Program-made: the position numbers and the translations under genes | From: Candidatus Cloacimonadota bacterium | Lineage (GTDB): Bacteria; Cloacimonadota; Cloacimonadia; G963667145 | Assembly: GCA_963667145.1 (NCBI GenBank) | Contig: OY762943.1 | Coordinates: 1,236,251 to 1,300,250 of the forward strand | Length of the DNA stretch: 64,000 nt | Direction: 5' to 3' | The notes under the pieces: generated by a model | Told to the model about the DNA's origin: nothing | Seen by the model: only the letters and a program-made list of their open reading frames with translations | The model's database searches: none | Shown here: positions 1 to 64,000 of the stretch, piece by piece | Layout of the letters: each line of letters begins with the position of its first letter | Position numbering within the stretch: position 1 is the stretch's first letter

Positions 1-881
1 TGTGAAAAAACCGGTGCTATCAGAACGTAAAGAAACATATTCAAAATGGTAAGAGAAAGATTGCCAGTATGTGAAATTAGCAAAATGGCAACGGGAACGA
101 TGAAAAAAGAAAAGCTGTTGATTAGCACAATATATAACGACATCGGTGTTTGCCACAGGTTGGTGTATTTCATCACCATTTTTTTGTACCTGATGATGCT
201 GTTATAAAAATTTTTGAACGAATAGACTGTTTGTTGAAACACCTTTACTACGGGAATCCCACGAACATACTCCACTGCTTCGGTATTCATATCTTCCAAA
301 GAATCCATATACAGTTGCAAAAACTTTCGACCTTGAACACCCATCATGAAACTCATTATTCCCATTGAAATAACTATCGGCACAAGACAAGCGATTCCCA
401 GTCGCCAATCGAAAGCAAAAATTAGCACTCCTGCTGTTATGGGCATCACGATAGTTGCCGCAAAATCCGGCATTTGATGAGCCAGAAAGCTATGAGTAAT
501 GCTAGCATTGTCGTCAATAATTTTGCGAATGCGTCCAGTGGTATTGTTCTCAAAAAAACCGAGAGGCAGGCTTACCAATTTTGTCATAGCTCTTTTGCGG
601 ATATTTGTTTCCGCCCGAAATGCTGCCAAATGGGACAAAGACAAAGCCGCAAAATAAATTAACACGCTGGCTATGGCAAATCCTGTTGCCCACAGTGCAT
701 AGCTTTGTATCATCGAATGGGACGAGGCACTTTTGCCAATCAGAAATTCCCGAATGATGAACCACACCAAAACAAAGGGAACCATTCCCGACAAGGCACT
801 CAATCCAGAGAAAAACAGAGACAGTGGGAAAAGCAGTTCCCGTCCGCTCATATAGACTTTCAACCTCGATAAAGTTTTCAT
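1..881 (-). CDS. ABC exporter, transmembrane domain (partial). The N-terminus lies inside the window and the C-terminal part with the NBD runs off the left edge.
   Basis: The reverse strand reads from ATG at 881-879 as a coherent about 290-aa multi-TM sequence (MKTLSRLKVYMSGRELLFPLSLFFSGLSALSGMVPFVLVWFII...FENNTTGRIRKIIDDNASITHSFLAHQMPDF...) typical of the ABC_membrane/type I exporter fold. It is absent from the ORF track because no stop codon occurs inside the window. The small track ORFs 150..368, 202..408 and 550..765 are in other frames. Confidence 0.6.
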   Translation of the reverse strand, partial: MKTLSRLKVYMSGRELLFPLSLFFSGLSALSGMVPFVLVWFIIREFLIGKSASSHSMIQSYALWATGFAIASVLIYFAALSLSHLAAFRAETNIRKRAMTKLVSLPLGFFENNTTGRIRKIIDDNASITHSFLAHQMPDFAATIVMPITAGVLIFAFDWRLGIACLVPIVISMGIMSFMMGVQGRKFLQLYMDSLEDMNTEAVEYVRGIPVVKVFQQTVYSFKNFYNSIIRYKKMVMKYTNLWQTPMSLYIVLINSFSFFIVPVAILLISHTGNLSLTILNMFLYVLIAPVFS

Positions 882-1036
882 ATTAAAGCTCCTTTTTACA
901 TCTCTTTCTATAAGAAAGATGCTGTATTAAATCTTACTTTTAAAAACAAACATTGTTCTTTTGAGAGAAAGAATAAATCCCCAGTAATTTTGTCAACTTA
1001 AAAAAAAGAACAGTGTTCTGAAGAGAGGAAAAATTT

Positions 1037-1654
1037 TTACTCTGGAATCTCCATGACCTTTTTCCAACCGGCAACAGAGTAGTTCATATATTCGCTCACG
1101 AACCTCTCGAGTTCAGCACCTGACAAGTCGTGCATAACCAATTCGGCAACACTGCTGATGAACCACGAACTCATCGTGTGAATGAAAAATTCCGAAACAT
1201 TATTGTTAATAGAGGGGTATTTTTGCTTCGCCAATTCGATGAATCTTTTTTCGGTTTGAGTATGAATTTCGATACATTTCTCGCGATAATCTTCGAGTTT
1301 TGAACCAGCGGATTTAAAAAAAAGCAAGCGAAACTCTTCTTTAAATTTGTCCACAAGCTTGATGAACATTTTTATCTGTTCCCGCACATACTTTTCCGTA
1401 TCGTTAATGAAGAGGTCGAGGTCATCAAAGTTGTTGCTCCGCTCTATCATATTTCCCAAGGCAGTAAGCACATCAGCAACAATCTCGCGGAAAATCTCGT
1501 CCTTATTGCGAAAATAGTTGTAGATATTGCTCAAGTTCACTTCGCCCTTCTTGGCAATCGTCCGCATGGAAGTACCCTTGAAGCCATTTACGATAAATTC
1601 CTTGCGAGCAATCTCTAAAATTTTCCGCCTAACACTATTTTTTTGTACTTGCAT
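1037..1654 (-). CDS. TetR/AcrR family transcriptional regulator
   Basis: 205 aa. The N-terminal HTH (RRKILEIARKEFIVNGFKGTSMRTIAKKGEVNLSNIYNYFRNKDEIF) is a canonical TetR_N. It lies directly upstream of, and co-directional with, the ABC exporter gene. Confidence 0.85.
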   Translation of the reverse strand: MQVQKNSVRRKILEIARKEFIVNGFKGTSMRTIAKKGEVNLSNIYNYFRNKDEIFREIVADVLTALGNMIERSNNFDDLDLFINDTEKYVREQIKMFIKLVDKFKEEFRLLFFKSAGSKLEDYREKCIEIHTQTEKRFIELAKQKYPSINNNVSEFFIHTMSSWFISSVAELVMHDLSGAELERFVSEYMNYSVAGWKKVMEIPE

Positions 1655-1795
1655 TTTCTTTAATTCTCACCTCTTAGCTATGTTACAAAAAATATAGATT
1701 TCTCCAATTTGTCCATTTTTTTGTGAAATGCACCAAGAAGACAGATGGTAGATTGTGCTAATTTATTAGCTGAAACAGAAGAAATATCGAAATTA

Positions 1796-2830
1796 CTACT
1801 TCATTATATGCACATTTTCGGCTTTTATGTGAGCGAAAATTTTGCCATCTTTTTTTAATTCGTGATAGTCGATTACGTTTTTGTTCACGGTTAAAGAGAG
1901 TTTAAAATTTTCTTTCTGCAGTGTCAAATCGACCTCCGTGCCTTTCACATCAACCTTACTCAACGTACATTCCAAGGCATTATCCATGTTCTCTCTTTTG
2001 CGAGAAATAAAAACATTTTCTGGACGAATGGCAATGTTCACTTGGTTGCTGTTGGATTTTTCTGTAGAAAGAAATTTTGCACCATCACATTCGTATGAAT
2101 ACAGATTCCCAATTTTGCGGAAATATTTAGCTTCCAAAAAAATTGTGTTAAGAAAATTTGCGATGAATGGAGTTTTCGGCTTGCAAAAAAGATTTTCGCA
2201 CGTGTCGAATTGCAGGAGATTTCCGTCTTGGATGAAAGCGATTTTGTTCGCCAAATTTTTCGCATCAGCGATGTCGTGCGTGATGAGAATCACCGTGATG
2301 CCAAACTCAGTGGAAATGTCGTGCAACACCTTACGCATACATTTTCTGGTGAGCGTGTCCAAGCTGCTGAATGGCTCGTCCAAGAGCAGAAGTTTCGGTT
2401 TGGCAGCAAGAGCTCTGGCAAAAGCGACTCTCTGCTTTTCTCCACCTGATAGTTTCTTCGGCTTTCTATTGAGCAAGTGCGTAATGGTCAGCTTTTCGGC
2501 GATTTTGTGAATGACGCTTTTGTCTCTATTCTTCAGCCCGTAATCAATATTCTCGTACACGCTCATATGCTCGAAAAGAGCGTAATTTTGGAAAACCACA
2601 CCGATGTTACGGTCTTGTATTCGCTTTTTGGTTATCTCCTCTCCGTCTAACAAAATTGAACCGTTGTGTGGATTTCTGAACCCAATAATGAGGTCGAAAA
2701 TGGTGCTTTTCCCTGCTCCAGAGGGACCGATAATCGTCAAAAAATCTTTTCGCTCCAGTTGAAAATCGATGTTTCTCAGAGCGAAATTTTCGTACTTTAT
2801 AGTTAGATTGTTCACTGAAAGGAAACTCAA
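1796..2830 (-). CDS. modC: ABC importer ATP-binding protein with C-terminal TOBE domain (ModC/WtpC/CysA family; molybdate/tungstate-type)
   Basis: Walker A GPSGAGKST, signature LSGGEKQRVAFARAL, Walker B LLLLDEP, and a C-terminal transport-associated OB region of about 110 aa. It overlaps the upstream permease gene by 4 bp. Confidence 0.8.
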   Translation of the reverse strand: MSFLSVNNLTIKYENFALRNIDFQLERKDFLTIIGPSGAGKSTIFDLIIGFRNPHNGSILLDGEEITKKRIQDRNIGVVFQNYALFEHMSVYENIDYGLKNRDKSVIHKIAEKLTITHLLNRKPKKLSGGEKQRVAFARALAAKPKLLLLDEPFSSLDTLTRKCMRKVLHDISTEFGITVILITHDIADAKNLANKIAFIQDGNLLQFDTCENLFCKPKTPFIANFLNTIFLEAKYFRKIGNLYSYECDGAKFLSTEKSNSNQVNIAIRPENVFISRKRENMDNALECTLSKVDVKGTEVDLTLQKENFKLSLTVNKNVIDYHELKKDGKIFAHIKAENVHIMK

Positions 2831-3603
2831 AACTTCACCTCAATCTTTTCTATTAAATATATGGTAACAAAGGAGATAAGTATGAGCAAAACTCCAGCAC
2901 TAATCGCCATGTCGATGTTCCCATAGGACAGGTTTAAGTAGAGAGTAATGGGGAGCGTTTCCGTTTTCATGTAAGTTCCACCAGCGAGGATTAGTATCGC
3001 TCCAAAGCTTCCAATGGAACGGGTGAACGCCAAAACAGTTGCTGCTAAAAGTCCATTCTTTGCCAGTGGCAACGATATTTTTGTGAAAGTGGTGAAATAT
3101 CCGTGTCCCAAGCTGTACGAAACCAATTCCTGATGTTCGTCGATGTAGTCGAAAGTCGATTTGATAGTCTTTACGGAAAAAGGCAACGCCGTGAAAAATT
3201 GTGCTACGACTATTCCCAGCTTGGAGAAAATTACGGAAATGTTGAAAAAATTCAAAATAGCGACCACGCTATCTAATCCAAAAAAGAGCAACAGGCATAG
3301 CCCCAGTAACACTTGCGGAAACGCTATGGGTAAATCTATCACCGCTTTGACGATTTTGCTACCGAAAAATTCAAATCTCGACAAACTGTAGCCGATGGGA
3401 ATTGCGAAAAGCATAACCAAAAAAGTAGAAGTTAATCCCGTTAAAAACGAAAGTTTTATGGAGAAAAGTATCTGTGGGTCAGTGAAATTTTTCACCATAA
3501 CAGCCGGATTTATCAAGAAGATGAACGAAAAAATCATCAACACGAAAGTTATGGTGAAAAAGTACGAAATTGTTAAGAATAAAGTTTTAAGCGGATTTCT
3601 CAT
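2827..3603 (-). CDS. modB: ABC importer permease (binding-protein-dependent inner-membrane component, ModB-like)
   Basis: 258 aa with six predicted TM segments. The conserved EAA-like loop region (TRSIGSFGAILILAGG) is typical of ModB/CysT permeases. Its start shares coordinate 3603 with the stop of the substrate-binding protein gene, suggesting translational coupling. Confidence 0.8.
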   Translation of the reverse strand: MRNPLKTLFLTISYFFTITFVLMIFSFIFLINPAVMVKNFTDPQILFSIKLSFLTGLTSTFLVMLFAIPIGYSLSRFEFFGSKIVKAVIDLPIAFPQVLLGLCLLLFFGLDSVVAILNFFNISVIFSKLGIVVAQFFTALPFSVKTIKSTFDYIDEHQELVSYSLGHGYFTTFTKISLPLAKNGLLAATVLAFTRSIGSFGAILILAGGTYMKTETLPITLYLNLSYGNIDMAISAGVLLILISFVTIYLIEKIEVKF

Positions 3604-4352
3604 TAATTTGCCATTTTAAAATTCCATTTTTCCCAAACATCTTTTCTCTCTTTCAGATATTTATTAAATTTCTCCGCCAGTTCTTTGTTTTTCGATTTTT
3701 TGGTAATCGCGGACGGCACAGTTTTAATCACGTTCTTCTCAATCGGAATAGTCTTGATTTTGCCTTGGCTCTCAGCCCAAGAAGCCATATCTTCCCAAAT
3801 AATAGTAGCGTCAACAGTTTTTTGGGTAATGTAGATTAGCAGTTGATTTACAGCTGCAGTCTCCACAGAAACATTTTTCCTCACATCGTCATAAATCTCG
3901 TTTTTTTGGAAAATCATCTTGGATAGCTTGCCAATCGCTGGACCTTTCTCTGCTCCGAGGGCGAGTTTGACGCCTTTTCTGGCAAAATCTTTGATGCTCT
4001 TAATTTTGGCAGGATTATCAGCAGGTATGGCTATCACGGGAATATGAAGCACAATTTTTTGGACGCTTGGCTCAACAATCCAGCCTTTTTTTATCATATC
4101 GTTGAGAGCCTTTTCGCTCCCTGGCACGTATACATCGCAGGGCTGCCCGGCAACGTAGCGACCGTAAAGATTGCCTGAGCCGTCATAGTAAACATCAATT
4201 TTCGCGTCGAACTTCTTCTCAAAATCTTGGATTATCTCGTTCATCGGTTTGATGAGCCCAGCTCCCGAGAAGACGGTCAGATTACCTTTTCCCCATAACA
4301 TTGACAAAGAAAGTGCAAATAGCAGAAACATTTTTTTCATTTTCATCTCCAT
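3603..4352 (-). CDS. modA: Periplasmic molybdate/tungstate-binding protein (ModA/WtpA family). The start is chosen at MEMKMKKM; the track ORF extends to 4418.
   Basis: Signal peptide MKMKKMFLLFALSLSMLWG. The motif LTVFSGAGLIKPMNEIIQDFEKKFDAKIDVYYDGSGNL...DVYVPGSEKALNDMIKKG parallels E. coli ModA (ITVFAAASL...ADLFISAD). It is the first gene of a modABC-like operon on the minus strand. Confidence 0.75.
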   Translation of the reverse strand: MEMKMKKMFLLFALSLSMLWGKGNLTVFSGAGLIKPMNEIIQDFEKKFDAKIDVYYDGSGNLYGRYVAGQPCDVYVPGSEKALNDMIKKGWIVEPSVQKIVLHIPVIAIPADNPAKIKSIKDFARKGVKLALGAEKGPAIGKLSKMIFQKNEIYDDVRKNVSVETAAVNQLLIYITQKTVDATIIWEDMASWAESQGKIKTIPIEKNVIKTVPSAITKKSKNKELAEKFNKYLKERKDVWEKWNFKMAN

Positions 4353-4412
4353 GTGTTTTCTTTCGTTATTTTTTTGGAAACATATCGCTGTCAAGAACTT
4401 TCTTTTCCAACT

Positions 4413-4745
4413 AAACAACTCTTTAACTTATTCGTCTTGCTTTTGTGCTCGGGGTGGCTCAACTCTGAACACCAAAGAGGAGCAGTCTTGAATATCCATC
4501 TATTAAATGTAAAGCCAACTTACTTCAATAGCTAAACTTATAGAGTACACGGGAGCGACCACACTTTATTCTCTGCTGGCGACTCGCAACGACTGCTACT
4601 ATGTGGGCAGAGCGGACTTTTCTGGTTCGTCTTTTCGTCCGTCCGAAAAGATGAACACCTCTCTGTAAGAGGATATCCCTACCCTTGCTCTTACTGGATT
4701 CCCGTTTTCACGGGAATGAGGGTGTTTGGAGATTTTGGCTTCCCA
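4413..4745. repeat. Copy 1 of a roughly 330-bp non-coding element that is tandemly duplicated (see copy 2)
   Basis: About 95% identical to 4996..5325 (caactctttaacttattcgtcttgcttttgtgctcgg...gggaatgaggg). It contains the hairpin attcccgttttcacgggaat. The intervening 4746..4995 carries partial third copies of sub-motifs (aagcacaa, gggaatgagg, cacctcatgcctgcggaggcaggtatccatt) and an A/T hairpin cttctttttttcgccgtaaaaaaagaag. Confidence 0.8.
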
Positions 4746-4995
4746 CTTTTCAAGCACAATAGTGCTAAGCAAAAGATTAAAGTTGTGCTTGATAGACAAC
4801 GGGAATGAGGGGATAAGAAGCGTGTTGATGAGGGATGCTTGTAGGTGTGAGGAGTACAAGAATGAGAACCTCTTGGGGCTTCTTGCTTCTCTACACCTCA
4901 TGCCTGCGGAGGCAGGTATCCATTGCAATGTGCCTTCTTTTTTTCGCCGTAAAAAAAGAAGCAAAAAACCTCTAAATACAAAATCAAAAAGCTAT

Positions 4996-5430
4996 CAAGC
5001 ACAACTCTTTAACTTATTCGTCTTGCTTTTGTGCTCGGGATGGCTCAACTCTGAACACCAAAGAGGAGCAGTCTTAAATATTCATCTATTAAATGTAAAG
5101 CCAACTTACTTCAATAGCTAAACTTATAGAGTACACGGGAGCGACCACACTTTATTCTCTGCTGGCGACTCGCAACGACTACTACTATGTGGGGAGAGCA
5201 GACTTTTCTGGTTCGTCTTTTCGTCCGTCCGAAAAGATGAACACCTCTCTGTAAGAGGATATCCCTACCCTTGCCCTTACTGGATTCCCGCGTCCGCGGG
5301 AATGAGGGATGCTTGGGGCTTCTTGCTTCTCTACACCTCATGCCTGCGGAAGCAGGTATCCATTCTTGAATAGACCGCGAGAATGAGTGGTGCTTAGACT
5401 CTGGCGACTTCCCATAAAGGTCGCTATTCT
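4996..5430. repeat. Copy 2 of the tandemly duplicated non-coding element. It abuts the stop codon of the GLUG giant gene.
   Basis: Direct alignment with 4413..4745. It contains the perfect hairpin ttcccgcg-tc-cgcgggaa near 5296..5316. Confidence 0.8.
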
Positions 5431-8400
5431 CTATTCATACCAGCTATGTGCTGTACGGTTTAAATATACTTTATCAGGATTAGTGACATTATCAGGAATA
5501 TTCCAAGCAGAATAGCCCTTTATTCCACTATGCACTAGCGTCTCATAAAAAGTACTTCGAGTAGGGTAAGATTTATTATAAGTTGAAGGTGTAATACTAT
5601 AACTTTTGGATCCATCTAAATAATCACCTCCATCCGCAATTTCAAAAGAAGAACAGGTACTTGAAAGATGATTTGCTATATAACTCATATAATGAAGCTG
5701 AGGAACGTAAATACCACCCATAGAGACATAATATTGATATACAGAACTAATGTTCAACAATTCGTCCGGCTTGTCCGGCAAACATGCTAATTTCAAATAG
5801 ATAGCAATATTTGTAAGATTGGAAGAGGGGATATACCCAAAAACACCTGCTACAGTACCACCGTCTGAATACATGTTATAGCCACTATCTAGGTATACGG
5901 CCAATCTTTCCCCAGAAACATTATATACCAATCCTCCTATAGCTCCAACACAATCGGTATAAACGGGATTTCCATAGGGAACTTGATTGAGAGAAATTCT
6001 ATCAGAGTAAATATAAGCGTTTTTAACATAAATATCTTCAAAGTAAATGGGATCCCTACCATTAGGCAACGAAGATCTAGTCCGAGAACTAATCAAACTC
6101 CCAAAATGGCGAGGATACGGATCACCATGGGACACATAAGTTCTATGAAAAAAGTCCACCTCCAGCTTGCTTATACTGAGGCTAACATCTGGTGCATGGA
6201 TAATGCCTTCGTATTCAGAAATAGTATTGCTAATATTTTTGTATCCGTCTATGCTGTGTCCATTTCCGTAAAAATTGTTTGGAGAGGTCATGGAAGTGCT
6301 AACATTGGCAAATCCAAAGAGGCTATTTTTTGCGGTGCCAGCTGTAGAGCCATTTAAGTCAACAGACCAAAAGGTAGCACTTTCACTTCCTTCTTCCAAC
6401 AAAATATCTGTATAGAGTTTAATGTTAGTATTGTTCACATAAACTCCAGGACCATCAGTATTGGCGAAGAGGATTTGCGGAGTGAAGACAGAAATTTCTG
6501 ATGTAAAATAATTTCCTGGCGTATAGCCGTCAATCAAGTACTTTTCGTATTCAAATCCACGAGCTTGACCCATGTTGTCAATATCGTCACTACGGCTTTG
6601 TAAAAAAGTAAGACAGGGGTAATATTTGCTATTCGCTCTGCTGATATCCCAGTCGAAAGCATTAAACCCAATGTCAGTCCAAAAACTAGCATTATTATAG
6701 AGTTTGGGAGTAACTGTTTTGGGTGGTTCACTGCCTGCATAGAGATTCTCACCATTTTTTAAGCCAGTGCTAACGTTTCCTGTGCCTTTGTTATAATCAC
6801 TATTGTTCCAGTTAATCCCGAAGCGTTTATGATAATACTTGATATAAGTTTCCACCCAGCCATAGTTATTACTCAGAGATCCACTAGCGTTAGTGCCAAC
6901 TATCCTGCCAAGTCTGCTATTATCTCCATTTTTGGCATATTTTGCTTTAATATCAAAATAATTTATCATCGCTACACAGTTTTTTATATCGCCTGCACCG
7001 TTATAACCTACTATCCCTCCGATATATCCCGAAGAAGTACTGGTGATGTCACTTTTTATGGTAGTGCCAGAGACCAAGCAACAGCTAACCTCCCCTCCTG
7101 AATATCCAACGATACCTCCGAAGTTGGAACCACCTGACATATAGAGAGTTGCACCGTCCACATGAGAATTGGTGATTTTGCAACCCGCAGAACCAACTAT
7201 GCCTCCTGTTTGGGAACCACCTGTGATAGAAGTGTTTTTAATTACAGCACATGAATGGATATATTCCCCTCCAAACTCTCCAACGATGCCTCCTGTAGCT
7301 CCCTCCAAGGTGTTGGTGGTTTTGATAGTACAATTGGATACAAAACTACTACTGATTTTACCGCTCCCATATCCAACTAATCCACCTAAATACTTGTACT
7401 TACCAGAAAAGTTTTTTCCCACCACAGAACAACTTTCCATAGTTCCTGTGAAATATCCAGCAATGCCACCAAAATAAGTTCCTTCTATCATAGACAAAGT
7501 GTAGTTTGCTCCAACATGCACATTGGAAATTGTGGCATTTGTTATATACCCAGCGATGCTACCAATGCCATTATCACTAGTCCCTGTAACAGTAACGGAA
7601 ATTTTATCACTATTATCATTAATATTAATATTAATATTTTTTACAGAGTTTCCCTTAAAATATCCCACCAATCCTCCGCCATAGTTCTTGGCACTAACTG
7701 TAATGTTAGATTTTAGAGTGATATTGTCGAGGTAACTGTTACTCCCCTCGCAATATCCAACTGCTCCGCCTCCAGAACCATTTGCGGAAGAAATGACTAC
7801 GTTAGTTATGGTGTCACGGAGGCCAGAGCCTGAACCCTTTCCATATATTCCTCCTGCGTCACTGTCAATTCCCGATGATTGAATAAAGAGACTGTCCACG
7901 GAACAGTCGGAAGCAAGACCTCTAAAATATCCTGCCAAGCCTCCGACCTCGTTTTTCCCTATAATAGTCGAAGAGTCTACTTTGCAATTGGTAATATTTC
8001 CATCTATAAGTCCTGTTAAGCCTCCTGCTTTCTCGTCTGCTTCTACTCTAATCTTGGAAACCTTAGCATTGGAAATGTTGCCATAATACACCCAGGGACA
8101 TAAGCCACCAGCATCGCCTTTTACGGAGGTTATAATGGCTCTTGTTACGGAGGCGTCATCTATTCCTCCATTTGAATCTCCATATCCGTATAAACCACCT
8201 GCATAATTGTTGTTGGCTGTGACTATTAAACTATCTGCGTAGCATTTGTAAATAGTGCCAGTAAACCATCCTGCTAAACCTCCGACGTTGTTATATCCCG
8301 TGATAGTGGCAGAATCTATGGTACAATTGGAGATATTTACGCCTGTGGCTGCAGTTAAACCTCCTGCTCGCTCTTTTGCATCTACTCTAACTTTGGCAAC

Positions 8401-10446
8401 TTTAACCTTGTAAATGCTGCCACTCTCCACATTGGAAGATAAGCCACCAGCATCGCCTCTTACGGAGGTTATTATGGCTCTTGTTACGGAGGCATCGTCT
8501 ATTCCTCCTCTTTCTCCTGCTCTCCCATATAAACCACCTGCATTACTGCCGTTGGCTGTGACTATTAAACTATCTGCGTAGCATTTGTAAATAGTCCCAG
8601 TAAACCAACCTGCTAAACCTCCGACGTTGTCATTTCCCGTGATAGTGGCAGAATCTATGGTACAATTGGAAATCTTTGCGCCTGTGACTGCAGTTAAACC
8701 TCCTGCTTGATCTTTTGCATCTACTCTAACTTTGGCAACTTTAACCTTGTAAATGCTGTCACTCATCACATTGGAAGATAAGCCACCTGCATTACCATTT
8801 GTGGAGGTTATAATGGCTCTTGTTACAGAGGCGTCGTCAATTGCTCCATTTGCATTTCCATATCCGTATAAACCTCCCGCATATGTAGTTAAAGATGTGC
8901 TTGAAGCTGTTACTCTCAGGCTGTCTGCATAGCATTTGTAAATAGTGCCAGTAAACCATCCTGCCAAACCTCCAACATTGGTAATTCCGGTAATGGTGGA
9001 AGAATCTATGGTACAATTGGAGATCTTTCCGCCTGTTGATGCCGACAGACCTCCTGCTTGACCATTGCTTTTAGAAACAACTCTCACCTTGGATACGTTA
9101 GTATAGGAGATGTTGCCAGAACCTCCTTCTGCCGACAATCCTCCCACATTGCCATTGGAAGTGATAGAAGCATTTTTTACAGAACATTTTGTAATAGGCA
9201 CTGATGCAGGTGATTCTATAAATGCGTACAGTCCCCCTGCGTAGTTGGTTGATGCAGTGATGTTGGCTCTTGTCACAGAACATGTGTCAACTGTCCCCGA
9301 TATCTTCCCATATCCAAATAAACCACCTGCATATATGTCCGAGGCTTTAACACTTACACTATCCACAGTACATTTGAAGACAGAGCCAGCCAAATGTCCA
9401 ATCAACCCTCCAACACATTGAGTTCCTTCGATAGTGGAAGAATCTATAGTGGAATTGGAGACAGAACCAGCCAAATCTCCAACTAAACCTCCAACATAGC
9501 GATAACCTGAGACGGTGGTAGAATCTACTTTACAATTGGTAATATTAGCCGACAAATAGGAAGTTATTCCTCCTGCTTGTCCATTGCAAGTAATTGCCAC
9601 CTTAGAGATTGTAATATCAGAAATACTTTTATCTCCTGCTTTCCCCGCCAAGCCACCTACATCTCCTGCACCAGTAAGAGCCAAATTGTACACTTTGCAG
9701 TTTTCGATAGTCCCATAAGCATATCCAACTATGCCACCTATATATTGATTGCCCGAGATAAGCACCTTTTCGGCAGAAGTGCCGATTACAGTACAGTTTC
9801 TAATTTTGCCTGTGGCGGACAAAGAACCAACCAACACCCCTACATAGTCGCTAGAGGAGGTAGAAGTTCCTATTAAGCTGTTGATTTTCACCGTAAGGTC
9901 ATGCACACTGTCAGAAACCGTTGCAAAAAGTCCAGTCTTGGAGCAGTCTGTCCTGAGGGTGAAATTTTCGATAGTGTGTCCATTTCCGTTGAACCTGACA
10001 ACGTTGAATAGTGGATAAATCGTGTCTCCACCGAAGTTTAGAGGAGAAGATAAATCCACGCTAATTTTATACCCATAGAGACCTATAAGTTTTTTATAAT
10101 CATCAGTGGTAGAGATGATTACAGTTGTGTCATAGAGTGTAGAATAATTTTCTTGCTCAATTCGGTGCACAGGTAGTCCCGATTTTTTAAGCCACGGGTT
10201 ACCTACAGAATCTAAAACCCCTGTTAAAGGATTCCAGCCAAGATTCTGCCAAAAATTTACGTTCTGCAAATCGGTGTTAGAAACAGATTTGCCCTCTTTG
10301 TCATCAATAGCCGCTAATACAGCCTCGCCAGTGGGCAGAGAACCGCTCTGCAAAATCGAGTTTACACCTAAATCTGTCGCTAAAACACCTGAAAAGCAAG
10401 CAACCGACAGAATTGTTAACAAAAATTTTCTGAAAGAAACAATCAT
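5431..10446 (-). CDS. Giant (~1672 aa) secreted/surface protein with tandem GLUG-type repeats
   Basis: The start is chosen at ATG 10446 (MIVSFRKFLLTILSVACFSGVLA, preceded by ggagaaaaaaATG). There are dozens of about 27-aa units of the type VGGLVGxxxGxIxNCxVDSxxIxG (GLUG motif, PF07581-like). Internal DNA is highly repetitive; for example, units of about 340-430 bp near 8130-8560 and 8470-8900 are near-identical. Confidence 0.75.
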   Translation of the reverse strand: MIVSFRKFLLTILSVACFSGVLATDLGVNSILQSGSLPTGEAVLAAIDDKEGKSVSNTDLQNVNFWQNLGWNPLTGVLDSVGNPWLKKSGLPVHRIEQENYSTLYDTTVIISTTDDYKKLIGLYGYKISVDLSSPLNFGGDTIYPLFNVVRFNGNGHTIENFTLRTDCSKTGLFATVSDSVHDLTVKINSLIGTSTSSSDYVGVLVGSLSATGKIRNCTVIGTSAEKVLISGNQYIGGIVGYAYGTIENCKVYNLALTGAGDVGGLAGKAGDKSISDITISKVAITCNGQAGGITSYLSANITNCKVDSTTVSGYRYVGGLVGDLAGSVSNSTIDSSTIEGTQCVGGLIGHLAGSVFKCTVDSVSVKASDIYAGGLFGYGKISGTVDTCSVTRANITASTNYAGGLYAFIESPASVPITKCSVKNASITSNGNVGGLSAEGGSGNISYTNVSKVRVVSKSNGQAGGLSASTGGKISNCTIDSSTITGITNVGGLAGWFTGTIYKCYADSLRVTASSTSLTTYAGGLYGYGNANGAIDDASVTRAIITSTNGNAGGLSSNVMSDSIYKVKVAKVRVDAKDQAGGLTAVTGAKISNCTIDSATITGNDNVGGLAGWFTGTIYKCYADSLIVTANGSNAGGLYGRAGERGGIDDASVTRAIITSVRGDAGGLSSNVESGSIYKVKVAKVRVDAKERAGGLTAATGVNISNCTIDSATITGYNNVGGLAGWFTGTIYKCYADSLIVTANNNYAGGLYGYGDSNGGIDDASVTRAIITSVKGDAGGLCPWVYYGNISNAKVSKIRVEADEKAGGLTGLIDGNITNCKVDSSTIIGKNEVGGLAGYFRGLASDCSVDSLFIQSSGIDSDAGGIYGKGSGSGLRDTITNVVISSANGSGGGAVGYCEGSNSYLDNITLKSNITVSAKNYGGGLVGYFKGNSVKNINININDNSDKISVTVTGTSDNGIGSIAGYITNATISNVHVGANYTLSMIEGTYFGGIAGYFTGTMESCSVVGKNFSGKYKYLGGLVGYGSGKISSSFVSNCTIKTTNTLEGATGGIVGEFGGEYIHSCAVIKNTSITGGSQTGGIVGSAGCKITNSHVDGATLYMSGGSNFGGIVGYSGGEVSCCLVSGTTIKSDITSTSSGYIGGIVGYNGAGDIKNCVAMINYFDIKAKYAKNGDNSRLGRIVGTNASGSLSNNYGWVETYIKYYHKRFGINWNNSDYNKGTGNVSTGLKNGENLYAGSEPPKTVTPKLYNNASFWTDIGFNAFDWDISRANSKYYPCLTFLQSRSDDIDNMGQARGFEYEKYLIDGYTPGNYFTSEISVFTPQILFANTDGPGVYVNNTNIKLYTDILLEEGSESATFWSVDLNGSTAGTAKNSLFGFANVSTSMTSPNNFYGNGHSIDGYKNISNTISEYEGIIHAPDVSLSISKLEVDFFHRTYVSHGDPYPRHFGSLISSRTRSSLPNGRDPIYFEDIYVKNAYIYSDRISLNQVPYGNPVYTDCVGAIGGLVYNVSGERLAVYLDSGYNMYSDGGTVAGVFGYIPSSNLTNIAIYLKLACLPDKPDELLNISSVYQYYVSMGGIYVPQLHYMSYIANHLSSTCSSFEIADGGDYLDGSKSYSITPSTYNKSYPTRSTFYETLVHSGIKGYSAWNIPDNVTNPDKVYLNRTAHSWYE

Positions 10447-10808
10447 TTTTTTCTCCAATAAATACTCCATGTCAAATAAAATAAAAGTAACAAAAAAAGT
10501 CAAATAAAAAGGTGTAATCGTAAATATGTGGGTAATGTTTAGTCATCTTTATGGACAATGTTTCTACTATAAATAAAGTGACCAAAGAAATAATTTGAGA
10601 GTGCTCCAATCCTTCCTGCTGTAAATCCCCGTTTACACGGAGAAGATGCTTTGTTTATTAATTTTTCTAATTCTCATGTCTGTAAAAAATAGGTATCTAT
10701 TATTAACTGATTTCTTGAACAACAATTCCACAGAAAGCCATAATGAGAATTGCATATAATCACCATAATAATTTGACAGCTCCACCACCAACTCGCGAAA
10801 ATAACTCT

Positions 10809-11474
10809 ATGAATTTCACAAACAACAACTCTAAAAACGGCAAAATCATCTCCGCCTCTCTCTACGAATATTTGAGAAGCATCGCTCCGCACGAGAACGA
10901 ATTCCTCCAAAATTTACGCAACGAAACTGTGGAACGAGTACGTCAATCGCACTTTTTGATTAGCGTAGAGCAAGCCCAATTTTTGCAATTCCTCATAAGA
11001 TTAACCAACTCCAAAAACTGCTTGGACATCGGGACTTTCACTGGATACAGTGCTCTTGTAGCTGCTCTCTCCATTCCAGACGATGGCAAGGTCATCACCT
11101 TAGACTACAAAGAAGATTTTGAGCAAATCAGGCAAAAGCACTGGAAAAGAGCGAGGGTAGCACACAAAATTCAGCAGATAATCGGACAAGCCGAAGAGAA
11201 ATTGAAGAGTCTGCAAGACCAAAAATTCGATTTCATTTTTATAGATGCAGACAAAGTCAACTACTCCAAATACCTAGAACTGTGTTTGCCGATTTTGAGC
11301 GACAACGGAGTAATCGTCGTGGACAATCTATTGCTTTCGGGGAGAATATTGGAAGACGACAATCGCACTGCTCCCAAGCTCCGCCAATTCAACAATTCCC
11401 TCAAATTGTCGGAAGAGATAGACTACACAATTCTATCTATAGCCGACGGACTTGCACTTATACAAAAGAAATAG
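10809..11474 (+). CDS. Class I SAM-dependent O-methyltransferase (family 3, caffeoyl-CoA OMT-like)
   Basis: The region LDIGTFTGYSALVAALSIPDDGKVITLDY...FDFIFIDADKVNYSKYLELCLPILSDNGVIVVDNLL matches the family 3 OMT (PF01596) SAM-binding and catalytic regions. The likely start is MNFTNN at 10809; the track ORF begins at 10743. Confidence 0.8.
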   Translation: MNFTNNNSKNGKIISASLYEYLRSIAPHENEFLQNLRNETVERVRQSHFLISVEQAQFLQFLIRLTNSKNCLDIGTFTGYSALVAALSIPDDGKVITLDYKEDFEQIRQKHWKRARVAHKIQQIIGQAEEKLKSLQDQKFDFIFIDADKVNYSKYLELCLPILSDNGVIVVDNLLLSGRILEDDNRTAPKLRQFNNSLKLSEEIDYTILSIADGLALIQKK

Positions 11475-11565
11475 ATTCTTAGGGCAATTTTGGGGGTCTT
11501 AATCTTTTGTCTTGACATTTTTTTGAATTGTCTTTTCGATTGCGAGAAAAACTGAGGACAAAGTT

Positions 11566-13086
11566 ATGGGGAAAAGCTCTGTTGCCATAGAGATGCGAAA
11601 TGCGACCAAAATCTTTGGTTCGTTTGTAGCAAATGACAAAATCAATCTGAGGGTCATGGATGGCGAAATTCACGCCATTCTCGGAGAAAACGGAGCGGGC
11701 AAATCGACCTTGATGAACATGCTCTACGGTCTCTACAGCCTTACCAGCGGTTGTATAGTAGTTGAAGGGGTAGAAAAAAAATTCAACTCTCCATCTGATG
11801 CGATTGCTTGCGGTATCGGAATGGTTCACCAACATTTTATGCTTGTCAAGCCTTTCACGGTGACTCAAAACATCATTCTCGGCTCGGAAGTTACCAAAAA
11901 GTACGGCGTTTTGGATTATCAAAAAGCTAAAGAAAAAATCGTTGAACTCTCTCAGAAATACAAATTGAACATCGACCCCGATGCCAAAATCAATCAAATT
12001 TCTGTGGGGATGCAACAGCGAGTTGAAATCTTGAAAGCTCTCTACCGCCAAGCCAACACACTAATCTTGGACGAGCCGACTGCCGTGCTAACTCCTCAGG
12101 AAATCACGGAACTTGGCAAGATTATGAAGTCACTCACTTCCGAGGGGAAAAGCATACTCTTTATCTCTCACAAGTTAAAGGAAATTAAGGATTTAGCCGA
12201 CAAATGCACCGTCATTCGCAAAGGGAAAGTAATCGACACCATAGATGTTGCTGACGCTTCCATCCAAGAGATGGCAACGATGATGGTCGGGCGTCCAGTA
12301 ATCCTGAATGTGGACAAGGGCGAGAAGCCGAAAGAGGAAATTCCTCTGCTGGAGATTAAAGACCTTTGTGTCAAAAACGAAAAAGACCTTTTGGCGGTTG
12401 ACCATCTAAATCTAACTGCATACAAGGGCGAAATTTTGGGAATTGCTGGCATCGACGGAAACGGACAGAAGGAGTTCGTGCAGGCTCTCACAGGGCTAAC
12501 GCCTACAGAAAGCGGACACGTTCTTGTCAACAACAAGGAAATCACAGGTTGCTCTCCGAAAGAAGTGAACATCCACGGAATTGGGCATATTCCCAGTGAC
12601 AGACAGAAGCACGGGCTGGTCTTGGAATATTCGGTTCAAGACAACACGATTTTGCAAACCTACAACTCCGCACTGTATTCCAAAAAGTGCATTCTGCAAA
12701 AAGATGCGATTAAAGAGCATGCCAAAAAATTGATTGAGAACTTCGACATCCGACCCACGGATGAGAACAAGCTCGCTCGCGACCTTTCGGGCGGTAATCA
12801 GCAAAAAGTGATTTTGGCGAGAGAAATTGATTCGTCTCCCGATTTGTTGATTGCCTGTCAACCCACCAGAGGCTTGGATGTGGGAGCGATAGAGTACATT
12901 CAGAAATCTCTGATAGAACACAAAAAAGCGGGCAAAACCATTCTTTTGGTCTCGCTGGAGCTGGACGAAGTGATGAACCTCTCCGACCGCATCGCCGTTA
13001 TTCATTCGGGCAAAATTGTCGGAATAGTTGACGGAGACAAATGCGACAGAAATCAGATTGGCTTGATGATGTCAGGAGGGTGTTAG
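11566..13086 (+). CDS. ABC transporter ATP-binding protein with two NBDs (nucleoside/simple-sugar family, paired with a BMP lipoprotein)
   Basis: 506 aa. Walker A GENGAGKST in the first NBD and a second NBD (GIDGNGQKEF...LSGGNQQKV). The dual-ATPase architecture is typical of CUT2/BMP-type importers. Confidence 0.9.
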   Translation: MGKSSVAIEMRNATKIFGSFVANDKINLRVMDGEIHAILGENGAGKSTLMNMLYGLYSLTSGCIVVEGVEKKFNSPSDAIACGIGMVHQHFMLVKPFTVTQNIILGSEVTKKYGVLDYQKAKEKIVELSQKYKLNIDPDAKINQISVGMQQRVEILKALYRQANTLILDEPTAVLTPQEITELGKIMKSLTSEGKSILFISHKLKEIKDLADKCTVIRKGKVIDTIDVADASIQEMATMMVGRPVILNVDKGEKPKEEIPLLEIKDLCVKNEKDLLAVDHLNLTAYKGEILGIAGIDGNGQKEFVQALTGLTPTESGHVLVNNKEITGCSPKEVNIHGIGHIPSDRQKHGLVLEYSVQDNTILQTYNSALYSKKCILQKDAIKEHAKKLIENFDIRPTDENKLARDLSGGNQQKVILAREIDSSPDLLIACQPTRGLDVGAIEYIQKSLIEHKKAGKTILLVSLELDEVMNLSDRIAVIHSGKIVGIVDGDKCDRNQIGLMMSGGC

Positions 13087-13089
13087 ATT

Positions 13090-14223
13090 ATGGAATTTCT
13101 AAGAAAAATCAAACAACTCATTATCAACCATCCAAAACTTTTCCCTCTCATCTCCATCATCATCGGTCTCATCAGCGGTGGCATCGTCTTGCTGGTTGCG
13201 GGATACAATCCGTTTCAGGCTTACGGCGTCATTCTTTGGGGAATTTTCGGCAGAGTTAGTTACCTCAGCTACACCATTGTAAAGGCGACACCTCTCATTC
13301 TCACAGGATTGTCCATCACGTTCGCCTTCCGCACTGGGCTTTTCAACATCGGAGCAGAGGGACAATTCATCATGGGGACTATCGTGGCAGCTATCTTCGG
13401 TTCAATGTTCTCCATGCCAATCTACCTGCATGTCCCTTTTATCATCTTGATGACCATCGCCATCACGGGTTTGTTCGGTGCTGTAATCGGCTTTCTGAAA
13501 GCACGTTTCGGAGTTCACGAGGTTATCACTTCCATCATGATGAACTGGATAGCTCTCTATCTGCGGAACTACTTCGTCAGAGTTTCGTGGTTAGCCAAGC
13601 CCAATAGCGAGCAGACTAATTTCATTGCGGATTCTGCTGTGATAACTTTTTTCGATAATTTCAAGATGAGTAAAGAGGGCATCAAATGGCTCGGTCAGCA
13701 TCCTTTTTTCAAAGAACTGCTCCGTGCTCCCACAAATGCGGGGATACTCTTTGCCATATTGGCGGTCATTATCGTCTATTTTATTCTAAACAAAACCACT
13801 TTGGGCTATCGATTGAAAGCTGTCGGCTTCAACCCCGATGCTGCCAAATACGGCGGAATAAACGTCAACAATAGCTTCGTCACTTCGATGTTCATTGCTG
13901 GTGCTCTTTCAGGCTTGGCAGGTGCTTTGCAGGTGATGGCTGTTTCCCACAATATCAGCATTTTATCCGTTATGGAAGGTTACGGATTTGACGGTATCGC
14001 TGTTGCTCTGATAGGCGGAAGCACAGCTTTTGGCAACCTCTGGGCAGGTATCTTCTTCGGTGCACTCAAGTATGGCGGAACCAAGTTGCAGCCCATTATG
14101 GGAGCTCCTTTTGAGATTATCAACATTATGATAGGCATAATCGTTTTCTTCGTGGCTATGCCCAAAATTATCCCTTATCTTGTTTCAATTTTTGACAAAA
14201 AAGGAGAGAAAAATGCTAAGTAA
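13090..14223 (+). CDS. ABC transporter permease (BMP/nucleoside uptake system)
   Basis: 377 aa polytopic membrane protein of the BPD_transp_2-like family, immediately downstream of the ATPase gene. Confidence 0.85.
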   Translation: MEFLRKIKQLIINHPKLFPLISIIIGLISGGIVLLVAGYNPFQAYGVILWGIFGRVSYLSYTIVKATPLILTGLSITFAFRTGLFNIGAEGQFIMGTIVAAIFGSMFSMPIYLHVPFIILMTIAITGLFGAVIGFLKARFGVHEVITSIMMNWIALYLRNYFVRVSWLAKPNSEQTNFIADSAVITFFDNFKMSKEGIKWLGQHPFFKELLRAPTNAGILFAILAVIIVYFILNKTTLGYRLKAVGFNPDAAKYGGINVNNSFVTSMFIAGALSGLAGALQVMAVSHNISILSVMEGYGFDGIAVALIGGSTAFGNLWAGIFFGALKYGGTKLQPIMGAPFEIINIMIGIIVFFVAMPKIIPYLVSIFDKKGEKNAK

Positions 14224-15154
14224 TATCGCCTTTATTCTCGGCACGACTTTTATGTACGCAACTCCTTTGGTTTACTGTGCGTTAGCAGGTGTGGTCAGCG
14301 AAAAATCTGGTGTAGTGAACATTGGGCTCGAAGGGATGATGACCATTGGAGCTTTCATCGGTGCTGCTTGCGGAGTGTATATGGGTGACCCGTTTTTGGC
14401 TTTTCTCTTTGCGGGAATTGCAGGAGGAATTATGGGACTTCTCCATGCGTTGGCTTGTGTGAGCTTCTCTGCCGACCAAGTAGTCTCTGGTGTTGCCATC
14501 AACTTCCTCGGACCTGGGCTTGCTCTTTTCTTCTCCAGAATTCTATTCAAAGGCACTACCACAACGCTTCCTGTTCAGTTATCTGACAAGATGCCGAGGA
14601 TTTTGTCGGGTGTGTTCCCCGAGAGATCTTTTTTCTACTACATTTTCGACAATATGTACGCAACGACTTATATCGCTCTACTTTTGGTGATTGTCGTTTG
14701 GTTTGTGTTGAACAAAACCGTGATTGGACTGAGGCTCTGTGCAGTTGGAGAACATCCTGCTGCCGCTCAATCTGTCGGAATAAATGTCCTCAAAATCAGA
14801 TATTGGTCTGTGGTTACATCTGGCATTTTGTCAGGCTTCGGAGGAGCGTCTCTCAGCCTTGCCATCGTTTCTAACTTCCGTCCCACACTGGTTTCTGGAC
14901 AAGGCTTCATCGCTCTTGCGGCTGTGATTTTCGGCAAGTGGAAGCCTTTCGGTGCTCTTTGGGCGTGCCTTTTGTTCGGCTTCGCTCAAGCTTTGGTTAT
15001 CTTCCTCGGACAGTACCACCAACTAAATCTTCCTACCGATTTGCTGAATATGCTCCCTTACGTCTTAACCATTCTTATCTTGGTCTATTTCGTTGGGAAA
15101 TCCGTTGCTCCGTCCGCAGATGGTGTTCCCTTTGAAAAAGAGCAAAAAATTTAA
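14213..15154 (+). CDS. ABC transporter permease, second subunit
   Basis: The start is chosen at ATG 14213 (aaaaaaggagagaaaaATG). The track ORF begins at TTG 14180. It overlaps the upstream gene by 11 bp. Confidence 0.8.
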   Translation: MLSNIAFILGTTFMYATPLVYCALAGVVSEKSGVVNIGLEGMMTIGAFIGAACGVYMGDPFLAFLFAGIAGGIMGLLHALACVSFSADQVVSGVAINFLGPGLALFFSRILFKGTTTTLPVQLSDKMPRILSGVFPERSFFYYIFDNMYATTYIALLLVIVVWFVLNKTVIGLRLCAVGEHPAAAQSVGINVLKIRYWSVVTSGILSGFGGASLSLAIVSNFRPTLVSGQGFIALAAVIFGKWKPFGALWACLLFGFAQALVIFLGQYHQLNLPTDLLNMLPYVLTILILVYFVGKSVAPSADGVPFEKEQKI

Positions 15155-15164
15155 AGGAGGTAAA

Positions 15165-16781
15165 ATGAAAAAAATCTTTTTACCAATTGTTTGTATTCTT
15201 TCCTTGATTCTAACTGGCTGTGCTACTGCAGGAACTAATGCAAGCCAACTAAACAACGGAAACAAGTTGGTGGTTTTGCACACCAACGACCATCATGGGC
15301 ATCCCTTGGCTTTTTATAACTATCCTTGTCCTGACCAAGGTGGATTGCCAGCAAGAGCTACTTTCGTCAAAGGCGTTAGAAACGAGTATTCCAACGTTTT
15401 GGTGTTGGATGCTGGCGACCTCAACACAGGAAGAGCGGAATCGAATTTCTTTGACGCCAAACCAGACATTATCGGCTACAACTACATCGGCTACGATGCC
15501 ATGGCTGTGGGAAATCACGAATTTGACCCTTCTCCTGCCAAGATGCTGAAGCAAATCAAAGCGTCCAAATTCCCTTGGCTCTGTGCCAACATCAGCAAAA
15601 ACGGCAAACCCATGAAGGGAATTAGCCCTTACATCATCAAAGATGTGAATGGTGTTAAAGTGGCGATTTTGGGACTTATCGACCCGAACACTTACATGAC
15701 GGGCAATCCTCAAAATATTCAAGACATCGAGTTTGCTGACCCTGTGGAAGTTGCGAATGACTTGGTTCCTCTGCTAAAAAGCAAAGCTGATATTGTGATT
15801 GCTCTGGTTCATTTGGGAACTTACAACCCTTTTTACGCCAAAGGAAAAGCTATCGGCAGTATTCGTTTGGCTCAAGAAGTCCAAGGTATCGATTTGATTG
15901 TCGATGGGCATTCCCACACCAAGATGAAAGAGCCTCTTGAAGTTGAAAACATAGAAAGCAAAAAGAAAATTCCTATCGTCCAAGCAGGTAGCTGGGGATT
16001 GCATATGGGCAAAGCCATTCTGACGCTCAACGAGAATAAGGGTGTTGCTTCTTTGGACTGGGAACTTTGCCCGATTAACGTTCAATATGTTGAGAAAGTG
16101 GACGGCAAAAAAGTTACCCATTACGTTGGCGAAAAGATAGAGAAAGACCCAGTATTGTTGAAGAAATTGTCCAAGTACAAAAAGAAAGTTGATGCTATTC
16201 TCTCCGAAAAAATCGGCGTTGCCAAAGAGACATTCTCCAATAAAGAAACCAGAAATCAAGAGACAGCTTTGGGCGATATGGTTTGCGACGGACAAATGTG
16301 GTACTTGAAATCAATCGGTATCAAGAAAGTTGACTTCTTCTTCCAAAACGGAGGAGGGATCAGAGCGACTCTCGGCAAAGGAGACATCCAAAAATCGACC
16401 ATTTACGAAATTCTGCCCTTTGATAACACTATCGTAACTCTCAAAATAAGTGGCGAAGATTTGCTCAAATTCTTGGAGCAAGCTGCCACCAACATCGGCG
16501 AAGGATCTATGCCTCAAGTTTCCAAAGAAGCACAATTAACTATCAAAAATGGGAAACTGGTTTCAGCTACTATCAACGGCACCCAAATCCTTCCCAACGA
16601 AACCTACACCATAGCTACCAACTCCTACCTCGCTTCAGGTGGAGACGGCTACAGCATTTTAAAAGAAAAAGGATTTGACAACTACGATACGTCTGTTATG
16701 CAAAGAGATGCGATTATCGAATACATTTCCGCTCAAAAAAGCGTTACACCAAAAACTGATAAAAGAATAAAAATTAATTAG
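15165..16781 (+). CDS. Lipoprotein 5'-nucleotidase/UDP-sugar hydrolase family (metallophosphoesterase + 5'-nucleotidase C-terminal domain)
   Basis: Strong SD (aaaggaggtaaaATG) at 15165. Lipobox LILTGCATA. Motifs VVLHTNDHHGH, GNHEFD and the GGGIRATL C-terminal substrate-binding domain. Confidence 0.85.
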   Translation: MKKIFLPIVCILSLILTGCATAGTNASQLNNGNKLVVLHTNDHHGHPLAFYNYPCPDQGGLPARATFVKGVRNEYSNVLVLDAGDLNTGRAESNFFDAKPDIIGYNYIGYDAMAVGNHEFDPSPAKMLKQIKASKFPWLCANISKNGKPMKGISPYIIKDVNGVKVAILGLIDPNTYMTGNPQNIQDIEFADPVEVANDLVPLLKSKADIVIALVHLGTYNPFYAKGKAIGSIRLAQEVQGIDLIVDGHSHTKMKEPLEVENIESKKKIPIVQAGSWGLHMGKAILTLNENKGVASLDWELCPINVQYVEKVDGKKVTHYVGEKIEKDPVLLKKLSKYKKKVDAILSEKIGVAKETFSNKETRNQETALGDMVCDGQMWYLKSIGIKKVDFFFQNGGGIRATLGKGDIQKSTIYEILPFDNTIVTLKISGEDLLKFLEQAATNIGEGSMPQVSKEAQLTIKNGKLVSATINGTQILPNETYTIATNSYLASGGDGYSILKEKGFDNYDTSVMQRDAIIEYISAQKSVTPKTDKRIKIN

Positions 16782-16795
16782 GATAAGGAGAAAAC

Positions 16796-17818
16796 ATGAA
16801 AAAAGTAATCATTTCTTTGTTGTTGGTAGTTTCCTTGCTTTTCGTCTTCGGTTGCAAAGAAAAAAAATCCAGTGAAAAAGCAGCTATAAGAGTAGCAATG
16901 GTAACTGATGTTGGAGGAGTTAACGACCAATCTTTTAACCAATCAGCTTGGGAAGGCTTAAAAAAAGCCAAAGCAGATTTGGGAGTGGAAGTTAGTTATG
17001 TGGAATCTAAACAAGACGCCGACTATTCTTCTAACTTGGAAACAGTGTTGGATGCTAAAAACGACATCATCTGGGGCATCGGTTTCAAAATGGCAGATGT
17101 CATTATGGAAGCTGCCACCAAAAATCCAGAGCAAAAATATGGAATTATCGATTTCAGCTATGGAGACAATACTCTTGCTAACATCATCTGTGTGATGTTC
17201 AAAGAGCAAGAAGCTAGCTTCTTGACTGGCTACATCGCTGCCAAGATGAGCAAAACCAAAATAATCGGTTTTGTCGGTGGTATGGATGTACCTGTGATTC
17301 ATCGCTTCAAATACGGATATTTGGCAGGTGCTAAATGTGCTGATCCTGCCGTCACTGTTCTCGACCAATATGCCGCCAGTTTCTCCGATGCTGCCAAAGG
17401 CAAAGCTATTGCTAACCAAATGTACAAAAACAATGCCGACGTTGTGATGCACGCAGCAGGCGGAGTTGGTGACGGAGTGATAGAAGCTGCCAAAGAAAAA
17501 GGCAAAATGGCTATTGGCGTGGACAGAGACCAAAACGATTTGGCTCCCGATAACGTCATCACCTCTTCTATGAAAGAAGTTGGCAAAGCTATCTATAACG
17601 TTACCGAAGCCTACACCAAAGGCGAATGGGATGGTGGCAAAACTGTGCTTTACGGACTCAAAGAGCAAGGCGTTGACGTTGCTCCCACCACTGACAAGCA
17701 CGTTCCAGCTGAAATTCTCCAAGAAGTGGAAAGCATCAAAAAAGACATTATTGAGGGTAAAATCGTAGCTCCAGCTTCCGAAGAAGCTTACAACGAATTT
17801 TTGAAAACTATCAAGTAA
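16796..17818 (+). CDS. BMP family (PnrA/TmpC-like) nucleoside-binding lipoprotein
   Basis: Lipobox LLFVFGCKE. The region VAMVTDVGGVNDQSFNQSAWEGL...GFVGGMDVPVIHRFKYGYLAGAK...AIGVDRDQ is characteristic of basic membrane protein/PnrA binding proteins. Confidence 0.85.
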   Translation: MKKVIISLLLVVSLLFVFGCKEKKSSEKAAIRVAMVTDVGGVNDQSFNQSAWEGLKKAKADLGVEVSYVESKQDADYSSNLETVLDAKNDIIWGIGFKMADVIMEAATKNPEQKYGIIDFSYGDNTLANIICVMFKEQEASFLTGYIAAKMSKTKIIGFVGGMDVPVIHRFKYGYLAGAKCADPAVTVLDQYAASFSDAAKGKAIANQMYKNNADVVMHAAGGVGDGVIEAAKEKGKMAIGVDRDQNDLAPDNVITSSMKEVGKAIYNVTEAYTKGEWDGGKTVLYGLKEQGVDVAPTTDKHVPAEILQEVESIKKDIIEGKIVAPASEEAYNEFLKTIK

Positions 17819-17835
17819 AAAATAATTCAATTCAG

Positions 17836-17869
17836 GCAGTAACCTAACGACAGGCTACTGCCTTTTTTG
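17836..17869 (+). terminator. Rho-independent terminator after the nucleoside-salvage operon
   Basis: caggcagtaacctaacgacaggctactgcctttttt: a 7-bp GC-containing stem followed by a T6 run. Confidence 0.5.
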
Positions 17870-17952
17870 TTGGCAAAATCCTAAGGCACAAAAATTTACT
17901 TGCAAGAAAAATCTCAATCAATAGAAAGGAGCAGATTAAGGAATTGAAAAAA

Positions 17953-18753
17953 ATGACAACAAACTCTCCGAAACACCATTTGCCTTTGGTTAGCATCGTA
18001 ACAATCGTCTTCAACGGCATCGACATATTGGAAAAGACCATTCTGAGCGTTATCAACCAGACTTATCCTAACATTGAGTACATCGTTGTCGATGGCGGTT
18101 CTACTGATGGAACTGTTGACATTATCAAAAAGCACAAAGACAAAATCAGTACTTGGATAAGCGAAAAAGACCGTGGCATTTACTATGCGATGAACAAAGG
18201 AACTGCTCTCGCCACAGGTGAATGGCTTGGCTTTATGAACGCAGGAGATTCGTATTTTAGCGAAAGCACATTGGAAAAAATTTTCTTCCAACCAGTTGAC
18301 GCCGATGTTATTTACGGGCTAACCAAACGAATTTTCCCTGATTTCGAATACATCAAACAAACCAAACCAATCGAAACACTATGGCGAGGAATGAGATTTT
18401 GCCACCAAAGTATGTTCGTTAAAACCAGCCTGCAAAAAGAGAACAAATTCTCCCTAAGCTCGCTAAATGCTGATTACGAATTTATTTATAAAATGTATCT
18501 GCAAAACAAAACGTTCCTCTATCTCCCGATAGTTATTGCCAATTTTGCCGAAGGAGGTGCTTCCACAAAGAGCCTTCTACAAAGCAATTACACCAATTAC
18601 AAAATTTCCAACAAACTAAAAAAGCTCTCTATCCGTCAAAAGTTTTTCTATCTCTTTGCTATACTCTCCGCAGTATTTATGGATTTTGGAAGAAAGCTAA
18701 ATTCCAAGAGTTTAGAAAAATATTATAAACTAAAACTGAAAATGAAAAAATAG
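17953..18753 (+). CDS. Family 2 glycosyltransferase
   Basis: The motif VSIVTIVFNGIDILEKTILSVINQTYPNIEYIVVDGGSTDGT...YAMNKG...GEWLGFMNAGD matches the GT2 (Glycos_transf_2) DxD region. ATG 17953 is preferred over TTG 17944. Confidence 0.8.
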   Translation: MTTNSPKHHLPLVSIVTIVFNGIDILEKTILSVINQTYPNIEYIVVDGGSTDGTVDIIKKHKDKISTWISEKDRGIYYAMNKGTALATGEWLGFMNAGDSYFSESTLEKIFFQPVDADVIYGLTKRIFPDFEYIKQTKPIETLWRGMRFCHQSMFVKTSLQKENKFSLSSLNADYEFIYKMYLQNKTFLYLPIVIANFAEGGASTKSLLQSNYTNYKISNKLKKLSIRQKFFYLFAILSAVFMDFGRKLNSKSLEKYYKLKLKMKK

Positions 18754-18813
18754 TTGCTAAAAATGAGTTGACAAAAGATAGGTTCAATAACAAATGAACC
18801 AACTAAACTTTTA

Positions 18814-19506
18814 ATGAAAACACAAACCATTTTGCGTGCCGGATTAGTTACCATTTCATCAATCTTTTGCCTGTTTTCTCCTTCTTCTTTACGGGCAAGA
18901 AATTTTCATTACTTAGAGCCGGCACGCTCTTTTCTGCTCAATCCCGCTCTGCAAGATTCCTGCTTCTCCACGGGAGCCAAATTCTACAACGGCGAAAGCG
19001 ACGTCATGAATTACAACGTTTCTCTCTCCACTAAGCACAAAAAATTTTCTTACTTCGCCGATGGCGACTATCTGTATTTCAAATATTACAAAATGCTCAA
19101 TTTCTCAGGAGGACTAAGCTATAAACACAACATCTATTCCGTAGGTGGCTACTTATCCTACCAACAAGATTCCGAAGAAAATATCGATGAAGATTGCTCA
19201 ATTTCCACAGGGATTAACTTTTTGGGGATGAGTCATTATCTTATTTGCACTTCTATCTCAGAGAAGCAATGGGCTGTCGAAACTCGCAAAGATAAATTTT
19301 TGGTGTTCAGGCTTGAGGAAGAGAACTTTCTTGTCGCCACAGAAAATCTATTAAATAAATTCAGTTCCTTGAAAATTTCACTCCGTAAAAACGAACTTGC
19401 TTCGGGAATAAAGTTCACTATCAAAAAATGGTTTATACAATTTTCTACAATTTGGCATAGACATACCCAAGCGGATTATTTGGTGAATGTGGGAAGGGAA
19501 TTTTAG
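18814..19506 (+). CDS. Hypothetical secreted protein (230 aa)
   Basis: An ORF with an N-terminal hydrophobic signal-like region. No recognisable family. Confidence 0.4.
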   Translation: MKTQTILRAGLVTISSIFCLFSPSSLRARNFHYLEPARSFLLNPALQDSCFSTGAKFYNGESDVMNYNVSLSTKHKKFSYFADGDYLYFKYYKMLNFSGGLSYKHNIYSVGGYLSYQQDSEENIDEDCSISTGINFLGMSHYLICTSISEKQWAVETRKDKFLVFRLEEENFLVATENLLNKFSSLKISLRKNELASGIKFTIKKWFIQFSTIWHRHTQADYLVNVGREF

Positions 19507-19563
19507 CTTGACTAAATGTAAATAGGAACAATTATTTGCTGAATAAAGGGTAAGGAGTAAACT

Positions 19564-20361
19564 TTGCGAGTAAAAATTACTTTTAGTTCTAATAGAAATT
19601 TTTTTGTCCCTTTCAACTACAAATACGAGATTTCTGCCCTCGTCTACAAGCTAATTGCCACAGCTTCCCAAGATTATGCCACCTTTTTACATGAAAAAGG
19701 TTTTGAATTTGATTTCTTAAGAAAATTCAAACTTTTCACTTTCTCCGATCTAAATTTTATTCCATTTAAAATTGATAAGCTAAAAGGTGGATTTGGCGAA
19801 ATTGAAAAAGTTGAGTTAATTTTTTCCACATTGATTCCCAAAAGTTTTGAAAATTTTATTTTAGGGATTTTTAAAAATCAGAATATTTCACTTGGTTTTG
19901 GTGCAGGCAGAAAAATAGACTTCTTTGCAGAAAATGTGGAAACTTTACCAGAGATAACTTTTGAAAATGAACTTAAATTCAAGTGTCTTTCGCCGATAGT
20001 AGTAACTACTAAAAAAGAAATAAACGGCGATTTGAAATTGCATTTTGTGGAATATAATACTCCCGAAGAAAAGAAACAATTTTCCGAAAACATTCATAAA
20101 AATCTTCTCTATAAATATGCAGCTTTTCATGGTAAAGAATACGGAAATAAAGATTATAATTTTGAATTTCATTTTGATGAGGAATATATCAAAAAACGCA
20201 AAGGGAAAATTTATAAGCTCCTGCGTTACAAAAACACCAATATCAAAGGGATTTATGTTTCGGGTGTTGTAAAAGCTCCCAAAGAGTTGTTAGAGATTTT
20301 GTATTATGCAGGGGTTGGAGAGAAGAATAGCGGGGGATTTGGATGTGTGGAGGAAATTTGA
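19564..20361 (+). CDS. cas6: Cas6 (CRISPR repeat endoribonuclease), type I-B
   Basis: TTG start 8 nt after aaggag. The C-terminal glycine-rich loop GVGEKNSGGFGCV is typical of Cas6. It is the first gene of the cas operon. Confidence 0.75.
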   Translation: MRVKITFSSNRNFFVPFNYKYEISALVYKLIATASQDYATFLHEKGFEFDFLRKFKLFTFSDLNFIPFKIDKLKGGFGEIEKVELIFSTLIPKSFENFILGIFKNQNISLGFGAGRKIDFFAENVETLPEITFENELKFKCLSPIVVTTKKEINGDLKLHFVEYNTPEEKKQFSENIHKNLLYKYAAFHGKEYGNKDYNFEFHFDEEYIKKRKGKIYKLLRYKNTNIKGIYVSGVVKAPKELLEILYYAGVGEKNSGGFGCVEEI

Positions 20362-20370
20362 GAGGTAAGA

Positions 20371-23865
<3,495 letters not shown>

Positions 23866-23874
23866 GTATTATCA

Positions 23875-26322
23875 ATGTATATTGAATTTGATAGTTTGAA
23901 TATTGCTCAAAATATTTTTGCACATAGAAAAGGGGAAAAACCAAAGGAAACTTTGGAAAAACATTCTAATTTAACAAAAAAATATTTAGATTTGTTAATT
24001 CAGAAGAAAAATTTAACTGAAATCCTCGATACTTTGTTTAATTATATTCCTGTAAAAAATGCTTACCTATTAAGGGAGATGTTTTTTAACGCTGTATATC
24101 TTCATGATTTGGGAAAGAACAATTCAGGCTTTCAACGACATAAGATGGGAAATTTAGATTTTGAAGAGACAACAGCTTCTTCTAATCACTCTTATCTTTC
24201 AGCTAAAAAATTTATTAGAATCTTTGAAGAGAAAATTGAAAAAATTGACGATGAATTAGAGAATTATTTATTGCTTTTTGTTTTATATAATTTTGCTTAT
24301 CAAATATCAAAACATCATGGCAGATTAGAATCTTTTGAGAGTTTTATTGAAAAAACAAAAAATAAAGACTTAAAAAATTTTCAGCAAAACTTGCAATATC
24401 TTAAAATCTCTGAATTTGAGTTTTACATTCTAAGCAAATTACTTTTCTCATTATTAGTAAGTTCCGATTATTATGCAACAACAGAATATATGGCTGATTT
24501 GAAAACAGAAAATTTTGGCTTATTTAATATACCATTAAAGGGAAAACTAAATCAAAAATTTAATGATTTCAAAAATTCTTTACCTAAACCTGAAGGAATA
24601 AATATTCTTCGTTCAAAGATGCTAAAAGAAACGGAAGAGGTTTTGGCTGGAAATTTTGATAAAAATATTTTTTATTTGGAAGCTCCAACGGGGAGTGGAA
24701 AAACCATAACTTCTATTAATTTGGCATTAAAATTATTGGAAAAAGATAAAAATTTAAATAAACTTTTTTATATTTTTCCTTTTAATACTTTAGTTGAGCA
24801 AACAAAAAAAGTTTTCGAAAATATTTTTGAAGATTTGCTAAACATTGAAGTTATAAATTCTATCACTCCAATCAAAATACAAAATGATGAGGAATTGGAA
24901 GAAGAAGAAAGTAAATATGAAAAATCGTATTTAAATAGATTGTTTTTTCATAATCCAGTAATTTTAACTACGCATATTGCTTTATTTAAAATTTTATTCG
25001 GACTTTCCAAAGAAGACAATTATCCTCTTTGGCAACTTGCTAATTCTGTGATAATTCTTGATGAAATTCAATCTTACGATAATAAAATCTGGTGGCATAT
25101 GATTGAGTTTTTTCAAAAATATGCTAAAAACCTTAATCTTAAAATTATAATAATGTCGGCAACTTTGCCTAAACTTGATACTTTATTGGAAAATCCGGTT
25201 GGTTTTGTTGATTTGATAAAGAATAGGTCAAATTATTTTGAAAATAGTTATTTTAAAGAAAGGGTGAAACTTGATTTTTCATTATTGAAAAATGAAATTT
25301 TTAAAAAGGATACTGATGATGATCTGCGAAAAGTTAGGATTGAAAAATTATTTTCTGCTTTTGATGAAGAAAAAACTAAGTATCAAAAGTTTCTTTTTGA
25401 ATTTATAAAAAAGAATACGGCTCGAGAGATTTATAATCTTCTAAAAGAAAAATATGAAAGTGAATTTGATATTTATGAATTGACCGGTGACGACAATAAG
25501 GCTTATCGGGAATATGTAATTTCAGAAACGAAAAAGAACAAAAAAATAATTGTTGTTGCTACGCAAGTAATTGAGGCTGGTGTGGACATTGATATGGATA
25601 TTGGTTTTAAAAATATTTCAACTATTGATAGTGAAGAACAATTTCTCGGCAGAATAAATCGTAATTGCCAAAAGAAAAATTCAAAAGCTTATTTTTTTTA
25701 TTTGGATAGTGAACAAGATGTTTATAAGGAAGATAATCGCTTAGAGTTTAATTTGCGAAAAGAAAAATATAAAAATAATTTAATAAATAAAAATTTTCAA
25801 GACTTTTATTCTGAAGTTTTAGACAGAATTTTCAAGAAAGAAAGCGAAATAAAATCCGGCTTGGAAAGTGAATTCGATACTTTTAAAAAATATGTTGGAG
25901 AGCTTAATTATAAGATTATTTCTGATAAAATGACTTTAATTAAATCACAGAATTTTATCATATTTTTCCCCTTCCAAATAGATATTCAAAAATATGAAAT
26001 TGAGGAATTTAAAAATATTGATTCTTCACTATTTGAAAAAGATAAATTAGACGGTGAAAAAATTTGGAATAGATTTAAAAAATTAAATGAAATTAAAAAT
26101 TTTACTCAAAGGGAAATTGAGAAATCTAAAATAAATTCACTGATGCAGTTTTTTATATTCAATATAACAAAGTATGATAGTAAAGAACTTTTTACGGGAA
26201 CCTATGATGAAGAAATCGGTGGAATTTATTATATAAAAGATTATGAAGATTTTATTACAGAAGATTTGAAGTTTAAGCGAAAAGAATTTATTGAAAAATG
26301 CAAAGATAGAAACTTGGAATAG
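23875..26322 (+). CDS. cas3: Cas3 HD-nuclease/helicase fusion
   Basis: HD domain (AH...YLHDLGK...), DEAD/DEAH helicase Walker A APTGSGKT, DEID (IILDEIQSYD), helicase C region VVATQVIEAGVDIDMD. Confidence 0.9.
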   Translation: MYIEFDSLNIAQNIFAHRKGEKPKETLEKHSNLTKKYLDLLIQKKNLTEILDTLFNYIPVKNAYLLREMFFNAVYLHDLGKNNSGFQRHKMGNLDFEETTASSNHSYLSAKKFIRIFEEKIEKIDDELENYLLLFVLYNFAYQISKHHGRLESFESFIEKTKNKDLKNFQQNLQYLKISEFEFYILSKLLFSLLVSSDYYATTEYMADLKTENFGLFNIPLKGKLNQKFNDFKNSLPKPEGINILRSKMLKETEEVLAGNFDKNIFYLEAPTGSGKTITSINLALKLLEKDKNLNKLFYIFPFNTLVEQTKKVFENIFEDLLNIEVINSITPIKIQNDEELEEEESKYEKSYLNRLFFHNPVILTTHIALFKILFGLSKEDNYPLWQLANSVIILDEIQSYDNKIWWHMIEFFQKYAKNLNLKIIIMSATLPKLDTLLENPVGFVDLIKNRSNYFENSYFKERVKLDFSLLKNEIFKKDTDDDLRKVRIEKLFSAFDEEKTKYQKFLFEFIKKNTAREIYNLLKEKYESEFDIYELTGDDNKAYREYVISETKKNKKIIVVATQVIEAGVDIDMDIGFKNISTIDSEEQFLGRINRNCQKKNSKAYFFYLDSEQDVYKEDNRLEFNLRKEKYKNNLINKNFQDFYSEVLDRIFKKESEIKSGLESEFDTFKKYVGELNYKIISDKMTLIKSQNFIIFFPFQIDIQKYEIEEFKNIDSSLFEKDKLDGEKIWNRFKKLNEIKNFTQREIEKSKINSLMQFFIFNITKYDSKELFTGTYDEEIGGIYYIKDYEDFITEDLKFKRKEFIEKCKDRNLE

Positions 26323-26350
26323 ATAAATAAAAGCTAATTTAGGGGAACTT

Positions 26351-26848
26351 ATGGTCAATAACCCAAAAATTACAGCTACCCAAATCAATTACTATTTTGT
26401 GTGTCATCGCGAACTCTGGCTTTTTTCTCATCAGGTGAATATGGAGCAAAATTCAGAATTGGTAGCTTTGGGTAAGCTTTTGCACGAAAATTCTTATAAG
26501 CGGGAAGACAAGGAAGTGCAAATCGGTCCGATTAAAATCGATTTTATAGGTAAGGACAGAGTTATTCACGAGGTAAAGAAAACTCCCTCCATCGAAGAAG
26601 CACACACTTGGCAACTCAAGTATTATTTGTGGTATCTGAAACAATTGGGAGTGGAAAATTTGAAAGGCGAGATAGATTATCCCAAATTGAAAAAACGGAC
26701 GGAAATTACCTTGAGCACAGAAGATGAAGAGCAAATCGGGAAAATATTGCAAGAAATAGAGCAAATTGTAAATTCCCCCGAAATTCCGCAAACCATCAAC
26801 AAATCTCGATGCAAAAAATGTAGCTATTACGAACTTTGTTATATTTAA
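26351..26848 (+). CDS. cas4: Cas4 (RecB-like nuclease with Fe-S cysteines)
   Basis: 165 aa. The N-terminal Cys is in YYFVCHRELW. The C-terminal cluster CKKCSYYELC supplies three more Cys. It includes the RecB-nuclease core. Confidence 0.85.
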   Translation: MVNNPKITATQINYYFVCHRELWLFSHQVNMEQNSELVALGKLLHENSYKREDKEVQIGPIKIDFIGKDRVIHEVKKTPSIEEAHTWQLKYYLWYLKQLGVENLKGEIDYPKLKKRTEITLSTEDEEQIGKILQEIEQIVNSPEIPQTINKSRCKKCSYYELCYI

Positions 26849-26857
26849 GGAGATAAG

Positions 26858-27847
26858 ATGAAGAGAGATTATTTTTCTTTTTCCAATGGAAGTTTCCAAC
26901 GGAAAGATAATACGCTTCTTTATACTAATCTTGAGGGTAAGAAAAAGATAATCCCCATCGAAACCGTCAAAAATTTATACTCATTTGGGGAGACCGATCT
27001 TAATACCAAGCTTTTGAATTTTTTGGCTCAAAATGAAGTTTTTTTGCATATTTTCAATTACTACGGGTTTTATTCGGGAAGTTTTGTCCCCAGAGACAGC
27101 TTACTTTCCGGAGAAGTGATAGTCAAACAAGTCAAAAAATTTACTAAACCATCTTTGCAATTGATTCTTGCCAAAGAGTTAATTTCGGCTACCAGAGATA
27201 ATATGCTCAAAAATTTGTCTTATTATGCCAATAGAGGCAAAAACGATTTGGATGAAATCAAACAAAAAATGGAGAGTTTTGACCTTGAGGAAGCTGACGA
27301 TACTCAGCAATTGATGGGAATTGAGGGCAATATTCGAAAAACTTATTATCAAAGTTTCAATACAATCATCGATAGGGAAATTGATTTTGAAAAGCGAGTT
27401 AAACGTCCCCCTGACAATATGATAAACACTTTGGTCTCTTTTGGAAATATGATGCTTTACACAGCTGTACTTTCGGAAATTTACCGTACGCAACTAAATC
27501 CCACGATTTCTTTTTATCACAAACCTTCTTATCGCAGATACTCTCTGGCATTGGATATTTCGGAATTGTTCAAACCATTTTTGGTGGATAGAATTATCTT
27601 TAAGCTTCTAAACAAAAATATGATTAGCGAGAAAGATTTCAAAAAAGAACTTAATTTTTGCTATATGAAAGAAAAGGCGAGAAAAGTTTTCGTGAAGGAG
27701 TTTGACGAAAAATTGTCTACGACCATCAAGCACAAAAAACTTGGAAGGAACATTTCTTATAGGCATCTTATGCGGTTGGAATGTTATAAATTTGTAAAAG
27801 TTGTTTTGGAACATATTGATTATGAAGCATTTAGGACTTGGTGGTGA
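26858..27847 (+). CDS. cas1: Cas1 integrase
   Basis: 329 aa. It has the conserved Cas1 fold regions (…GIEGNIRKTYYQSF…KRPPDNMINTLVSFGNMMLY…) and sits before cas2. Confidence 0.9.
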   Translation: MKRDYFSFSNGSFQRKDNTLLYTNLEGKKKIIPIETVKNLYSFGETDLNTKLLNFLAQNEVFLHIFNYYGFYSGSFVPRDSLLSGEVIVKQVKKFTKPSLQLILAKELISATRDNMLKNLSYYANRGKNDLDEIKQKMESFDLEEADDTQQLMGIEGNIRKTYYQSFNTIIDREIDFEKRVKRPPDNMINTLVSFGNMMLYTAVLSEIYRTQLNPTISFYHKPSYRRYSLALDISELFKPFLVDRIIFKLLNKNMISEKDFKKELNFCYMKEKARKVFVKEFDEKLSTTIKHKKLGRNISYRHLMRLECYKFVKVVLEHIDYEAFRTWW

Positions 27848-27850
27848 TTT

Positions 27851-28114
27851 ATGTATGTGATAGCTGTTTATGATATTGGCGAAAAAAGAGTTGGCAAAAT
27901 TTTAAAGATTTTTAGAAAATATTTGACGCGAATTCAAAATTCCGTTTTCGAAGGAGAGATTACCAAATCGAAATTTGAAAAGTTGAAGATAGAAGTGTTA
28001 GAAGTGATTGACAAGGGTTATGATAATGTTTTGTACTACAAATTGACTTCCGATCATTATTTGCGTAAAGAACAGTTGGGAGTGCAATTAGACCAGATGA
28101 GCGTCTTCTTGTAA
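27851..28114 (+). CDS. cas2: Cas2
   Basis: 87 aa. MYVIAVYDIGEKRVGKILKIFRKYLTRIQNSVFEGEI is the canonical Cas2 N-terminus. Confidence 0.85.
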   Translation: MYVIAVYDIGEKRVGKILKIFRKYLTRIQNSVFEGEITKSKFEKLKIEVLEVIDKGYDNVLYYKLTSDHYLRKEQLGVQLDQMSVFL

Positions 28115-28310
28115 TTTGTCGATGCTCAAAAATTTGAGAAAAATTATTTGTTTCTTTATAAAATATTTGTAACAATTTGATTATTTCGTTGCAAATCATC
28201 ACGTTGTCGAACTTGGGGGAATTTTACATTATGAGGCATCGACGACAAAATCTTTCGTTATTTTGATATTGTAGCTTATTAAATAAGCATTTGTCTAGAA
28301 AAAGTAACGG
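28115..28310 (+). promoter_or_regulatory. CRISPR leader (AT-rich, between cas2 and the first repeat)
   Basis: 196 bp at about 25% GC, immediately 5' of repeat 1. The repeat orientation (ending ATTGAAAC on the + strand) puts array transcription on the + strand starting here. Confidence 0.55.
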
Positions 28311-31300
28311 ATTTAAATTAGACTACTGTAGAATTGAAACCAAGTTACAATGAGGACGAAATGGATACACTTTTGTATTTAAATTAGACTACTGTAGAAT
28401 TGAAACTTTTGAGACTCTCCCTCCCAAGATAGAAAGATTAGATTTAAATTAGACTACTGTAGAATTGAAACTTACAAATAACCGTAAAAAATAGATAAAA
28501 AACTTTATTTAAATTAGACTACTGTAGAATTGAAACGTAGCATTATTAACATATTTTGTAAATGTTGCCTGTATTTAAATTAGACTACTGTAGAATTGAA
28601 ACTCTGAATAATTATCGCTAAAAATTCCCTCTCGAAATTTAAATTAGACTACTGTAGAATTGAAACAAGTTCGCTGAGTTCCAAGACATACTGAACTTTT
28701 TATTTAAATTAGACTACTGTAGAATTGAAACATATTAAAGGCAGTTTAGCAGATTATTTGCTTCGTATTTAAATTAGACTACTGTAGAATTGAAACGTTA
28801 CATTAAAAGCTGTCCCCCAGTTAATTTTGAGGTATTTAAATTAGACTACTGTAGAATTGAAACTAAACAAATCTTTTTTGATTTTGGTCACCCAACCAAT
28901 TTAAATTAGACTACTGTAGAATTGAAACTGGAAACCGAGCTGTCTGCTTGTGGGACGCTTTCTCCATTTAAATTAGACTACTGTAGAATTGAAACTTATA
29001 TATATCATCGAATAGTAGGCAGGCATATTGTATTTAAATTAGACTACTGTAGAATTGAAACCTCTTTTTGCTTTTTGGCAGGAGTTATCTTGAACGATTT
29101 AAATTAGACTACTGTAGAATTGAAACAGAGGATGTAGTCCGAAATGGAGAAAGCAGAATAAATTTAAATTAGACTACTGTAGAATTGAAACTTTAAAAAT
29201 TCGCCTTTTACTCGGAATGTCTTATTTTTATTTAAATTAGACTACTGTAGAATTGAAACTTTAAAATCTTCCTATATGGAAATTAAACCTCCAGATTTAA
29301 ATTAGACTACTGTAGAATTGAAACTGGTTTTTCTGGCAGTAGTAATGTCAGCTTTGATTATTTAAATTAGACTACTGTAGAATTGAAACAGTATGGAGAT
29401 TTTGCTACACGGAATGAGACGGCATTTAAATTAGACTACTGTAGAATTGAAACCACCCTCAATCTACCAATCACTTCCGGCGACCACTTATTTAAATTAG
29501 ACTACTGTAGAATTGAAACATGTCATTAAGAGTGCTATTAAAAAGAATATTTGAATATTTAAATTAGACTACTGTAGAATTGAAACTTTGTCGGCTTTGT
29601 ATTCGCCTGTTGGTTTTCGGAGCATTTAAATTAGACTACTGTAGAATTGAAACAAAACTCGTCTCTGACTTCTCCAAGGCTCTTGCCTTGATTTAAATTA
29701 GACTACTGTAGAATTGAAACTCTGATAAGCAAAAACTATGCTTACGCACCCTCACATTTAAATTAGACTACTGTAGAATTGAAACATTGTTCTATCAAAA
29801 CAGATTTTAAAATTATTTTTGCATTTAAATTAGACTACTGTAGAATTGAAACTTGAGCGTGTAAGATTTACCACCGCTCAACACCACAATTTAAATTAGA
29901 CTACTGTAGAATTGAAACGCCAGAAGGTGGATATGCCGATGCCCTGAAGATGAATTTAAATTAGACTACTGTAGAATTGAAACAAGGCGAATATACGGAC
30001 GAGAGCTTTGAGGCGATGAAGATTTAAATTAGACTACTGTAGAATTGAAACACATCTTTGAGTCTTTTAAATGCTTTTAAGGCTGATAATTTAAATTAGA
30101 CTACTGTAGAATTGAAACAAATATTTCAACGAAAAGAAAAATAAAGATGTAACAATTTAAATTAGACTACTGTAGAATTGAAACAATAGATTATGCAATA
30201 AATATTACAAGAGGATATTCAAATTTAAATTAGACTACTGTAGAATTGAAACGATAGTGCTTGTTTAATTGTCAGCCCTTTTTTCCTTATTTAAATTAGA
30301 CTACTGTAGAATTGAAACTCTGATAAGCAAAAACTATGCTTACGCACCCTCACATTTAAATTAGACTACTGTAGAATTGAAACATTGTTCTATCAAAACA
30401 GATTTTAAAATTATTTTTGCATTTAAATTAGACTACTGTAGAATTGAAACTTGAGCGTGTAAGATTTACCACCGCTCAACACCACAATTTAAATTAGACT
30501 ACTGTAGAATTGAAACGCCAGAAGGTGGATATGCCGATGCCCTGAAGATGAATTTAAATTAGACTACTGTAGAATTGAAACAAGGCGAATATACGGACGA
30601 GAGCTTTGAGGCGATGAAGATTTAAATTAGACTACTGTAGAATTGAAACACATCTTTGAGTCTTTTAAATGCTTTTAAGGCTGATAATTTAAATTAGACT
30701 ACTGTAGAATTGAAACAAATATTTCAACGAAAAGAAAAATAAAGATGTAACAATTTAAATTAGACTACTGTAGAATTGAAACAATAGATTATGCAATAAA
30801 TATTACAAGAGGATATTCAAATTTAAATTAGACTACTGTAGAATTGAAACGATAGTGCTTGTTTAATTGTCAGCCCTTTTTTCCTTATTTAAATTAGACT
30901 ACTGTAGAATTGAAACTTATATATATCATCGAATAGTAGGCAGGCATATTGGATTTAAATTAGACTACTGTAGAATTGAAACCCTGTTCAAGCATATACT
31001 CGATAAAGTCTGCTAAATTTAAATTAGACTACTGTAGAATTGAAACTTTTGCCCTGCTTAAATTATTATAAGTCAATACAATATTTAAATTAGACTACTG
31101 TAGAATTGAAACCTCGATTAAGCCCACCTGTTCCAGTTCCCGGAGTCCTATTTAAATTAGACTACTGTAGAATTGAAACTTGATTTGTGTCTGAGGCTCA
31201 ATTTTAGGGATTAAATTTAAATTAGACTACTGTAGAATTGAAACCTATAAATTTTGGAATAAACAATTTTAAGATAAAAGATTTAAATTAGACTACTGTA

Positions 31301-31636
31301 GAATTGAAACTGGAGCTAAAAAAAGTTTTTGTCAGCTTAATTCCGTATTTAAATTAGACTACTGTAGAATTGAAACTTTATAAATGGTGTTGTAAAATCC
31401 AAATTTATAAAACAATTTAAATTAGACTACTGTAGAATTGAAACATTCAAATCTGACGATTTGTTATTCCCTAACTCTCGATTTAAATTAGACTACTGTA
31501 GAATTGAAACGTCGGTATTCGTATTATTTGCATATGAATAGTCCGTATTTAAATTAGACTACTGTAGAATTGAAACATAATCAATCCTACAAACTTCCTC
31601 AATCTCTCAAAATTTAAATTAGACTACTGTAGAATT
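28311..31636 (+). CRISPR. CRISPR array, leader-proximal half: 51 repeats, the last truncated by the IS
   Basis: 30-bp repeat ATTTAAATTAGACTACTGTAGAATTGAAAC with a period of about 66 bp and spacers of 34-39 bp. Positions were counted by eye and may be off by a few bp. Confidence 0.95.
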
Positions 31637-32712
31637 GTGGGCGGTATGCAGTAAAAGTATCCACCCTTGTTAATTTTTTCTATGTCTCTCGAATAAAAAT
31701 CTGCGATGATGGGATTTATGTTTATGACCTTATAATTAGGCTTTGAAAAATTTTCTCTCAAAATCTGTTTTGGCGATTTCCCACCTCGTCCTCGGTTGCC
31801 ACGAAAGTGATTAAAATACAGCGTGTAGCAGTGGGTTTTGCACAGAAAATCTTCGCAACTTCCAAAATCCTCAATTCTATAAAACTCATCTTCAATCAAG
31901 CGGTGACAACTCTCAACATCTGAATTAAAAGTCGGACTAGCTTTTGGAATAAGCAAATGCTTCGCACCATTTTTGGCTACCATTTTTTCAAAATATGTAA
32001 CGCCTTTCTTCTTATTAACGTGCGTGAATTCCGTGCCATTGTCCGTCTGAAAAGCGACTTTGGAAATATCGACTCCACATTTTGCCAAATTTTTGCACAA
32101 ATAATCGATGTAAATCCCTGTGTTAACACTCGTTTTTTCGTAGCAAAATCCAATGAACTGCATCCCCGATTTATAGTCGCGGGCAGTTATTTGATACTTC
32201 GGGAAATTTTTGTATTTAATCCCCTCAAACAGCTCAGGTAAGTCGGTCAGGTACTTAATATCAACCTGAAATTTCTCGTAAATTTTCGCTTTTTTTCGCA
32301 TCAAGCTCAAGTCTTTTCTGCGTTGGTATCTTCGCTTTTTTTTCTTAATCAAACCTTCGTCGCACAGCTTTTTGTGAACAGTGGAATGCGAGCAATTCAG
32401 CTGAAGATGGTCAATAATTCGTCGTGAACCCCACAGGTTTTTGGATTTATTTCGGCACGTTACAATCTCATCAACCACTTCAGGATTCATGCGATTCGGG
32501 AAAAATTGATTTTTTCGGGACTTGTTATTCAACCCCTCCTCTCCCTTTAAATTATAAGCTTTTACCCATTTTCGCACAGTTTTTCTGGTGGTGTTGAATT
32601 CACGTGCAGCCTCCGAAATAGAAGTTTCTTTGGCGTACTTTACCAACTTTTTTCGGTAATAAACCTTGTACTTTTTATCCATAAAATTCTTATTGCTTTC
32701 GTAATTATTCAT
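31624..32712 (-). CDS. DDE transposase (rve integrase core with N-terminal HTH; IS481-like)
   Basis: 362 aa. HTH (SISEAAREFNTTRKTVRKWVKAY). Integrase core with DNGTEF and ...IEDEF.... The ORF has no internal stop: the last two codons and the TAG stop are supplied by the flanking CRISPR repeat. Confidence 0.8.
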   Translation of the reverse strand: MNNYESNKNFMDKKYKVYYRKKLVKYAKETSISEAAREFNTTRKTVRKWVKAYNLKGEEGLNNKSRKNQFFPNRMNPEVVDEIVTCRNKSKNLWGSRRIIDHLQLNCSHSTVHKKLCDEGLIKKKKRRYQRRKDLSLMRKKAKIYEKFQVDIKYLTDLPELFEGIKYKNFPKYQITARDYKSGMQFIGFCYEKTSVNTGIYIDYLCKNLAKCGVDISKVAFQTDNGTEFTHVNKKKGVTYFEKMVAKNGAKHLLIPKASPTFNSDVESCHRLIEDEFYRIEDFGSCEDFLCKTHCYTLYFNHFRGNRGRGGKSPKQILRENFSKPNYKVININPIIADFYSRDIEKINKGGYFYCIPPTILQ

Positions 32713-32857
32713 AGTGGTCAGATTGAGCTTTCACGAGCTGATTTGACCATTTTTTTCACAATTTACGTGAAAGTTCTAAGCAATCTCCCCATTTTTTTAT
32801 AAACTTTCCTGTTACAAATCTTCAATTTAGGGTGGATACTTTTAGTGTGAACTTTCC
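31637..32857 (-). mobile_element. IS481-family-like insertion sequence (~1.22 kb) inserted inside a CRISPR repeat
   Basis: Imperfect terminal inverted repeats TGGGCGGTATGCAGTAAAAGTATCCACCC / GGGTGGATACTTTTAGTGTGAACTTTCCA share a perfect 16-bp core AAAAGTATCCACCC. A 15-bp direct duplication ACTACTGTAGAATTG of repeat sequence flanks both ends. A single DDE transposase ORF lies inside. Confidence 0.8.
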
Positions 32858-32858
32858 A

Positions 32859-35800
32859 ACTACTGTAGAATTGAAACTTGACTGCACTTTCGACAACTCT
32901 ATCCTCGTTCTCATATTTAAATTAGACTACTGTAGAATTGAAACTGACATCACATTTATTAGGTTTAATTTTGGTCTATATTTAAATTAGACTACTGTAG
33001 AATTGAAACTCGTGCAGGTACGCTCTGATGACGCTGTCAGCAACTATTTAAATTAGACTACTGTAGAATTGAAACAAAGATAAATTAGAGGGTTTATATT
33101 GTGAGCTGGAATTTAAATTAGACTACTGTAGAATTGAAACAGATATGGCGTGAGCCTTTCTGACGCACAATCTGAAATTTAAATTAGACTACTGTAGAAT
33201 TGAAACATGGAGATTAGGCTTGTGTCCGTAAACTCGAAGTATTTAAATTAGACTACTGTAGAATTGAAACTCGAACAAACCGCCTTTGTTGTTCACTCCA
33301 AGTAAATTTAAATTAGACTACTGTAGAATTGAAACTTGGTAAATTGTTGTAATTAAAAAATAGTGGCAAAAAATTTAAGTTAGACTACTGTAGAATTGAA
33401 ACAATTTTCTTTGCCTTATTCGTCAATATTTTCAAGGATATTTAAATTAGACTACTGTAGAATTGAAACACTTTTGTTGAATTATTCAAACCCTTGTCTT
33501 TATTATATTTAAATTAGACTACTGTAGAATTGAAACTTACAAGCTCCTTGAAATACTTCTGAATTGCATAACAATTTAAATTAGACTACTGTAGAATTGA
33601 AACTTTGTAGGTGCAAGTAGTTCGGCTCTTTCTTTGTCCGATTTAAATTAGACTACTGTAGAATTGAAACATGTTATTACCGTTACAAAGATGATGGAGG
33701 GAAAATACAATTTAAATTAGACTACTGTAGAATTGAAACTCGGCTGGCATATTGGTTGTATAGTCGATTGACAAAATTTAAATTAGACTACTGTAGAATT
33801 GAAACAAGGATTTGTAAAGATGGGTTGCTCTTATCCATTGGATTTAAATTAGACTACTGTAGAATTGAAACGGAGTAAAGTAAGTTTTGTCCCGACACGA
33901 CCGTGATAATTTAAATTAGACTACTGTAGAATTGAAACTTGTGTGTATTCGTTCTTTTTTTGTCTCGTCAGCATTTAAATTAGACTACTGTAGAATTGAA
34001 ACAAAATTTAAGAGGAGTATCATCGGTTAAACTGTTACCATTTAAATTAGACTACTGTAGAATTGAAACTAACCCGAATATTGAGAGCGTTTGCCTCGGC
34101 TGGGAATTTAAATTAGACTACTGTAGAATTGAAACACGAAATTCTCAATTTGGTTTTGAATTGACTCCAAATTTAAATTAGACTACTGTAGAATTGAAAC
34201 CTGCTTTTTGCTGATTGTTGTTTAGCTCCATCCAATTTAAATTAGACTACTGTAGAATTGAAACATCACAATGAAGAATGTAAACGCTTTTGTCTTATTG
34301 CAATTTAAATTAGACTACTGTAGAATTGAAACTTAATAGGCTCAAAAACAACTGCATTTCCTGAAGAATTTAAATTAGACTACTGTAGAATTGAAACTTT
34401 GCAGTGTTAACGATGTACATATCAAAAGAAGCCAATTTAAATTAGACTACTGTAGAATTGAAACACAAAGAGGGAGTGGCACTTACATTTTTGTGGATTT
34501 TATTTAAATTAGACTACTGTAGAATTGAAACAGGAGCTTTATGATAATGCGATGGAAACAGCAAAGCATTTAAATTAGACTACTGTAGAATTGAAACAAA
34601 GAGTTTAGTCAACCTCTACCTGCTATAAAAGTATTTAAATTAGACTACTGTAGAATTGAAACCTCAACAATGAATGCGACAAACCCATATATGCCAAAAT
34701 TTAAATTAGACTACTGTAGAATTGAAACTTTCGGCGGTATGAGCTTTATTCAAATGATTTACCCAATTTAAATTAGACTACTGTAGAATTGAAACCCCTA
34801 AAATAGCGGACTTGGTAGAAGAAAAAACAGAAATTTAAATTAGACTACTGTAGAATTGAAACATGCTTGAAAAAATTTATTTGATGTTTGGTGGGAAAAT
34901 TTAAATTAGACTACTGTAGAATTGAAACATTTTAAGGCTTGAAAATGTGGGGATTTTTGTCAAATTTAAATTAGACTACTGTAGAATTGAAACGATATTT
35001 AGTAGGATTGATTCTTTATATAAGTTTGAATTTAAATTAGACTACTGTAGAATTGAAACTTTGCAGTGTTAACGATGTACATATCAAAAGAAGCCAATTT
35101 AAATTAGACTACTGTAGAATTGAAACTAAAATCTGTCGTATGCCCCCTCTTCAACTCCCATTATTTAAATTAGACTACTGTAGAATTGAAACACAAAGAG
35201 GGAGTGGCACTTACATTTTTGTGGATTTTATTTAAATTAGACTACTGTAGAATTGAAACCTTGGTATTTACAAAGTGGAGGTCAAAGGAAGTTGCAGAAT
35301 TTAAATTAGACTACTGTAGAATTGAAACGGGTACTTGTCATTCTTGTAGCTCACAAAATACCGAGATTTAAATTAGACTACTGTAGAATTGAAACGTGCT
35401 TTACCTCCAAGTACATACTCCGCATGTTCCAATTTAAATTAGACTACTGTAGAATTGAAACAATTTAACCTCAGAGACTTTCACATTCAGCAAATAGGAT
35501 TTAAATTAGACTACTGTAGAATTGAAACCCGAAATAAACAATGCTGGTGTTGTTATTCAAAGTGAATTTAAATTAGACTACTGTAGAATTGAAACAGGAG
35601 CTTTATGATAATGCGATGGAAACAGCAAAGCATTTAAATTAGACTACTGTAGAATTGAAACATAGCATCCTTAATCTTTGCCAAATTACCATCAAGGATT
35701 TAAATTAGACTACTGTAGAATTGAAACAATTTAACCTCAGAGACTTTCACATTCAGCAAATAGGATTTAAATTAGACTACTGTAGAATTGAAGCCCGAAA

Positions 35801-36125
35801 TAAACAATGCTGGTGTTGTTATTCAAAGTGAATTTAAATTAGACTACTGTAGAATTGAAACAGGAGCTTTATGATAATGCGATGGAAACAGCAAAGCATT
35901 TAAATTAGACTACTGTAGAATTGAAACAGAAAATTTTGGAGTTTTTTTCATTTTTGGAAAGAGATTTAAATTAGACTACTGTAGAATTGAAACAAGCTAT
36001 TCTTGGGGGAAATAAAATGAGTAAATGAATATTTAAATTAGACTACTGTAGAATTGAAACATTTTAAGGCTTGAAAATGTGGGGATTTTTGTCAAATTTA
36101 AATTAGACTACTGTAGAATTGAAAC
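32859..36125 (+). CRISPR. CRISPR array, distal half (about 50 repeats), resuming with the 3' part of the split repeat
   Basis: It has the same repeat as the proximal half. It includes the variant repeats ATTTAAGTTAG... (about 33372) and ...GAATTGAAGC (about 35790). Confidence 0.95.
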
Positions 36126-36181
36126 TATGAGAGATTTATAAAAAAATACGACCGTCCAGAATTTGATAACGTCTCAAAGTT

Positions 36182-36671
36182 GGTGTAAATTTAAAAAGTA
36201 AAAAATGGTCACTTTTGCTCTTATGTTACAAAAAGTTAACACGAGGAGGCAAAAATGACCAACAACCATGATAAAAAACTTGAAGAATTTACAAATTTTG
36301 TCAAGGATGAAACGAGTAATAATTTAACAAAAATTTTGAAAACAGCTGTACATCAACTGTTTCAAGCAGAATTAGAATCATATTTGAATGCTAAAAAATA
36401 TGAGAGAAATCAGGAGCGAACAACTTATAGAAGTGGATTTAGAACTAGAAAACTTGCCACTAGTTTAGACGATGAGAAAAAATCATTTAGGATTTTTTCA
36501 TAGTTGTGAAAGTTGTAATCTTCTAATTGGAGCAATTTTAGTTCAGCAAAATGAGGATTGGCTTGAAGGACTAACCTATATGAGTATAATAAAAAAAGAG
36601 CCAACTTACGGAAAAAACTCAAGTTAGCAGAAAATTTTTAGAAATAATTAAAACATGAGAGAATTTACACC
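36182..36671 (+). mobile_element. Putative internally deleted IS256-family remnant bounded by 10-bp inverted repeats GGTGTAAATT / AATTTACACC
   Basis: The terminal inverted 10-mers are at 36182-36191 and 36662-36671. It encloses an 82-codon ORF resembling the N-terminus of IS256-family transposases. Confidence 0.35.
36255..36503 (+). pseudogene. Truncated IS256-family (mutator-type) transposase, N-terminal fragment only
   Basis: LTKILKTAVHQLFQAELESYLNAKKYERNQERTTYRSGFRTRKL parallels the IS256 Tnp N-terminus (...NQLMENQRTEYIQAKEYERTENRQSQRNGYYER...). It stops after 82 aa and the catalytic DDE region is absent. Confidence 0.6.
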
Positions 36672-36696
36672 ACAAATGAGACTTGACTCCGATTTC

Positions 36697-36726
36697 ATTT
36701 AAATTAGACTACTGTAGAATTGAAAC
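36697..36726 (+). repeat. Orphan CRISPR repeat 570 bp beyond the array end
   Basis: An exact 30-bp copy of the array repeat, separated from the last array repeat by the IS256-like remnant. Confidence 0.9.
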
Positions 36727-37063
36727 TATGGTTATACAAATAGAGATAGATTATGCAAAGGATTTAGTTAACTTGAAAAGTTTTTTTTGGCTGTGAGACG
36801 CCCTCTACTGTAAGGCAACAAAAAAGGTCGCAATCCTTTAGGACTACGACCCCAATTCCGGAGAAGAATTGAACCCTCTATAGTCAGTCAAAAAAAAGAG
36901 GGCTTTCTAATCAGTCTATCATCTTAGAGGGGAGAAAAGAAAATTCCCCTCAAACTATTTTGTTCATGGTTAAAAAGGTTTATAACTATAGATTGAATAA
37001 GCTAAAAACTATTTAACAAATTGTTGATTAGTGGAAAATAATTGCAAGAAAAAGTTTGATTTT

Positions 37064-40000
37064 TTAGTTAGAGAAAGCGGGTTTGTTTGCAAGTAACCAA
37101 GCATTTGCATTTGTGTCAAACCCAGGAGGTGTAGGGAGGAACTGAGTCCATGTATTCCAGTTAATAAGATTTTGGTTGAAAATAGAAGCCCCGTTGAACA
37201 TATATTCCATATTGTTTACTTTACTCAAATTCCAGTCACTAATATCTTGATCGAAACCGCGAGCACCAGTAAACATCCAGCTCATATTTTCTACATTAGC
37301 AGTTTTTTCTTTCCAGTTGCCAATATTACCGTTGAATGCAGTGTTTCCGTAAAAGAGGCTACTCATGTCTTTTACATTGATTACATTCCATCCGCCGATG
37401 TCTTGATTGAAAGGAGTTTCTCTGAACATGGCTGCCATGGTGGTCACTTTGCCTACATCCCAGCTACTTATATCTTGGTTGAAGGAACTTGCTTGATAGA
37501 ACATATAACTCATGTCATTTACATTGCTAGTTTTTGTTCCCCAGTTACCTATGCTGTCGTTAAAAGCGGTTGCTCCGAAGAACATACCACACATAGTGGT
37601 ATCGTTGCTTACATCCCAGTTACTAATTTTACCATTAAAAGAGGATGCAAATTTAAACATACCGTCCATCGCTTTTACTTTGCTCACGTTCCAATTGTTA
37701 AGGTTTTGATTGAATGCTTTACAACATTTTATGGTATCATCACCGCCGAACATATAACCCATGTCTTCTACGTTGCTAACATCCCAGCCACCAATTTCTT
37801 GGTTGAATGTGGTGTTTTCAAAGAACATATATCTCATATTTTTTACACTGCTCACTGTCCAGCCAGTAATATCTGCGTTGAAGGATTGAGCTCTGCAGAA
37901 CATACTGGTCATATCTGTTACCTTGCTCACGTCCCAGCCACTAATGTCTCCATTAAAGGCTTTGGCATCTGTGAACATATTACTCATATTTGTTACGCTA
38001 TCCACTTTCCAGTTGCTGAGGTCTTGATTGAATAGAGTATCGCCATAGAACATAAAGCTCATGTCTTTTACTCTGCTTACATCCCAGTTGCTGATATTTT
38101 GGTCGAAGTTACCATTATCCTTAAACAATCTGCTCATATCCGTAATCTCGGAGGTGTTGACTTTTTCTACATTTTCGCCGTTTGCTATCTTTGTTCTGAG
38201 ATCTTCTATGGTTATAGCAGGTATTGTCATCCTTATAGTGAAGTTGTTTCCAGTGCTGTCTCCGTTGGTGGTGTTCACAGCTATTGAACTAAGTGAAGTT
38301 GCTGTTGTTGCATCATAGTCAGTTGGCACGGTGAGTGCTACCGTATATGTTCCCGCCAAAAGTCCGCTGAAGGAGTATATGCCACGGTCGCCAGTAGTTG
38401 TGGTTTTATTGGAACTCCCGCTCAGAGTTATAGTTGCCCCCTTATAGGTAGCTCCAGTAACTGTGCTGACTTTGCCTGAGATGGAATAAGTTGGTGTCAG
38501 ATTGAAGTTGTTGTTTGTGCTGTCGGCGTTGCTGACGGTGATAGATTTGGTGGTATCGTCAGCGATGTAACTATTAGGGATAGTTAGGGTTACGTTGTAT
38601 GAGCCGTTTAGCACATTGAAAGCATAATCGCCGTTGGCATCTGTGGTGACAGTGTCGTTGAAATCAACAATCGGAGAAGTATTAGAAGTTCCGCTCAATC
38701 TTAAGGTGTCGCTTCCGTGTCCTGTCACTTTTCCAGAGACGGTATGATATTTCCATATGGCGAAATTTTTCCATGATATGTTGGAAGAAGTTAAACTGAC
38801 AGATATAGTTGTTGTGGGGGCATAATATCCACTTGGAGTGGTGAGCCTTACTTCGTATGAACCAGTAGTTGTTATTCCGCTGAATTTGTATGACCCGTCG
38901 CTTGCTGTGGTTGTGGTGGCAACGGAATCTTTTGAAACTCCTGGAACTACAAAATACAACTTCAACGTAGCATTTTCATATTTTTCTCCAGTAGCTCCGT
39001 TAGACACTTCTCCTGAGATAAAGTAAGTTTGTGTTAGCGTGAAGTCGTTGCCAGTGCTGTCAGCTTCGTTTATGTCTATGTCTAATGTTGTGTCGTTGGC
39101 AATCCAATCTTCAGGAATATCTATGGTTACATGGTATTTTCCACTTACCAATCCGTCGAAGGAGTAGTTTCCACTGACCCCTGTGAGAGTGGCAGAAGAG
39201 TCTCCGCTCAAGGTCAAAGTGACACCTCCATAGTTAAGGATAGATCCCTTGATGGAATAGGTCTTTTGTATAGTGAAGTTTTGCCCCGTGACGTTGTCAT
39301 TGCTAATCGTGATGGAGAGCGTTGTGTCTTTCGTGAAGTAACCAGTCGGGTTAGTGAGTTTGACTGTGTAATCTCCTGTTACTAATCCGCTGAAGGAGTA
39401 TGAGCCGTCGCCTATCGAGGTGGTAGAGGCGATGGAGTCTGCACTGGAGTTATACAAAGTCAGATATGCACCATCTGTGTAGTCGGAGGTGTTACTTCCG
39501 CTCAGGATGTTGACCTTGCCCAAGATGGAATAAGTTGGAATTAGCGTGAAGTCGTTGCCAGTGCTATCGGCATTATCTATGGGGATAGATTTGGTGGTAT
39601 CGACAGCGATGTAGTTCTCGGGGATAGTCAGAGTTAGGTTATAGGTTCCGTTTATTGCTTTGAAAGAGTAGTTCCCATTTTCATCCGTAACTGTTGTATC
39701 AGCGAAGTCTGTGAGTATAGTAGTAGTTCCGCTCAATCTTACGGTGTCGTTTCCATGTCCCGTAACTTTGCCAGAGACGGTGTATTTTTTCCATAAGGTA
39801 AAGTTGATTGTTTTGTCATTAGAATAGATTATGGTTGTGGGAGCTGAGTCGGTAACAAAATAGTCGCTTGGAGTAGAGAGTGTTATTGTGTATGTGTTGC
39901 CAGTTGATGACCCTAATACTCCACTGAATTTGTATTCACCGTTGATGTCTGTGGTGGCAGTGGCGATTTGATTTCCGCCAAAGCTCAAGGTTAAGGTAGC

Positions 40001-43000
40001 GTTTGCAATTTTTTCATCGTTATTCGCTGGAGCAGTAACAGTTCCCGAGATATTGTATGTCTGAGTCAGATTGAAGTTGTTGTTTGTGCTGTCGGCGTTG
40101 TTGACGGTGATAGATTTTGTGGTATCGTCAGCGATGTAGTTCTCGGGGATAGTCAGAGTTAGGTCATATGTTCCGTTTATTGCTTTGAAGGAGTAGTTGC
40201 CACTGCCATCTGTAACTGTTGTATCAGCAAAGAATGTGCCTGCATTAGTATTTCCGCTCAATCTTAAGGTGTCGTTGCTGTGTCCTGTGACCTTACCAGA
40301 GACGGTGTGATATTCCCAAATGGTGAAGTCTTGATTCGGTATATCACCACTCAGTGAGGAGACGTTTATGGTAGTGTCGGCGGAATAGTAATTGCTTGGC
40401 GTCGAGAGAGTTACTGTGTAGTTTCCTGCCACTAATCCGCTGAAAAAGTATGCACCATTCGTCGTTGGAATTGTTTTGTTCGCCGTCAAAGAGCCACCGC
40501 TTATCGTCACGTTGGCACTTCCCGTGAAGTTGCTACCGTTGAGCTTCACATTCCCCGAGATGGAATAAATCGGAGTCAGATAGAAGTCTTTTGTTACATT
40601 GCCTCCGCTTATCGTTATTGTCGCCGTGGTGTCGTCAGCGATGTAGTTCTCGGGGATAGTCAGAGTTAGGTCATATGTTCCGTTTATTGCTTTGAAGGAG
40701 TAGTTGCCACTGCCATCTGTTACTGTTGTATCAGCAAAGAATGTGCCTGCATTAGTATTTCCGCTCAATCTTATGGTGTCGCTTCCGTGTCCTGAGACCT
40801 TACCAGAGACGGTGTGGTATTCCCAAATGGTGAAGTCTTGATTCGGTATATCACCACTCAGTGAGGAGACGTTTATGGTAGTGTCGGCGGAATAGTAATT
40901 GCTTGGCGTCGAGAGAGTTACTGTGTAGTTTCCTGCCACTAATCCGCTGAAAAAGTATGCACCATTCGTCGTTGGAATTGTTTTGTTCGTCGTCAAAGAG
41001 CCACCACTTATCGTCACATCGGCACTTCCAGTGAAGTTGCTACCGTCGAGCTTCACATTCCCTGAGATGGTGTAAGTCGGGGTTAGATTGAAGTTCTTGG
41101 CGACATCGCTTCCGCTTATAGTTATTGTCTCGATGGTATCGTCGGCAATGTAGTTCTCGGGGATAGTCAGAGTTAGGTCATATGTTCCGTTTATTGCTTT
41201 GAAGGAGTAGTTGCCACTGCCATCTGTTGCTGTTGTATCAGCAAAGAATGTGCCTGCATTAGTATTTCCGCTCAATCTTAAGGTGTCGTTGCTGTGTCCT
41301 GTGACCTTACCAGAGACGGTGTGATATTCCCAAATGGTGAAGTCTTGATTTGGTATATTGCCACTCAGCAAGGAGACGTTTATGGTAGTATTGGCGGAAT
41401 AGTAACCGTTTGGTGTTGAGAGAGTTACTATGTAATTGCCTGCTTCCAATCCGCTGAAGGAGTATGAGCCGTCGCTTGTCGAGGTGATAGAGGCGATGGA
41501 GTCTGCACTGGAGTTATACAAAGTCAGAGTTGCACCATTGTATGTTCCGCTCGGCGAGATGTTGACTTTACCCGAGATGGAATAAACTGGAGTTAGCTTA
41601 AAGTTTTTGGGAATAGGGCCCGTCACAGTGTATGTTTCTGTTGTGTCATCGGCAATGTAATTATCAGGGATTGTTAGAGTTATGGTATATGTGCTGTCTT
41701 TTATTAGCCCTGCGAATGTGTATGTTCCGCCGTTCCCATTTGGAGTTGCTTGATGCACTTGGTTGTTTGCGTAGTCGGTTAGAGTCACGGTAACAGTTTC
41801 ACTGCTGTATCCAGTGATTGTTCCACCTATGGAATAAGTCGGAGCCAGCGTGAAGTCTTGATCTGGAGTGTTTGCACTCAGTGAGGAGATGTTTATGGTA
41901 GTGTTGGCACAATAGTAACCACTTGGTGTTGAGAGAGTTACGGTGTAATTTCCTGTCGTTAATCCGCTGAAGGAGTATGCACCATTCGTTGTTGTAATTG
42001 TTTTGTTCACCGTTAGAGAGCCACCGCTTATCGTCACATCTGCACTTCCCGTGAAGTTGCTTCCGTTGAGTTTAATATTCCCTGAGATGGTGTAAGTCGG
42101 AGTCAGATTGAAGTCTTTGGTTATATTGCCTCCGCTTATCGTTATTGTCTCGGTAGTATCGTCAGCAATGTATGTACTGGGGATAGTTAGCGTTAGAGTA
42201 TAGTTTCCGTCTATTGCATTGAAGGAATAGTTGCCACTGCCATCTGTAACTGTTGTGTCAGCGAAGACTGTGTTTGCATTAGTATTTCCGCTCAATCTTA
42301 AGGTGTCGTTGCTGTGCCCTGTGACCTTGCCAGAGACGGTGTGGTATTCCCAAATGGTGAAATTTTGCCCCGTGATGTTGGCATTGCTGATGGTAATGGA
42401 GAGAGTTGTGTCTTTTGAGAAGTATCCGCTCGGGTTAGTGAGCTTCACTGTGTAGTTCCCTGCCACTAATCCGATGAAGGAGTATGAGCCGTCGCTTGTC
42501 GAGGTGGTAGAGGCGATGGAGTTTGCACTGGAGTTATACAAAGTCAAAGTTGCACCGTTATTATATGATGCCCCGCTCGGCGAGATGTTGACAGCACCCG
42601 AGACAGTGTATGTTTTTTCCGTGATAGTGAAGTCGTTCCCCGTGCTGTCGGCATTGCTTAGTGTTACGGATTTTGTTGTAGTTGTGGCTGTGTAGTTGTT
42701 AGGAACTGTGAGTTTCACCGTGTAAGTGCCTGCCTCAATTCCTGCGAACGAATATGAACCATTGGCATCGGTAGTATCGCTCGACAAAGCTGTGGAGGAG
42801 GAATCGAAAAGAGTTAAAGTAGCATTTTGGTATTTGCTTCCTGTTGATGTTGTTACGTTTCCAGAAATTGTGTATGTTACTACAGTAATGGTAATGTCGT
42901 TGCCAGTAGTGTTGTTATTCTCCATCTTAACCGTGATGGTCTCAGTTTTGTCTTCTGGAAGTAAAACGGTTATGGTATAGTCTCCATTTTGGGTCACTGT

Positions 43001-43729
43001 AAAAGAGTATGACCCGTCTTCTCCAGCTACAATTGTGTCGATAGTGGGTCCGCTCAAAACTATTGTGGCACCACTATAAACTCCTCCGATAGATTTTTTA
43101 AGCACGCCAGATATTGAGTAGGTTTTGGTAATAGTAAAGTCGTTTCCAGAGCTGTCTGCTCCACTCAGGATGATATGTTTTTCAGTTTCCGAGGAAATGT
43201 AAGTGTCTGGCACAGTCAAGGTTACAGTGTATGAGCCGTCAGCTAAGTTGGGGAAAGAATACGTGCCGTCACTTGCTGTAGTTGTGGTGGCACTGGAAGC
43301 TCCGCTTAGCGTTACAGTTGCCCCGCTGTATTTTTCTCCAGTGGATGTGGAGACTGTGCCTGATATGGAATAGAGGCTTTTAATGATAAAGTTGTTGTTG
43401 GTACTGTTAGCACCGCTCAATAACACTGTTTTTGTAGTTGTATCGGAAACATAATCACTAGGAACGGTAAGAGTTAATGTGAAAGAGCCTGTTGGAAGAT
43501 TTTTAAAAGAGTAATTGCCAAGGCTATCAGTCGTAATGCTAGCGGATTTGGAATTGTTGCTCAAAGTTATGGTGGCACCTTTGTATGCTACTCCTTCAGA
43601 AGTTTTGACCACACCAGAAATTACATAACTGTAAGAATTGTAGGAGCTTACAGTCGTTTCATAGTTAGTGCAAGAAAGCAAAAGAATAATGAAAAACAAG
43701 ATAAATAAAAAAATATTTCTTTTTTTCAT
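37064..43729 (-). CDS. Giant (~2221 aa) surface lipoprotein: about 17 tandem Ig-like/Cna-B (CarboxypepD_reg-like) domains plus a C-terminal ~500-aa array of DUF285-type 26-aa repeats
   Basis: The start is chosen at ATG 43729 (MKKRNIFLFILFFIILLLSCTNY, a lipobox). The tandem modules run YSISGxVxTSTGxxYxGATxTLSG...GxYSFxxLxxGxYTVTLTxPxxY. The C-terminal units run FNQDISNWDVSxVxDMSxMFxxAxxFN. The DNA carries near-identical tandem repeats of about 500-560 bp (e.g. around 40120, 40640, 41130). Confidence 0.75.
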   Translation of the reverse strand: MKKRNIFLFILFFIILLLSCTNYETTVSSYNSYSYVISGVVKTSEGVAYKGATITLSNNSKSASITTDSLGNYSFKNLPTGSFTLTLTVPSDYVSDTTTKTVLLSGANSTNNNFIIKSLYSISGTVSTSTGEKYSGATVTLSGASSATTTTASDGTYSFPNLADGSYTVTLTVPDTYISSETEKHIILSGADSSGNDFTITKTYSISGVLKKSIGGVYSGATIVLSGPTIDTIVAGEDGSYSFTVTQNGDYTITVLLPEDKTETITVKMENNNTTGNDITITVVTYTISGNVTTSTGSKYQNATLTLFDSSSTALSSDTTDANGSYSFAGIEAGTYTVKLTVPNNYTATTTTKSVTLSNADSTGNDFTITEKTYTVSGAVNISPSGASYNNGATLTLYNSSANSIASTTSTSDGSYSFIGLVAGNYTVKLTNPSGYFSKDTTLSITISNANITGQNFTIWEYHTVSGKVTGHSNDTLRLSGNTNANTVFADTTVTDGSGNYSFNAIDGNYTLTLTIPSTYIADDTTETITISGGNITKDFNLTPTYTISGNIKLNGSNFTGSADVTISGGSLTVNKTITTTNGAYSFSGLTTGNYTVTLSTPSGYYCANTTINISSLSANTPDQDFTLAPTYSIGGTITGYSSETVTVTLTDYANNQVHQATPNGNGGTYTFAGLIKDSTYTITLTIPDNYIADDTTETYTVTGPIPKNFKLTPVYSISGKVNISPSGTYNGATLTLYNSSADSIASITSTSDGSYSFSGLEAGNYIVTLSTPNGYYSANTTINVSLLSGNIPNQDFTIWEYHTVSGKVTGHSNDTLRLSGNTNAGTFFADTTATDGSGNYSFKAINGTYDLTLTIPENYIADDTIETITISGSDVAKNFNLTPTYTISGNVKLDGSNFTGSADVTISGGSLTTNKTIPTTNGAYFFSGLVAGNYTVTLSTPSNYYSADTTINVSSLSGDIPNQDFTIWEYHTVSGKVSGHGSDTIRLSGNTNAGTFFADTTVTDGSGNYSFKAINGTYDLTLTIPENYIADDTTATITISGGNVTKDFYLTPIYSISGNVKLNGSNFTGSANVTISGGSLTANKTIPTTNGAYFFSGLVAGNYTVTLSTPSNYYSADTTINVSSLSGDIPNQDFTIWEYHTVSGKVTGHSNDTLRLSGNTNAGTFFADTTVTDGSGNYSFKAINGTYDLTLTIPENYIADDTTKSITVNNADSTNNNFNLTQTYNISGTVTAPANNDEKIANATLTLSFGGNQIATATTDINGEYKFSGVLGSSTGNTYTITLSTPSDYFVTDSAPTTIIYSNDKTINFTLWKKYTVSGKVTGHGNDTVRLSGTTTILTDFADTTVTDENGNYSFKAINGTYNLTLTIPENYIAVDTTKSIPIDNADSTGNDFTLIPTYSILGKVNILSGSNTSDYTDGAYLTLYNSSADSIASTTSIGDGSYSFSGLVTGDYTVKLTNPTGYFTKDTTLSITISNDNVTGQNFTIQKTYSIKGSILNYGGVTLTLSGDSSATLTGVSGNYSFDGLVSGKYHVTIDIPEDWIANDTTLDIDINEADSTGNDFTLTQTYFISGEVSNGATGEKYENATLKLYFVVPGVSKDSVATTTTASDGSYKFSGITTTGSYEVRLTTPSGYYAPTTTISVSLTSSNISWKNFAIWKYHTVSGKVTGHGSDTLRLSGTSNTSPIVDFNDTVTTDANGDYAFNVLNGSYNVTLTIPNSYIADDTTKSITVSNADSTNNNFNLTPTYSISGKVSTVTGATYKGATITLSGSSNKTTTTGDRGIYSFSGLLAGTYTVALTVPTDYDATTATSLSSIAVNTTNGDSTGNNFTIRMTIPAITIEDLRTKIANGENVEKVNTSEITDMSRLFKDNGNFDQNISNWDVSRVKDMSFMFYGDTLFNQDLSNWKVDSVTNMSNMFTDAKAFNGDISGWDVSKVTDMTSMFCRAQSFNADITGWTVSSVKNMRYMFFENTTFNQEIGGWDVSNVEDMGYMFGGDDTIKCCKAFNQNLNNWNVSKVKAMDGMFKFASSFNGKISNWDVSNDTTMCGMFFGATAFNDSIGNWGTKTSNVNDMSYMFYQASSFNQDISSWDVGKVTTMAAMFRETPFNQDIGGWNVINVKDMSSLFYGNTAFNGNIGNWKEKTANVENMSWMFTGARGFDQDISDWNLSKVNNMEYMFNGASIFNQNLINWNTWTQFLPTPPGFDTNANAWLLANKPAFSN

Positions 43730-43867
43730 CTTAAAACATGCCCCCGCTAAATTCACAACCTTTCGTAAAACAATTTCAAATTCAATTTACACAATCCAAT
43801 GTTACTATTGGTGTAAAAAAATCAACAAAAATTATAATTTTTTGTAAGATTGTTTGGAATTTTTTGT

Positions 43868-45037
43868 CTACAGCCCTCTGCTATCAAGTTCAATGGGATA
43901 GGCAAATTCAAAGAAGATTTTGTTTTCGCTGTCGGTTCTGCCGTAAGTGAATTGGACATTTACGTTAATTGGAGGCTGAAAATAAAATTCCACACCGCAT
44001 CCGTACGCAAATTTATTGGTGTTGTCATCAAAATTTGAGCCCCAAGTTTTTATCCCATCCACGAAGATTAGCGGAGAGATGAATTTGCTCATATCCCAAA
44101 ATAAGTCGAAAGAGAGCAGAGTGGAGTTTAAGCTGTATTTTTGTGAATTTAATTCCGATCTGAATTTTTTGCTGCCTTCGTTATTTTCGTAATTAGTCAA
44201 TTTTCCTGTGTTTTTGTTAAAGTGTGAATATAGGCGTGTTCGGTTTCTAAAGTTTTCAGCCCATTGGGAATAGCAAAAGTATTCACTGTTGATGCCATCG
44301 TAGGAGGCATCTTTGAATTTCAACTCTGATTTGAAAAAATTGCCTTTGGTGGTTTTGATGATTTTGTCTCTTGTGTCTATGCAGAAGTATGGATTTATGC
44401 TGAAAGAGTTATCTTCCAAGGTGCGGTTGTCACTTTCGGAATTTTGCAATTTTGCTTTGCTTCCTAAGTAATAGAAATCTCTCAATTTAATTCGCAAATC
44501 TATGTCGTAGTAAATTTTGTCTATGTTTTGATTTTTGATTTCTTCTTCGGATTTACAGGCTTGAAATCCTAAGGAAGCAAACTTGCTAATTGGTTGCCAA
44601 GCACTGAGTTGCACAAAGTTTTTGCCTGCTTCCACTCCGACAAATATTCCTCGATTAAACAAATTGTTCATTCCCAAAAATAGGGGATGTGTGCCTCCGC
44701 CAATTCGCGGACGAAAGCCGTCTTCTAGTTCGATAATTATTTTTACGACAGAGGTGTCTTTTGCGATTTGATAAATTTCGACTTTGTAAAAAAATCCCAG
44801 CTCGATTAATCTTTGTTTGCTGTTTTCGATTTTGTGTTGCAAACTCAGGATGTCATAGTAAGCATTTTCTCGAATAGGAATGTGGTAAAGCACAGCGTCT
44901 TTTGCCATTTTCGTTTTCCCACAAACTTTTATTTTATCGACAAGCAAAGTTTTGGCATAGCCAAGGTTTGCAGTTGTCAGCAAAATCAGAAAGAGCAATA
45001 GCTTAATCTTGCTTGAATGCAAGGATATGTTAGTCAT
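43868..45037 (-). CDS. Putative Omp85-family outer-membrane protein with an N-terminal POTRA-like domain
   Basis: Signal peptide KIKLLLFLILLTTANLGYA. There is a POTRA-like beta-alpha-alpha-beta-beta segment (LLVDKIKVCGKTKMAKDAVLYHIPIRENAYYDILSLQHKIENSKQRLIELGFFYKVEIYQIA...VKIIIEL). Alternating aromatic beta-strand patterns continue to the C-terminus (FAYGCGVEFYFQ...QFTYG). Its start overlaps the TPR gene stop by 8 bp. Confidence 0.5.
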   Translation of the reverse strand: MTNISLHSSKIKLLLFLILLTTANLGYAKTLLVDKIKVCGKTKMAKDAVLYHIPIRENAYYDILSLQHKIENSKQRLIELGFFYKVEIYQIAKDTSVVKIIIELEDGFRPRIGGGTHPLFLGMNNLFNRGIFVGVEAGKNFVQLSAWQPISKFASLGFQACKSEEEIKNQNIDKIYYDIDLRIKLRDFYYLGSKAKLQNSESDNRTLEDNSFSINPYFCIDTRDKIIKTTKGNFFKSELKFKDASYDGINSEYFCYSQWAENFRNRTRLYSHFNKNTGKLTNYENNEGSKKFRSELNSQKYSLNSTLLSFDLFWDMSKFISPLIFVDGIKTWGSNFDDNTNKFAYGCGVEFYFQPPINVNVQFTYGRTDSENKIFFEFAYPIELDSRGL

Positions 45038-45737
45038 CGAAAAACACCTCTAATTCTTTTTCTGCCAAGTCTTTGTAGTAATTAGTGGTTGAAATTGCAA
45101 TTGTTTTTTCCCAATACTCTTTGGCTTCCATCAGTTTCTTTTCACTCTTAAACATCTCTCCAGCAAAATAGTAAATAGCTTCTAACACACTGTTGTCAAA
45201 CCTATTAGGATTTTTGTTTGTTAGCTCTAGGAAGTATTTTACATCAGCAAAGAAAACCTCTTGGCGTTTGAAAAAATCTGGTAACGAGGGCGAATTATTC
45301 AAGCGAACCAGTCGCACATCGATATTGCTCTCGTCCATTGCCACAGCTGTGTCTATCAAGGCGATTCCTTGGTCAACAAATTTGATTTTGTTCAGCGGAT
45401 TTGCTGCGTCTCTGCCCATCAGAGTTCTGGCACTTCCCAAATATACCAGAGCCAAGGCGTTTTCTCTATCAAGTTCACAAGCTTTTTTCAGATAGTTGTG
45501 AGCAATTTCCGAGGTGGTTTGATTTCCTCCTACGCTGATGTTGTGGTAGGCAATTCCCAAGATGAGCAAAGCATTGGTGTCCTCAGGGTTATCTTGGAAT
45601 ATTTTTTCGTATTTTTCGGTTATTTTGTTCAACTCTTTTTCATCGTGCATGGAAGCTACGGAAGAAATTGTTAATTCATTTGCTAACAATAAAATAGACG
45701 AGAAAGATAGTAGCAGAATTAGATAAAATTTTTTCAT
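45030..45737 (-). CDS. Secreted TPR-repeat protein
   Basis: Signal peptide MKKFYLILLLSFSSILLLA. There are multiple TPR-like helical pairs (LLILGIAYHNISVGGN..., ALALVYLGSARTLMGRD...). Confidence 0.65.
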   Translation of the reverse strand: MKKFYLILLLSFSSILLLANELTISSVASMHDEKELNKITEKYEKIFQDNPEDTNALLILGIAYHNISVGGNQTTSEIAHNYLKKACELDRENALALVYLGSARTLMGRDAANPLNKIKFVDQGIALIDTAVAMDESNIDVRLVRLNNSPSLPDFFKRQEVFFADVKYFLELTNKNPNRFDNSVLEAIYYFAGEMFKSEKKLMEAKEYWEKTIAISTTNYYKDLAEKELEVFFDD

Positions 45738-45781
45738 AATTTATTTCCTTTCATAAATTAAGGTTAATTTGAGAAATATTT

Positions 45782-46969
45782 TTAGAAATAGTACAACAAC
45801 TTCAGATCACAATAGAGGCTGTAAAATGTTTGGTTGAACTCCGAATAGCTCTTCCCATTTTGCCAAGAGATGGTGGATTTTATTGAGTAGTCGTCGTTTA
45901 GGTTGTAGGTGTTTTCGTTGTAGAGCAGATAGGAAAAATCGTAAACATTGATTTTACTTCCGAAATTTGCATCAATCTTTTGGAGGATGTTTTGCTTGTT
46001 GAGGGAAATGCCGATGTAGTGTCTGCACAAATCTACGCGGTTTTTGTAAAGAGTTGCCAGATAACTTTTGCTAACTTGTCTGAAGATTTGGTCGCTTTCT
46101 ATTTTTCGGAAGAAATTGCCGTATTCAGCCTCTGAAAATCCGATTTGATTGTAATAGTACTCCAAAGTCATGTCGAAGTCGTTGGGCAACAAGGCTTTCA
46201 CTCCGAAAGTCGATTGAGCGTAAAATTTTTCGTTGTCCTCCGAATGGAGATAAGAGTAATACTTGGTTTCCTTTATGGAATATCTTTTTTCGGGCTGTGA
46301 GAGTTTGCTATCCAGTTGAAAAATGACGCTCTTAAATTTGGGATGAGAGTAGGAAGCACACAAGGTGTAATTTTGCAAATTGTCGCCGATGTCGTAGGTA
46401 GAGAGGAAGTTGAAGTTTAGGTTTTTGACGCTTTGGGACACGACAATTCCCGCAAGGTCTTTGTCTTGGTCAGCGAGGTTTTTGTAGGAAGAATTTTTGA
46501 GCTGTGGAATGTAAAACAGACTAATGGAGCGGTAAGTGATTTTCTCCATCCAGTAGCCACTGACCTCGTTTCGCGAGTACTTTTTGCTGTAAATATCGCC
46601 AAAATCCCAGTTCTCGGAATTGCTGTAAATCAAGGTGTTTTTCCCCTGAGAGAAAATCAAATTGTCGCACGGGAAGTATTCCAAATTGAGCGAATAGAGG
46701 TAGAGATTGTCTTTTTGTTCTTTCAAGTCGAACGAGTATTTTTCTCGGAAGTTGAAAAGCAACTTTTCGCTCAGGACAAAATCGCCTTGCAAGTCCCACG
46801 CCAATGGGTAATTGAATTTGTGGTCTTGGGTGTGGAAAAGGGAGTTGTCTTTTTGGTGCAGGTATTCCACGGGAATTTCAAGCGTGTTCAAAAAGGACAA
46901 ATCCACAGCTTGCAAAAGTGAAAAAAGGAGCAAGAAAACTGCACAAGTTTTTTTCATTTTTCCTCTCAA
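45782..46969 (-). CDS. Hypothetical outer-membrane beta-barrel-like protein (395 aa)
   Basis: It has a signal peptide, alternating aromatic/hydrophilic beta-strand patterning throughout, and the C-terminus ...LKLLYYF ends in an aromatic residue, as is typical of OMPs. Confidence 0.45.
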   Translation of the reverse strand: MRGKMKKTCAVFLLLFSLLQAVDLSFLNTLEIPVEYLHQKDNSLFHTQDHKFNYPLAWDLQGDFVLSEKLLFNFREKYSFDLKEQKDNLYLYSLNLEYFPCDNLIFSQGKNTLIYSNSENWDFGDIYSKKYSRNEVSGYWMEKITYRSISLFYIPQLKNSSYKNLADQDKDLAGIVVSQSVKNLNFNFLSTYDIGDNLQNYTLCASYSHPKFKSVIFQLDSKLSQPEKRYSIKETKYYSYLHSEDNEKFYAQSTFGVKALLPNDFDMTLEYYYNQIGFSEAEYGNFFRKIESDQIFRQVSKSYLATLYKNRVDLCRHYIGISLNKQNILQKIDANFGSKINVYDFSYLLYNENTYNLNDDYSIKSTISWQNGKSYSEFNQTFYSLYCDLKLLYYF

Positions 46970-46970
46970 C

Positions 46971-47711
46971 TCATCGAACGAATTTCAGATAAGACGGCTG
47001 AAAAATGTCGTCAGAATAATTTTTTTGCTTATCCGAGATGACCTGCATTTCGTAGTAGCCGTCTTTGTTGAGGATGTTGTTGCCACGCATCTTTTTGGGC
47101 ATATCGTTCACATAGTCGCGATAGAAGGCTGTGCCGAACAAAATCCCGCTTTTGGTGTAGTTTTCCACTTTCAAGAGTTTTCCCTTATCGACGGAATTTT
47201 CTATGGTGAAGTAGGAAACTTTTTTGTAGAAAGCGGGCTTTTTTCCTTCCTTGGCGGAAAACTCGATTACCAAAGTGTCTGCATTTTGCCTCAGCAATTT
47301 GTAGTGGTAGTTTTCCAAAAGTGGCGGAGTCATTATTTCGCCGATGACCACACCGCCAAACATTCCACTGCGGGGCGAAATCCGCGAATATTTTTTTGCC
47401 TTGGGGAAGTAGATGTAGTAGGAGTTGTCTTTTTGCAGGAAGACCTTGCCCTTTTGCTTTTTTGGAGACAGGAATACAGTTAGCGTGTTGCTTCCCTTGG
47501 TCATCAACTTCAGCTTCACGGTGCTTTTGATTTCGCCGTTTTTGTCCATTTCGTCGGTTTGGAGTATTCGCTCGAAAGAGTAATATTTTTTTTCAATTTC
47601 GCCAATTCTCTTCACGGCTCGTTCCAAAAGCTCCTTTTTGTCCATTTGGTTTTGGGCGAAGAGGCAACTTCCCGCAAGCACCAACGATGCCAAAAATATT
47701 TTCTTAATCAT
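46971..47711 (-). CDS. LolA-like/outer-membrane lipoprotein-sorting-like periplasmic protein
   Basis: 246 aa with a signal peptide (MIKKIFLASLVLAGSCLFAQ). Its size and beta-rich profile, and the gene order directly downstream of an FtsX/MacB-type permease, match LolA-like proteins found with such ABC systems. There is no strong motif proof. Confidence 0.45.
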   Translation of the reverse strand: MIKKIFLASLVLAGSCLFAQNQMDKKELLERAVKRIGEIEKKYYSFERILQTDEMDKNGEIKSTVKLKLMTKGSNTLTVFLSPKKQKGKVFLQKDNSYYIYFPKAKKYSRISPRSGMFGGVVIGEIMTPPLLENYHYKLLRQNADTLVIEFSAKEGKKPAFYKKVSYFTIENSVDKGKLLKVENYTKSGILFGTAFYRDYVNDMPKKMRGNNILNKDGYYEMQVISDKQKNYSDDIFQPSYLKFVR

Positions 47712-48948
47712 ATCTTAGCCCTTCCACGATATTTATTTTGGTGGATTTTACAGCAGGAATGATGCTCCCGAAAATTCCCAAGAAGATGTTTAAGACGATG
47801 ATTTTCAGAGACATAGCGAATGTGGTGATTACCATAAATGGCGTTCCTTCCGATTGTCCCGGGAATGGAGGCAAAATGACGTCGGAAAAGTTGATGATGA
47901 TGGCGGAGATTTTTGCCAAGATTATTCCGAGAATTCCTCCGAAAATGCAGATGAAGCATCCTTCCAAGATGATGAGCAAGAAGATGGACGATTTGCCGAT
48001 GCCGATAGATTTCATAGTGGCGATTTCGCGGGTTCGCTCCATGATGGACATGAAAATGGTGTTGGAGACCAGCACGATGATGAGGATGACCAACATGATG
48101 GTGACAATGCCGAGGATGTTGTCGAACATCTGTGTAACTTGGCGGAATTCTTTGGCGAGCTGAAGCCACGATTTTATTTCCATATCCAAATTGTTTTTCT
48201 TGAATTCGCTTTGCAGGAAGCTCGTTACAGCTGGAATATCGTCTCGGCTATCCAAAAGCACGGGCATGGAATGGATGTTCTCCGTGAGTGTGATGTCTTT
48301 GGTCAAATCCAAATTCGTCAGAATCAAAATCTCGTTGATGGCATCGATGGAATAGTCGGCAACTCCGCGGACTTTCGCTGCCACAGCCTCAAAAGAGTTG
48401 TCAACGCTTTGTCCCATCAGCAAGACCTCATCGCCGAGGTTCAGCTCCATTTTTCTCGCCATATCTATGGGAACGACCACGCCAGTTTTTTCTTTTTCGG
48501 ACAAGGGTTTGCCATTCTTGATGTTGGAGTCTCCATAGGAACTGCTGTTGAACGAAGCCATCATTTTTTCTTTTTTGGGTTGCATACCTTGTGCAAAAAA
48601 CATCTTGGAAGTGGTTTCTGTGCCGATGAGTCCGACAAGATTTACCCGCTCCAGAGAAAGCAAAATCTTATCGTTATTTTTGCAGATTTCGTAAATTTTG
48701 GCTTTCTCTTCTGGAGTGATGGAATTTTTGAACGAGGTGTTTTCTCCGTCCAAATAGCCACTTTTGAAGATTTGCAAATGTCCGTATTGGAAGTGGATGA
48801 GTGCGTCCGACCAAAAGTAGTTTCGGGCGTTGTTGTAGCCAGCAAAGGTGAGCAGACAGGCGGAACTGATGATGACACTGAGCATAGTCAGCAAAGTTCG
48901 GCGTTTGTTGCGGAAGATATTTCTGAGGGCTAATTTTAGCAGTTTCAT
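47704..48948 (-). CDS. ABC transporter permease, FtsX/MacB/LolCE family (TM1 + ~220-aa periplasmic domain + 3 TM)
   Basis: The N-terminus MKLLKLALRNIFRNKRRTLLTMLSVIISSACLL is followed by a long soluble domain and a C-terminal FtsX-like TM bundle (...MSIMERTREIATMKSIGIGKSSIFLLIILEG...). Confidence 0.85.
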   Translation of the reverse strand: MKLLKLALRNIFRNKRRTLLTMLSVIISSACLLTFAGYNNARNYFWSDALIHFQYGHLQIFKSGYLDGENTSFKNSITPEEKAKIYEICKNNDKILLSLERVNLVGLIGTETTSKMFFAQGMQPKKEKMMASFNSSSYGDSNIKNGKPLSEKEKTGVVVPIDMARKMELNLGDEVLLMGQSVDNSFEAVAAKVRGVADYSIDAINEILILTNLDLTKDITLTENIHSMPVLLDSRDDIPAVTSFLQSEFKKNNLDMEIKSWLQLAKEFRQVTQMFDNILGIVTIMLVILIIVLVSNTIFMSIMERTREIATMKSIGIGKSSIFLLIILEGCFICIFGGILGIILAKISAIIINFSDVILPPFPGQSEGTPFMVITTFAMSLKIIVLNIFLGIFGSIIPAVKSTKINIVEGLRYD

Positions 48949-49691
48949 TTTTCTTCTATCTCCTTTTTTATCTCTTCCATTTCCAGATAGAAGTCGGGTT
49001 TGCTCGGCAAATCGTTGGGAATTCTGCTGAAGTAGAGCAGAGCTTTCTCATCGTTTTTGATTTCTTGGTGATAAAATTTTCCCACAAAGAAGTTGATAAG
49101 TGCTTGGCTGTAAAGGGCGTTCAGATAGGCGTTCGTGTTTTGTCTATTTTGCAATAGTTCATCGAACCAAGCGTTGGTCATCTCGTAATCTTCCAAAATT
49201 GTTTCCTCGAAATCGTAGTATTTTTTGGGATAATTGACCAGTGAGGAAAGGCGATAGAAGCGGATTTCGGGATTTTCCATATCTCTTATCACGGCTTTGT
49301 TGAGTAGTTTGATGGCTTTTTTGGAACTGAAGATGACAAAGGGGAAATGGTCGTATTGCAGATTGATGGAGTTGATGAAGCCAGCGAAAGCCAAATAAAT
49401 CGGCTGTTTGTTCTTCTCCGTGAAATTTTCCATCAAGTCCTTGGCTTGGCGAATACATTTTTTGTAATCTTTGTCCGATTGCAAATTCATATTACTGCTC
49501 TGGTCGGTGAAATTGTAGTAGCAATTCAGAGCCTGCAGAAAGTCGTGATTGTCGCTTTCTTTCTCGATTGTCATCTCTCTCAGCTGAAAAGCAGTGGGAA
49601 TTTCAAAATTGGGTTTGTCCATTGCATAAGCTGTTGAAAAGCAGACAAATAAAAGTAAACTGATTATGCTTATTTTGAAAAATTTGTTCAT
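48945..49691 (-). CDS. Hypothetical secreted alpha-helical protein (248 aa)
   Basis: Signal peptide MNKFFKISIISLLLFVCFSTAYA. It is embedded between the ATPase and permease genes, with stop and start overlaps on both sides. Confidence 0.45.
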   Translation of the reverse strand: MNKFFKISIISLLLFVCFSTAYAMDKPNFEIPTAFQLREMTIEKESDNHDFLQALNCYYNFTDQSSNMNLQSDKDYKKCIRQAKDLMENFTEKNKQPIYLAFAGFINSINLQYDHFPFVIFSSKKAIKLLNKAVIRDMENPEIRFYRLSSLVNYPKKYYDFEETILEDYEMTNAWFDELLQNRQNTNAYLNALYSQALINFFVGKFYHQEIKNDEKALLYFSRIPNDLPSKPDFYLEMEEIKKEIEEK

Positions 49692-49692
49692 C

Positions 49693-50373
49693 TTAGTTTC
49701 CTCCTTGGTTTATGTTGCCGTCTTTGAGGTGAATTTTGTTTTCGATTTTCGCCAAAAGCTCCGTGTCGTGCGAGGCGATGATGAATGTGGTGTCGTGGAG
49801 TTTGGCTTCTTTTTGCAAGAGCTTGAGCATTATTTGGCTGGTTTTGGAGTCCAAACTCGCAGTCGGTTCGTCCGCCAGTACCAAAAGCGGTTTTCGCACC
49901 AAGGCTCTGGCTATGGCAACGCGTTGTTGTTGACCGCCCGAGAGTTGCTTGGGAAATCTGTTTTTGAGTTCCAAGATTTCCAATTGCTCCAAAAGGTCGT
50001 GGATTCTGTTTTTTTTCTCTTCGTGCGAGATAGATGAGTGCCAGAGCGGAAGTTCCACATTTTCGTAAACATTCAGAGTTGGAATGAGGTTGAAAGATTG
50101 GAAGATGAAGCCGACCTTATTTCTTCGGAAATCCGACAGATAGCTCTCTTTGCATTTGGAGATTTCTTCATCTTCAAAGAGATATGAGCCAGACGAGCAA
50201 TTGTCTAAGCATCCTAAGATGTTGAGCAAGGTAGATTTCCCTGAGCCCGAGGGTCCTATTACGGCGACAAACTCTCCTTTGGCGATTTGCAGGTTGACGC
50301 CTTTGAGAGCAGGAACGGAGATGGTTTTGCTTAAAGTGTAGTCTTTTTTGATGTTTCTAAGTGACAGCAGCAT
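49693..50373 (-). CDS. ABC transporter ATP-binding protein (MacB/LolD-like)
   Basis: GPSGSGKST, Q-loop, LSGGQQQRVAIARAL, LVLADEPTASLD, H-loop. Confidence 0.9.
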   Translation of the reverse strand: MLLSLRNIKKDYTLSKTISVPALKGVNLQIAKGEFVAVIGPSGSGKSTLLNILGCLDNCSSGSYLFEDEEISKCKESYLSDFRRNKVGFIFQSFNLIPTLNVYENVELPLWHSSISHEEKKNRIHDLLEQLEILELKNRFPKQLSGGQQQRVAIARALVRKPLLVLADEPTASLDSKTSQIMLKLLQKEAKLHDTTFIIASHDTELLAKIENKIHLKDGNINQGGN

Positions 50374-50376
50374 AAT

Positions 50377-50643
50377 TTATTCCTCCCTTTCCAGTTTTGC
50401 TAACTCTTTTGCCAACATTTTCTTTTTCAAGTTTGTGCTTCCGAAGACGTCAAAGGTGTTGATGAAGTGGAAGAACAAGCCAATTCCCCAACCGAAGAGC
50501 GGATAAATCGCCCAAAAATGTCCGTAATAATTGAGCGAATTGAAAACTATCAAAAATGTGTTTACTATTAAGTACACGAGAAGGTGGGTGTAAAATGAAA
50601 GCTTGTTTTCCACAATCTTCTCGGCTTTTTGTTTGTTGTTCAT
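50377..50643 (-). CDS. 2TM-domain small membrane protein
   Basis: 88 aa with two hydrophobic helices and a C-terminal charged coiled tail (KKKMLAKELAKLEREE). It lies immediately downstream of the PadR gene, a common PadR-2TM pairing. Confidence 0.6.
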   Translation of the reverse strand: MNNKQKAEKIVENKLSFYTHLLVYLIVNTFLIVFNSLNYYGHFWAIYPLFGWGIGLFFHFINTFDVFGSTNLKKKMLAKELAKLEREE

Positions 50644-50657
50644 AAAAATTCTCCTTC

Positions 50658-50951
50658 TTAATTCAAAAGGCTTTCCAGCGTTTTCACGTATTGAGCAAAG
50701 TCGTCTCTGCCCTTATTGGTCAGGGAATAGTAGGTCGCCGGCTTCCTATCGATGAACTTTTTTTCCACGTGGATGTATTCGGCTTCCTCCAGTTTCTTCA
50801 GGTGAACGGAGAGGTTGCCGTCGCTGGCTTTGGTTTGCTTTTTCAGAAAATTGAAATCCGCTTTTTCCACTCCTATCAAAATGGACATAATCGCCAAACG
50901 GATACGCGAGTGGATGAGGTTGTTGATTTTTTGATAATCAAAGCTCGGCAT
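50658..50951 (-). CDS. PadR-family transcriptional regulator
   Basis: The winged HTH LIHSRIRLAIMSILIGVEKADFNFLKKQTKASDGNLSVHLKKLEEAEYI matches PadR. The start is chosen at MPSFDYQK. Confidence 0.8.
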   Translation of the reverse strand: MPSFDYQKINNLIHSRIRLAIMSILIGVEKADFNFLKKQTKASDGNLSVHLKKLEEAEYIHVEKKFIDRKPATYYSLTNKGRDDFAQYVKTLESLLN

Positions 50952-51525
50952 GGCGATTTTTCTTGTATAAAACAATTCCGGGAATTACTTGCAAGGCGAT
51001 GATGAGAACGGCGAAGAGAAGCAAACTGTAGCTGGAAATCCAAAACAGAAAAACAAAAGAAGAGGCAAACCAGCAAATTCCCGAGATTTTTAAGATTTTG
51101 TTTTCGTAGATTATTCCCGAAATGAAGTGAGCGAGGCTGAGAGTGAGGGCAGGGAAAAGCACTGCAATTTCCTCGGAAATGTAAGGCGAATACAAAGCCG
51201 CAAAAAGCATAGTCGCCATTATAAGCATTGTGGAACCCCAAAGACCTATAATAATTTTACTCAAAAAAGTTATCGGCAAGTTTTTTCTCTGTCTGCTTCC
51301 CGAGACAAAGCTGATAATTCCGCCTGTGATGTAGGTAACTGCCCACATTCGATTGATGTACGAATAGTTTTCGGTTTGTATCATAAAAAATGTTCCAATG
51401 CAGGCAAAGGAAACCAAAATTCCCCATGTGATGTAGTGCATACCGTTGTCGAACACTTTTTTCTTGGATTCCTCGATCATCTGTTTTATGTATAGAATTT
51501 CGTTTTGGACTTCTTTGTTTTCCAT
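50938..51525 (-). CDS. Hypothetical polytopic membrane protein (195 aa)
   Basis: It has five to six hydrophobic helices and overlaps the PadR start. Confidence 0.45.
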   Translation of the reverse strand: MENKEVQNEILYIKQMIEESKKKVFDNGMHYITWGILVSFACIGTFFMIQTENYSYINRMWAVTYITGGIISFVSGSRQRKNLPITFLSKIIIGLWGSTMLIMATMLFAALYSPYISEEIAVLFPALTLSLAHFISGIIYENKILKISGICWFASSFVFLFWISSYSLLLFAVLIIALQVIPGIVLYKKNRHAEL

Positions 51526-51749
51526 AAATTCTCCCTTTGAAAATCATTTATAAAGTACTTTGTTTTTTAAAGTGAAGTTTGTCAAACGATTTTTTGAAAT
51601 AAATATTTTCAGTGACAGTGAGAAGGCTGTGAAACAGTTATATGCTGGAGTTTCTCAAAAAATCTGTTTTATTTTCTTGACGCTCAAACACGATTTAAGA
51701 GAAAAATTTGACGAATTTTATTAAACAAACAAGTTTAAAGGAGAAGGGT

Positions 51750-52079
51750 TTGAGAAAGTTTTTGTTGTTAATAATTCTTTGTATGGTTTTGGGTTGTAGT
51801 TCTAAGCAAGCTGAATTAACCCTTGTTTCTACGAAGAATTTTAACCCCGAAAAAGGGTTTACAAAAATAGGTAAAGTAACTGGAACTGACAATGTTTCTA
51901 TTATTATAATTGCTCCAACAGGAAAACCAAAAATGGAAATAGCAATAAGTAAAGCTATCGAAGCCGCACCAAATTGCTGTGCATTAGCTGATGTTAAAAT
52001 ATATAGCTATTCTTGGTGGATACCTTACATTTATGGTCAATATGGCTGGATTGTCGAAGGTACAGCACTATCTCAATAA
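51750..52079 (+). CDS. Small hypothetical lipoprotein
   Basis: aaggag then TTG 51750. Lipobox ILCMVLGCSS. The track ORF starts at the upstream TTG 51708. Confidence 0.45.
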   Translation: MRKFLLLIILCMVLGCSSKQAELTLVSTKNFNPEKGFTKIGKVTGTDNVSIIIIAPTGKPKMEIAISKAIEAAPNCCALADVKIYSYSWWIPYIYGQYGWIVEGTALSQ

Positions 52080-52091
52080 AAAGGAATTAAC

Positions 52092-53174
52092 ATGAAAAAT
52101 TTATTCTATGCAGGTCTTTTATTATTGCTTTTTTGTGGATGTGCTGTAGAATTGACTAAAGCTGTTCTTTCTGGCAAGTCTTATAAACCTTATGAAAATG
52201 TACCAGCTTCAAACTCTTATGCCACTGATAATAATAAAACTGGCAATTATGTTGGTGCATCAGAGGAGTGGCCGAATTTATCTAATTATTCTTCAGCCTT
52301 CAAAGATTCCTCAGAAGAATGGCCTGATTTGTCTAATTATTCCACTGCCTTCAAAGATAGCTATGTGGACATCCGTAATAATATCCCCATCACTCGCAAG
52401 AAAAATAAAAATGCCATTGGTGTTATCATTGGCAATCAGAGATACTTGAATAGGGATGTTCCCAGTGTTGATTTTGCCCTAAACGATGCTAACTATATGA
52501 AAAAATATTTGGTGAATACACTCGGATATGATGAAGGCAATATCATCTATATAGAGAACGCTACGCAGACAGATTTCATCACTGTTTTTGGGAATGAGAA
52601 AAGTTACAAGGGCAAACTTTACGATTGGGTGAAAGAGAATAAGTCGGATGTGTTTGTATATTATGCAGGTCACGGAGCACCAAATCCTGAGAACAAAAAC
52701 GGCTATTTTGTCCCCACTAATGCTGACCCAACAAGGCTTGATTTGACTGGCTACAATCTGAACCTTTTTTACAAAAATTTGAGCCAAATCAAATACAAAT
52801 CTTTGACAGTGGTTTTGGACGCTTGCTTCAGTGGAGTTAGCGAGAAAGGGATGCTTCTGAAAAATGTCTCTCCGATAATGCCGAAAGTGAAAACCGATTA
52901 TGTTCTCAAGAAAAACACTTGTATTTTCACTTCTGCATCTGAGGTGGAAGTTTCCTCTTGGTATCCCGAAAAACAACATTCGTTGTTTACATATTTTTTC
53001 TTGAAAGGTCTTCAGGGAGAAGCGGACGCTAACAAAGACAAAATAATTTCATCTAAAGAGTTAAAAAAATATTTGGATGAGAATGTTGTTTACTTTGCTC
53101 GCCGAATAAGTAGCCGAGAGCAACACCCACAATTAGTTGAGAATAATCCTATCAACATTGCCAATATTAGATAG
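52092..53174 (+). CDS. Caspase-family (peptidase C14) lipoprotein
   Basis: Lipobox LLLFCGCA. The catalytic His-Cys dyad sits in conserved context: VFVYYAGHGAP...LTVVLDACFSG. A tandem 17-aa repeat SEEWP(N/D)LSNYS(S/T)AFKDS lies before the protease domain. Confidence 0.8.
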   Translation: MKNLFYAGLLLLLFCGCAVELTKAVLSGKSYKPYENVPASNSYATDNNKTGNYVGASEEWPNLSNYSSAFKDSSEEWPDLSNYSTAFKDSYVDIRNNIPITRKKNKNAIGVIIGNQRYLNRDVPSVDFALNDANYMKKYLVNTLGYDEGNIIYIENATQTDFITVFGNEKSYKGKLYDWVKENKSDVFVYYAGHGAPNPENKNGYFVPTNADPTRLDLTGYNLNLFYKNLSQIKYKSLTVVLDACFSGVSEKGMLLKNVSPIMPKVKTDYVLKKNTCIFTSASEVEVSSWYPEKQHSLFTYFFLKGLQGEADANKDKIISSKELKKYLDENVVYFARRISSREQHPQLVENNPINIANIR

Positions 53175-54005
53175 ATGAAAACGAAAGCGTTAATTTTACT
53201 CTTTTTTCTGTGTTGCGTGAGTGCGTATTGCAAAAACTTTGACGAGATAGAAAAAATTAGTAATTCCAAATATTTGGTCACGATTTACCAATCCATAGAA
53301 AATATCACACCTCAGGAAGCGATAAAATTGGCGAAGAATAAGGCTTACAACAAAACTCTTGATTACGAAGAGATTGAGGTTAGTGCTTCTTCTATGATTT
53401 TGCAAACTTCGGAGAATGAAAAGTTTAAAGATATTTTCGCTAAATATGTTTGCACCTCCAGTTCTGGCACTATCATTGGCAGTTCTATCCTTGAAGAGAA
53501 AAAGTTTGTCGAAAACAATCGAGTATTTTTGAAGTTGGTTATTGAAGTTAAAGTTGGGAAGCACAAGAAGAAAAAAGACCCATATTTCAACATCGAAGCA
53601 AATCTAAATAAAGACAACATCAGAGAAGGTGAGTCGCTTTCTATTTCTGTGAAATCAAGTAAAGATTGCTATATCACAGTTCTTGATATTCAATCCAACA
53701 ATAGCATTAATCAAATTTTCCCCAATCAATTCCAATCTGATAACTATCTTGCAAAAAACAAGACGTTGAATTTGCCCACAGAACAAGAAATCAAACTTGG
53801 TTTAGAATATGTTTCGTCTTTGCTTGAGGGGAAAGATTCCGATTTGGAGTTAATCAAAATTATCGCCACCAAAAAACCTTTATATCTTTTACTGGATTCA
53901 GAAGACGACGAAAATCAATTTGAAAAATTGCAAGAAACTCTAATCAGGATTCCAAGAGACGAAATAGAAATTGTAGATTTACCAATCTATATTTATAAAA
54001 GGTAA
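53175..54005 (+). CDS. Secreted DUF4384-like protein, a partner frequently found with bacterial caspase-domain proteins
   Basis: It has a signal peptide with a Cys-containing N-terminus. The segment SISVKSSKDCYITVLDIQSNNSINQIFPN resembles the DUF4384 core. The gene starts 1 bp after the caspase gene stop. Confidence 0.5.
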   Translation: MKTKALILLFFLCCVSAYCKNFDEIEKISNSKYLVTIYQSIENITPQEAIKLAKNKAYNKTLDYEEIEVSASSMILQTSENEKFKDIFAKYVCTSSSGTIIGSSILEEKKFVENNRVFLKLVIEVKVGKHKKKKDPYFNIEANLNKDNIREGESLSISVKSSKDCYITVLDIQSNNSINQIFPNQFQSDNYLAKNKTLNLPTEQEIKLGLEYVSSLLEGKDSDLELIKIIATKKPLYLLLDSEDDENQFEKLQETLIRIPRDEIEIVDLPIYIYKR

Positions 54006-54169
54006 TTTTTTATCTTTCTTTTTTGTATTTTACATTACTAAATTTTGTTTACTGTTCAAAATTTTCTCAAAGTAGCGAAATAATTTCTCATTGAGAAAAA
54101 TATTTGACGAGTTTGAGGAAAATAAAAAGTATTGAGCGTTTTAAATTTTCTTTTTTAAGGAGTAGTTTT

Positions 54170-57100
54170 ATGAGTGACCATATGCGTAGAATACCGATTA
54201 AAAGCCTTGTTAAATGGGTTTTTGACGAGTTAGAGCAAAGCAAAAGTATTTTTTCTGTTCCAGAGCAAAAGTTTTTTCGCAAGGATAACGAGAACTTTGC
54301 CGAAGTTTTTGGAGAAAAAATGTCAACAATTGTTGGTCCAGCAGCTGGGCCACATTCACAACTTAGCCAAAATATCATCGCCTCATATTTGGCAGGTGCC
54401 AGATTTTTTGAGATTAAGACAGTGCAGATTTTGGACAAGTTGGAATTGGGTAAACCTTGCATTGAGTCTGCTGATGAATGTTACAATACTGAGTGGTCAA
54501 CCGAGTTGGCTATCGGTGGATGGAGCCTGAGCAGAGAAGAATGTGAGCGTGGCGAGGCTAACGCTTTTGACGAATACGTAAAGGCTTGGTTCATTTGCCA
54601 TGTTTTGGATAAAAAACTTGGTTTGTCTGGCAAGAGCAACGGGCGATTAGTCTTCAATATGTCGGTTGGCTATAATCTGGAAGGCATTCTTGACCCTAAG
54701 GTGGATAAATTTATCGAAGGTCTCAAAGACGCTTCTGCTGAACCAATTTTTGAAAAATGCAGAAAGATTCTCAAGGAAGCAAAAATTTCGGGAATTAGTG
54801 ATGAGTTCATCGATAGCATCCCTTCACAAATTTGTAGTGGAATTACTCTTTCCACAATGCATGGATGTCCACCAGATGAGATAGAGAAGATTGTTAAGTA
54901 TCTTTTGGAAAAGAAGAAACTTAACGTTTTTGCCAAGCTTAATCCGACTTTGCTTGGTTCAGATTTTTTGAAAATGACTTGGGAAAAGCTCGGCTTCGAC
55001 ATTGTGCAAAAGCAAGAGTTTTTTGATAACGATTTGAAGATAGAGCAAGCACTGCCAATGTTGGAGAGGCTCATTGCGTTTGCCAAGGAGCAGGGCAAAG
55101 AGTTCGGCGTTAAACTTTCCAATACTTTGCAGTCTATCAATAGAAAGGGAATTTTGCCGGGCGAAGAGATGTATATGTCTGGTAGAGCGTTGTATCCGCT
55201 CACTATCAACTTGGCTGCTAAATTGGCTAAGCATTTCAAGGGCGACCTCAAGATTTCTTATTCTGGTGGAGCAGACGCTCTGAATATAGAAAATATTGCT
55301 GCTTGTGGAATTAGACCTATTACTCTTGCCACGAGTTTGCTCAAGCCAGGTGGATATGAGAGATTCAATCAGCTCGCTACCATAGTTGACCCACTTCTGC
55401 CAAATGGTGGTTACGACAAGGTGGATGTGGACGCTTTGCAAAAATTGGCTGATGGCGTTTTCGATGATGTCAATCACAAAAAAGAGAAGCATCCAGTTGG
55501 TGAGCGGAAGATTGACGAGTATTTGCCGATGGTGGATTGCTTTGTTGACCCATGCAGAAACCAATGTCCAATTAGCCAAGATATTCCTGACTACATTGAC
55601 GCTGTGGCAAAAGGCGAATATGTGAAGGCTTTGGAGATTATTACTGCCAAAAACCCGCTTCCGTTCATCACGGGAACGATTTGTCCTCACACTTGCATGA
55701 ATAAATGTACTAGAATGGAGTACGACGAATCTGTGGCGATTAGAGAGATGAAGTTGTTCGCTGCCGAGAAAGGTTATGCTGGATTGCAGTTGCAAAAAGG
55801 TGAAGCGAAGAACATTAAAATTGCTGTGATTGGTGCTGGACCTGCGGGTATCGCTTCTTCGTATTTCCTTGCCAGAGAAGGTTTTTCCGTGGATGTTTTC
55901 GAGAAATCTTCGGTTGCTGGAGGCACGGTTGCCAATGTGATTCCTGACTTCAGAATTTCCAGAGATTCCATCGCCAAAGATGTGGAGTTAGCCAAGAAAT
56001 TGGGTGTGAAGTTCAACTTCAATTGTGGCGATTTCGAGATAGAGAAGCTGAAAGAAGACGGCTACAAATACGTGATTTTGGCTGTTGGAGCAGGCAAGCA
56101 TACTTTCGTGGATTTGCAAGGCGGAGAGAGCCTGAACGCCATTGAGTTCCTGAGCGATTTTGTTTTGGGCAAAGCCAAGGTTGGCAAAAAAGTTGCTGTT
56201 ATCGGTGGCGGAAACACCGCTATGGATGCTGCTCGTGCTGCCAAGCGATTGGCTGACGATGTGTACATTGTGTATCGTCGCACCATCGAGCAGATGCCAG
56301 CCGATTTGGAAGAGTTGCAACTTGCTCAGAAGGATGGTGTTATCTTCAAGAATTTGCTCGCTCCAGTTAGTTATGACGGCAAGACTTTTAAGTGCGAAGT
56401 GATGGAACTCGGTGCAAAAGATTCTTCTGGCAGAGCAAGACCCGTTGGCACTGGCAAATTCGAGGAGTTGGCAATTGACACTGTTATCTCCAGTATTGGC
56501 GACAAAGTTGACAGCGATTTCTTGAAATCAAAAGGTGTCCACAAGATTATAAGTGAGGTTTCTCTGGAGACAGATGCTCGCAACGTTTATCTTGCTGGAG
56601 ATGCACAGCGTGGACCTGCGACAGTGGTGGAGGCTATAGCCGATGCGACCAAAGTTGCCAAGTCGATTATGTTCAAAGAGGGCGTAGTTGGCTTTGAAGA
56701 CCGTTTTTGGGTTGATGATGTTGAGGTTGATGCGGACGCTTTGAAAGCAAAGAAAGCTATTTTGGTTAATCAAGCTGATGGCGAAGAAGAGGCTGAGCGT
56801 TGTCTCGGATGCGACACTGTCTGCAATATTTGTTCTTCAGTTTGTCCGAACAGAGCCAATGTTCAAATTGTTGTGGAAGGTTTGGAGAAAATTAACCAAA
56901 TCGTTCACATCGATGGAATGTGCAACGAGTGCGGAAACTGTGGATTCTTCTGTCCTTACATCGGTGAGCCATACAGAGACAAATTCACTCTCTTCTGGAC
57001 TGAGGCGGATTTCTGCGACAACCAAAATAACGGTTTTGTTCTCATCGAAGATGGCGATTGCCCTAAGTTCAAGGTGAAAGTTTGGGGCGAAGTCTTTGTT

Positions 57101-57205
57101 GTTGATTTCGACAAAAGCGGTTGTCCAAGCGTACCACTGCCAGAAGGTTTGGCTGAGATTATCTGGACTTGCTACACCGATTATAGATATTTATTTGTAT
57201 TTTAG
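54170..57205 (+). CDS. ygfK: YgfK-like large Fe-S flavoprotein (putative selenate reductase subunit YgfK family, ~1011 aa): DHOD/DPD-like domain + GltD-like FAD/NAD(P) oxidoreductase + 4Fe-4S clusters
   Basis: The start at ATG 54170 (aaggag + 8 nt) gives MSDHMRRIPIKSLVKWVFDELEQSKSIFSVPEQKFF...STIVGPAAGPHSQLSQNI, co-linear with the E. coli YgfK N-terminus (MRPIPFEELLTRIFDEY...GIPEQQF...GPAAGPHTQLAQNI). It has a Rossmann GAGPAG motif and C-terminal Cys clusters (CxxCxxC). Confidence 0.8.
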   Translation: MSDHMRRIPIKSLVKWVFDELEQSKSIFSVPEQKFFRKDNENFAEVFGEKMSTIVGPAAGPHSQLSQNIIASYLAGARFFEIKTVQILDKLELGKPCIESADECYNTEWSTELAIGGWSLSREECERGEANAFDEYVKAWFICHVLDKKLGLSGKSNGRLVFNMSVGYNLEGILDPKVDKFIEGLKDASAEPIFEKCRKILKEAKISGISDEFIDSIPSQICSGITLSTMHGCPPDEIEKIVKYLLEKKKLNVFAKLNPTLLGSDFLKMTWEKLGFDIVQKQEFFDNDLKIEQALPMLERLIAFAKEQGKEFGVKLSNTLQSINRKGILPGEEMYMSGRALYPLTINLAAKLAKHFKGDLKISYSGGADALNIENIAACGIRPITLATSLLKPGGYERFNQLATIVDPLLPNGGYDKVDVDALQKLADGVFDDVNHKKEKHPVGERKIDEYLPMVDCFVDPCRNQCPISQDIPDYIDAVAKGEYVKALEIITAKNPLPFITGTICPHTCMNKCTRMEYDESVAIREMKLFAAEKGYAGLQLQKGEAKNIKIAVIGAGPAGIASSYFLAREGFSVDVFEKSSVAGGTVANVIPDFRISRDSIAKDVELAKKLGVKFNFNCGDFEIEKLKEDGYKYVILAVGAGKHTFVDLQGGESLNAIEFLSDFVLGKAKVGKKVAVIGGGNTAMDAARAAKRLADDVYIVYRRTIEQMPADLEELQLAQKDGVIFKNLLAPVSYDGKTFKCEVMELGAKDSSGRARPVGTGKFEELAIDTVISSIGDKVDSDFLKSKGVHKIISEVSLETDARNVYLAGDAQRGPATVVEAIADATKVAKSIMFKEGVVGFEDRFWVDDVEVDADALKAKKAILVNQADGEEEAERCLGCDTVCNICSSVCPNRANVQIVVEGLEKINQIVHIDGMCNECGNCGFFCPYIGEPYRDKFTLFWTEADFCDNQNNGFVLIEDGDCPKFKVKVWGEVFVVDFDKSGCPSVPLPEGLAEIIWTCYTDYRYLFVF

Positions 57206-57220
57206 TCTGATATAAAGATT

Positions 57221-57256
57221 AGATTTGGCGGAAGGGTTCGTTCTCTTTCGCCTTTT
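57221..57256 (+). terminator. Probable Rho-independent terminator after the ygfK-like gene
   Basis: ggcggaagggttcgttctctttcgcctttttt: an imperfect GC stem followed by a T6 run. Confidence 0.4.
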
Positions 57257-57321
57257 TTGTTTGACTATCAGATAAGTTTTGGAAAAGTGGATAAGATAGA
57301 TTTTAATTTAAAGAGAGCTTG

Positions 57322-57975
57322 ATGAAAACGAACGTAAGATTTAAACGGATGATAGTGGAAGCTGGTCGGCAGATGATAGCCGATGGATTGACTGTGGGTA
57401 CTTGGGGGAATATTTCCGTGCAAGACCCTGAGACAGGTTTGATTTACATCAAGCCCAGCGGAATGGACTACGGGAAAATAGTGGAAGACGATGTGGTGGT
57501 GATGAATAGCGAATACCAAATCGTGGAAGGCAATCGCAAACCGTCAATAGAGCACAATTTCCACATCGGGATAATGAATGCCCGCGATGATGTTTTTGCT
57601 GTGGTGCATACGCATCCAGTCTATTCCAGTATTTTCGGAGTGCTTAGGCAAGAGATACCTGCCGTGTGCGAAGATTTCGCTCAGATAGTTGGCGAGAGTG
57701 TTATCTGCTGTGAATACGCCTTGCCGGGTACGAAGGAGCTTGCCAAGAATGTGGAGAGAGGCTTGGGCGATAGAGGAGCTGTGCTAATTCCCAATCACGG
57801 GGCTGTCTGTGTTGGAGCGAGCTTGGCGGACGCTTTCAAAGTGAGTTTTGTGTTGGAAAAATCTGCGAGAATTTACTATATGGCGAAATCAGTTGGAAAT
57901 CCTCATCTTATTAGTTCGCAGGATGTTAAGGCGATGCAAGATTTCGTGAAGACGAGTTACGGGCAAGACAAGTAG
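57322..57975 (+). CDS. Class II aldolase/adducin-family protein (MtnB/DrdA/fuculose-phosphate-aldolase-like)
   Basis: The N-terminus GTWGNISV... and the His-rich metal site (VVHTHPVYSS) match the class II aldolase/adducin N-terminal domain (Aldolase_II). ATG 57322 is preferred over TTG 57319. Confidence 0.8.
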   Translation: MKTNVRFKRMIVEAGRQMIADGLTVGTWGNISVQDPETGLIYIKPSGMDYGKIVEDDVVVMNSEYQIVEGNRKPSIEHNFHIGIMNARDDVFAVVHTHPVYSSIFGVLRQEIPAVCEDFAQIVGESVICCEYALPGTKELAKNVERGLGDRGAVLIPNHGAVCVGASLADAFKVSFVLEKSARIYYMAKSVGNPHLISSQDVKAMQDFVKTSYGQDK

Positions 57976-59265
57976 ATGAAGAAAATAGTAAAGAATCTGA
58001 AAATTCTGAGCATGGTTTCTGACGAAATCGTTAGCGGAGGCTTGGGGATTGACGGTCAAAAAATAGCTTTTGTGGGAAAGCAGCCGAAAGATTTTGTTGC
58101 GGATGAAGTGATAGACGGCAAGGGCAAGTTGGCGATGCCGGGCTTGGTGAACGCTCACACGCACATCGCGATGAGCCTCATGCGTTCCTATGCCGACGAT
58201 TTGGCTTTTTGGTCGTGGCTCAACGATAAAATTATGCCTCTTGAGGAAAATCTGAACGAAGAGTTAGTCTATTGGGGGAGCAAATTGTCGTGTGCGGAGC
58301 TAATTGCCTCGGGAACGACGTGCTTTGCGGATATGTATTTCTTTATGGATAATGTGGCGGAAGCGGTGAAAGATGCAGGTCTTCGTGCTTCGCTTTGCCG
58401 CGGTCTCACTTGGTTTAGCAAAGCGGACGATTTCAAGTTGAAGGAAGCGATAGATTTTAATAGCAAATGGCATGGAGCTGTTGAGGGTAAAATTTCCACG
58501 ATGTTGGGGCCTCATGCACCCTACACTTGTCCACCTGAGTTTCTGCGTGAAGTCAGGCGGTTGCAAATCGAACTCGACGTTCCCATTCATATTCATCTCT
58601 CGGAGAGCTTGGACGAGATAGTCAAAGCCAAAGCAACTTGGGGGAAAACGCCCATTGCTCACGTTGCCGATTTGGGACTTTTGGACGGTGAAGCGATGGC
58701 TGCTCACTGTGTGCAAGCTACGGAAGAGGACATGCGGATTTTGGCAAACAAAGGCACGAAAGTGGTTCACAATCCCGGAAGCAATATGAAGTTGGCGAAC
58801 GGTTTTGCACCTATTCAAGCTATGAAGAACGCAGGAGTTACGGTTGCTCTCGGCACGGATGGACCAGCCAGCAATAACAATCAGAATATGTTTGAGGAGA
58901 TGCATTTGGCGGCTCTGATTGCCAAGTCTCTCACGCACAATCCAGAAGATTTGCCTGCCTACGAAATCTTGAAAATGGCTACAGTCGACGGAGCTAATGC
59001 TTTGGGGTTGTCCGACAAGATAGGAACTTTGGAAGTCGGCAAGCAGGCGGATTTTATCCTGTTAGATTTGGACAAACCGCATCTCTTCCCTCAGCACGAC
59101 ATAGTTTCGCTTTTAGTCTATAGTGCACAGGCGTCCGACGTCAGTGATGTGTGGGTAGCAGGAGATTGCTTGTATTCCGACTATTCTTTCAGGGTAATCG
59201 ATTTCGGTGAGATTAAATCTAAGCTGTCTTCCATGTTACCGAAATTTTTGGGAAATAAAAATTAG
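57976..59265 (+). CDS. mtaD: Amidohydrolase of the MtaD family (5'-methylthioadenosine/S-adenosylhomocysteine/5'-deoxyadenosine deaminase-like)
   Basis: PGLVNAHTHIAMSLMRSYADDLAFWSWL...HIHLSE...HC...ALGTDG matches the MtaD metal-binding motifs. It does not match SsnA (SHNHFYSG). Confidence 0.8.
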   Translation: MKKIVKNLKILSMVSDEIVSGGLGIDGQKIAFVGKQPKDFVADEVIDGKGKLAMPGLVNAHTHIAMSLMRSYADDLAFWSWLNDKIMPLEENLNEELVYWGSKLSCAELIASGTTCFADMYFFMDNVAEAVKDAGLRASLCRGLTWFSKADDFKLKEAIDFNSKWHGAVEGKISTMLGPHAPYTCPPEFLREVRRLQIELDVPIHIHLSESLDEIVKAKATWGKTPIAHVADLGLLDGEAMAAHCVQATEEDMRILANKGTKVVHNPGSNMKLANGFAPIQAMKNAGVTVALGTDGPASNNNQNMFEEMHLAALIAKSLTHNPEDLPAYEILKMATVDGANALGLSDKIGTLEVGKQADFILLDLDKPHLFPQHDIVSLLVYSAQASDVSDVWVAGDCLYSDYSFRVIDFGEIKSKLSSMLPKFLGNKN

Positions 59266-59273
59266 GAGTTAGG

Positions 59274-60035
59274 GTGAATATATTGGTTTCCAACGACGAT
59301 GGATACGACGCTCCCGGCATTCAGACTTTGATAAGCAGATTGGAGCAAGACGGACACAACATCATGGTTGTGGCACCCGAGACACAGCAAAGTGCCAAGT
59401 CGCACAGCCTCACTCTGCACGACACTTTGTATTGCTATCAGGTGAAAGAAAATCATTACAAAGTCAGTGGAACTCCCGCCGATTGCGTGTTGCTTGCCGA
59501 GAAGAGACTGCTGAGTGATAAGAAGATAGATTTGGTGATTTCGGGAATCAACAAAGGTCAAAATATCGGCGAAGATATTTACTATTCTGGCACTGTCGCT
59601 GCTGCCAGAGAGGCTACTTTCCACGGATACAAGGCGATTGCTGTTTCCAGATTGGGCTTCGAGGGATTGGATTTTGAATTGGCAGCTGAGTTCATCGCTC
59701 AGGCGGTGCAAAACGGTTTGACAGATTTTATTCAGGAGAGGGAATTTTTGAACATTAACGTGCCGGATATTACACGAGATGAGTTGGAAGGCGTAGTTGT
59801 TGCTCAGCTCGGGCATCGGGAATTTACCAGCTTCAGCAAAGGAAAAATTTTGGACAACGGAGTGATTGAGTTCAATTTTGGCGTAGAGGACGTTATTTTC
59901 CAAAAAGACCCTGGGACGGATATTGAAGCGGTTCTTGACAATAAAATTTCCATAACGCCTGTTTTTGCCAATCTTTCTAATGAGAAATCTCTTCGAGAAT
60001 TGGGGAAATGGGAATTTTTAAGCGAGTTTAAATAA
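59274..60035 (+). CDS. surE: 5'/3'-nucleotidase SurE
   Basis: GTG start after aggag. MNILVSNDDGYDAPGIQTL is the canonical SurE N-terminus. Confidence 0.85.
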   Translation: MNILVSNDDGYDAPGIQTLISRLEQDGHNIMVVAPETQQSAKSHSLTLHDTLYCYQVKENHYKVSGTPADCVLLAEKRLLSDKKIDLVISGINKGQNIGEDIYYSGTVAAAREATFHGYKAIAVSRLGFEGLDFELAAEFIAQAVQNGLTDFIQEREFLNINVPDITRDELEGVVVAQLGHREFTSFSKGKILDNGVIEFNFGVEDVIFQKDPGTDIEAVLDNKISITPVFANLSNEKSLRELGKWEFLSEFK

Positions 60036-61924
60036 TGAGAAATGTTAAAAGATTGTATAAGATAGCTTTAAGGCACTGGCCGTTTTTGGCTTTTGGCTTT
60101 GTTTTCATGGTGGGCTATTCACTCTTTTCCGCTGTCTCCATCACTTTTGTGAAGCCTGTCTTGGATTTCATCTTTGTGCGTGAACCTGGCTCTATGAGCA
60201 ACATCACCGACTTGAAATCTTTTTGGCACGGAGTTGGAGTTTGCATGGATTCTCTCCCGTCATGGTCACAGCTTTTTGTTGGGGAAGATGTTTTTACGCC
60301 TTTTTTGGAGGCTCTAAAAGGGTTGTTGCTTAGCACGGAACCTTTTTTGCTCTTGATGATTGTCGGCTCTTTTGCGGTTACAGCTATCCTTGTTAAAAAC
60401 CTCTTTTTCTATGGAGACAAAATTTGCTTTGGCAAACTGAAATATCTGACTATCAAAGATGTTCGGGACAAGATGTTCGACAGCTATATGAGGCAGTCGC
60501 TGTTGTTTTTCTCCAAGAACAAGGTTGGCGATTCCATGGTGCGAATGGTAAACGATGTGGATATTATCAGCGTGTTGTATATCACGTCGTTGATGGAGAT
60601 TATCCGCAATAGCCTGATAGTGCTATCTTTTCTGATTTTGGCATTGAGCATGAACGCCAAACTGTTTTTGATTAGCATTGTTGTTTTGCCACTTTTCCCG
60701 TTGCTTATCGGGATGATTGGTAAAAAAATCAAAAAATATTCCCAAAAAATTCAAGCGAAGTTTTCCGACCTTTTTTCTCATGTTGAGGAGTCTTTGGCGA
60801 ATGTTTGGATAGTGAAAGCTTTTTGCAAAGAGGCGGAAGAGCGAAGAAAATTTAGCGATATTAACTCTACGCATTTACGCTACGAATTGAAAGCTCTGAT
60901 GTACAGCACCATCAACACTCCACTATCTGAGGTCAATTCCATTTTGACCATCGTGATAATCTTGCTTTTGGGCGGAGCGAGTGTTTTAGCAGGAACCAGT
61001 GATTTTACCTTTGGCGATTTTATGGTTTTCTTGGCTGCTGTGGCTTCGATGCTCCATCCGATGAAGGTGATAAGCAAGTGCTACGCCGAGCTGAAAAAAG
61101 CCAACGTTTCGTTAGATAGAGTTTCCAAGATTTTGGATTTGGAGACTGGTGTTATCGAGAAAAAAGATGCCTCAACGGTTAAAGATTTTGAAGAAAAAAT
61201 CGAGTTCAGAAATCTGTCTTTTGCTTATTCAGAGGGTGGCGAAAAAGTTTTGAAAGAGATCAATTTGGAAGTGCTAAAAGGCGAAACTGTGGCTTTTGTG
61301 GGAGCTTCTGGTAGTGGGAAAACCACGTTGGTAAACTTGCTTCCCAGATTTTACGACTATTCTCAGGGCGAGATTTTGATTGACGGAGTTTGCTCCCGAG
61401 AGTTCACGCTTCGTTCGTTGCGGTCTCTTTTCGGGATAGTTACGCAAAATTCCATCCTTTTCTCGGACACAATTTTTAATAATATCGCTTATGGACATCG
61501 CGGAGTTGCTGACGAGAAAGCGGTTGTGAACGCTGCCAAAACAGCTTTTGCTGATGAATTTATAGAGAAATTGCCCAACGGTTATCAGCAAGTTTTGACT
61601 TCCAAGGGTGCAAATCTTTCGGGCGGACAAAAGCAACGGATTTGCATTGCACGGGCTGTGGTTTCCGATCCTCCGATTTTGATTTTTGATGAGGCGACGT
61701 CGGCTTTGGACACGATTGCGGAAAAAAATGTGCAGACTGCCATTGACAGAGTTACCGCAGATCGTACGGTTTTTGTGATAGCTCACAGGCTGTCCACTGT
61801 GATTTCCGCAGACAAAATAGTGGTGATGGATAGTGGCGAAATTGTCGGCATTGGCAAGCACGATAACTTGCTGAAAAATTGCCCGCAGTACCAAAACTTG
61901 TACAATCTTCAGCTGAATAAATGA
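60035..61924 (+). CDS. ABC transporter permease/ATP-binding fusion (MsbA-like type I exporter)
   Basis: 629 aa. N-terminal six-TM ABC_membrane domain. The C-terminal NBD has GASGSGKTT, LSGGQKQRICIARAV and ILIFDEATSALD. Confidence 0.9.
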   Translation: MRNVKRLYKIALRHWPFLAFGFVFMVGYSLFSAVSITFVKPVLDFIFVREPGSMSNITDLKSFWHGVGVCMDSLPSWSQLFVGEDVFTPFLEALKGLLLSTEPFLLLMIVGSFAVTAILVKNLFFYGDKICFGKLKYLTIKDVRDKMFDSYMRQSLLFFSKNKVGDSMVRMVNDVDIISVLYITSLMEIIRNSLIVLSFLILALSMNAKLFLISIVVLPLFPLLIGMIGKKIKKYSQKIQAKFSDLFSHVEESLANVWIVKAFCKEAEERRKFSDINSTHLRYELKALMYSTINTPLSEVNSILTIVIILLLGGASVLAGTSDFTFGDFMVFLAAVASMLHPMKVISKCYAELKKANVSLDRVSKILDLETGVIEKKDASTVKDFEEKIEFRNLSFAYSEGGEKVLKEINLEVLKGETVAFVGASGSGKTTLVNLLPRFYDYSQGEILIDGVCSREFTLRSLRSLFGIVTQNSILFSDTIFNNIAYGHRGVADEKAVVNAAKTAFADEFIEKLPNGYQQVLTSKGANLSGGQKQRICIARAVVSDPPILIFDEATSALDTIAEKNVQTAIDRVTADRTVFVIAHRLSTVISADKIVVMDSGEIVGIGKHDNLLKNCPQYQNLYNLQLNK

Positions 61925-62208
61925 GCCAAGTGAACAAATCTTTTTGCTATTTCGTGAGTGGCAGAGTGCATGGCGTCGGCTACAGGAAGTTTGTGTATAA
62001 AAGGGCTCTCGGCTTGAGACTGTGCGGATATGTGAGGAATTTGACGGATGGCAGAGTGGAAGTTGTGGTTAGCTTTCATACGGACGAGCAACAAAAAATT
62101 TTTGAAAATGATTTGCGTAAAGGACCGATTTTTGCCAGAGTGGATGATGTGAAAAGGGTAGAGATAAGTAATTATGACAAAAATAATTTTGAAATTTTGT
62201 TTAGTTAG
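61921..62208 (+). CDS. acyP: Acylphosphatase
   Basis: VSGRVHGVGYRKFV...GYVRNLTDGRVEVVV matches the acylphosphatase signatures. Confidence 0.85.
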   Translation: MSQVNKSFCYFVSGRVHGVGYRKFVYKRALGLRLCGYVRNLTDGRVEVVVSFHTDEQQKIFENDLRKGPIFARVDDVKRVEISNYDKNNFEILFS

Positions 62209-63283
62209 CCTTTTGGTGGTCGCGTGTTCGCCTACTGTTAGATATAACTCCAATCCCGAGGCACTGAAATCTTCCACCAAAAAGAGTCAAGGCATCACAT
62301 CGCTCAATCAGGCGTATAGCAATCCCCAGTATGTCACGAAATCCGATGAGTACCACATCGTTCAGCGTGGGGAGAACCTTTACCAAATAAGCAAATCTTG
62401 TGGCATTTCCGTGAACGACCTGAAACTTTATAACAATTTGGACGACGACGAGATTTTCATTGGGCAAAAAATTTATTTCACGCCAGTTGCCCGTTTTTAT
62501 TCAAAATACATCACTCGCAGGGATATTCCCGCCACGAAATATCACACAGTGGCAAATGGGGAGACTCTGGCGGACATCTCTCAGATGTACGGGATTTTCG
62601 TGTTGAATTTGGTTGCTTATAACGAACTGGAAAGCACACAGGTGGAGATAGGGCAGAAGGTTTGGCTCGTTGCAGGCAAGGTGGAGAAGAAGTCCGAGAT
62701 TTCCAAGAAAAAGGTAACTTACACCACTCCCAAGAGGAAATCCATCAAGACGTTGGCACCCGCCACTACTGCAAATAGCGTGCGGACGAAAGTTACCACT
62801 GGAGTAGGCGGAGGCACGATAATCGCGGCGAAATCTGTAGTGCCAAAAGTCGTTCCCACTGTGAGCAGAGTTTCCACCAAAACGATTTCCCAAGCCAAAC
62901 CACAGCACTCCAAGTTGAGCTTGCCTCTGGAAGGCGGAAGAGTTATCTCCAATTTTGGTACTCACGGCGTTGTTGTGAACAAAGGCATCGATATTGCAGG
63001 AAAGGACGGTCAGCCAGTGAACGCAGTTTTGCCGGGGAAAGTGATTTTCGCTGGAGAACAGCGAGGCTATGGCAATGTGATAGTATTGGAACACGAGAAA
63101 TTCGTGATGACTGTGTATGCACACAACAAGGCGAATTTGGTGCGAAGTGGGGACAAAGTAACTGCAGGACAACCGATAGCTAAACTCGGTCAGACAGGTC
63201 GTGTGGACACTCCGCAACTGCATTTTGAATATCGAGTAAAGGGGAAAGCCGTTGACCCACGGAAAGTGTTAGTAGGGCTTTAG
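62174..63283 (+). CDS. LysM-domain M23-family metallopeptidase lipoprotein (NlpD-like)
   Basis: Lipobox LLVVACS. Two LysM-like modules (YHIVQRGENLYQISKSCGISVNDLKLYN; YHTVANGETLADISQMYGI). The C-terminal M23 region (HGVVVNKGIDIAG...GYGNVIVLEHEKFVMTVYAHN...GQTGRVDTPQLHFE) follows. It overlaps acyP by 35 bp. Confidence 0.85.
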   Translation: MTKIILKFCLVSLLVVACSPTVRYNSNPEALKSSTKKSQGITSLNQAYSNPQYVTKSDEYHIVQRGENLYQISKSCGISVNDLKLYNNLDDDEIFIGQKIYFTPVARFYSKYITRRDIPATKYHTVANGETLADISQMYGIFVLNLVAYNELESTQVEIGQKVWLVAGKVEKKSEISKKKVTYTTPKRKSIKTLAPATTANSVRTKVTTGVGGGTIIAAKSVVPKVVPTVSRVSTKTISQAKPQHSKLSLPLEGGRVISNFGTHGVVVNKGIDIAGKDGQPVNAVLPGKVIFAGEQRGYGNVIVLEHEKFVMTVYAHNKANLVRSGDKVTAGQPIAKLGQTGRVDTPQLHFEYRVKGKAVDPRKVLVGL

Positions 63284-63500
63284 GAAATGCTTGAACTGAT
63301 ATTCATTATTCTTTAAGATTTTTTAGTGGAAGACTAAAAATGAGATTTGGTTGGGGATGTTGTTGTAACGTTGAGTATATGTAATGTAAGCGATTGCGGG
63401 CTTCAAACTTATCAAACCGTGAAAATTTAAAGCGGGCTACAGCCCTGAATTTACTACCATCTCGCCCATTTTGTATATACAGTGTTGGCAATAGTTATTA

Positions 63501-63995
63501 CTAGAAGTTGAAGCCTGAATATAATGTCCAATCAAACTTAGAATCACGCTTCATTACTTCATCAACAATTTCTTTATTAGTCGTTCTAGCCAAACGTCTA
63601 TCATTTATTTGACCATTCCCAATAACTCCTTCCACAATTTCTGTTAATTCAATTAAATTGAAACCACCTAAATAAGGTTCTATTAATTTATCAAACCTTG
63701 CATCAGCTTGGTCAAAGTTCGAACTTTTTATAAACATCCTTATTAATAATGCGTTCGATTCTGAGTTTAAACCTTGACTTAAACAAATATGATTTAATTC
63801 AAGAATGCTTTTAATGCTTATAGAACCATTAAATTCATAATGGTTTATTGCTTTTAAATCTTTTAAATGGCTTGCAAGATTATCCTTAAGGAAAAATGCT
63901 GTGAAAGTGTAATTGTTGTCATTCTCTATAGTTTTCTTTATTAACGTTTTTGCACTACTATTCAGTTTTAAGTAGATATCTGGATAGACATTCAT
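63501..63995 (-). CDS. Hypothetical protein (164 aa), AT-rich
   Basis: A clean ORF with no recognisable motifs. Its composition is more AT-rich than the adjacent housekeeping genes. Confidence 0.35.
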   Translation of the reverse strand: MNVYPDIYLKLNSSAKTLIKKTIENDNNYTFTAFFLKDNLASHLKDLKAINHYEFNGSISIKSILELNHICLSQGLNSESNALLIRMFIKSSNFDQADARFDKLIEPYLGGFNLIELTEIVEGVIGNGQINDRRLARTTNKEIVDEVMKRDSKFDWTLYSGFNF

Positions 63996-64000
63996 AAATG

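Follow-up and report, generated by a model that had tools for sequence, protein, structure and literature searches.

The spacer between a modA-type gene and a giant GLUG-motif gene in this Candidatus Cloacimonadota bacterium holds a cluster of structured, noncoding DNA, for which the best reading, with a probability of about 0.4, is a MITE/REPIN-like, non-autonomous repeat element that has been amplified locally at a hot spot of rearrangement. The chief value of the analysis is a correction, in that the structured repeat beside modA is not a molybdenum-cofactor riboswitch. The window below is the whole 64-kb stretch of DNA that was analyzed, and the features of the locus are collected in table 1.

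The duplication of a noncoding element of 330-370 bp is confirmed as real, and its one intact unit measures ~385 bp. A self-repeat search found 4415-4714 and 5001-5300 to be direct repeats of 96% identity, and blastn aligned 4415-4742 with 5001-5329 at 94.8% identity over 329 nt (E=2e-147), in agreement with the original prediction of two ~95% identical copies between modA and the GLUG stop codon. The 310-nt bodies (copy A, 4413-4722; copy B, 4999-5308) are 95.8% identical, with 13 differences and no indels. A 65-nt tail is also repeated at another offset (4860-4924 and 5300-5364, 91% identical); this second tail copy and the three occurrences of GGAATGAGGG (0.28 expected) bear out the reiterated sub-motifs described earlier, just as the strong hairpins described with them were recovered in folds of 5280-5310 (-14.9 kcal/mol) and 4932-4966 (-8.8 kcal/mol). 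Of the ~330-bp tandem unit originally proposed, the duplication stands but the size does not, copy B being contiguous over ~4990-5373 and copy A interrupted. The G+C content of the 1084-nt spacer is 45%, against a coding range of 40-46% and ~32% in a neighboring true intergenic stretch (10351-10800).

Table 1. Features of the spacer and its flanking genes (positions in the window)
Feature	Coordinates	Strand	Remarks
modA-type solute-binding gene	3603-4346	minus	PF13531
Spacer			1084 nt, between the modA-type gene and the stop codon of the GLUG gene
modA promoter and short leader	4347-4412	minus	context, outside the repeat
Body of copy A, 310 nt	4413-4722	plus	3' end is hairpin module H1 (4696-4721), fold -12.3 kcal/mol
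Diverged 3' part of copy A	4723-4797	plus	own hairpin, -13.7 kcal/mol
Three degenerate reiterations of the H1 3' half/tail junction motif	4798-4859	plus	CGGGAATGAGGGG, ATGAGGGATGCTTG, GAATGAGAACCTCTTGG
Tail of copy A	4860-4924	plus	holds H2 (4896-4921), inverted paralogue of H1
A+T-rich linker	4925-4989	no strand	A/T-stem hairpin at 4934-4961, -8.8 kcal/mol, z -2.5, self-complementary
Copy B, contiguous full-length unit	4990-5373	plus	bounds CTATCAAG ... CTTGAATAG; order: 5' hairpin, body, H1 (5282-5307), 28-nt spacer, H2 (5336-5361)
Further partial copy of the H1 3' half/tail junction	5374-5400	plus	CCGCGAGAATGAGTGGTGCTTAG
Hairpin beside the GLUG stop codon	5402-5426	plus	-10.7 kcal/mol, z -3.6
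GLUG-motif giant gene, 1690 aa	5431-10503	minus	PF07581

The cluster is a mosaic rather than a simple tandem duplication. Copy B opens with the hairpin CTATCAAGCACAAC...TTGTGCT and closes with ...CCATTCTTGAATAG, and copy A is the same unit split between body and tail by ~137 nt (4723-4859). Within this insert lies an inverted 44-nt copy of the unit's 5' hairpin (4753-4796, ~75% identical), which was recovered by blastn (4992-5035 against 4795-4753, E=0.001) and has a local alignment score of 34, compared with 17.5 +/- 2.1 for shuffled sequences, none of 500 scoring as high. Its core is a perfect 15-nt inverted repeat in which 4781-4795 pairs with 4992-5006. The junction motif (CCGCG)GGAATGAGGGATGCTTGG is present in six partial copies (~4710, 4799, 4826, 4858, 5296, and 5376), and the stretch 5375-5395 is 86% identical to 5294-5314. 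The parts of the cluster thus differ in apparent age, with 95% identity between copies A and B, 80-90% among the junction fragments and 75% for the inverted 5' fragment. The hairpin beside the GLUG stop codon resembles a terminator on the plus strand only, where it is followed by a T-rich tail.

A 26-nt hairpin module, GGATNCCNGCNNCCGCNGGNATGAGG, occurs four times when searched as a degenerate pattern, twice on each strand, compared with 0.00 occurrences expected, and was not found outside the element in the 64-kb window. H2 matches the pattern on the minus strand with no mismatch, and the H1-spacer-H2 segment of copy B (5278-5366) is predicted to fold into a single long hairpin (-43.2 kcal/mol, z -5.4). 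One stem position of H1 has undergone a double change, being T-A in copy A and C-G in copy B, and the stems of H1 and H2 likewise differ by C-G against T-A. Modules that work in both orientations fit recognition at the DNA level better than recognition as RNA.

Two relatives, L001 (ERZ21862645 ctg38472c) and L003 (ERZ21831251), were found via ModA homologues. L003 is 96% identical to positions 1-4394 of the window, where synteny stops and an unrelated gene follows, the neighborhood past modA being wholly different. L001 is 80% identical to positions 1-4404 (the end is approximate) and to 10917-14000. Both retain modABC-tetR with unrelated DNA in the place of the element, which was found neither at the locus nor elsewhere in the DNA fetched from either relative. 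The interval from modA to an O-methyltransferase gene is occupied in the window by the repeat cluster and the GLUG gene, and in L001 by four other genes, a GT2 glycosyltransferase and genes of 230, 197, and 59 aa. The GT2 and 230-aa genes are found elsewhere in the window (17944-19506), that is, moved relative to L001, and the GLUG gene is missing from the syntenic position in both relatives. The relocation of these two genes and the different neighborhood in L003 place the element on the border of a strain-variable island, at a repeatedly rearranged junction. The GLUG protein is 100% identical to a database protein (P0123), as is another window protein to P0121, both from a contig of 1,539,614 bp. 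An association with GLUG genes was considered and rejected, since the element is missing downstream of two GLUG paralogues in a related strain (L005).

The same comparison bears on the suggestion in the original prediction that the repeat is a Moco/Tuco riboswitch or another structured leader of modABC, read on the minus strand. A modA-type gene does adjoin the element, and the sequence is structured, but modA has its own -35 sequence (TTGACA, 4391-4396), GGAG ribosome-binding site and ATG (4346/4340, minus strand), and the ~55-nt block from TTGACA through GGAG to ATG (4347-4396) is near-invariant in the window, L001, and L003, upstream of which the DNA of the three is unrelated. With the modA promoter between element and gene, the repeat lies outside the transcript leader, which at a few tens of nucleotides is too short for a riboswitch. 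The scan of both strands with Rfam/Infernal that had been proposed as a check gave no match to the Moco_RNA_motif: with Rfam 15, cmscan of the whole window returned 0 matches at the gathering score, and at E<=10 its 8 matches to 4200-5600, both strands included, were noise, none of them to Moco (RF01055) or any other riboswitch. ARAGORN found no tRNA or tmRNA. L001 and L003 keep the mod operon but have no copy of the element ahead of their modA orthologues. As far as sequence can decide the matter, the riboswitch reading is refuted, and we leave it next to no probability. Locating the promoter through the relatives is enough to show, with no experiment, that this structured repeat is not a riboswitch.

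Searches with blastn and nhmmer detected no further copy of the element in the remaining 63 kb of the window or in 62 kb of DNA from two relatives, two GLUG paralogues included (126 kb of the lineage in total). Among GTDB representative genomes the pattern ACACGGGAGCGACCACACTT had 0 matches, and CTATCAAGCACAACN{0,2}TTTAA had 13, about the chance estimate from database size, none extending past the pattern. JGI/NCBI metagenome contigs yielded one 22-nt chance match to AGAGGATATCCCTACCCTTGC, and six patterns searched in IMG/VR gave one chance match in a high-G+C coding region and nothing else. The module pattern was not found in the viral collection, and blastn against phage and plasmid collections gave chance matches of 31-48 nt only. 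In the collections scanned the element is an orphan without detectable relatives. By a Poisson estimate, the searches would overlook a family of up to ~70 copies per genome with a probability >5%; a very high-copy family, above ~70 per genome, is excluded, and a modest copy number is compatible with the data. On inspection neither copy is flanked by a target-site duplication, and neither relative offers a clean empty site, since both differ on the far side too. No Y1/RAYT or other matching transposase was found by Pfam among the window open reading frames (ORFs). Two sources within the neighboring CRISPR locus were considered and rejected: the window has one insertion sequence (IS), in the CRISPR array, whose ends, TAAAAGTATCCACCC, are unrelated to the element, and for an RNA resembling the repeat of the neighboring type I system the best ungapped match, 17/30, equals the 99.9th percentile of the background.

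A duplicated, decayed protein-coding gene would account for the G+C content and for several stop-free stretches of 80-130 codons, but is very improbable: a concatenated six-frame translation of copy B, aimed at spurious ORFs called in homologous elements, had no match at E<=0.001 among 5.8 billion proteins, the ORFs of the element had no Pfam match, and when every ORF of the window and of L001 was compared with the element by tblastn, the conserved piece of the modA leader was all that matched. Moreover, the longest minus-strand ORFs (ATG/TTG) of the two copies run in different frames across the common body, so that no ORF is conserved between them. The ORFs with identical C-terminal tails (4353-4535 and 4726-5121, both on the plus strand and ending ...LNIHLLNVKPTYFNS) are artefacts of the duplication, as had been proposed. 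The sRNA gene pair of the original prediction is a more serious contender, if still a doubtful one. The island would then encode two small or medium RNAs of ~370 nt each, produced by tandem gene duplication, with transcription either on the plus strand and convergent with that of the GLUG gene or on the minus strand as the GLUG 3' UTR. Unit B folds with z of -3.3 (plus) and -3.7 (minus) compared with a genome background of -0.52 +/- 1.20, the G+C content is high for a spacer, the 310-nt body is free of indels, a perfect 13-bp hairpin is present (z -4.9), and the plus strand has the terminator-like hairpin after copy B. However, 3-4 of the 48 background segments fold about as well, none of the Rfam families matches, no sigma-70-like promoter was found in 4200-5600, and the unit is missing in a strain 96% identical next door. 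RNAalifold, run on two copies only, found the substitutions compatible with pairing on either strand, with one compensatory pair, in H1, but in a cross-copy structure test the kept and broken pairs tracked the direction of G-to-A changes, favoring neither strand, and hairpin modules in both orientations would not be read alike by an RNA-binding partner. It is less probable again that the ~370-nt unit is a new structured RNA gene without an Rfam relative, recently duplicated on a strain-specific island in an undersampled lineage of small (1.5-Mb) genomes, and that it titrates a protein by binding it at the reiterated GAAUGAGGGAUGCUUGG motifs and the paired hairpin modules. Two specific RNA candidates were rejected: a CsrB-like decoy, the GGA enrichment being slight by hand count, and RNase P, whose conserved CR-I motif is resembled by minus-strand GAAAAGUCCGC, with no match to an RNase P model.

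The cluster might also be an inert by-product of rearrangement, that is, unique DNA that came in with the GLUG island and then underwent duplication, partial inversion, and partial deletion on the spot, never mobile and without function. This is unlikely, though in its favor the cluster lies exactly at the synteny breakpoints of two relatives, the GT2 and 230-aa genes are displaced relative to L001, the DNA scanned holds no other copy, and the element has no protein homologue of any kind. Against it, the inverted 5' fragment has diverged by ~25% compared with 5% between copies A and B, which implies either a long history in place, contradicted by the relatives, or input from diverged family members; hairpin stems have been kept through double substitutions, and 1 kb of junk is unusual for a 1.5-Mb genome. 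A recombinase-flipped segment of 196 bp bounded by the 15-nt inverted repeats (an inverton), switching transcription toward modA or against the GLUG gene, has very little probability. The repeats are perfect, stand 196 nt apart and extend to 44 nt at 75% identity, and the right arm carries a -35-like TTGATA on the minus strand, but no gene for an invertase or recombinase was found in the 64-kb window, the start of the GLUG gene does not lie downstream of the segment, and modA is served by a conserved promoter of its own. A simpler view of the inverted repeat is that it is an inverted fragment of the repeat unit.

Based on the copies of unequal age, the modules in both orientations, the presence/absence between relatives, and the synteny breakpoints, a repeat element is ranked as the most likely explanation. 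The unit has the size and noncoding character of a MITE (~385 bp, with no conserved ORF and no protein or Pfam match) and differs in presence between close strains, being absent in L003, at 96% flank identity, and in L001. The ends of copy B, CTATCAAG...CTTGAATAG, form a terminal inverted repeat of only ~9 nt with one indel. Two inverted palindromes with a spacer that form a long hairpin, as in a REPIN, are present (H1 on the plus and H2 on the minus strand), but the tens to hundreds of copies typical of REPINs were not found in the window, where all 4 matches lie inside the element. Of the three candidates in the original prediction, the MITE-like repeat is the best fit in anatomy (inverted fragments, presence/absence, breakpoints), but dispersed copies and target duplications were not found in the 126 kb. 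Membership of a MITE or REPIN family is not established; the structural hallmarks are present wholly or in part, but a high copy number, target duplications, and a cognate transposase were not found in the DNA searched. With two copies, a local duplication and a mobile family look alike.

If the cluster is a repeat element, copies and fragments of different ages and orientations would have accumulated in the spacer by insertion of family members, by unequal recombination and replication slippage between hairpin-bearing repeats, or by both routes. The same repeats probably helped to cause the rearrangements at this junction. As with REP elements, to which an analogy may be drawn, any function today is likely to be incidental. 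The long hairpins stand 70-150 nt beyond the GLUG stop codon, a position from which they could stabilize the 3' end of the GLUG mRNA, and they could also insulate the modA promoter from read-through.

If further copies of the unit turn up across the complete genome, they would make a new family of miniature DNA, mobile or repetitive, in a poorly sampled lineage of small genomes, and the element would also mark a recombination hot spot beside variable genes for giant surface proteins. If a discrete transcript is found instead, the unit would be an orphan RNA of ~370 nt that merits structural study. Current understanding would stand in either case, repeat family or RNA.

Among known systems, the Moco/Tuco riboswitch (RF01055, Moco_RNA_motif) shares only its neighborhood with the element, next to a modA-type transporter gene, and differs in that the element has no covariance-model match, lies outside the leader, upstream of the conserved promoter, and is not conserved with the operon. 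Tandemly duplicated regulatory sRNAs are known, for example those of the multi-copy Rsm/Csr or Qrr type, and two near-identical structured units in tandem within a spacer recall them, as does the reiterated GAGGGAUGC, which resembles the CsrA-binding core ARGGAUG. In contrast to such sRNAs, no promoter was found for the element, it is not conserved, and the motifs lie outside the hairpin loops of the predicted folds; the GGA count is also low, at ~9 in copy B by hand count, compared with ~5 expected by a rough estimate from composition.

REPINs (REP-BIME) consist of two inverted REP palindromes that form a long hairpin and are mobilized by RAYT (PMC3337134, PMC3116915). In the unit studied here, 5278-5366 likewise comprises two inverted 26-nt imperfect palindromes that are separated by a 28-nt spacer and predicted to form one long hairpin, and the element is extragenic, downstream of a stop codon, with stems kept by compensatory change. 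REPINs differ in numbering tens to hundreds per genome, accompanied by a RAYT gene, whereas the module is confined to one spacer in 64 kb, the window has no RAYT, and the module forms only one part of a far larger unit (~385 bp). REP sequences also have a conserved head of the GTAG type, which is missing from the element.

Bacterial MITEs and modular intergenic repeats include Correia/NEMIS, BOX, RUP, and the Bacillus cereus bcr elements. The present element differs from MITEs in that the terminal inverted repeats of its intact copy are <= ~9 nt and that no dispersed copy, target-site duplication, or parent IS has so far been found. It resembles MITEs and modular repeats in being a noncoding unit within the range of 100-600 bp that folds strongly and is present or absent between close strains, with complete copies alongside truncated and inverted ones in a single spacer; like BOX elements, it is built of variably reiterated modules.

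The junction between modA and the O-methyltransferase gene, which bounds the strain-variable island on the side opposite modA, is a rearrangement hot spot. In L001, a related genome that has the mod operon and lacks the element, the GLUG giant gene is missing from this junction, and the element's place is occupied by two minus-strand genes of 197 and 59 aa, neither of which has a Pfam match; L001 also has an additional OMP_b-brl gene. A GT2 glycosyltransferase gene and a 230-aa gene adjoin cas6 in the window, whereas their L001 counterparts adjoin modA.

The modA promoter region, TTGACAGCGATATGTTTCCAAAAAAATAACG, is near-invariant among the window, L001 and L003 (a second related genome with the operon and without the element) despite genome divergence of ~20%, and this conservation may indicate an operator. 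A TetR-family gene comes after the transporter genes.

Paralogues of the GLUG protein (P0124–P0127), found in the same genome and a related strain, share 30–41% identity with it, and the gene contains two internal tandem repeats. The second giant gene in the window encodes a 2230-aa protein that carries many domains of the CarboxypepD_reg, SdrD_B and SpaA types, along with four DUF285 repeats.

The Type I CRISPR-Cas locus of the window comprises Cas6, a 583-aa protein, Cas7, a 271-aa protein, Cas3, Cas4 and Cas1, followed by an array with the repeat sequence ATTTAAATTAGACTACTGTAGAATTGAAAC. The array is interrupted by an IS (insert of 1273 nt) with the ends TAAAAGTATCCACCC. A stray copy of the repeat (30/30 exact) lies 601 nt past the final array repeat, immediately 3' of the stop of the 2230-aa giant gene.

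Coordinates of features in the window and their counterparts in related genomes
Feature	Window	L001	L003	Details
TetR-family gene	1037-1654
modA promoter region	4360-4396	9950-9985	6125-6160
197-aa and 59-aa genes		8990-9763		minus strand
GLUG gene, tandem repeat	8015-9060			339 nt x 3.1 copies, 82% matches
GLUG gene, second tandem repeat	9361-9539			81 nt x 2.2
GT2 glycosyltransferase and 230-aa genes	17944-19506	7305-8902
Type I CRISPR-Cas locus	19564-36096
CRISPR array	28311-36096			~100 repeats
IS transposase ORF	31624-32712			HTH + rve_3
Stray CRISPR repeat	36697-36726
2230-aa giant gene	37064-43756			minus strand

Follow-up and report, generated by a model that had tools for sequence, protein, structure and literature searches.

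Spacer blocks present more than once in a long Cloacimonadota type I-B CRISPR array point to copying at its repeats

Misalignment of its own identical 30-nt repeats has very probably rearranged, several times over, the CRISPR array at positions 28311-36726 (plus strand) of the window, the 64-kb stretch of DNA analysed here. Nine consecutive spacers are present twice in perfect tandem, a block of three (spacers 90-91-76) recurs with one mismatch, and two distal segments have spacers 74, 75, 76 and 82 in common, in the same order and with different intervening spacers. These three observations support the original prediction that the duplications arose by repeat-mediated unequal recombination rather than by fresh acquisition. 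Since identical 35-39-mers cannot arise randomly in 8 kb, the duplication of spacers is far beyond chance, and it affects whole repeat-spacer units in multi-spacer blocks that keep their order and orientation, as is expected of intra-array duplication.

The type I-B locus and its array

A complete type I-B operon, cas6-cas8b-cas7-cas5-cas3-cas4-cas1-cas2 (19564-28114, plus strand), adjoins the array upstream, with the adaptation genes cas1 and cas2 next to the array and a gap of 196 bp to the first repeat. The locus comprises the following features:

19564-20361, plus strand: cas6 (NCBIfam Cas6)
20371-22122, plus strand: cas8b (PADLOC Cas8b, CAS-I-B effector large subunit, E=6.2e-115, full-length)
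22119-23063, plus strand: cas7 (Pfam Cas7)
23050-23865, plus strand: cas5, of type cas5b (NCBIfam Cas5b, 141.7 bits, cutoff 97)
23875-26322, plus strand: cas3, HD and helicase (NCBIfam Cas3' and Cas3'')
26351-26848, plus strand: cas4 (NCBIfam Cas4)
26858-27847, plus strand: cas1, of type cas1b (NCBIfam Cas1b, 431.8 bits, cutoff 304.1)
27851-28114, plus strand: cas2 (NCBIfam Cas2)
28115-28310, plus strand: leader, 196 bp, AT-rich, between cas2 and the first repeat
28311-36726, plus strand: array with the 30-nt consensus repeat ATTTAAATTAGACTACTGTAGAATTGAAAC (regex parse)
28311-31637, plus strand: leader-proximal half, repeats 1-50 and the 5' part of repeat 51
31638-32858, minus strand: IS481-like insertion sequence, 1221 bp, inserted in repeat 51
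31624-32712, minus strand: IS481-like transposase ORF (NCBIfam IS481-family, 8.6e-43; 146.9 bits, below the 224-bit curated cutoff)
32859-36126, plus strand: distal half, 3' part of repeat 51 through repeat 100
36130-36696, plus strand: Mutator/IS256-type remnant, 567 bp, between repeat 100 and the orphan repeat
36697-36726, plus strand: orphan terminal repeat (repeat 101)

The assignment to type I-B follows from the Cas8b signature together with Cas3, Cas5, Cas6, Cas7, Cas4 and a Cas1 of the I-B type. Both the HD and the helicase domain of Cas3 score over the curated NCBIfam cutoffs; the cas8b product has no NCBIfam or Pfam match. Known type I-B loci have the same gene order, followed by leader and array, and known type I-B arrays likewise combine an unstructured 30-nt repeat ending in ATTGAAAC with spacers of 34-39 nt. 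Nothing essential differs in the window, in which an IS element splits the array and the repeat is unmatched: the exact 30-nt sequence found no match in GTDB representative genomes, JGI metagenomes or IMG/VR.

The closest relative is OY762940.1 (a Candidatus Cloacimonadota MAG, chromosome 1, 1,587,896 bp), with a locus designated L006 whose Cas1 is 92% identical to that of the window and whose cas DNA is ~78-82% identical. The L006 repeat differs at both ends (C...T, against A...C in the window), an IS3 element has inserted into the L006 cas8b, and the genes upstream of L006 (yidC and a member of the enoyl-CoA hydratase family) are unlike those of the window. In the window, the cas genes and the array have a G+C content of 26-32%, against 39-46% in the flanks. 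The low G+C content and the different upstream neighbours in the sister genome suggest that the cas/array locus is mobile or was acquired.

The regex parse identified 101 copies of the repeat in a single array, with near-identical, regularly placed repeats and spacers of similar length, as befits a CRISPR array. The consensus is matched by 97 of the 101 copies; two carry one substitution each, and the remainder are repeat 51, split by the insertion sequence, and one further copy with a 1-nt deviation in the 30-nt parse. No repeat copy was found elsewhere in the 64-kb window or on its other strand. Ninety-eight spacers of 34-39 nt are normal, and a 99th sits after the split repeat 51. An array read in the reverse orientation was considered and rejected: the plus strand agrees with the conserved leader adjacent to cas2, with a repeat that has ATTGAAAC at its 3' end and with the 5' TCA deduced for the protospacers. 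The leader aligns with that of L006 over 233 columns, including the first repeat, and column identity averages 87%. No significant fold was obtained for the repeat RNA (z = -0.1), and neither the leader nor the first repeats matched a family in Rfam. A promoter and terminator scan at the array was uninformative because the repeat itself holds TTGAAA- and TAGAAT-like hexamers.

The IS481-like element is bordered by a 15-bp target-site duplication, ACTACTGTAGAATTG, at 31623-31637 and 32859-32873 and has 19-nt inverted repeats at 31649-31667 and 32829-32847; at least eight paralogous transposases are present on the same 1.54-Mb contig. Spacers 51-99 have probably been cut off from the leader promoter by the IS481-like insertion. 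The Mutator/IS256-type remnant includes an 82-aa ORF (36255-36503) that matches Pfam Transposase_mut (1.1e-8), has inverted repeats at 36171-36191 and 36662-36682, and is flanked by a 34-nt direct repeat made up of the CRISPR repeat plus TATG.

Arrangement of the duplicated spacers

Automated clustering of the 98 normal spacers yielded 81 unique sequences and 17 redundant copies, and brought out no duplicate set beyond those of the original prediction. The sets are 11~40 (near-identical); 22-30 = 31-39; 74 = 84; 75 = 86; 76 = 92 = 96; 82 = 99; 90 = 94 and 91 = 95. No reverse-complement pairs exist among the 98. From leader to trailer the order is 1-21, (22-30), (22-30), 11', 41-50, the insertion sequence, 51-73, then 74 through 83, then segment II; the last 26 spacers thus form two distal segments, I and II. 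The duplicated features are placed as follows, with primes marking further copies of a spacer:

28996-29031, plus strand: spacer 11, 36 nt, last base T; edit distance 1 to spacer 40
29691-30288, plus strand: nine-unit block, copy 1 (repeats 22-30, spacers 22-30; string identity)
30289-30886, plus strand: nine-unit block, copy 2 (spacers 31-39 = 22-30; string identity)
30917-30952, plus strand: spacer 40, 36 nt, last base G; directly after the tandem block
34368-35029, plus strand: distal segment I, spacers 74 75 76 77 78 79 80 81 82 83
35030-36126, plus strand: distal segment II, spacers 74' 85 75' 87 88 89 90 91 76' 93 90' 91' 76'' 97 98 82'
35432-35662, plus strand: block 90-91-76, copy 1 (TRF period 266, 99% match)
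35698-35928, plus strand: block 90-91-76, copy 2 (variant repeat ...GAAGC at 35765-35794)

A tandem duplication of ~600 bp had been proposed, with 29691-30290 repeated at 30291-30890. String comparison refines this to a unit of exactly 598 bp, comprising nine repeat-spacer units, in which 29691-30288 and 30289-30886 are 100% identical; the strings that mark the block start were found at 29721 and 30319, and those that mark its end at 30253 and 30851. The unit is bounded by repeats at both ends. As the next repeat is identical too, the run of identity extends to 629 nt, and it ends exactly with that following repeat. The nine-unit copy is recent, because both copies are still perfect.

The remaining strings of the original prediction were likewise recovered, all in the copy numbers given there, with coordinates displaced by 0-13 nt: the pair placed at 34386/35052 lies at 34399/35061, that at 34462/35190 at 34465/35193, and that at 34930/36061 at 34929/36061; the triple placed at 34531/35594/35864 lies at 34532/35596/35862; and the pairs placed at 35461/35731 and 35528/35798 lie at 35462/35728 and 35529/35795. 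A correction concerns the pair placed at 28997/30917 (spacers 11 and 40), for which the 35 nt that had been quoted are identical (28996/30917), while the 36th base, T in one copy and G in the other, had been missed. This pair represents either a fourth copying event or a re-acquisition.

Within segment II, the two copies of block 90-91-76 differ by one mismatch, a SNP in a repeat (A at 35527, G at 35793), and the unshared spacer 93 lies between them. A four-unit tandem copy followed by loss of one unit explains this doubled block. The relation between the two segments is more involved. New spacers normally enter at the leader end only, so insertion cannot have turned one segment into the other. 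On the evidence of spacer order, segments I and II must, we infer, descend from one longer block and have since lost different units. This longer block would have been either duplicated in tandem or formed from two diverged alleles joined by unequal exchange, and the interleaved collinear segments may record such a fusion between array alleles that had diverged in different strains.

Copying, re-acquisition and assembly as explanations

The spacer orders are consistent with a model in which the array's repeats misalign either through replication slippage or through unequal sister-chromatid or inter-allelic exchange, routes that the sequence alone does not separate. At least three copying events of different ages appear to be visible. 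Their probable order, from youngest to oldest, would be (i) a very recent one, the nine-unit (598-bp) tandem duplication; (ii) an older duplication of block 90-91-76, marked by the SNP; and (iii) the oldest, in which a block of 10-16 units, from spacer 74 to spacer 82, would have been duplicated or alleles joined. Block deletions after event (iii) would then have eroded both copies differently. The copies presumably have no function beyond a higher dosage of their crRNAs.

The repeated spacers could instead have been acquired again, primed adaptation being one possible route, from preferred protospacers that adjoin a PAM in one and the same virus. This is an improbable account of the array as a whole, although such re-sampling does occur in the lineage: in L006, spacers 29 and 34 (five differences), 18 and 84 (four differences) and 37 and 44 (1-nt length difference) are clear separate acquisitions of protospacer variants. 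Unlike these, every exact duplicate pair in the window's array has identical ends and equal length. Acquisition inserts one spacer at a time, at the leader, and therefore cannot reproduce nine consecutive spacers, or the triplet 90-91-76, in the same order; these orders thus argue for copying within the array. The four single spacers shared by the distal segments are also collinear, for which the chance under random re-acquisition is 1/24 by our own calculation. In SpacerPlacer reconstructions, which classed ~3% of 24,090 CRISPRCasdb spacers as duplicate candidates, reacquisitions account for ~1% of the candidates, against 86% for simple duplications (Fehrenbach et al. 2024; PMC11472070). What fits re-acquisition better is that the single copies 74/84, 75/86 and 82/99 lie outside contiguous blocks, and that spacers 11 and 40 are unequal at the last base. 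Moreover, the distal pattern costs the copying account about eight events by hand count (one large duplication, ~5 deletions, one small duplication and one deletion), a tally that counts against it, as four single re-acquisitions would be numerically fewer. Independent re-acquisition may account for the dispersed singles 11/40, 74/84, 75/86 and 82/99, above all for 11/40.

Searches for the sources of the spacers returned only weak, chance-level matches (E >= 0.2) for the whole array against INPHARED phages, no match for four spacer cores against IMG/VR and none for one spacer core against JGI metagenomes. No spacer matches the rest of the 64-kb window with up to 6 mismatches, so that self-targeting was not seen there. 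Spacer 26 of the window and spacer 36 of L006 cover overlapping parts of one foreign sequence, from opposite strands, which gives some indirect support to an origin of the spacers in mobile elements; from both spacers a 5' TCA beside the protospacer can be deduced, an indirect indication of the PAM.

A further explanation, that the array was lengthened during metagenome assembly or pieced together from variants of co-existing strains, has to be weighed because the source genome is one 1.54-Mb contig assembled from a metagenome. CRISPR arrays do differ between strains within a population, and all three arrays with multi-unit blocks found in this study (the window's, L006 and L038, described below) come from chromosome-scale MAGs of similar provenance. 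Nevertheless, an assembly artefact is unlikely, judged on indirect grounds. The array, more than 8 kb long with 101 repeats, was assembled whole, whereas in k-mer assemblies the locus is cut off at its first repeat; this points to reads much longer than 598 bp. The sister contig's name, ctg38472c, and its chromosome-level status fit what we take to be a long-read assembler, and both the window's contig and OY762940.1 are presumably long-read metagenome assemblies. The k-mer assemblies are Logan contigs (SRR344475xx) with identical cas genes, located by exact Cas2/Cas8b look-up; none of them extends past the first repeat, so that they cannot serve to verify the spacer order independently. The SNP between the copies of block 90-91-76 and the different intervening spacers of the distal segments indicate that these are distinct DNA stretches, and an assembly path entering a block twice would require reads with the novel junction. 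Duplicates number 0-2 among the 75-108 spacers of L042, L058 and L092, which come from other chromosome-scale MAGs whose record titles follow the same pattern (UUID isolate names). The very small chance still allowed to an artefact is owed to the 598-bp copies, which are perfectly identical and carry no internal mark of separate loci.

Duplication across type I-B arrays

Repeat-mediated copying of spacers is a described process. Replication misalignment at repeats has been named as a source of both spacer deletions and duplications (PMC11472070; PMC4524480), duplicates have been ascribed to it with the suggestion that duplicated spacers are lost faster (PMC11472070), and inversions of spacer order were traced most often to replicated spacers (Kupczok et al. 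2015; PMC4524480). The window's array shares with these catalogued cases exact unit copies off the leader polarity, block deletions and misalignment at repeats (PMC11472070, PMC4524480). It departs from them in degree: 17% of its spacers are redundant, against ~3% (PMC11472070), and its block spans nine units, against the single-unit copies of eight arrays sampled here.

The base rate was taken from arrays parsed in 80 I-B loci fetched with Cas1, of which 43 others with at least 20 spacers were kept; rows listing an array several times were de-duplicated by hand before counting. Exact duplicates are absent from 33 of these 43 arrays (median 0%) and make up 36 of 3011 spacers (1.2%) in the pooled set. 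Multi-unit blocks occur in only two of the 43, L038 (24% redundant) and L006 (5.7% redundant), and the eight remaining arrays with duplicates have single-unit copies only, adjacent or dispersed. The redundancy of the window's array is the second highest in the sample, after L038, and against the CRISPRCasdb figure and the median of the other I-B arrays the original prediction was right to call duplication at this density uncommon.

L038 (a Spirochaetota MAG, CAXXHB010000003.1, 4.27-Mb contig) carries a 15-unit tandem block followed by a three-unit tandem. In L006, spacers 93-101 were recopied and 98-99 lost from the copy, so that 93-97 and 100-101 remain. Both resemble the window's array, being long, of type I-B, situated on chromosome-scale contigs and marked by duplicated blocks of several units, and the pattern of a block followed by erosion is seen in all three. 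No spacer is common to the window and L006 or L038, and the exact-repeat searches of GTDB, JGI and IMG/VR revealed no array with spacers in common either.

Duplicates also differ in frequency with contig size, amounting to 29 of 589 spacers (4.9%) on contigs of at least 1 Mb and 7 of 2422 (0.29%) on shorter ones, a split that is driven by two arrays and, with several arrays cut by the 10-kb flank, is only suggestive. The difference fits an under-reporting of block duplications by short reads. Block duplication may be considerably commoner in CRISPR array evolution than databases suggest, a tentative view for which the odds are rather against than for; if it holds, the events would be under-counted because short-read assemblies collapse or break such copies.

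Phenomenon and mechanism having both been described before, the window's array is an ordinary, well-developed example of a described process, with a density that is high and not unique; it represents neither a new mechanism nor a new system. Its bearing on CRISPR biology lies elsewhere. Duplicated spacers break the assumption that the order of an array is its acquisition history, on which strain typing, array-orientation tools and ancestral reconstruction all depend. There is also a hint that long-read assemblies will reveal more such events than the ~3% so far. Three ages of one process can be compared within the array, as one copy is perfect, another differs by a single SNP and a third is heavily eroded, and the array is useful chiefly as a cautionary and instructive case.

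Transposable elements in the window array

Two elements interrupt the type I-B array in the window, one within a repeat and one near the distal end:

31623-32873: insertion site, with flanks, of an IS481-like element of 1221 bp, inside CRISPR repeat 51
within 36096-36730: remnant of a Mutator/IS256-type element, 567 bp, between repeat 100 and the orphan repeat

The IS481-like element has inverted repeats of 19 nt and is bracketed in repeat 51 by a 15-bp target-site duplication, ACTACTGTAGAATTG; the 1.54-Mb genome contains at least eight transposase genes related to it. Spacers 51-99 have probably lost their connection to the leader promoter through this insertion. The coding part of the distal remnant is an 82-aa N-terminal transposase fragment, and an exact direct repeat of 34 nt, consisting of the CRISPR repeat plus TATG, is present on both sides of the remnant, a length that exceeds that of an ordinary target-site duplication.

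Related type I-B loci and a likely PAM

The locus of a sister Cloacimonadota MAG (OY762940.1; L006, in locus coordinates) also contains insertions: its cas8b is interrupted by an IS3-type element (2287-5303), and a second IS3-type gene set, matching the first in gene sizes and domains, lies between the final two repeats of its 125-repeat array (19569-20800). Within this array, too, a block of spacers is duplicated, and three variant spacers have been re-acquired. Block duplication extends further in the type I-B array of a Spirochaetota MAG (L038, on a 4.27-Mb contig; 11352-16283 in locus coordinates), where a 15-unit tandem spacer block duplication is followed by a three-unit tandem and redundant spacers reach 24%, a density even above that of the window array.

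Window spacer 26/35 (29984-30021 and 30582-30619) and spacer 36 of the sister locus (13769-13804) overlap one foreign sequence on opposite strands, with a 3-nt offset and a single mismatch between them. The sequence beside the protospacer, as implied by either spacer, is a 5' TCA, making TCA a likely PAM on the basis of two cases only.

Neighbourhood and base composition of the locus

Three further ORFs lie around the cas operon and array:

5431-10503 (-): very large ORF, 1690 aa, flanking the region
18814-19506 (+): 230-aa ORF directly upstream of cas6
37064-43756 (-): very large ORF, 2230 aa, flanking the region

The two very large ORFs contain internal tandem repeats (in the former, period 339 x3 at 8015-9060 and period 81 at 9361-9539; in the latter, period 75 at 37822-37996), and their predicted products are probably repetitive surface proteins. 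The 230-aa ORF had no match in NCBIfam, Pfam or PADLOC.

The G+C content of the cas operon and array (20001-36000) is 26-32%, whereas that of the flanking genes is 39-46%, and the upstream neighbours of the homologous locus in the sister genome, yidC and an enoyl-CoA hydratase family gene, differ from those in the window. Together, the low G+C and the differing neighbours suggest that the cas-array locus is an island gained horizontally or relocated.

Follow-up and report, generated by a model that had tools for sequence, protein, structure and literature searches.

An IS481-like element inserted beside a promoter-like hexamer splits a long type I-B CRISPR array

The window analysed here, a 64,000-nucleotide stretch of a Candidatus Cloacimonadota genome, contains a long type I-B CRISPR array that is split by an insertion sequence (IS). 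The split is very probably the outcome of a simple, hexamer-directed transposition of an intact, autonomous IS481-like element into repeat 51. The element appears to have landed at this repeat because the spacer that follows it, spacer 51, begins with TTGACT, and not because CRISPR repeats are targeted as such.

The CRISPR locus and the element that divides it

The array spans 28311-36125 and, by enumeration in the window, consists of 100 copies of the 30-mer repeat ATTTAAATTAGACTACTGTAGAATTGAAAC, of which 97 are identical, two carry one mismatch and one is split by the IS. This leaves 50 leader-side spacers and 49 distal ones, the latter count matching the approximate figure of an earlier sequence-only reading. 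A 101st repeat stands alone at 36697-36726. The cas operon beside the array has the order cas6-cas8b-cas7-cas5-cas3-cas4-cas1-cas2, which places the system in type I-B, and the leader carries a promoter-like TTTACA-17-CAAAAT (28223-28251). No match was found for the 583-aa ORF in the cas8b position among Pfam and NCBIfam profiles, or for the repeat among Rfam CRISPR-DR families. The main features of the locus, assigned from Pfam and NCBIfam matches for the operon and from sequence and repeat enumeration for the rest, are as follows.

19564-28114, + strand: type I-B cas operon
19564-20361, + strand: cas6
20371-22122, + strand: 583-aa ORF in the cas8b position, named from position only
22119-23063, + strand: cas7
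23050-23865, + strand: cas5b (TIGR02592, 141.7 bits, above the cut-off of 97)
23875-26322, + strand: cas3
26351-26848, + strand: cas4
26858-27847, + strand: cas1
27851-28114, + strand: cas2
28115-28310, + strand: leader, from cas2 to repeat 1
28311-31637, + strand: leader-proximal array half (repeats and spacers 1-50, plus the first 26 positions of repeat 51)
32878-36125, + strand: leader-distal array half (spacers 51-99 and repeats 52-100)
36171-36682: IS256-family deletion derivative, following repeat 100 and preceding the lone repeat 101

Type I-B repeats end in an 8-nt 5'-handle sequence of the ATTGAAAC type on the transcribed strand, and the + strand repeat here terminates in ATTGAAAC. 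This repeat end, together with the co-directional cas operon and the position of the leader, sets the orientation of the array, and relative to all three the transposase lies on the minus strand, antisense to the array as first proposed. The IS256-family derivative, a separate element, is recognized by inverted repeats at 36171-36191 and 36662-36682 and by an 82-aa Transposase_mut fragment (36255-36503, Pfam); a full-length relative is present in L163.

The element within repeat 51 is, as the sequence-only reading had claimed, a genuine IS, with coordinates that are here slightly corrected; its transposase is of the DDE type. Its boundaries follow from end-to-end alignment: a sister genome carries an IS of 72% identity, about 35 copies of which align from base 1 to base 1221. 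The flanks were also read correctly, the left one ending at repeat position 26 and the right one resuming at position 12, and the features of the insertion are listed below.

31612-31637, + strand: split repeat 51, left part (positions 1-26)
31623-31637: left copy of the target-site duplication (TSD), ACTACTGTAGAATTG, repeat positions 12-26
31624-32712, - strand: transposase ORF, 362 aa, DDE residues D151, D224 and E267
31638-32858, - strand: IS481-like insertion sequence, 1,221 bp, ends TGG...CCA
31638-31667: terminal inverted repeat at the transposase 3' end, inside the coding sequence, its core encoding the conserved GGYFY motif
32829-32858: terminal inverted repeat at the transposase 5' end, with a promoter-like TTCACA-16-TAAATT (minus strand, 32851 to 32824)
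32859-32873: right TSD copy, ACTACTGTAGAATTG
32859-32877, + strand: split repeat 51, right part (positions 12-30)
32878-32883, + strand: TTGACT hexamer with which spacer 51 (32878-32914) opens, 4 bp past the TSD; putative target determinant

The two TSD copies are perfect and made of repeat sequence, as had been noted, and their length of 15 bp is the norm for the clade. The inverted repeats are imperfect over about 30 bp, matching at 23 of 30 positions around a perfect 16-bp core, TAAAAGTATCCACCCT. Within this core, the 15-mer TAAAAGTATCCACCC occurs exactly only at the two IS ends in the window, where the chance expectation for matches with up to two mismatches is 0.14, and the IS itself is present once in the window.

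The assembly is of the metagenome type, repeats and ISs are classic sites of misassembly, and IS-IS recombination has cost several copies in the sister genome their TSDs, so the junctions could in principle be an assembly artefact or mark a recombination that fused two arrays. Excising the IS with one TSD copy nevertheless regains exactly one repeat, and both the TSD length and the hexamer offset follow the rule of the clade (see below), which is not expected of a chimera. An identical protein, including its C-terminal TILQ tail, has moreover been deposited publicly as part of a 1.54-Mb contig. Assembly errors are unlikely given an exact 15-bp duplication typical of the clade, and artefact and array fusion taken together are an extremely improbable account of the junctions.

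A transposase gene that runs off its element

The transposase carries the Pfam domains HTH_28, HTH_32 and rve_3, and its catalytic residues are invariant across 121 aligned sequences. Its best NCBIfam match is the IS481 model (NF033577; E 8.6e-43, 146.9 bits over model positions 2-282 of 284), at a score under the curated cut-off of 224; IS3 is the second-best family, with 68 bits. The closest annotated relatives on plasmids are IS481-like ISKpn27 elements, at only 27% identity. Members of the ISfinder family IS481 are about 950-1300 bp long. The element shares with the family a length of about 1.2 kb, a single ORF without programmed frameshift, an N-terminal HTH, the DDE triad in an rve-type core, and TG...CA ends. 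It differs in its exact termini, TGGGCGG and TGGAAAG, of which only the terminal dinucleotides fit, whereas IS481 inverted repeats begin with TGT (10.1101/2022.12.17.520857), which gives elements with TGT...ACA ends. IS481 elements make TSDs of 2 to 15 bp, with "not a few" members at about 15 bp (PMC10045372), a range that includes the window copy. TSDs of 15-17 bp also occur in the ISTde1 subgroup of the IS1202 family (10.1101/2022.12.17.520857); the ISAba32 subgroup of that family is unlike the present element in its xrs/dif target, its TSD of 5-6 bp and its different transposases. Judged by these profile matches, the assignment to a deep branch that is IS481-like as its best match holds.

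The transposase ORF has no stop codon of its own. As had been recognized, it reads ...CIPP-TILQ-TAG, with its final 14 nt in the flanking repeat, namely two bases of the Thr codon, the codons for ILQ, and the stop TAG. All paralogous proteins are common up to ...GGYFYCIPP and then differ, with a first tail codon that always starts with A. Among the nine paralogues of this genome cluster, six have tails of 7 aa, and tails of exactly this length, the modal one across the clade, occur in 35 of 104 cluster representatives (34-96% identity). Both the 15-bp TSD and the open-ended ORF are clade-wide traits rather than peculiarities of the window copy.

Flank-supplied stop codons have been described before. 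IS870 and ISMt1 have ORFs without an internal stop, to which a CTAG target gives TAG, and the transposase stop codons of IS1239, IS1547 and IS1110 likewise lie in the flank (PMC13630536). The present clade resembles IS870 in having an ORF that is open at its end and a preferred target that gives the stop. It differs in family and target, the stop here being the TGA within a TTGACA hexamer 19 bp past the element end, and in the conservation of the arrangement across the clade down to about 35% identity. The window copy is inserted in the minority orientation and hence uses the TAG of the repeat instead.

Target choice in the clade and at repeat 51

The sister genome provides the clearest view of how these elements choose their sites. 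Its roughly 35 copies, in 1.56 Mb, are nearly all intergenic, and their TSDs (23 perfect ones of 15 bp and two of 14 bp) are unrelated AT-rich 15-mers. An exact TTGACA lies 4 bp from the TSD in 19 of 35 copies, against a background of 3e-4 per position, and the position matrix at this offset over 23 sites is T18 T17 G16 A16 C18 A16. The orientation ratio at hexamer sites is about 17 to 3, and the three reversed sites among the 23 keep the same spacing. In 14 of the 35 copies, the TGA of TTGACA serves as the transposase stop. Tandem copies exactly one TSD apart indicate repeated strikes on one hexamer.

The same geometry extends to other members of the clade. TTGACA is found at this spacing in relatives of 42-51% identity, P0068 (44% identity) is likewise flanked by a perfect 15-bp TSD, and a 96%-identical copy of the window IS in a related strain sits at TSD-TATC-TTGACG, upstream of a gene. 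For distant relatives on short-read metagenome contigs, left flanks were mismatched and TSDs were not confirmed. In this clade, the element appears to cut with a 15-bp stagger, giving the 15-bp TSD, and to set this segment at a distance of 4 bp from a TTGACA-like hexamer, in most cases with the transposase 3' end towards the hexamer. The ORF crosses the terminal inverted repeat and leaves the element, and in the usual orientation T-TGA-CA supplies an in-frame stop after a 7-aa tail.

The targeted hexamers are probably -35 promoter boxes, since in the sister genome they lie 40-80 nt upstream of Shine-Dalgarno (SD) sequences and start codons, in some cases with a tRNA gene downstream instead. 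Targeted sites have A at +23 in 14 of 19 cases and T at +27 in 12 of 19. Their TATAAT -10 score is, however, not significantly better than that of control TTGACA sites (p = 0.11), and hence their identity as promoters is likely but unproven. Such a habit would keep the IS out of genes. A comparable one is known from TnGBS, ISLre2 and ISKra4, which insert in one orientation a fixed short distance upstream of sigma-A -35 boxes, read as gene avoidance (PMC3942029). Those elements belong to the unrelated Mutator-like (p-MULT) superfamily, whereas the transposase here is rve/IS481-like; the box lies 15-17 bp from their ends, as opposed to 19 bp here (15-bp TSD plus 4), and a target-supplied stop codon is not described for them. 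The present element thus works like this promoter-upstream-targeting group without being a member of it. No description of hexamer-directed targeting or of an ORF running off the element was found in the searchable IS481 literature, and the rule appears undescribed for IS481-like elements.

The window insertion follows this rule. Its site reads TSD, AAAC, TTGACT, the same geometry as the N15-N4-TTGACA of the clade, with a hexamer that matches at five of six positions. If the start of spacer 51 was read as the target, then the stagger would fall on repeat positions 12-26, as observed. The insertion in the array accordingly looks like a by-product of promoter-hexamer targeting.

An alternative is that the position within the array is random and the TTGACT at the canonical offset a coincidence. 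Matches of five of six hexamer positions at the right offset, on either side, occur at 2.3% of array positions, and a recognizable hexamer is absent from about 15-40% of sister-genome copies, both of which leave some room for chance. The TTGAC core, by contrast, stands at the right offset at just 0.14% of the positions available in the reconstructed array and yet is present in most insertions of the clade, so that targeting is favoured by a likelihood ratio of several hundred; coincidence is therefore improbable. Counting against hexamer targeting are the imperfect hexamer of the window site, its minority orientation (3 of 23 in the sister genome) and three perfect TTGACA/TGTCAA sites in other parts of the array that carry no insertion.

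The sequence-only reading had instead taken any of the roughly 100 identical repeats to be a potential target, which would mean that the element homes to the repeats themselves, for instance to their CTACTGTAG palindrome, and that other strains are hit elsewhere. The entire TSD is indeed repeat sequence, each repeat contains TTGAAA (a match at five of six hexamer positions), and the PhiAP1.1 prophage and Tn7-like elements target repeats or arrays (PMC11837452). Homing would lead us to expect recurrent insertion in repeats or arrays, but only one copy is found among 101 repeats, and in the sister genome the repeat is absent from all 32 loci that contain the 35 or so copies, so that no copy there has entered a CRISPR repeat. 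The TILQ tail, expected from insertion in the same register and orientation, is absent from the other eight paralogues of this genome cluster, and the TSDs elsewhere are unrelated 15-mers. With TTGAAA as the determinant, the TSD would cover repeat positions 5-19 rather than 12-26, and no stable hairpin was found in repeat RNA or DNA. The determinant in the clade is a TTGACA-like hexamer, and since spacer 51 is the only one in the array to begin with TTGAC, the any-repeat idea is not supported; repeat homing is highly unlikely.

Consequences for the distal spacers

With hexamer-directed insertion as the preferred reading, the array would remain physically whole, with no spacer lost and the presumed Cas6 cleavage position kept in both repeat halves. 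Between the leader promoter and spacers 51-99 there would now lie 1.2 kb of IS sequence, untranslated and in antisense orientation. No intrinsic terminator was predicted on either IS strand, the + strand prediction covering 31638-32858, and transposase transcripts lacking a terminator can extend antisense into spacers 50, 49 and beyond.

Mobile elements that interrupt CRISPR loci are known, including IS6110 in the DR locus of M. tuberculosis. IS insertions have been reported in cas genes and CRISPR loci (PMC10359306), and insertion of the PhiAP1.1 prophage in a repeat silences the downstream spacers and leaves the adjacent spacer unprocessed (PMC11837452). The present case is like these in that the locus is interrupted, and unlike them in that they disrupt cas genes or home to arrays, whereas cas is intact here. 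The 49 distal spacers may plausibly be silenced, and a substantial reduction of distal crRNAs has about an even chance.

Alternatively, the IS may be silent for immunity. Transcription from the leader might read through it, or spacer 51 might contain a cryptic promoter that the IS recognized and left intact, and distal crRNAs would still be produced. The lack of a predicted + strand terminator would permit the former. A promoter-like TTGACT-16-TATCCT just downstream of the IS (32878-32905), which shares the 16-nt spacer and the nAnnnT -10 pattern with targeted sites, could provide the latter, and spacer-internal promoters are documented (PMC7665894). This match is weak (9 of 12), however; untranslated array transcripts are terminated by Rho (PMC7665894), convergent transposase transcription is expected, and the prophage precedent points to silencing. 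A silent IS is thus a serious possibility, if somewhat short of an even one. The question of distal expression would be moot if only the first few percent of spacers are functional, as in some long arrays (10.64898/2026.07.09.737519). More speculatively, the clade may target promoters by convergence with the Mutator-like TnGBS/ISLre2 elements, recognizing -35 hexamers, or the RNA polymerase holoenzyme bound to them, and may have evolved to use the TGA in TTGACA as its stop. In that case, the IS beside spacer 51 would mark a functional cryptic promoter within the array, and transcription of spacers 52-99 would be independent of the leader despite the IS; we regard this extended proposal as rather doubtful.

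The case amounts to a natural test of polarity: in a type I-B array of great length, a 1.2-kb antisense IS without a terminator separates two sets of spacers. Beyond this array, the clade is large and mostly unannotated, occurs in Cloacimonadota and in other anaerobe metagenomes, and seems to choose positions 19 bp upstream of TTGACA. The hexamer rule lets insertion sites be predicted and transposase annotation be corrected, since the variable C-termini are encoded by the flanks. Promoter-upstream targeting was earlier known from Mutator-like elements, and its presence in a second, unrelated lineage would suggest a general safe-haven strategy in compact genomes.

The split CRISPR array and the element within it

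On the + strand of the window, a complete type I-B cas operon precedes a leader and a CRISPR array of 100 repeats, of which 97 are identical, two have one mismatch, and one, repeat 51, is split by an IS. A cas operon running in the same direction, the leader's location, and the ATTGAAAC end of the repeat, which we take to be the type I-B 8-nt handle, all place crRNA transcription on the + strand. A scan of viral contigs for protospacers and a PAM as an orientation check, using 24-mers of spacers 1, 2, and 51 as well as the repeat, gave 0 matches. No Rfam family, CRISPR-DR or other RNA, was found in 28100-33100, and inspection of the leader by eye revealed no convincing boxA-like element. A search for self-targeting, in which the spacers were compared with the IS, the remaining window, and all loci, returned only chance matches of 15-19 nt.

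Features of the locus (all cas genes belong to the type I-B operon)
19564-20361, + strand: cas6
20371-22122, + strand: ORF in the cas8b position
22119-23063, + strand: cas7
23050-23865, + strand: cas5b
23875-26322, + strand: cas3
26351-26848, + strand: cas4
26858-27847, + strand: cas1
27851-28114, + strand: cas2
Between cas2 and the array, + strand: leader, 196 bp
28311-36125, + strand: CRISPR array, 30-bp repeat ATTTAAATTAGACTACTGTAGAATTGAAAC
31612-31637: left part of repeat 51, repeat positions 1-26
31623-31637 and 32859-32873: 15-bp target-site duplication (TSD) ACTACTGTAGAATTG
31638-32858: IS, 1,221 bp of foreign DNA
31624-32712, - strand: transposase ORF, 362 aa, the sole ORF of the IS
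32859-32877: right part of repeat 51, repeat positions 12-30
36171-36191 and 36662-36682: inverted repeats of an IS256-family derivative
36255-36503: 82-aa N-terminal Transposase_mut fragment of that derivative
36697-36726: solitary repeat 101

The anatomy proposed in the sequence-only reading, an IS inside a CRISPR repeat flanked by a 15-bp duplication, is present: deletion of the insert and one TSD copy restores one perfect repeat. The element, the only copy of this IS in the window, ends in TG...CA, and its inverted repeats are identical at 23/30 positions; their core 15-mer, TAAAAGTATCCACCC, has exact matches in the window only at these two sites. The transposase combines N-terminal HTH_28 and HTH_32 domains with an rve_3 core. 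Its top NCBIfam model is IS481 (E 8.6e-43), with near-full model coverage and a score of 146.9 bits that does not reach the curated cut-off of 224, and IS3 is a distant second; the closest annotated plasmid relatives are IS481-like ISKpn27 elements, at 27% identity. Since TSD, ends, and ORF are all in place and residues D151, D224, and E267 do not vary across an alignment with 120 homologs, this copy looks intact and autonomous. Among metagenome contigs, a scan for the inverted-repeat 15-mer produced 120 matches, mostly chance, with weak transposase similarity only in two loci (L141 and L063), and a scan for a repeat 26-mer, which would reveal the empty site, produced 0.

The inverted-repeat core GGGTGGATACTTTTA (31638-31667 and homologs) lies inside the coding sequence, where it encodes the conserved C-terminal motif GGYFY. 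The same bases would thus be constrained throughout the clade both by the predicted transposase-binding site and by the C-terminus of the protein.

The array itself contains segmental duplications, including a nine-spacer block (~598 bp) in tandem at 29756-30353 and 30354-30951, and the spacer at 28996-29031 reappears at 30917-30952 with one mismatch. Several spacers in the distal half are present two or three times (for example, a three-spacer block at 35462-35660 and 35728-35926), leaving ~83 of the 99 spacers unique. These duplicated blocks point to frequent repeat-repeat recombination. Beyond repeat 100, the 571 bp preceding the lone perfect repeat 101 (region 36126-36726) contain a 512-bp deletion derivative of an IS256-family element, for which no clear TSD was seen; the 59-nt remainder exceeds one spacer. 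Very large ORFs on the - strand lie at both sides of the region, at 5431-10503 (1,690 aa, with tandem repeats of 339 bp at 8015-9060 and 81 bp at 9361-9539) and 37064-43756 (2,230 aa, with a 75-bp repeat at 37822-37996), and probably encode repetitive surface proteins.

An exact look-up of Cas2 in Logan short-read assemblies (SRR34447523 and SRR34447543-46) recovered contigs with an identical protein from five samples (L164-L168), the longer of which also have the cas operon in the same order, indicating that those runs contain this I-B locus or one very like it. Each of these contigs breaks off precisely where repeat 1 ends, 226 nt past cas2.

Boundaries and target geometry in related elements

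The protein database has a 90%-identity cluster of nine proteins, one of which, P0125, is identical to the window transposase; a single 1.54-Mb contig encodes eight of the nine. All nine have ...GGYFYCIPP in common, followed by tails unrelated to one another that begin, without exception, with I, N, S, T, or R, amino acids with codons beginning in A. It follows that the IS ends in ...CCGCCCA and that its ORF always enters the flank. This bears out the earlier description of a transposase ORF without its own stop; the ORF lies on the - strand, antisense to the array. The sister genome OZ223280.1, a 1.556-Mb Candidatus Cloacimonadales MAG, harbors an IS 72% identical to the window element, in ~35 full-length copies that align with it over bases 1-1221. 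Their TSDs are a perfect 15 bp in 23 copies, 14 bp in two, and 15 bp with a single mismatch in one, and the remaining copies have swapped flanks, as is typical of IS-IS recombination. The clade as a whole shares the element boundaries, a TSD of 15 bp, and an ORF without a stop; published TSDs of IS481 elements span 2 to 15 bp, a sizeable share of the members lying close to 15 bp (PMC10045372). In distant relatives on short metagenome contigs, TSDs were mismatched, which chimeric flanks around ISs present in many copies would probably explain, and a clean 15-bp TSD was found only for P0068.

Aligning the empty sites reconstructed from the sister genome shows a TTGACA hexamer that begins, on the side facing the transposase 3' end, exactly 4 bp past the TSD; its column counts over 23 sites are T18, T17, G16, A16, C18, and A16. 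The exact hexamer occupies this position in 19/35 copies, and TTGACG and TAGACA in one each, set against a background TTGACA frequency of 3e-4 per position. Three more sites have the reverse complement (TGTCAA or AGTCAA) at mirror-image spacing on the opposite side, which argues that the motif is part of the target and not of the element. At the 4-bp distance, the transposase reading frame meets the TGA of T-TGA-CA, and in 14 sister copies this TGA is the stop codon, giving a 7-aa tail. Such tails recur in 6/9 paralogs of the window's cluster and, at exactly 7 aa, in 35/104 cluster representatives (34-96% identity), the runner-up length accounting for eight.

The same spacing is found well beyond the sister genome, with TTGACA for P0039 (42% identity), P0017 (51%), and P0022 (46%), and with TTGAAA for P0068 (44%), alongside its perfect 15-bp TSD; P0035 and P0003 have degenerate hexamers. 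In a related strain, an IS of the window's type, truncated and 96% identical, lies at TSD-TATC-TTGACG directly upstream of a gene (L163).

Locus L163 (ENA ERZ21831251 ctg12618l, 1374-3486) comes from a strain ~96% identical to window positions 11506-13637, and differs from the window between the IS nest and an ABC transporter gene. A full-length IS256-family element (402-aa transposase; the same element as the window's derivative) sits inside the IS481-like copy, fragments of which flank it in opposite orientations.

Several sister loci show further rearrangement. Tandem IS copies lie one exact TSD copy apart at L005, L008, L020, and L023, and 14 bp apart at L012, implying that one hexamer was hit more than once and that target immunity is absent. 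Flanks are reciprocally swapped between L022 and L024, indicating an inversion between two IS copies, and at L007, where two copies are ~1.8 kb apart, the 15-mer left of the first reappears right of the second.

The targeted hexamers are likely promoters. The reconstructed sister sites are intergenic or at the extreme end of an ORF in 21/23 cases, and most hexamers have a Shine-Dalgarno (SD) sequence and start codon 40-80 nt downstream on the same strand, with one preceding a tRNA gene. Column +23 is A in 14/19 sites and column +27 is T in 12/19, consistent with a 16-nt spacer followed by an nAnnnT -10 element. At 16-18-nt spacing, however, the best TATAAT match does not score significantly above that of control TTGACA sites (p = 0.11), leaving these two columns and the downstream SD sequences and start codons as the only support for promoter identity.

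The choice of repeat 51 and its possible effect on the array

On the + strand of the window, the order is IS, TSD, AAAC (the last four bases of the repeat), and TTGACT, with which spacer 51 begins at 32878. The canonical N15-N4-hexamer geometry is kept, the hexamer matching at 5/6 positions, and the element has the minority orientation, in which the transposase 5' end faces the hexamer. Among the 99 spacers, only spacer 51 starts with TTGAC, and over the reconstructed array a TTGAC core at the proper offset occurs at 0.14% of possible insertion positions (2.3% for any 5/6 match). The repeat's own TTGAAA can be ruled out as the determinant, as it predicts a TSD at repeat positions 5-19. Most likely, then, the site was selected through spacer 51, the repeat being merely where the 15-bp stagger fell.

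This runs counter to the sequence-only reading, in which any of the ~100 repeats was a potential target. Besides the TTGAC start peculiar to spacer 51, that view is opposed by the lack of a CRISPR repeat in the sister-genome IS loci, of a TILQ tail in other paralogs of the window transposase, and of a significant repeat hairpin, the repeat folding at -1.3 kcal/mol (z = -0.1), with no meaningful structure as a target or as a Cas6 signal.

No spacers were lost to the insertion. Assuming that Cas6 cuts 8 nt from the 3' end of the repeat, the cleavage position is kept in both partial repeats. The left copy is without its last 4 nt and the right copy without its first 11 nt, which may affect how crRNAs 50 and 51 mature. 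Spacers 51-99 are preceded by 1.2 kb of untranslated antisense IS, within which no intrinsic terminator was predicted on the + strand. Rho is known to terminate array transcripts that lack antitermination (PMC7665894), and a prophage inserted in a repeat silenced downstream spacers (PMC11837452). The earlier suggestion was that half of the immune memory may be silenced; we give substantial polarity on spacers 51-99 roughly even chances. The insertion left the TTGACT hexamer intact, and the weak promoter-like site TTGACT-16-TATCCT could start a transcript just ahead of repeat 52. A further promoter-like site lies inside the inverted repeat of the transposase gene (32851 to 32824), and, as the gene has no terminator, its transcripts may continue antisense into spacer 50, spacer 49, and those before them. 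The distal half may in any case be of little importance, given that effective spacers were confined to the first ~4% in at least one array of 121 (10.64898/2026.07.09.737519).

Relation to known targeting systems

IS insertion within a CRISPR locus is a known type of event (PMC10359306). The hexamer targeting described here functionally resembles that of the Mutator-like elements TnGBS, ISLre2, and ISKra4, which insert in fixed orientation 15-17 bp upstream of sigma-A -35 boxes (PMC3942029), and likewise that of the xrs-targeting ISAba32 subgroup of IS1202. Stop codons supplied by the target or flank are known from IS870, ISMt1, IS1239, IS1547, and IS1110 (PMC13630536). For IS481-like elements, no description of hexamer targeting combined with a borrowed stop was found in the searchable literature, taken without ISfinder. 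What the present case adds is a targeting rule for a poorly described IS481-like clade, one that accounts for the site in repeat 51 and is probably new for the IS481 family.

Follow-up and report, generated by a model that had tools for sequence, protein, structure and literature searches.

Ten tightly packed, co-directional genes on the minus strand (51525-43868) of the window, by which we mean the whole 64,000-nucleotide (64-kb) stretch of Candidatus Cloacimonadota DNA analysed here, probably form one regulated, envelope-spanning export module for a non-polar cargo, with the gene for a giant lipoprotein that follows 138 nt further on being separate from it (probability roughly 55%). We base this reading on the observed gene order, the domain families of the products, where the parts occur in relatives, and a conservation breakpoint. 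We infer which way the cargo moves, what it is, in which order it is handed over and that the outer-membrane parts fold as barrels. In the proposed mechanism, the ATPase and the FtsX permease would act as a homodimeric type VII ABC transporter and extract a non-polar, probably acyl-bearing cargo from the outer leaflet of the inner membrane. A LolA-fold carrier (PF17131) would receive it, two secreted TPR-like proteins would assist, and delivery at the outer membrane would rely on a DUF1302-related barrel together with a small POTRA-domain protein. Expression would probably be controlled by an HTH_34 winged-helix regulator and two small membrane proteins encoded at the head. An earlier note on this DNA had described an envelope-spanning, Lol-like export set; domain families speak for this as regards the inner-membrane engine, the carrier, the secreted helical proteins and two outer-membrane proteins, the latter being probable.

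In the ORF list of the window, the ten ORFs of the train and that of the giant lipoprotein all lie on the minus strand where the earlier note had placed them, and coordinates and junction distances confirm its ten-gene co-directional train of overlapping or abutting genes, followed by a 138-bp gap:

50938..51525, minus strand: 195-aa polytopic membrane protein of no known family, head of the train
50658..50951, minus strand: 97-aa winged-helix regulator, HTH_34 (ArsR/PadR-like superfamily; PF13601, 111 bits)
50377..50643, minus strand: 88-aa 2TM-domain membrane protein (PF13239, 78.6 bits)
49693..50373, minus strand: ABC ATPase of the MacB/LolD/DevA group (ABC_tran, 125 bits)
48945..49691, minus strand: 248-aa secreted helical protein with a signal peptide visible in its sequence, probable divergent TPR-like chaperone
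47704..48948, minus strand: 414-aa FtsX-type (type VII ABC) permease with periplasmic domain (FtsX 50.2 bits, cut-off 25.5)
46971..47711, minus strand: 246-aa LolA-fold periplasmic carrier, TP_0789-like (PF17131, 66.6 bits)
45782..46957, minus strand: 391-aa secreted protein ending LLYYF, probable outer-membrane barrel, remote DUF1302 relative
45030..45737, minus strand: 235-aa secreted TPR-like protein (sub-threshold TPR matches only)
43868..45037, minus strand: 389-aa secreted protein with one POTRA domain and a beta-rich C-terminal region of approximately 285 aa, candidate small Omp85-type barrel
43730..43867, minus strand: AT-rich spacer of 138 nt, within which the conserved block ends (approximately 396 nt in the related locus L004)
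37064..43729, minus strand: 2221-aa lipoprotein with lipobox LLLSC, 16 Ig-like and 4 DUF285 repeats, hypervariable and apparently evolving separately
36824..36853, minus strand: intrinsic-terminator-like hairpin 3' of the giant gene (13-bp stem with 6 GC pairs, then a T run)

The membrane-protein and HTH genes overlap, followed by gaps of 14 nt (HTH/2TM), 3 nt (2TM/ABC) and 1 nt (ABC/helical), overlaps of 4 nt (helical/FtsX) and 8 nt (FtsX/LolA-like), a gap of 1-13 nt set by the start codon chosen (LolA-like/barrel), a 44-nt gap (barrel/TPR), an 8-nt overlap (TPR/POTRA) and the 138-nt gap between the POTRA and giant genes. The hairpin at 36853-36824, past the giant gene, is the sole strong terminator-like hairpin on the minus strand. 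A search for an operator palindrome upstream of the first train gene gave no clear candidate, and tRNA and Rfam searches of the 64-kb window gave no matches.

The second gene of the train had been assigned to PadR, which is a mislabel: its product scores 21.3 bits against PadR (cut-off 27) and 111 bits against HTH_34 in Pfam, and the regulator is also 97 aa long in L004 and L008. The neighbouring 2TM protein was named correctly (PF13239); its gene is missing in the relative L008 and is therefore dispensable for the core. The 195-aa membrane protein contains strongly hydrophobic 19-residue stretches (maximum Kyte-Doolittle value 2.86) and has no match in Pfam or NCBIfam, and its gene is kept together with the HTH gene in both L004 and L008.

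The calls of a MacB/LolD-like ATPase, an FtsX-type permease and a LolA-like protein were all borne out by matches above cut-off (ABC_tran, FtsX and PF17131). The top NCBIfam matches of the ATPase are DarD (222 bits) and LolD (TIGR02211, 212.6 bits), each under the equivalog cut-off (307.75 for LolD), and the protein is 36% identical to Borrelia BBJ26 (E 2e-44) and 45% identical to the ATPase of locus L007. For the permease, described earlier as MacB-LolCE-like with a large periplasmic domain, the FtsX assignment holds, and the MacB_PCD match, spanning residues 18-242, is sub-threshold at 19.4 bits (cut-off 27). It scores 74.9 bits against lolCE TIGR02212 (cut-off 362), has LolF, YtrF, MacB and LolC/E as its closest PDB entries, and is 27% identical to BBJ27 (E 4e-28). 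With a C-terminal FtsX permease domain and a separate ABC ATPase, the pair qualifies as a type VII (MacB/FtsX-type) ABC transporter. Because there is a single permease gene, the permease is presumably a homodimer.

Such an engine might instead serve a stress-inducible efflux or resistance system, in which HTH_34 and the small membrane proteins would sense a hydrophobic, envelope-active toxin (an antimicrobial peptide, a bile or fatty acid, or a bacteriocin or RiPP) that the MacB-type pump, carrier and barrel would expel. The position of the regulator and membrane-protein genes at the head of the operon, kept in L004 and L008, is consistent with this, as are the highest scores of the ATPase, obtained against RiPP/bacteriocin and MacB exporters (DarD, L_ocin_972_ABC and MacB), and the location of the Borrelia group-2 clusters directly upstream of SagB/SagC/YcaO genes. 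However, MacB-type efflux normally works with a membrane-fusion adaptor and a TolC-type duct, and Pfam and NCBIfam searches of the ten proteins returned no adaptor or outer-membrane-factor family, which also sets the cassette apart from MacAB-TolC tripartite pumps. Moreover, a soluble LolA-fold carrier suggests delivery to the outer membrane and not expulsion, and the metagenome modules described below lack the HTH_34 regulator. We regard efflux as unlikely and continue with export of a non-polar cargo towards the outer membrane.

The carrier matches PF17131 well above the gathering cut-off of 30, covering 183 of the 184 profile positions, and also matches PDB 3BUU, the LolA-superfamily protein NE2245 (E 4e-9); no match to the LolA family PF03548 was found at E<=0.1. 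The cassette shares a type VII ABC extractor and a soluble LolA-fold carrier with LolCDE-LolA(-LolB), and its single permease gene resembles LolF, so a layout reminiscent of LolD, LolCE/LolF and LolA could be read as the organism's housekeeping Lol system, serving every outer-membrane lipoprotein. We consider this very improbable. The scores lie far under the equivalog cut-offs (lolCE 75 versus 362 bits; LolD 213 versus 308), the carrier belongs to another Pfam family, and the cassette has additional TPR, barrel and POTRA parts and no LolB. Its proteins are also extremely rare (3-5 clusters among 5.8 billion), unlike those of an essential conserved pathway, and Borrelia, which has a comparable cluster, has a separate chromosomal LolA (PMC13078400).

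The outer-membrane candidates are more divergent. The 391-aa protein, taken earlier for an outer-membrane barrel ending in YYF, has no direct Pfam match. An exhaustive HMMER profile search yielded approximately 3 clear and 6 marginal relatives among 1.84 billion representatives, none with informative domains, and the terminal F is nearly invariant in the family. Jackhmmer ties the protein to proteins of approximately 425 aa encoded downstream of LolA-like genes in 23 metagenome loci. Within alignment A6, composed of 20 metagenome members and the barrel proteins of the window, L003 and L005 (n = 23), DUF1302 is matched by 10 of the 23 sequences (best E 3e-16). A chain of hhalign comparisons leads from the clade of the 391-aa protein to an L7-type clade (probability 97.6%, E 3.5e-12) and from there to a DUF1302-positive clade (probability 91%, E 1e-6); compared directly with DUF1302 (PF06980), the clade gives neither an hhalign hit nor a sequence match. 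The relation to DUF1302 is transitive, and the protein is a probable, remotely DUF1302-related outer-membrane barrel.

In L010, L011, L016 and L026, the gene directly preceding the ABC gene encodes a homologue of the 235-aa protein (32-38% identity), which is a conserved component of ABC/FtsX/LolA-like/barrel modules. Described earlier as a secreted TPR protein, it is TPR-like, with TPR matches in Pfam staying sub-threshold. The 248-aa helical protein has no family match in Pfam or NCBIfam, shows weak collinear similarity to the 235-aa protein (BLASTP E 2e-4) and aligns with the TPR235 family by hhalign (E 3e-4, probability 41%); the two secreted helical proteins are weak paralogues.

The 389-aa protein has a POTRA domain at residues 33-104 (24.6 bits, cut-off 21.3), a feature of the Omp85 superfamily, and the POTRA profile also matches BamA POTRA5 (E 0.004). 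The POTRA half of the previous POTRA/Omp85-like call is thereby secured; the remainder is a candidate Omp85 barrel with no match to any barrel family, including PF01103 for the 16-stranded Omp85 barrel, or to a PDB barrel. The protein falls in two clusters only among 5.8 billion proteins, its hhalign comparison with the BBJ25 family is negative, and it is unrelated to the DUF1302-like family. AlphaFold2 models were unusable for both the 391-aa protein (pLDDT 31.8, 4-sequence alignment) and the POTRA protein (pLDDT 30.7, 2 sequences). Beta-amphipathicity in a simple hydrophobic-moment test is weak (z approximately 2 for the barrel candidates, 2.2-2.6 for the POTRA protein). We treat the 391-aa protein as a probable barrel and the C-terminal region of the 389-aa protein as a candidate one.

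The combination of TPR protein and barrel had suggested a split Slam or a TpsB-like pathway. Slam consists of a DUF560 barrel with an N-terminal TPR region; TpsB joins a pair of POTRA domains to a ShlB-type barrel, and its TpsA cargo carries an N-terminal TPS domain. We found no DUF560 (PF04575) match at E<=0.1 in the 391-, 235- and 389-aa proteins, where TPR matches are sub-threshold, and a single POTRA domain with no ShlB or Bac_surface_Ag match at the same threshold. The giant protein bears a lipobox and has no TPS domain or Haemagg_act match. Neither assignment has support in the sequences. Overall, the HMM searches that had been recommended placed POTRA and LolA_like above cut-off, left DUF560/Slam and Bac_surface_Ag unmatched, and kept MacB_PCD sub-threshold.

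The N-terminus of the giant protein, MKKRNIFLFILFFIILLLSC, contains the lipobox. Pfam identifies 16 Ig-like stretches of the CarboxypepD_reg/SdrD_B type, one fewer than the approximately 17 counted before, and 4 DUF285 stretches, so that the 2221-aa lipoprotein with DUF285 repeats is otherwise as described. Compared with L004, the DNA is 96.9% identical as far as window position 43855, where conservation breaks, 13 nt past the POTRA stop codon. The cassette proteins are 96-99% identical to their L004 counterparts, the giant gene 52% with turnover of repeats, and L004 has a second giant paralogue. The L004 spacer contains a TTGACA, picked by eye, with no matching -10 element. We think that the giant lipoprotein gene is probably a separate, fast-evolving surface-protein gene that lies downstream by chance in this species.

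The earlier note had proposed that the cassette is specialised for this lipoprotein. In such a route, the whole cassette, or at minimum the TPR and POTRA part at its end, would extract the lipoprotein or lipoproteins from the inner membrane, carry the lipid anchor through the periplasm and translocate the protein to the surface via the POTRA barrel. A clear lipobox in the giant protein and in both L004 paralogues fits this, as does the co-directional arrangement of cassette and giant gene with no terminator in between. The TPR, POTRA and giant genes are jointly present in the window lineage and jointly absent from L003 and L005, a pattern that covers the few lineages compared and would also suit the three genes being a single unit, and the best structural-family matches of the permease are LolF and LolCE. 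The authors of the Borrelia study also name lipoproteins as a possible cargo (PMC13078400). However, adjacency to a giant gene is found in a single independent lineage, conservation breaks exactly between the POTRA and giant genes, whose spacers differ in length (138 versus approximately 396 nt), there is no Slam or TpsB family signal, and the TPR and POTRA relatives accompany ABC/LolA-like modules and lipid genes, never giant ORFs. Specialisation for the giant lipoprotein finds no support in the comparisons: L003 and L005 have no such gene, the POTRA orthologue of L007 sits in a lipid cluster, an ORF of more than 1000 aa is absent from all 26 LolA-positive metagenome loci (0/26), and conservation breaks 13 nt past the POTRA gene. 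We consider a dedicated giant-lipoprotein route improbable, and would give rather poor odds to the specific version in which a Lol-like extractor, a LolA-fold carrier and a small POTRA Omp85-type protein form a dedicated surface pathway for very large lipoproteins in this lineage. If true, that version would imply Omp85-based surface-lipoprotein export in some diderms, including spirochaetes, distinct from Slam and BAM-coupled export.

The distribution of the parts instead points to a module for hydrophobic products. L003 keeps the ABC, helical, FtsX, LolA-like and barrel core and L008 the regulator plus core, both without the giant gene, and the short contig L005 contains FtsX, LolA-like and barrel genes. 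In L003 and L005, the barrel gene is the last of the cassette, and the TPR, POTRA and giant genes are missing. Neighbourhood conservation, the other check that had been proposed, thus shows a recurring cassette core in relatives, but one that ends in a giant lipoprotein in one independent lineage only. Among 44 FtsX-anchored metagenome loci of at least 6 kb, a PF17131-type gene is present in 23 and the barrel family in 20; a five-part core is widespread in environmental metagenomes. Word-indexed searches of 5.8 billion proteins with the barrel, LolA-like and POTRA proteins returned 2-5 clusters each; a genome contig scan with the LolA-like alignment gave one locus, in a MAG labelled Desulfobacterales, and a metagenome scan with the POTRA alignment gave none.

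In L007, a POTRA orthologue (58% identity) lies beside a KAS gene and an ABC/FtsX/LolA-like module, within a lipid gene cluster. The modules of L007, L011 and L016 are flanked by genes for KAS (ketosynthase), ACP, FabA, acyltransferase, 4HBT thioesterase, ACPS and FeeM. The FtsX neighbour-joining tree was not resolved, and by distance ranking alone, the six FtsX proteins closest to that of the window, own lineage excluded, all come from such modules. Since gene clusters of the fatty-acid/polyketide type house the nearest modules, a specialised lipid or another hydrophobic product is a likelier cargo than a protein. No lipid-biosynthesis genes were found within the 64-kb window, nor beside the module in L003, L005 and L026.

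The composition had been thought undescribed, which no longer holds. Borrelia BBJ23-29, described by computer analysis (Biosci Rep 2026) as a seven-gene cluster stated to be Borrelia-only, encodes two TPR proteins, an Omp85-family protein, an ABC ATPase, a MacB-like permease, a LolA-like protein and one unknown protein (PMC13078400). All seven component classes, at similar sizes, occur in one co-directional cluster in the window too, and the mechanism proposed for BBJ23-29 is the same (PMC13078400). In both, the two secreted TPR proteins are remote paralogues and one protein of 330-390 aa has no known function; the ATPase (36%) and the single MacB-like permease (27%) are recognisably similar, and in Borrelia group 2, the Omp85-type gene comes last, as here. 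By contrast, BBJ23, 24, 25, 28 and 29 have no significant sequence similarity to the accessory proteins of the window: the barrel profile scores 12.4 bits against BBJ29, TPR235 versus the BBJ24 family gives E 0.004 (probability 8.5%), neither being significant, and a tblastn search of plasmids with the POTRA and barrel proteins as queries gave no match. BBJ25 reportedly lacks the POTRA domain that the Omp85-type protein of the window has (PMC13078400). The window further differs in its three-gene regulatory head, in a TPR gene between the ATPase and permease genes, and in its location on a 1.54-Mb contig, BBJ23-29 residing on the small linear plasmid lp38. The cassette appears to be the same kind of system as BBJ23-29 and to have relatives in the TPR-ABC-FtsX-LolA-like-barrel modules that are widespread among environmental bacteria.

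Two further systems have a similar logic. Proteobacterial DUF1302/DUF1329/BNR/RND clusters combine a LolA/LolB-fold protein, a DUF1302-type barrel and an inner-membrane exporter, as here, and are likewise of uncharacterised function and tied to hydrophobic substrates; Price et al. (bioRxiv 10.1101/072470) interpret the fitness phenotypes common to their DUF1302, DUF1329 and RND genes as 'export of a cell wall component'. The window has an ABC/FtsX engine instead of RND, a PF17131 carrier instead of PF07044 and no BNR protein, and its barrel would be a remote, transitively linked relative of the barrels in those clusters. Aryl-polyene clusters encode ApeL (LolA-like), ApeM (RND) and ApeN (LolB-like), for which transport of the lipid product to the outer membrane has been proposed (PMC8253772). 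Here, a LolA-fold carrier and an inner-membrane transporter are embedded in a fatty-acid-synthase-like cluster, as in L007, L011 and L016, where fatty-acid-synthase/polyketide genes adjoin the module. The window, in contrast, has no biosynthetic genes, and engine, outer-membrane parts and cluster enzymes differ.

Beyond a few model pathways, the passage of lipids, lipid-anchored molecules and surface lipoproteins across the periplasm and outer membrane is poorly understood. The cassette belongs to an experimentally untouched class of machines that combine a MacB-type pump with a PF17131 carrier, a DUF1302-like barrel, TPR proteins and, in some cases, an Omp85-type protein. Relative to the 2026 Borrelia description, new elements are the seven-part layout in a non-Borrelia genome, a five-part core that is widespread in environmental metagenomes, and nearest cores built into lipid-biosynthesis clusters. 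The lipid-cluster setting, together with the SagBCD-type neighbours of Borrelia group 2, points to a small hydrophobic cargo; if this is true, the class would serve generally to deliver specialised lipids to the outer membrane, and if the lipoprotein reading is true instead, it would bear on surface-lipoprotein export. The host genome, with approximately 40% G+C, carries a CRISPR-Cas type I locus.

On the minus strand of the window, eleven co-directional ORFs run from 51525 to 37064. Among the first ten, genes 1 and 2 overlap, the next three junctions are gaps of 14, 3 and 1 nt, and a 4-nt overlap is followed by an 8-nt overlap, gaps of 1-13 and 44 nt and another 8-nt overlap. An AT-rich spacer of 138 nt separates the tenth gene from the eleventh, and the only strong terminator-like hairpin on the minus strand (36853-36824) lies 3' of the latter. 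Pfam and NCBIfam scans of the train proteins gave the following assignments, in which genes 1 to 10 (51525-43868) make up what we call the cassette:

Gene 1, minus strand: polytopic membrane protein, 195 aa, no family match
Gene 2, minus strand: HTH_34 winged-helix regulator, 97 aa (111 bits; PadR sub-threshold at 21 bits)
Gene 3, minus strand: 2TM protein
Gene 4, minus strand: ABC ATPase of the MacB/LolD/DarD group
Gene 5, minus strand: secreted helical protein, 248 aa, no family match
Gene 6, minus strand: FtsX permease, 414 aa (lolCE model 75 bits, cut-off 362)
Gene 7, minus strand: LolA_like/TP_0789-like protein, the putative carrier (PF17131, 66.6 bits; PDB 3BUU, E 4e-9)
Gene 8, minus strand: secreted protein ending in LLYYF, 391 aa, no family match
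Gene 9, minus strand: secreted protein, 235 aa, sub-threshold TPR matches
Gene 10, minus strand: secreted protein, 389 aa, with one POTRA domain above threshold (24.6 bits)
Gene 11, 43729-37064, minus strand: giant lipoprotein, 2221 aa, lipobox LLLSC, 16 CarboxypepD_reg/SdrD_B Ig-like domains and four DUF285 stretches

The eleven-gene layout and content described in an earlier note hold, except that the regulator it assigned to PadR belongs to HTH_34 and that its two "barrel" calls found no direct confirmation. Weak, collinear similarity relates the 248-aa helical protein to the family of the 235-aa protein, so that the cassette has two TPR-like proteins, as do two metagenome loci (L010 and L016). 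The POTRA domain also matches BamA POTRA5 (E 0.004).

The best-supported reading of the cassette is that of a regulated export module. The components and where they occur are observed; the order of hand-over, the direction of transport and the identity of the cargo we infer, as follows. A type VII ABC transporter would take a non-polar, probably acylated cargo out of the inner membrane, the LolA-fold carrier and the TPR-like helpers would ferry it through the periplasm, and at the outer membrane a DUF1302-like barrel and the POTRA protein would jointly accept or insert it. The closest PDB relatives of the permease are LolF, YtrF, MacB and LolC/E; both a housekeeping Lol role and an efflux or resistance role for the cassette are less likely than regulated export.

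The putative barrel in this scheme is the 391-aa protein, which iterative searches link to proteins of approximately 425 aa encoded 3' of the carrier gene in metagenome loci. In an alignment of 23 sequences (20 metagenome members and the proteins from the window and from the related contigs L003 and L005), 10 match Pfam DUF1302, with a best E of 3e-16, and seven match Wzi. Profile-profile comparison connects the window clade to the clade typified by the related contig L007 with 97.6% probability, and the latter to the DUF1302-positive clade with 91% probability; compared directly, the window and DUF1302-positive clades gave no match. The protein has a signal peptide, lacks hydrophobic helices and ends in a nearly invariant phenylalanine, all in agreement with a DUF1302-type barrel. 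We regard it as a probable outer-membrane barrel remotely related to this type. AlphaFold2 with shallow alignments gave no usable model for either the 391-aa or the 389-aa protein. These two proteins are unrelated to each other.

Proteins of the cassette are very rare in databases. A word-indexed search of 5.8 billion proteins returned three clusters for the barrel, five for the carrier and two for the POTRA protein, and among 1.84 billion representatives, searched exhaustively with HMMER, the barrel has three clear relatives. Contig L004 carries the same ten genes, with proteins 96-99% identical to those of the window. The giant proteins of L004 and the window share only 52% identity, and in L004 a second giant lipoprotein paralogue comes next. 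The two contigs share one DNA block of 7,944 nt (96.9% identity), spanning from upstream of gene 1 to 13 nt beyond the POTRA stop codon; the spacer that follows is 138 nt in the window versus about 396 nt in L004, and the giant genes align at 65-89% with repeat expansions. Since the shared block stops before it and both spacer and giant gene diverge, the giant gene is a separate evolutionary unit. Contig L008 (84%) lacks the 2TM gene but has those for the membrane protein, HTH_34, ABC, helical, FtsX, LolA-like and barrel proteins. In L003 (72-76%), the ABC, helical, FtsX, LolA-like and barrel genes are followed by unrelated ribosomal-protein and housekeeping genes, and L005 (carrier 55%, barrel 39%) ends in the same way.

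These comparisons bear on the proposal of the earlier note that the cassette is a dedicated pathway for the giant lipoprotein. The cassette does adjoin the giant gene, in one lineage, and the TPR, POTRA and giant genes are present together or absent together. The core nevertheless occurs without the giant gene in two of three independent lineages, and ORFs longer than 1,000 aa are found in none of 26 LolA-positive metagenome loci. A route specific for the giant lipoprotein is therefore unsupported, and we keep it as an unlikely rival reading.

Several side observations concern the same contigs. The giant paralogues of L004 lie in tandem (13486-21176), and the first contains tandem repeats of a 252-nt unit (15584-18134), which suggests that repeats turn over rapidly in genes of this family. 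A 359-aa ORF antisense to, and contained in, the permease gene (window 47854-48933, plus strand; L004 8025-9104) was picked by the L004 gene caller over the permease, whose frame is intact (98% identity, 414 aa); this call is an annotation artefact. In L008, the permease frame (4615-5856) departs at its C-terminal end, probably through a frameshift or an assembly error.

For the nature of the cargo, gene neighbourhoods of the wider family are informative. A permease-anchored metagenome scan returned 80 loci, 44 of them of at least 6 kb; among these 44, a PF17131 gene adjoins the permease in 23 and a homologue of the 391-aa protein is present in 20. In L010, L011, L016 and L026, the gene immediately upstream of the ABC gene encodes a homologue of the 235-aa protein (32-38% identity). 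No POTRA homologue was found in the LolA-positive metagenome loci, and the only other cluster for the POTRA protein (58% identical) is in L007. There, its gene lies directly upstream of genes for a ketosynthase and a 4HBT thioesterase; next come those for an ABC ATPase, an FtsX permease, a PF17131 protein, a 423-aa protein and an ACP synthase. In L007, L011 and L016, the export module is embedded in fatty-acid/polyketide-type clusters, which in the latter two comprise two or three ketosynthases, ACP, FabA, acyltransferase, thioesterase, ACP synthase and FeeM-like N-acyl amino acid synthase, or else enoyl-CoA hydratases, a 3-hydroxyacyl-CoA dehydrogenase and a radical SAM enzyme. The module of L026 stands alone among housekeeping genes. 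The six permeases closest to that of the window outside its own lineage are exactly those of these single-permease modules. Because the nearest modules sit in lipid clusters, gene context makes a lipid or another hydrophobic product the favoured candidate for the cargo of a cassette-type module; around the cassette itself, however, the 64-kb window has no lipid-biosynthesis genes. There is precedent in ApeL/M/N, export genes that belong to aryl-polyene clusters (PMC8253772), and DUF1302, DUF1329 and RND clusters with common fitness phenotypes have been read as exporting cell-envelope components (bioRxiv 10.1101/072470).

The L011 and L016 clusters are uncharacterised and fatty-acid/polyketide-like. 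L016 (2-9281) has a membrane-anchored FeeM-like synthase, a GCV_T-like aminomethyltransferase and an ACP beside the export module, as well as three ketosynthase-type genes, FabA and an acyltransferase; L011 (3-7979) has a B12/radical-SAM enzyme, two enoyl-CoA hydratases and an acetoacetate-decarboxylase-like gene.

The earlier note also knew of no described system with such a composition. BBJ23-29, a seven-gene cluster on Borrelia lp38 described computationally in 2026 (PMC13078400), is one: set against lp38 and three other Borrelia plasmids, the cassette agrees in seven of seven component classes. The Borrelia ATPase and permease are 36% and 27% identical to those of the window; the other five components have no significant sequence similarity to their counterparts, with hints only. 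Homology is established for two components, and the carrier would be related at family level at best. Unlike BBJ23-29, the cassette starts with a regulatory head of three genes, arranges its genes in another order and lies on a 1.54-Mb contig instead of a small linear plasmid, and its 389-aa protein has a POTRA domain, whereas BBJ25, the Omp85-type protein of Borrelia, is reported without one. Further precedents are PF17131 and MMPL operons in Bacteroidota and a PF17131 gene beside TP0790 in Treponema pallidum. The cassette is a variant of a system type described recently, by computation only; new here are its occurrence outside Borrelia, the wide distribution of a five-gene core and the association of the module with gene clusters.

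In Borrelia afzelii PKo lp28-8 (L094, 9335-13930) and Borrelia sp. RT5S p-lp25 (L095, 9400-13902), seven-gene clusters of the BBJ23-29 type (group 2) have genes of the SagB/SagC/YcaO type directly downstream, along with genes for a CAAX protease and for a membrane protein. These genes are a streptolysin-S-like RiPP cluster, a neighbourhood unmentioned in the 2026 paper, which suggests that the group 2 module could export the adjacent product.

Elsewhere in the window, a second very large protein (5431-10503, minus strand; 1,690 aa, GLUG motifs) shows that this genome does not encode giant proteins of the surface type only rarely. Divergent from the cassette, a caspase-like Peptidase_C14 gene and then a DUF4384 gene (52092-54005, plus strand) form a pair also kept in L004. 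A type I CRISPR-Cas region (19564-36100; G+C low throughout, 24-34%) encodes Cas6, Cas7, Cas3, Cas4, Cas1 and unassigned ORFs, with a ~7.5-kb CRISPR array after the Cas operon (30-nt repeat ATTTAAATTAGACTACTGTAGAATTGAAAC). An IS transposase gene (31624-32712, minus strand) divides the array, which stops approximately 1 kb short of the giant gene's 3' end.
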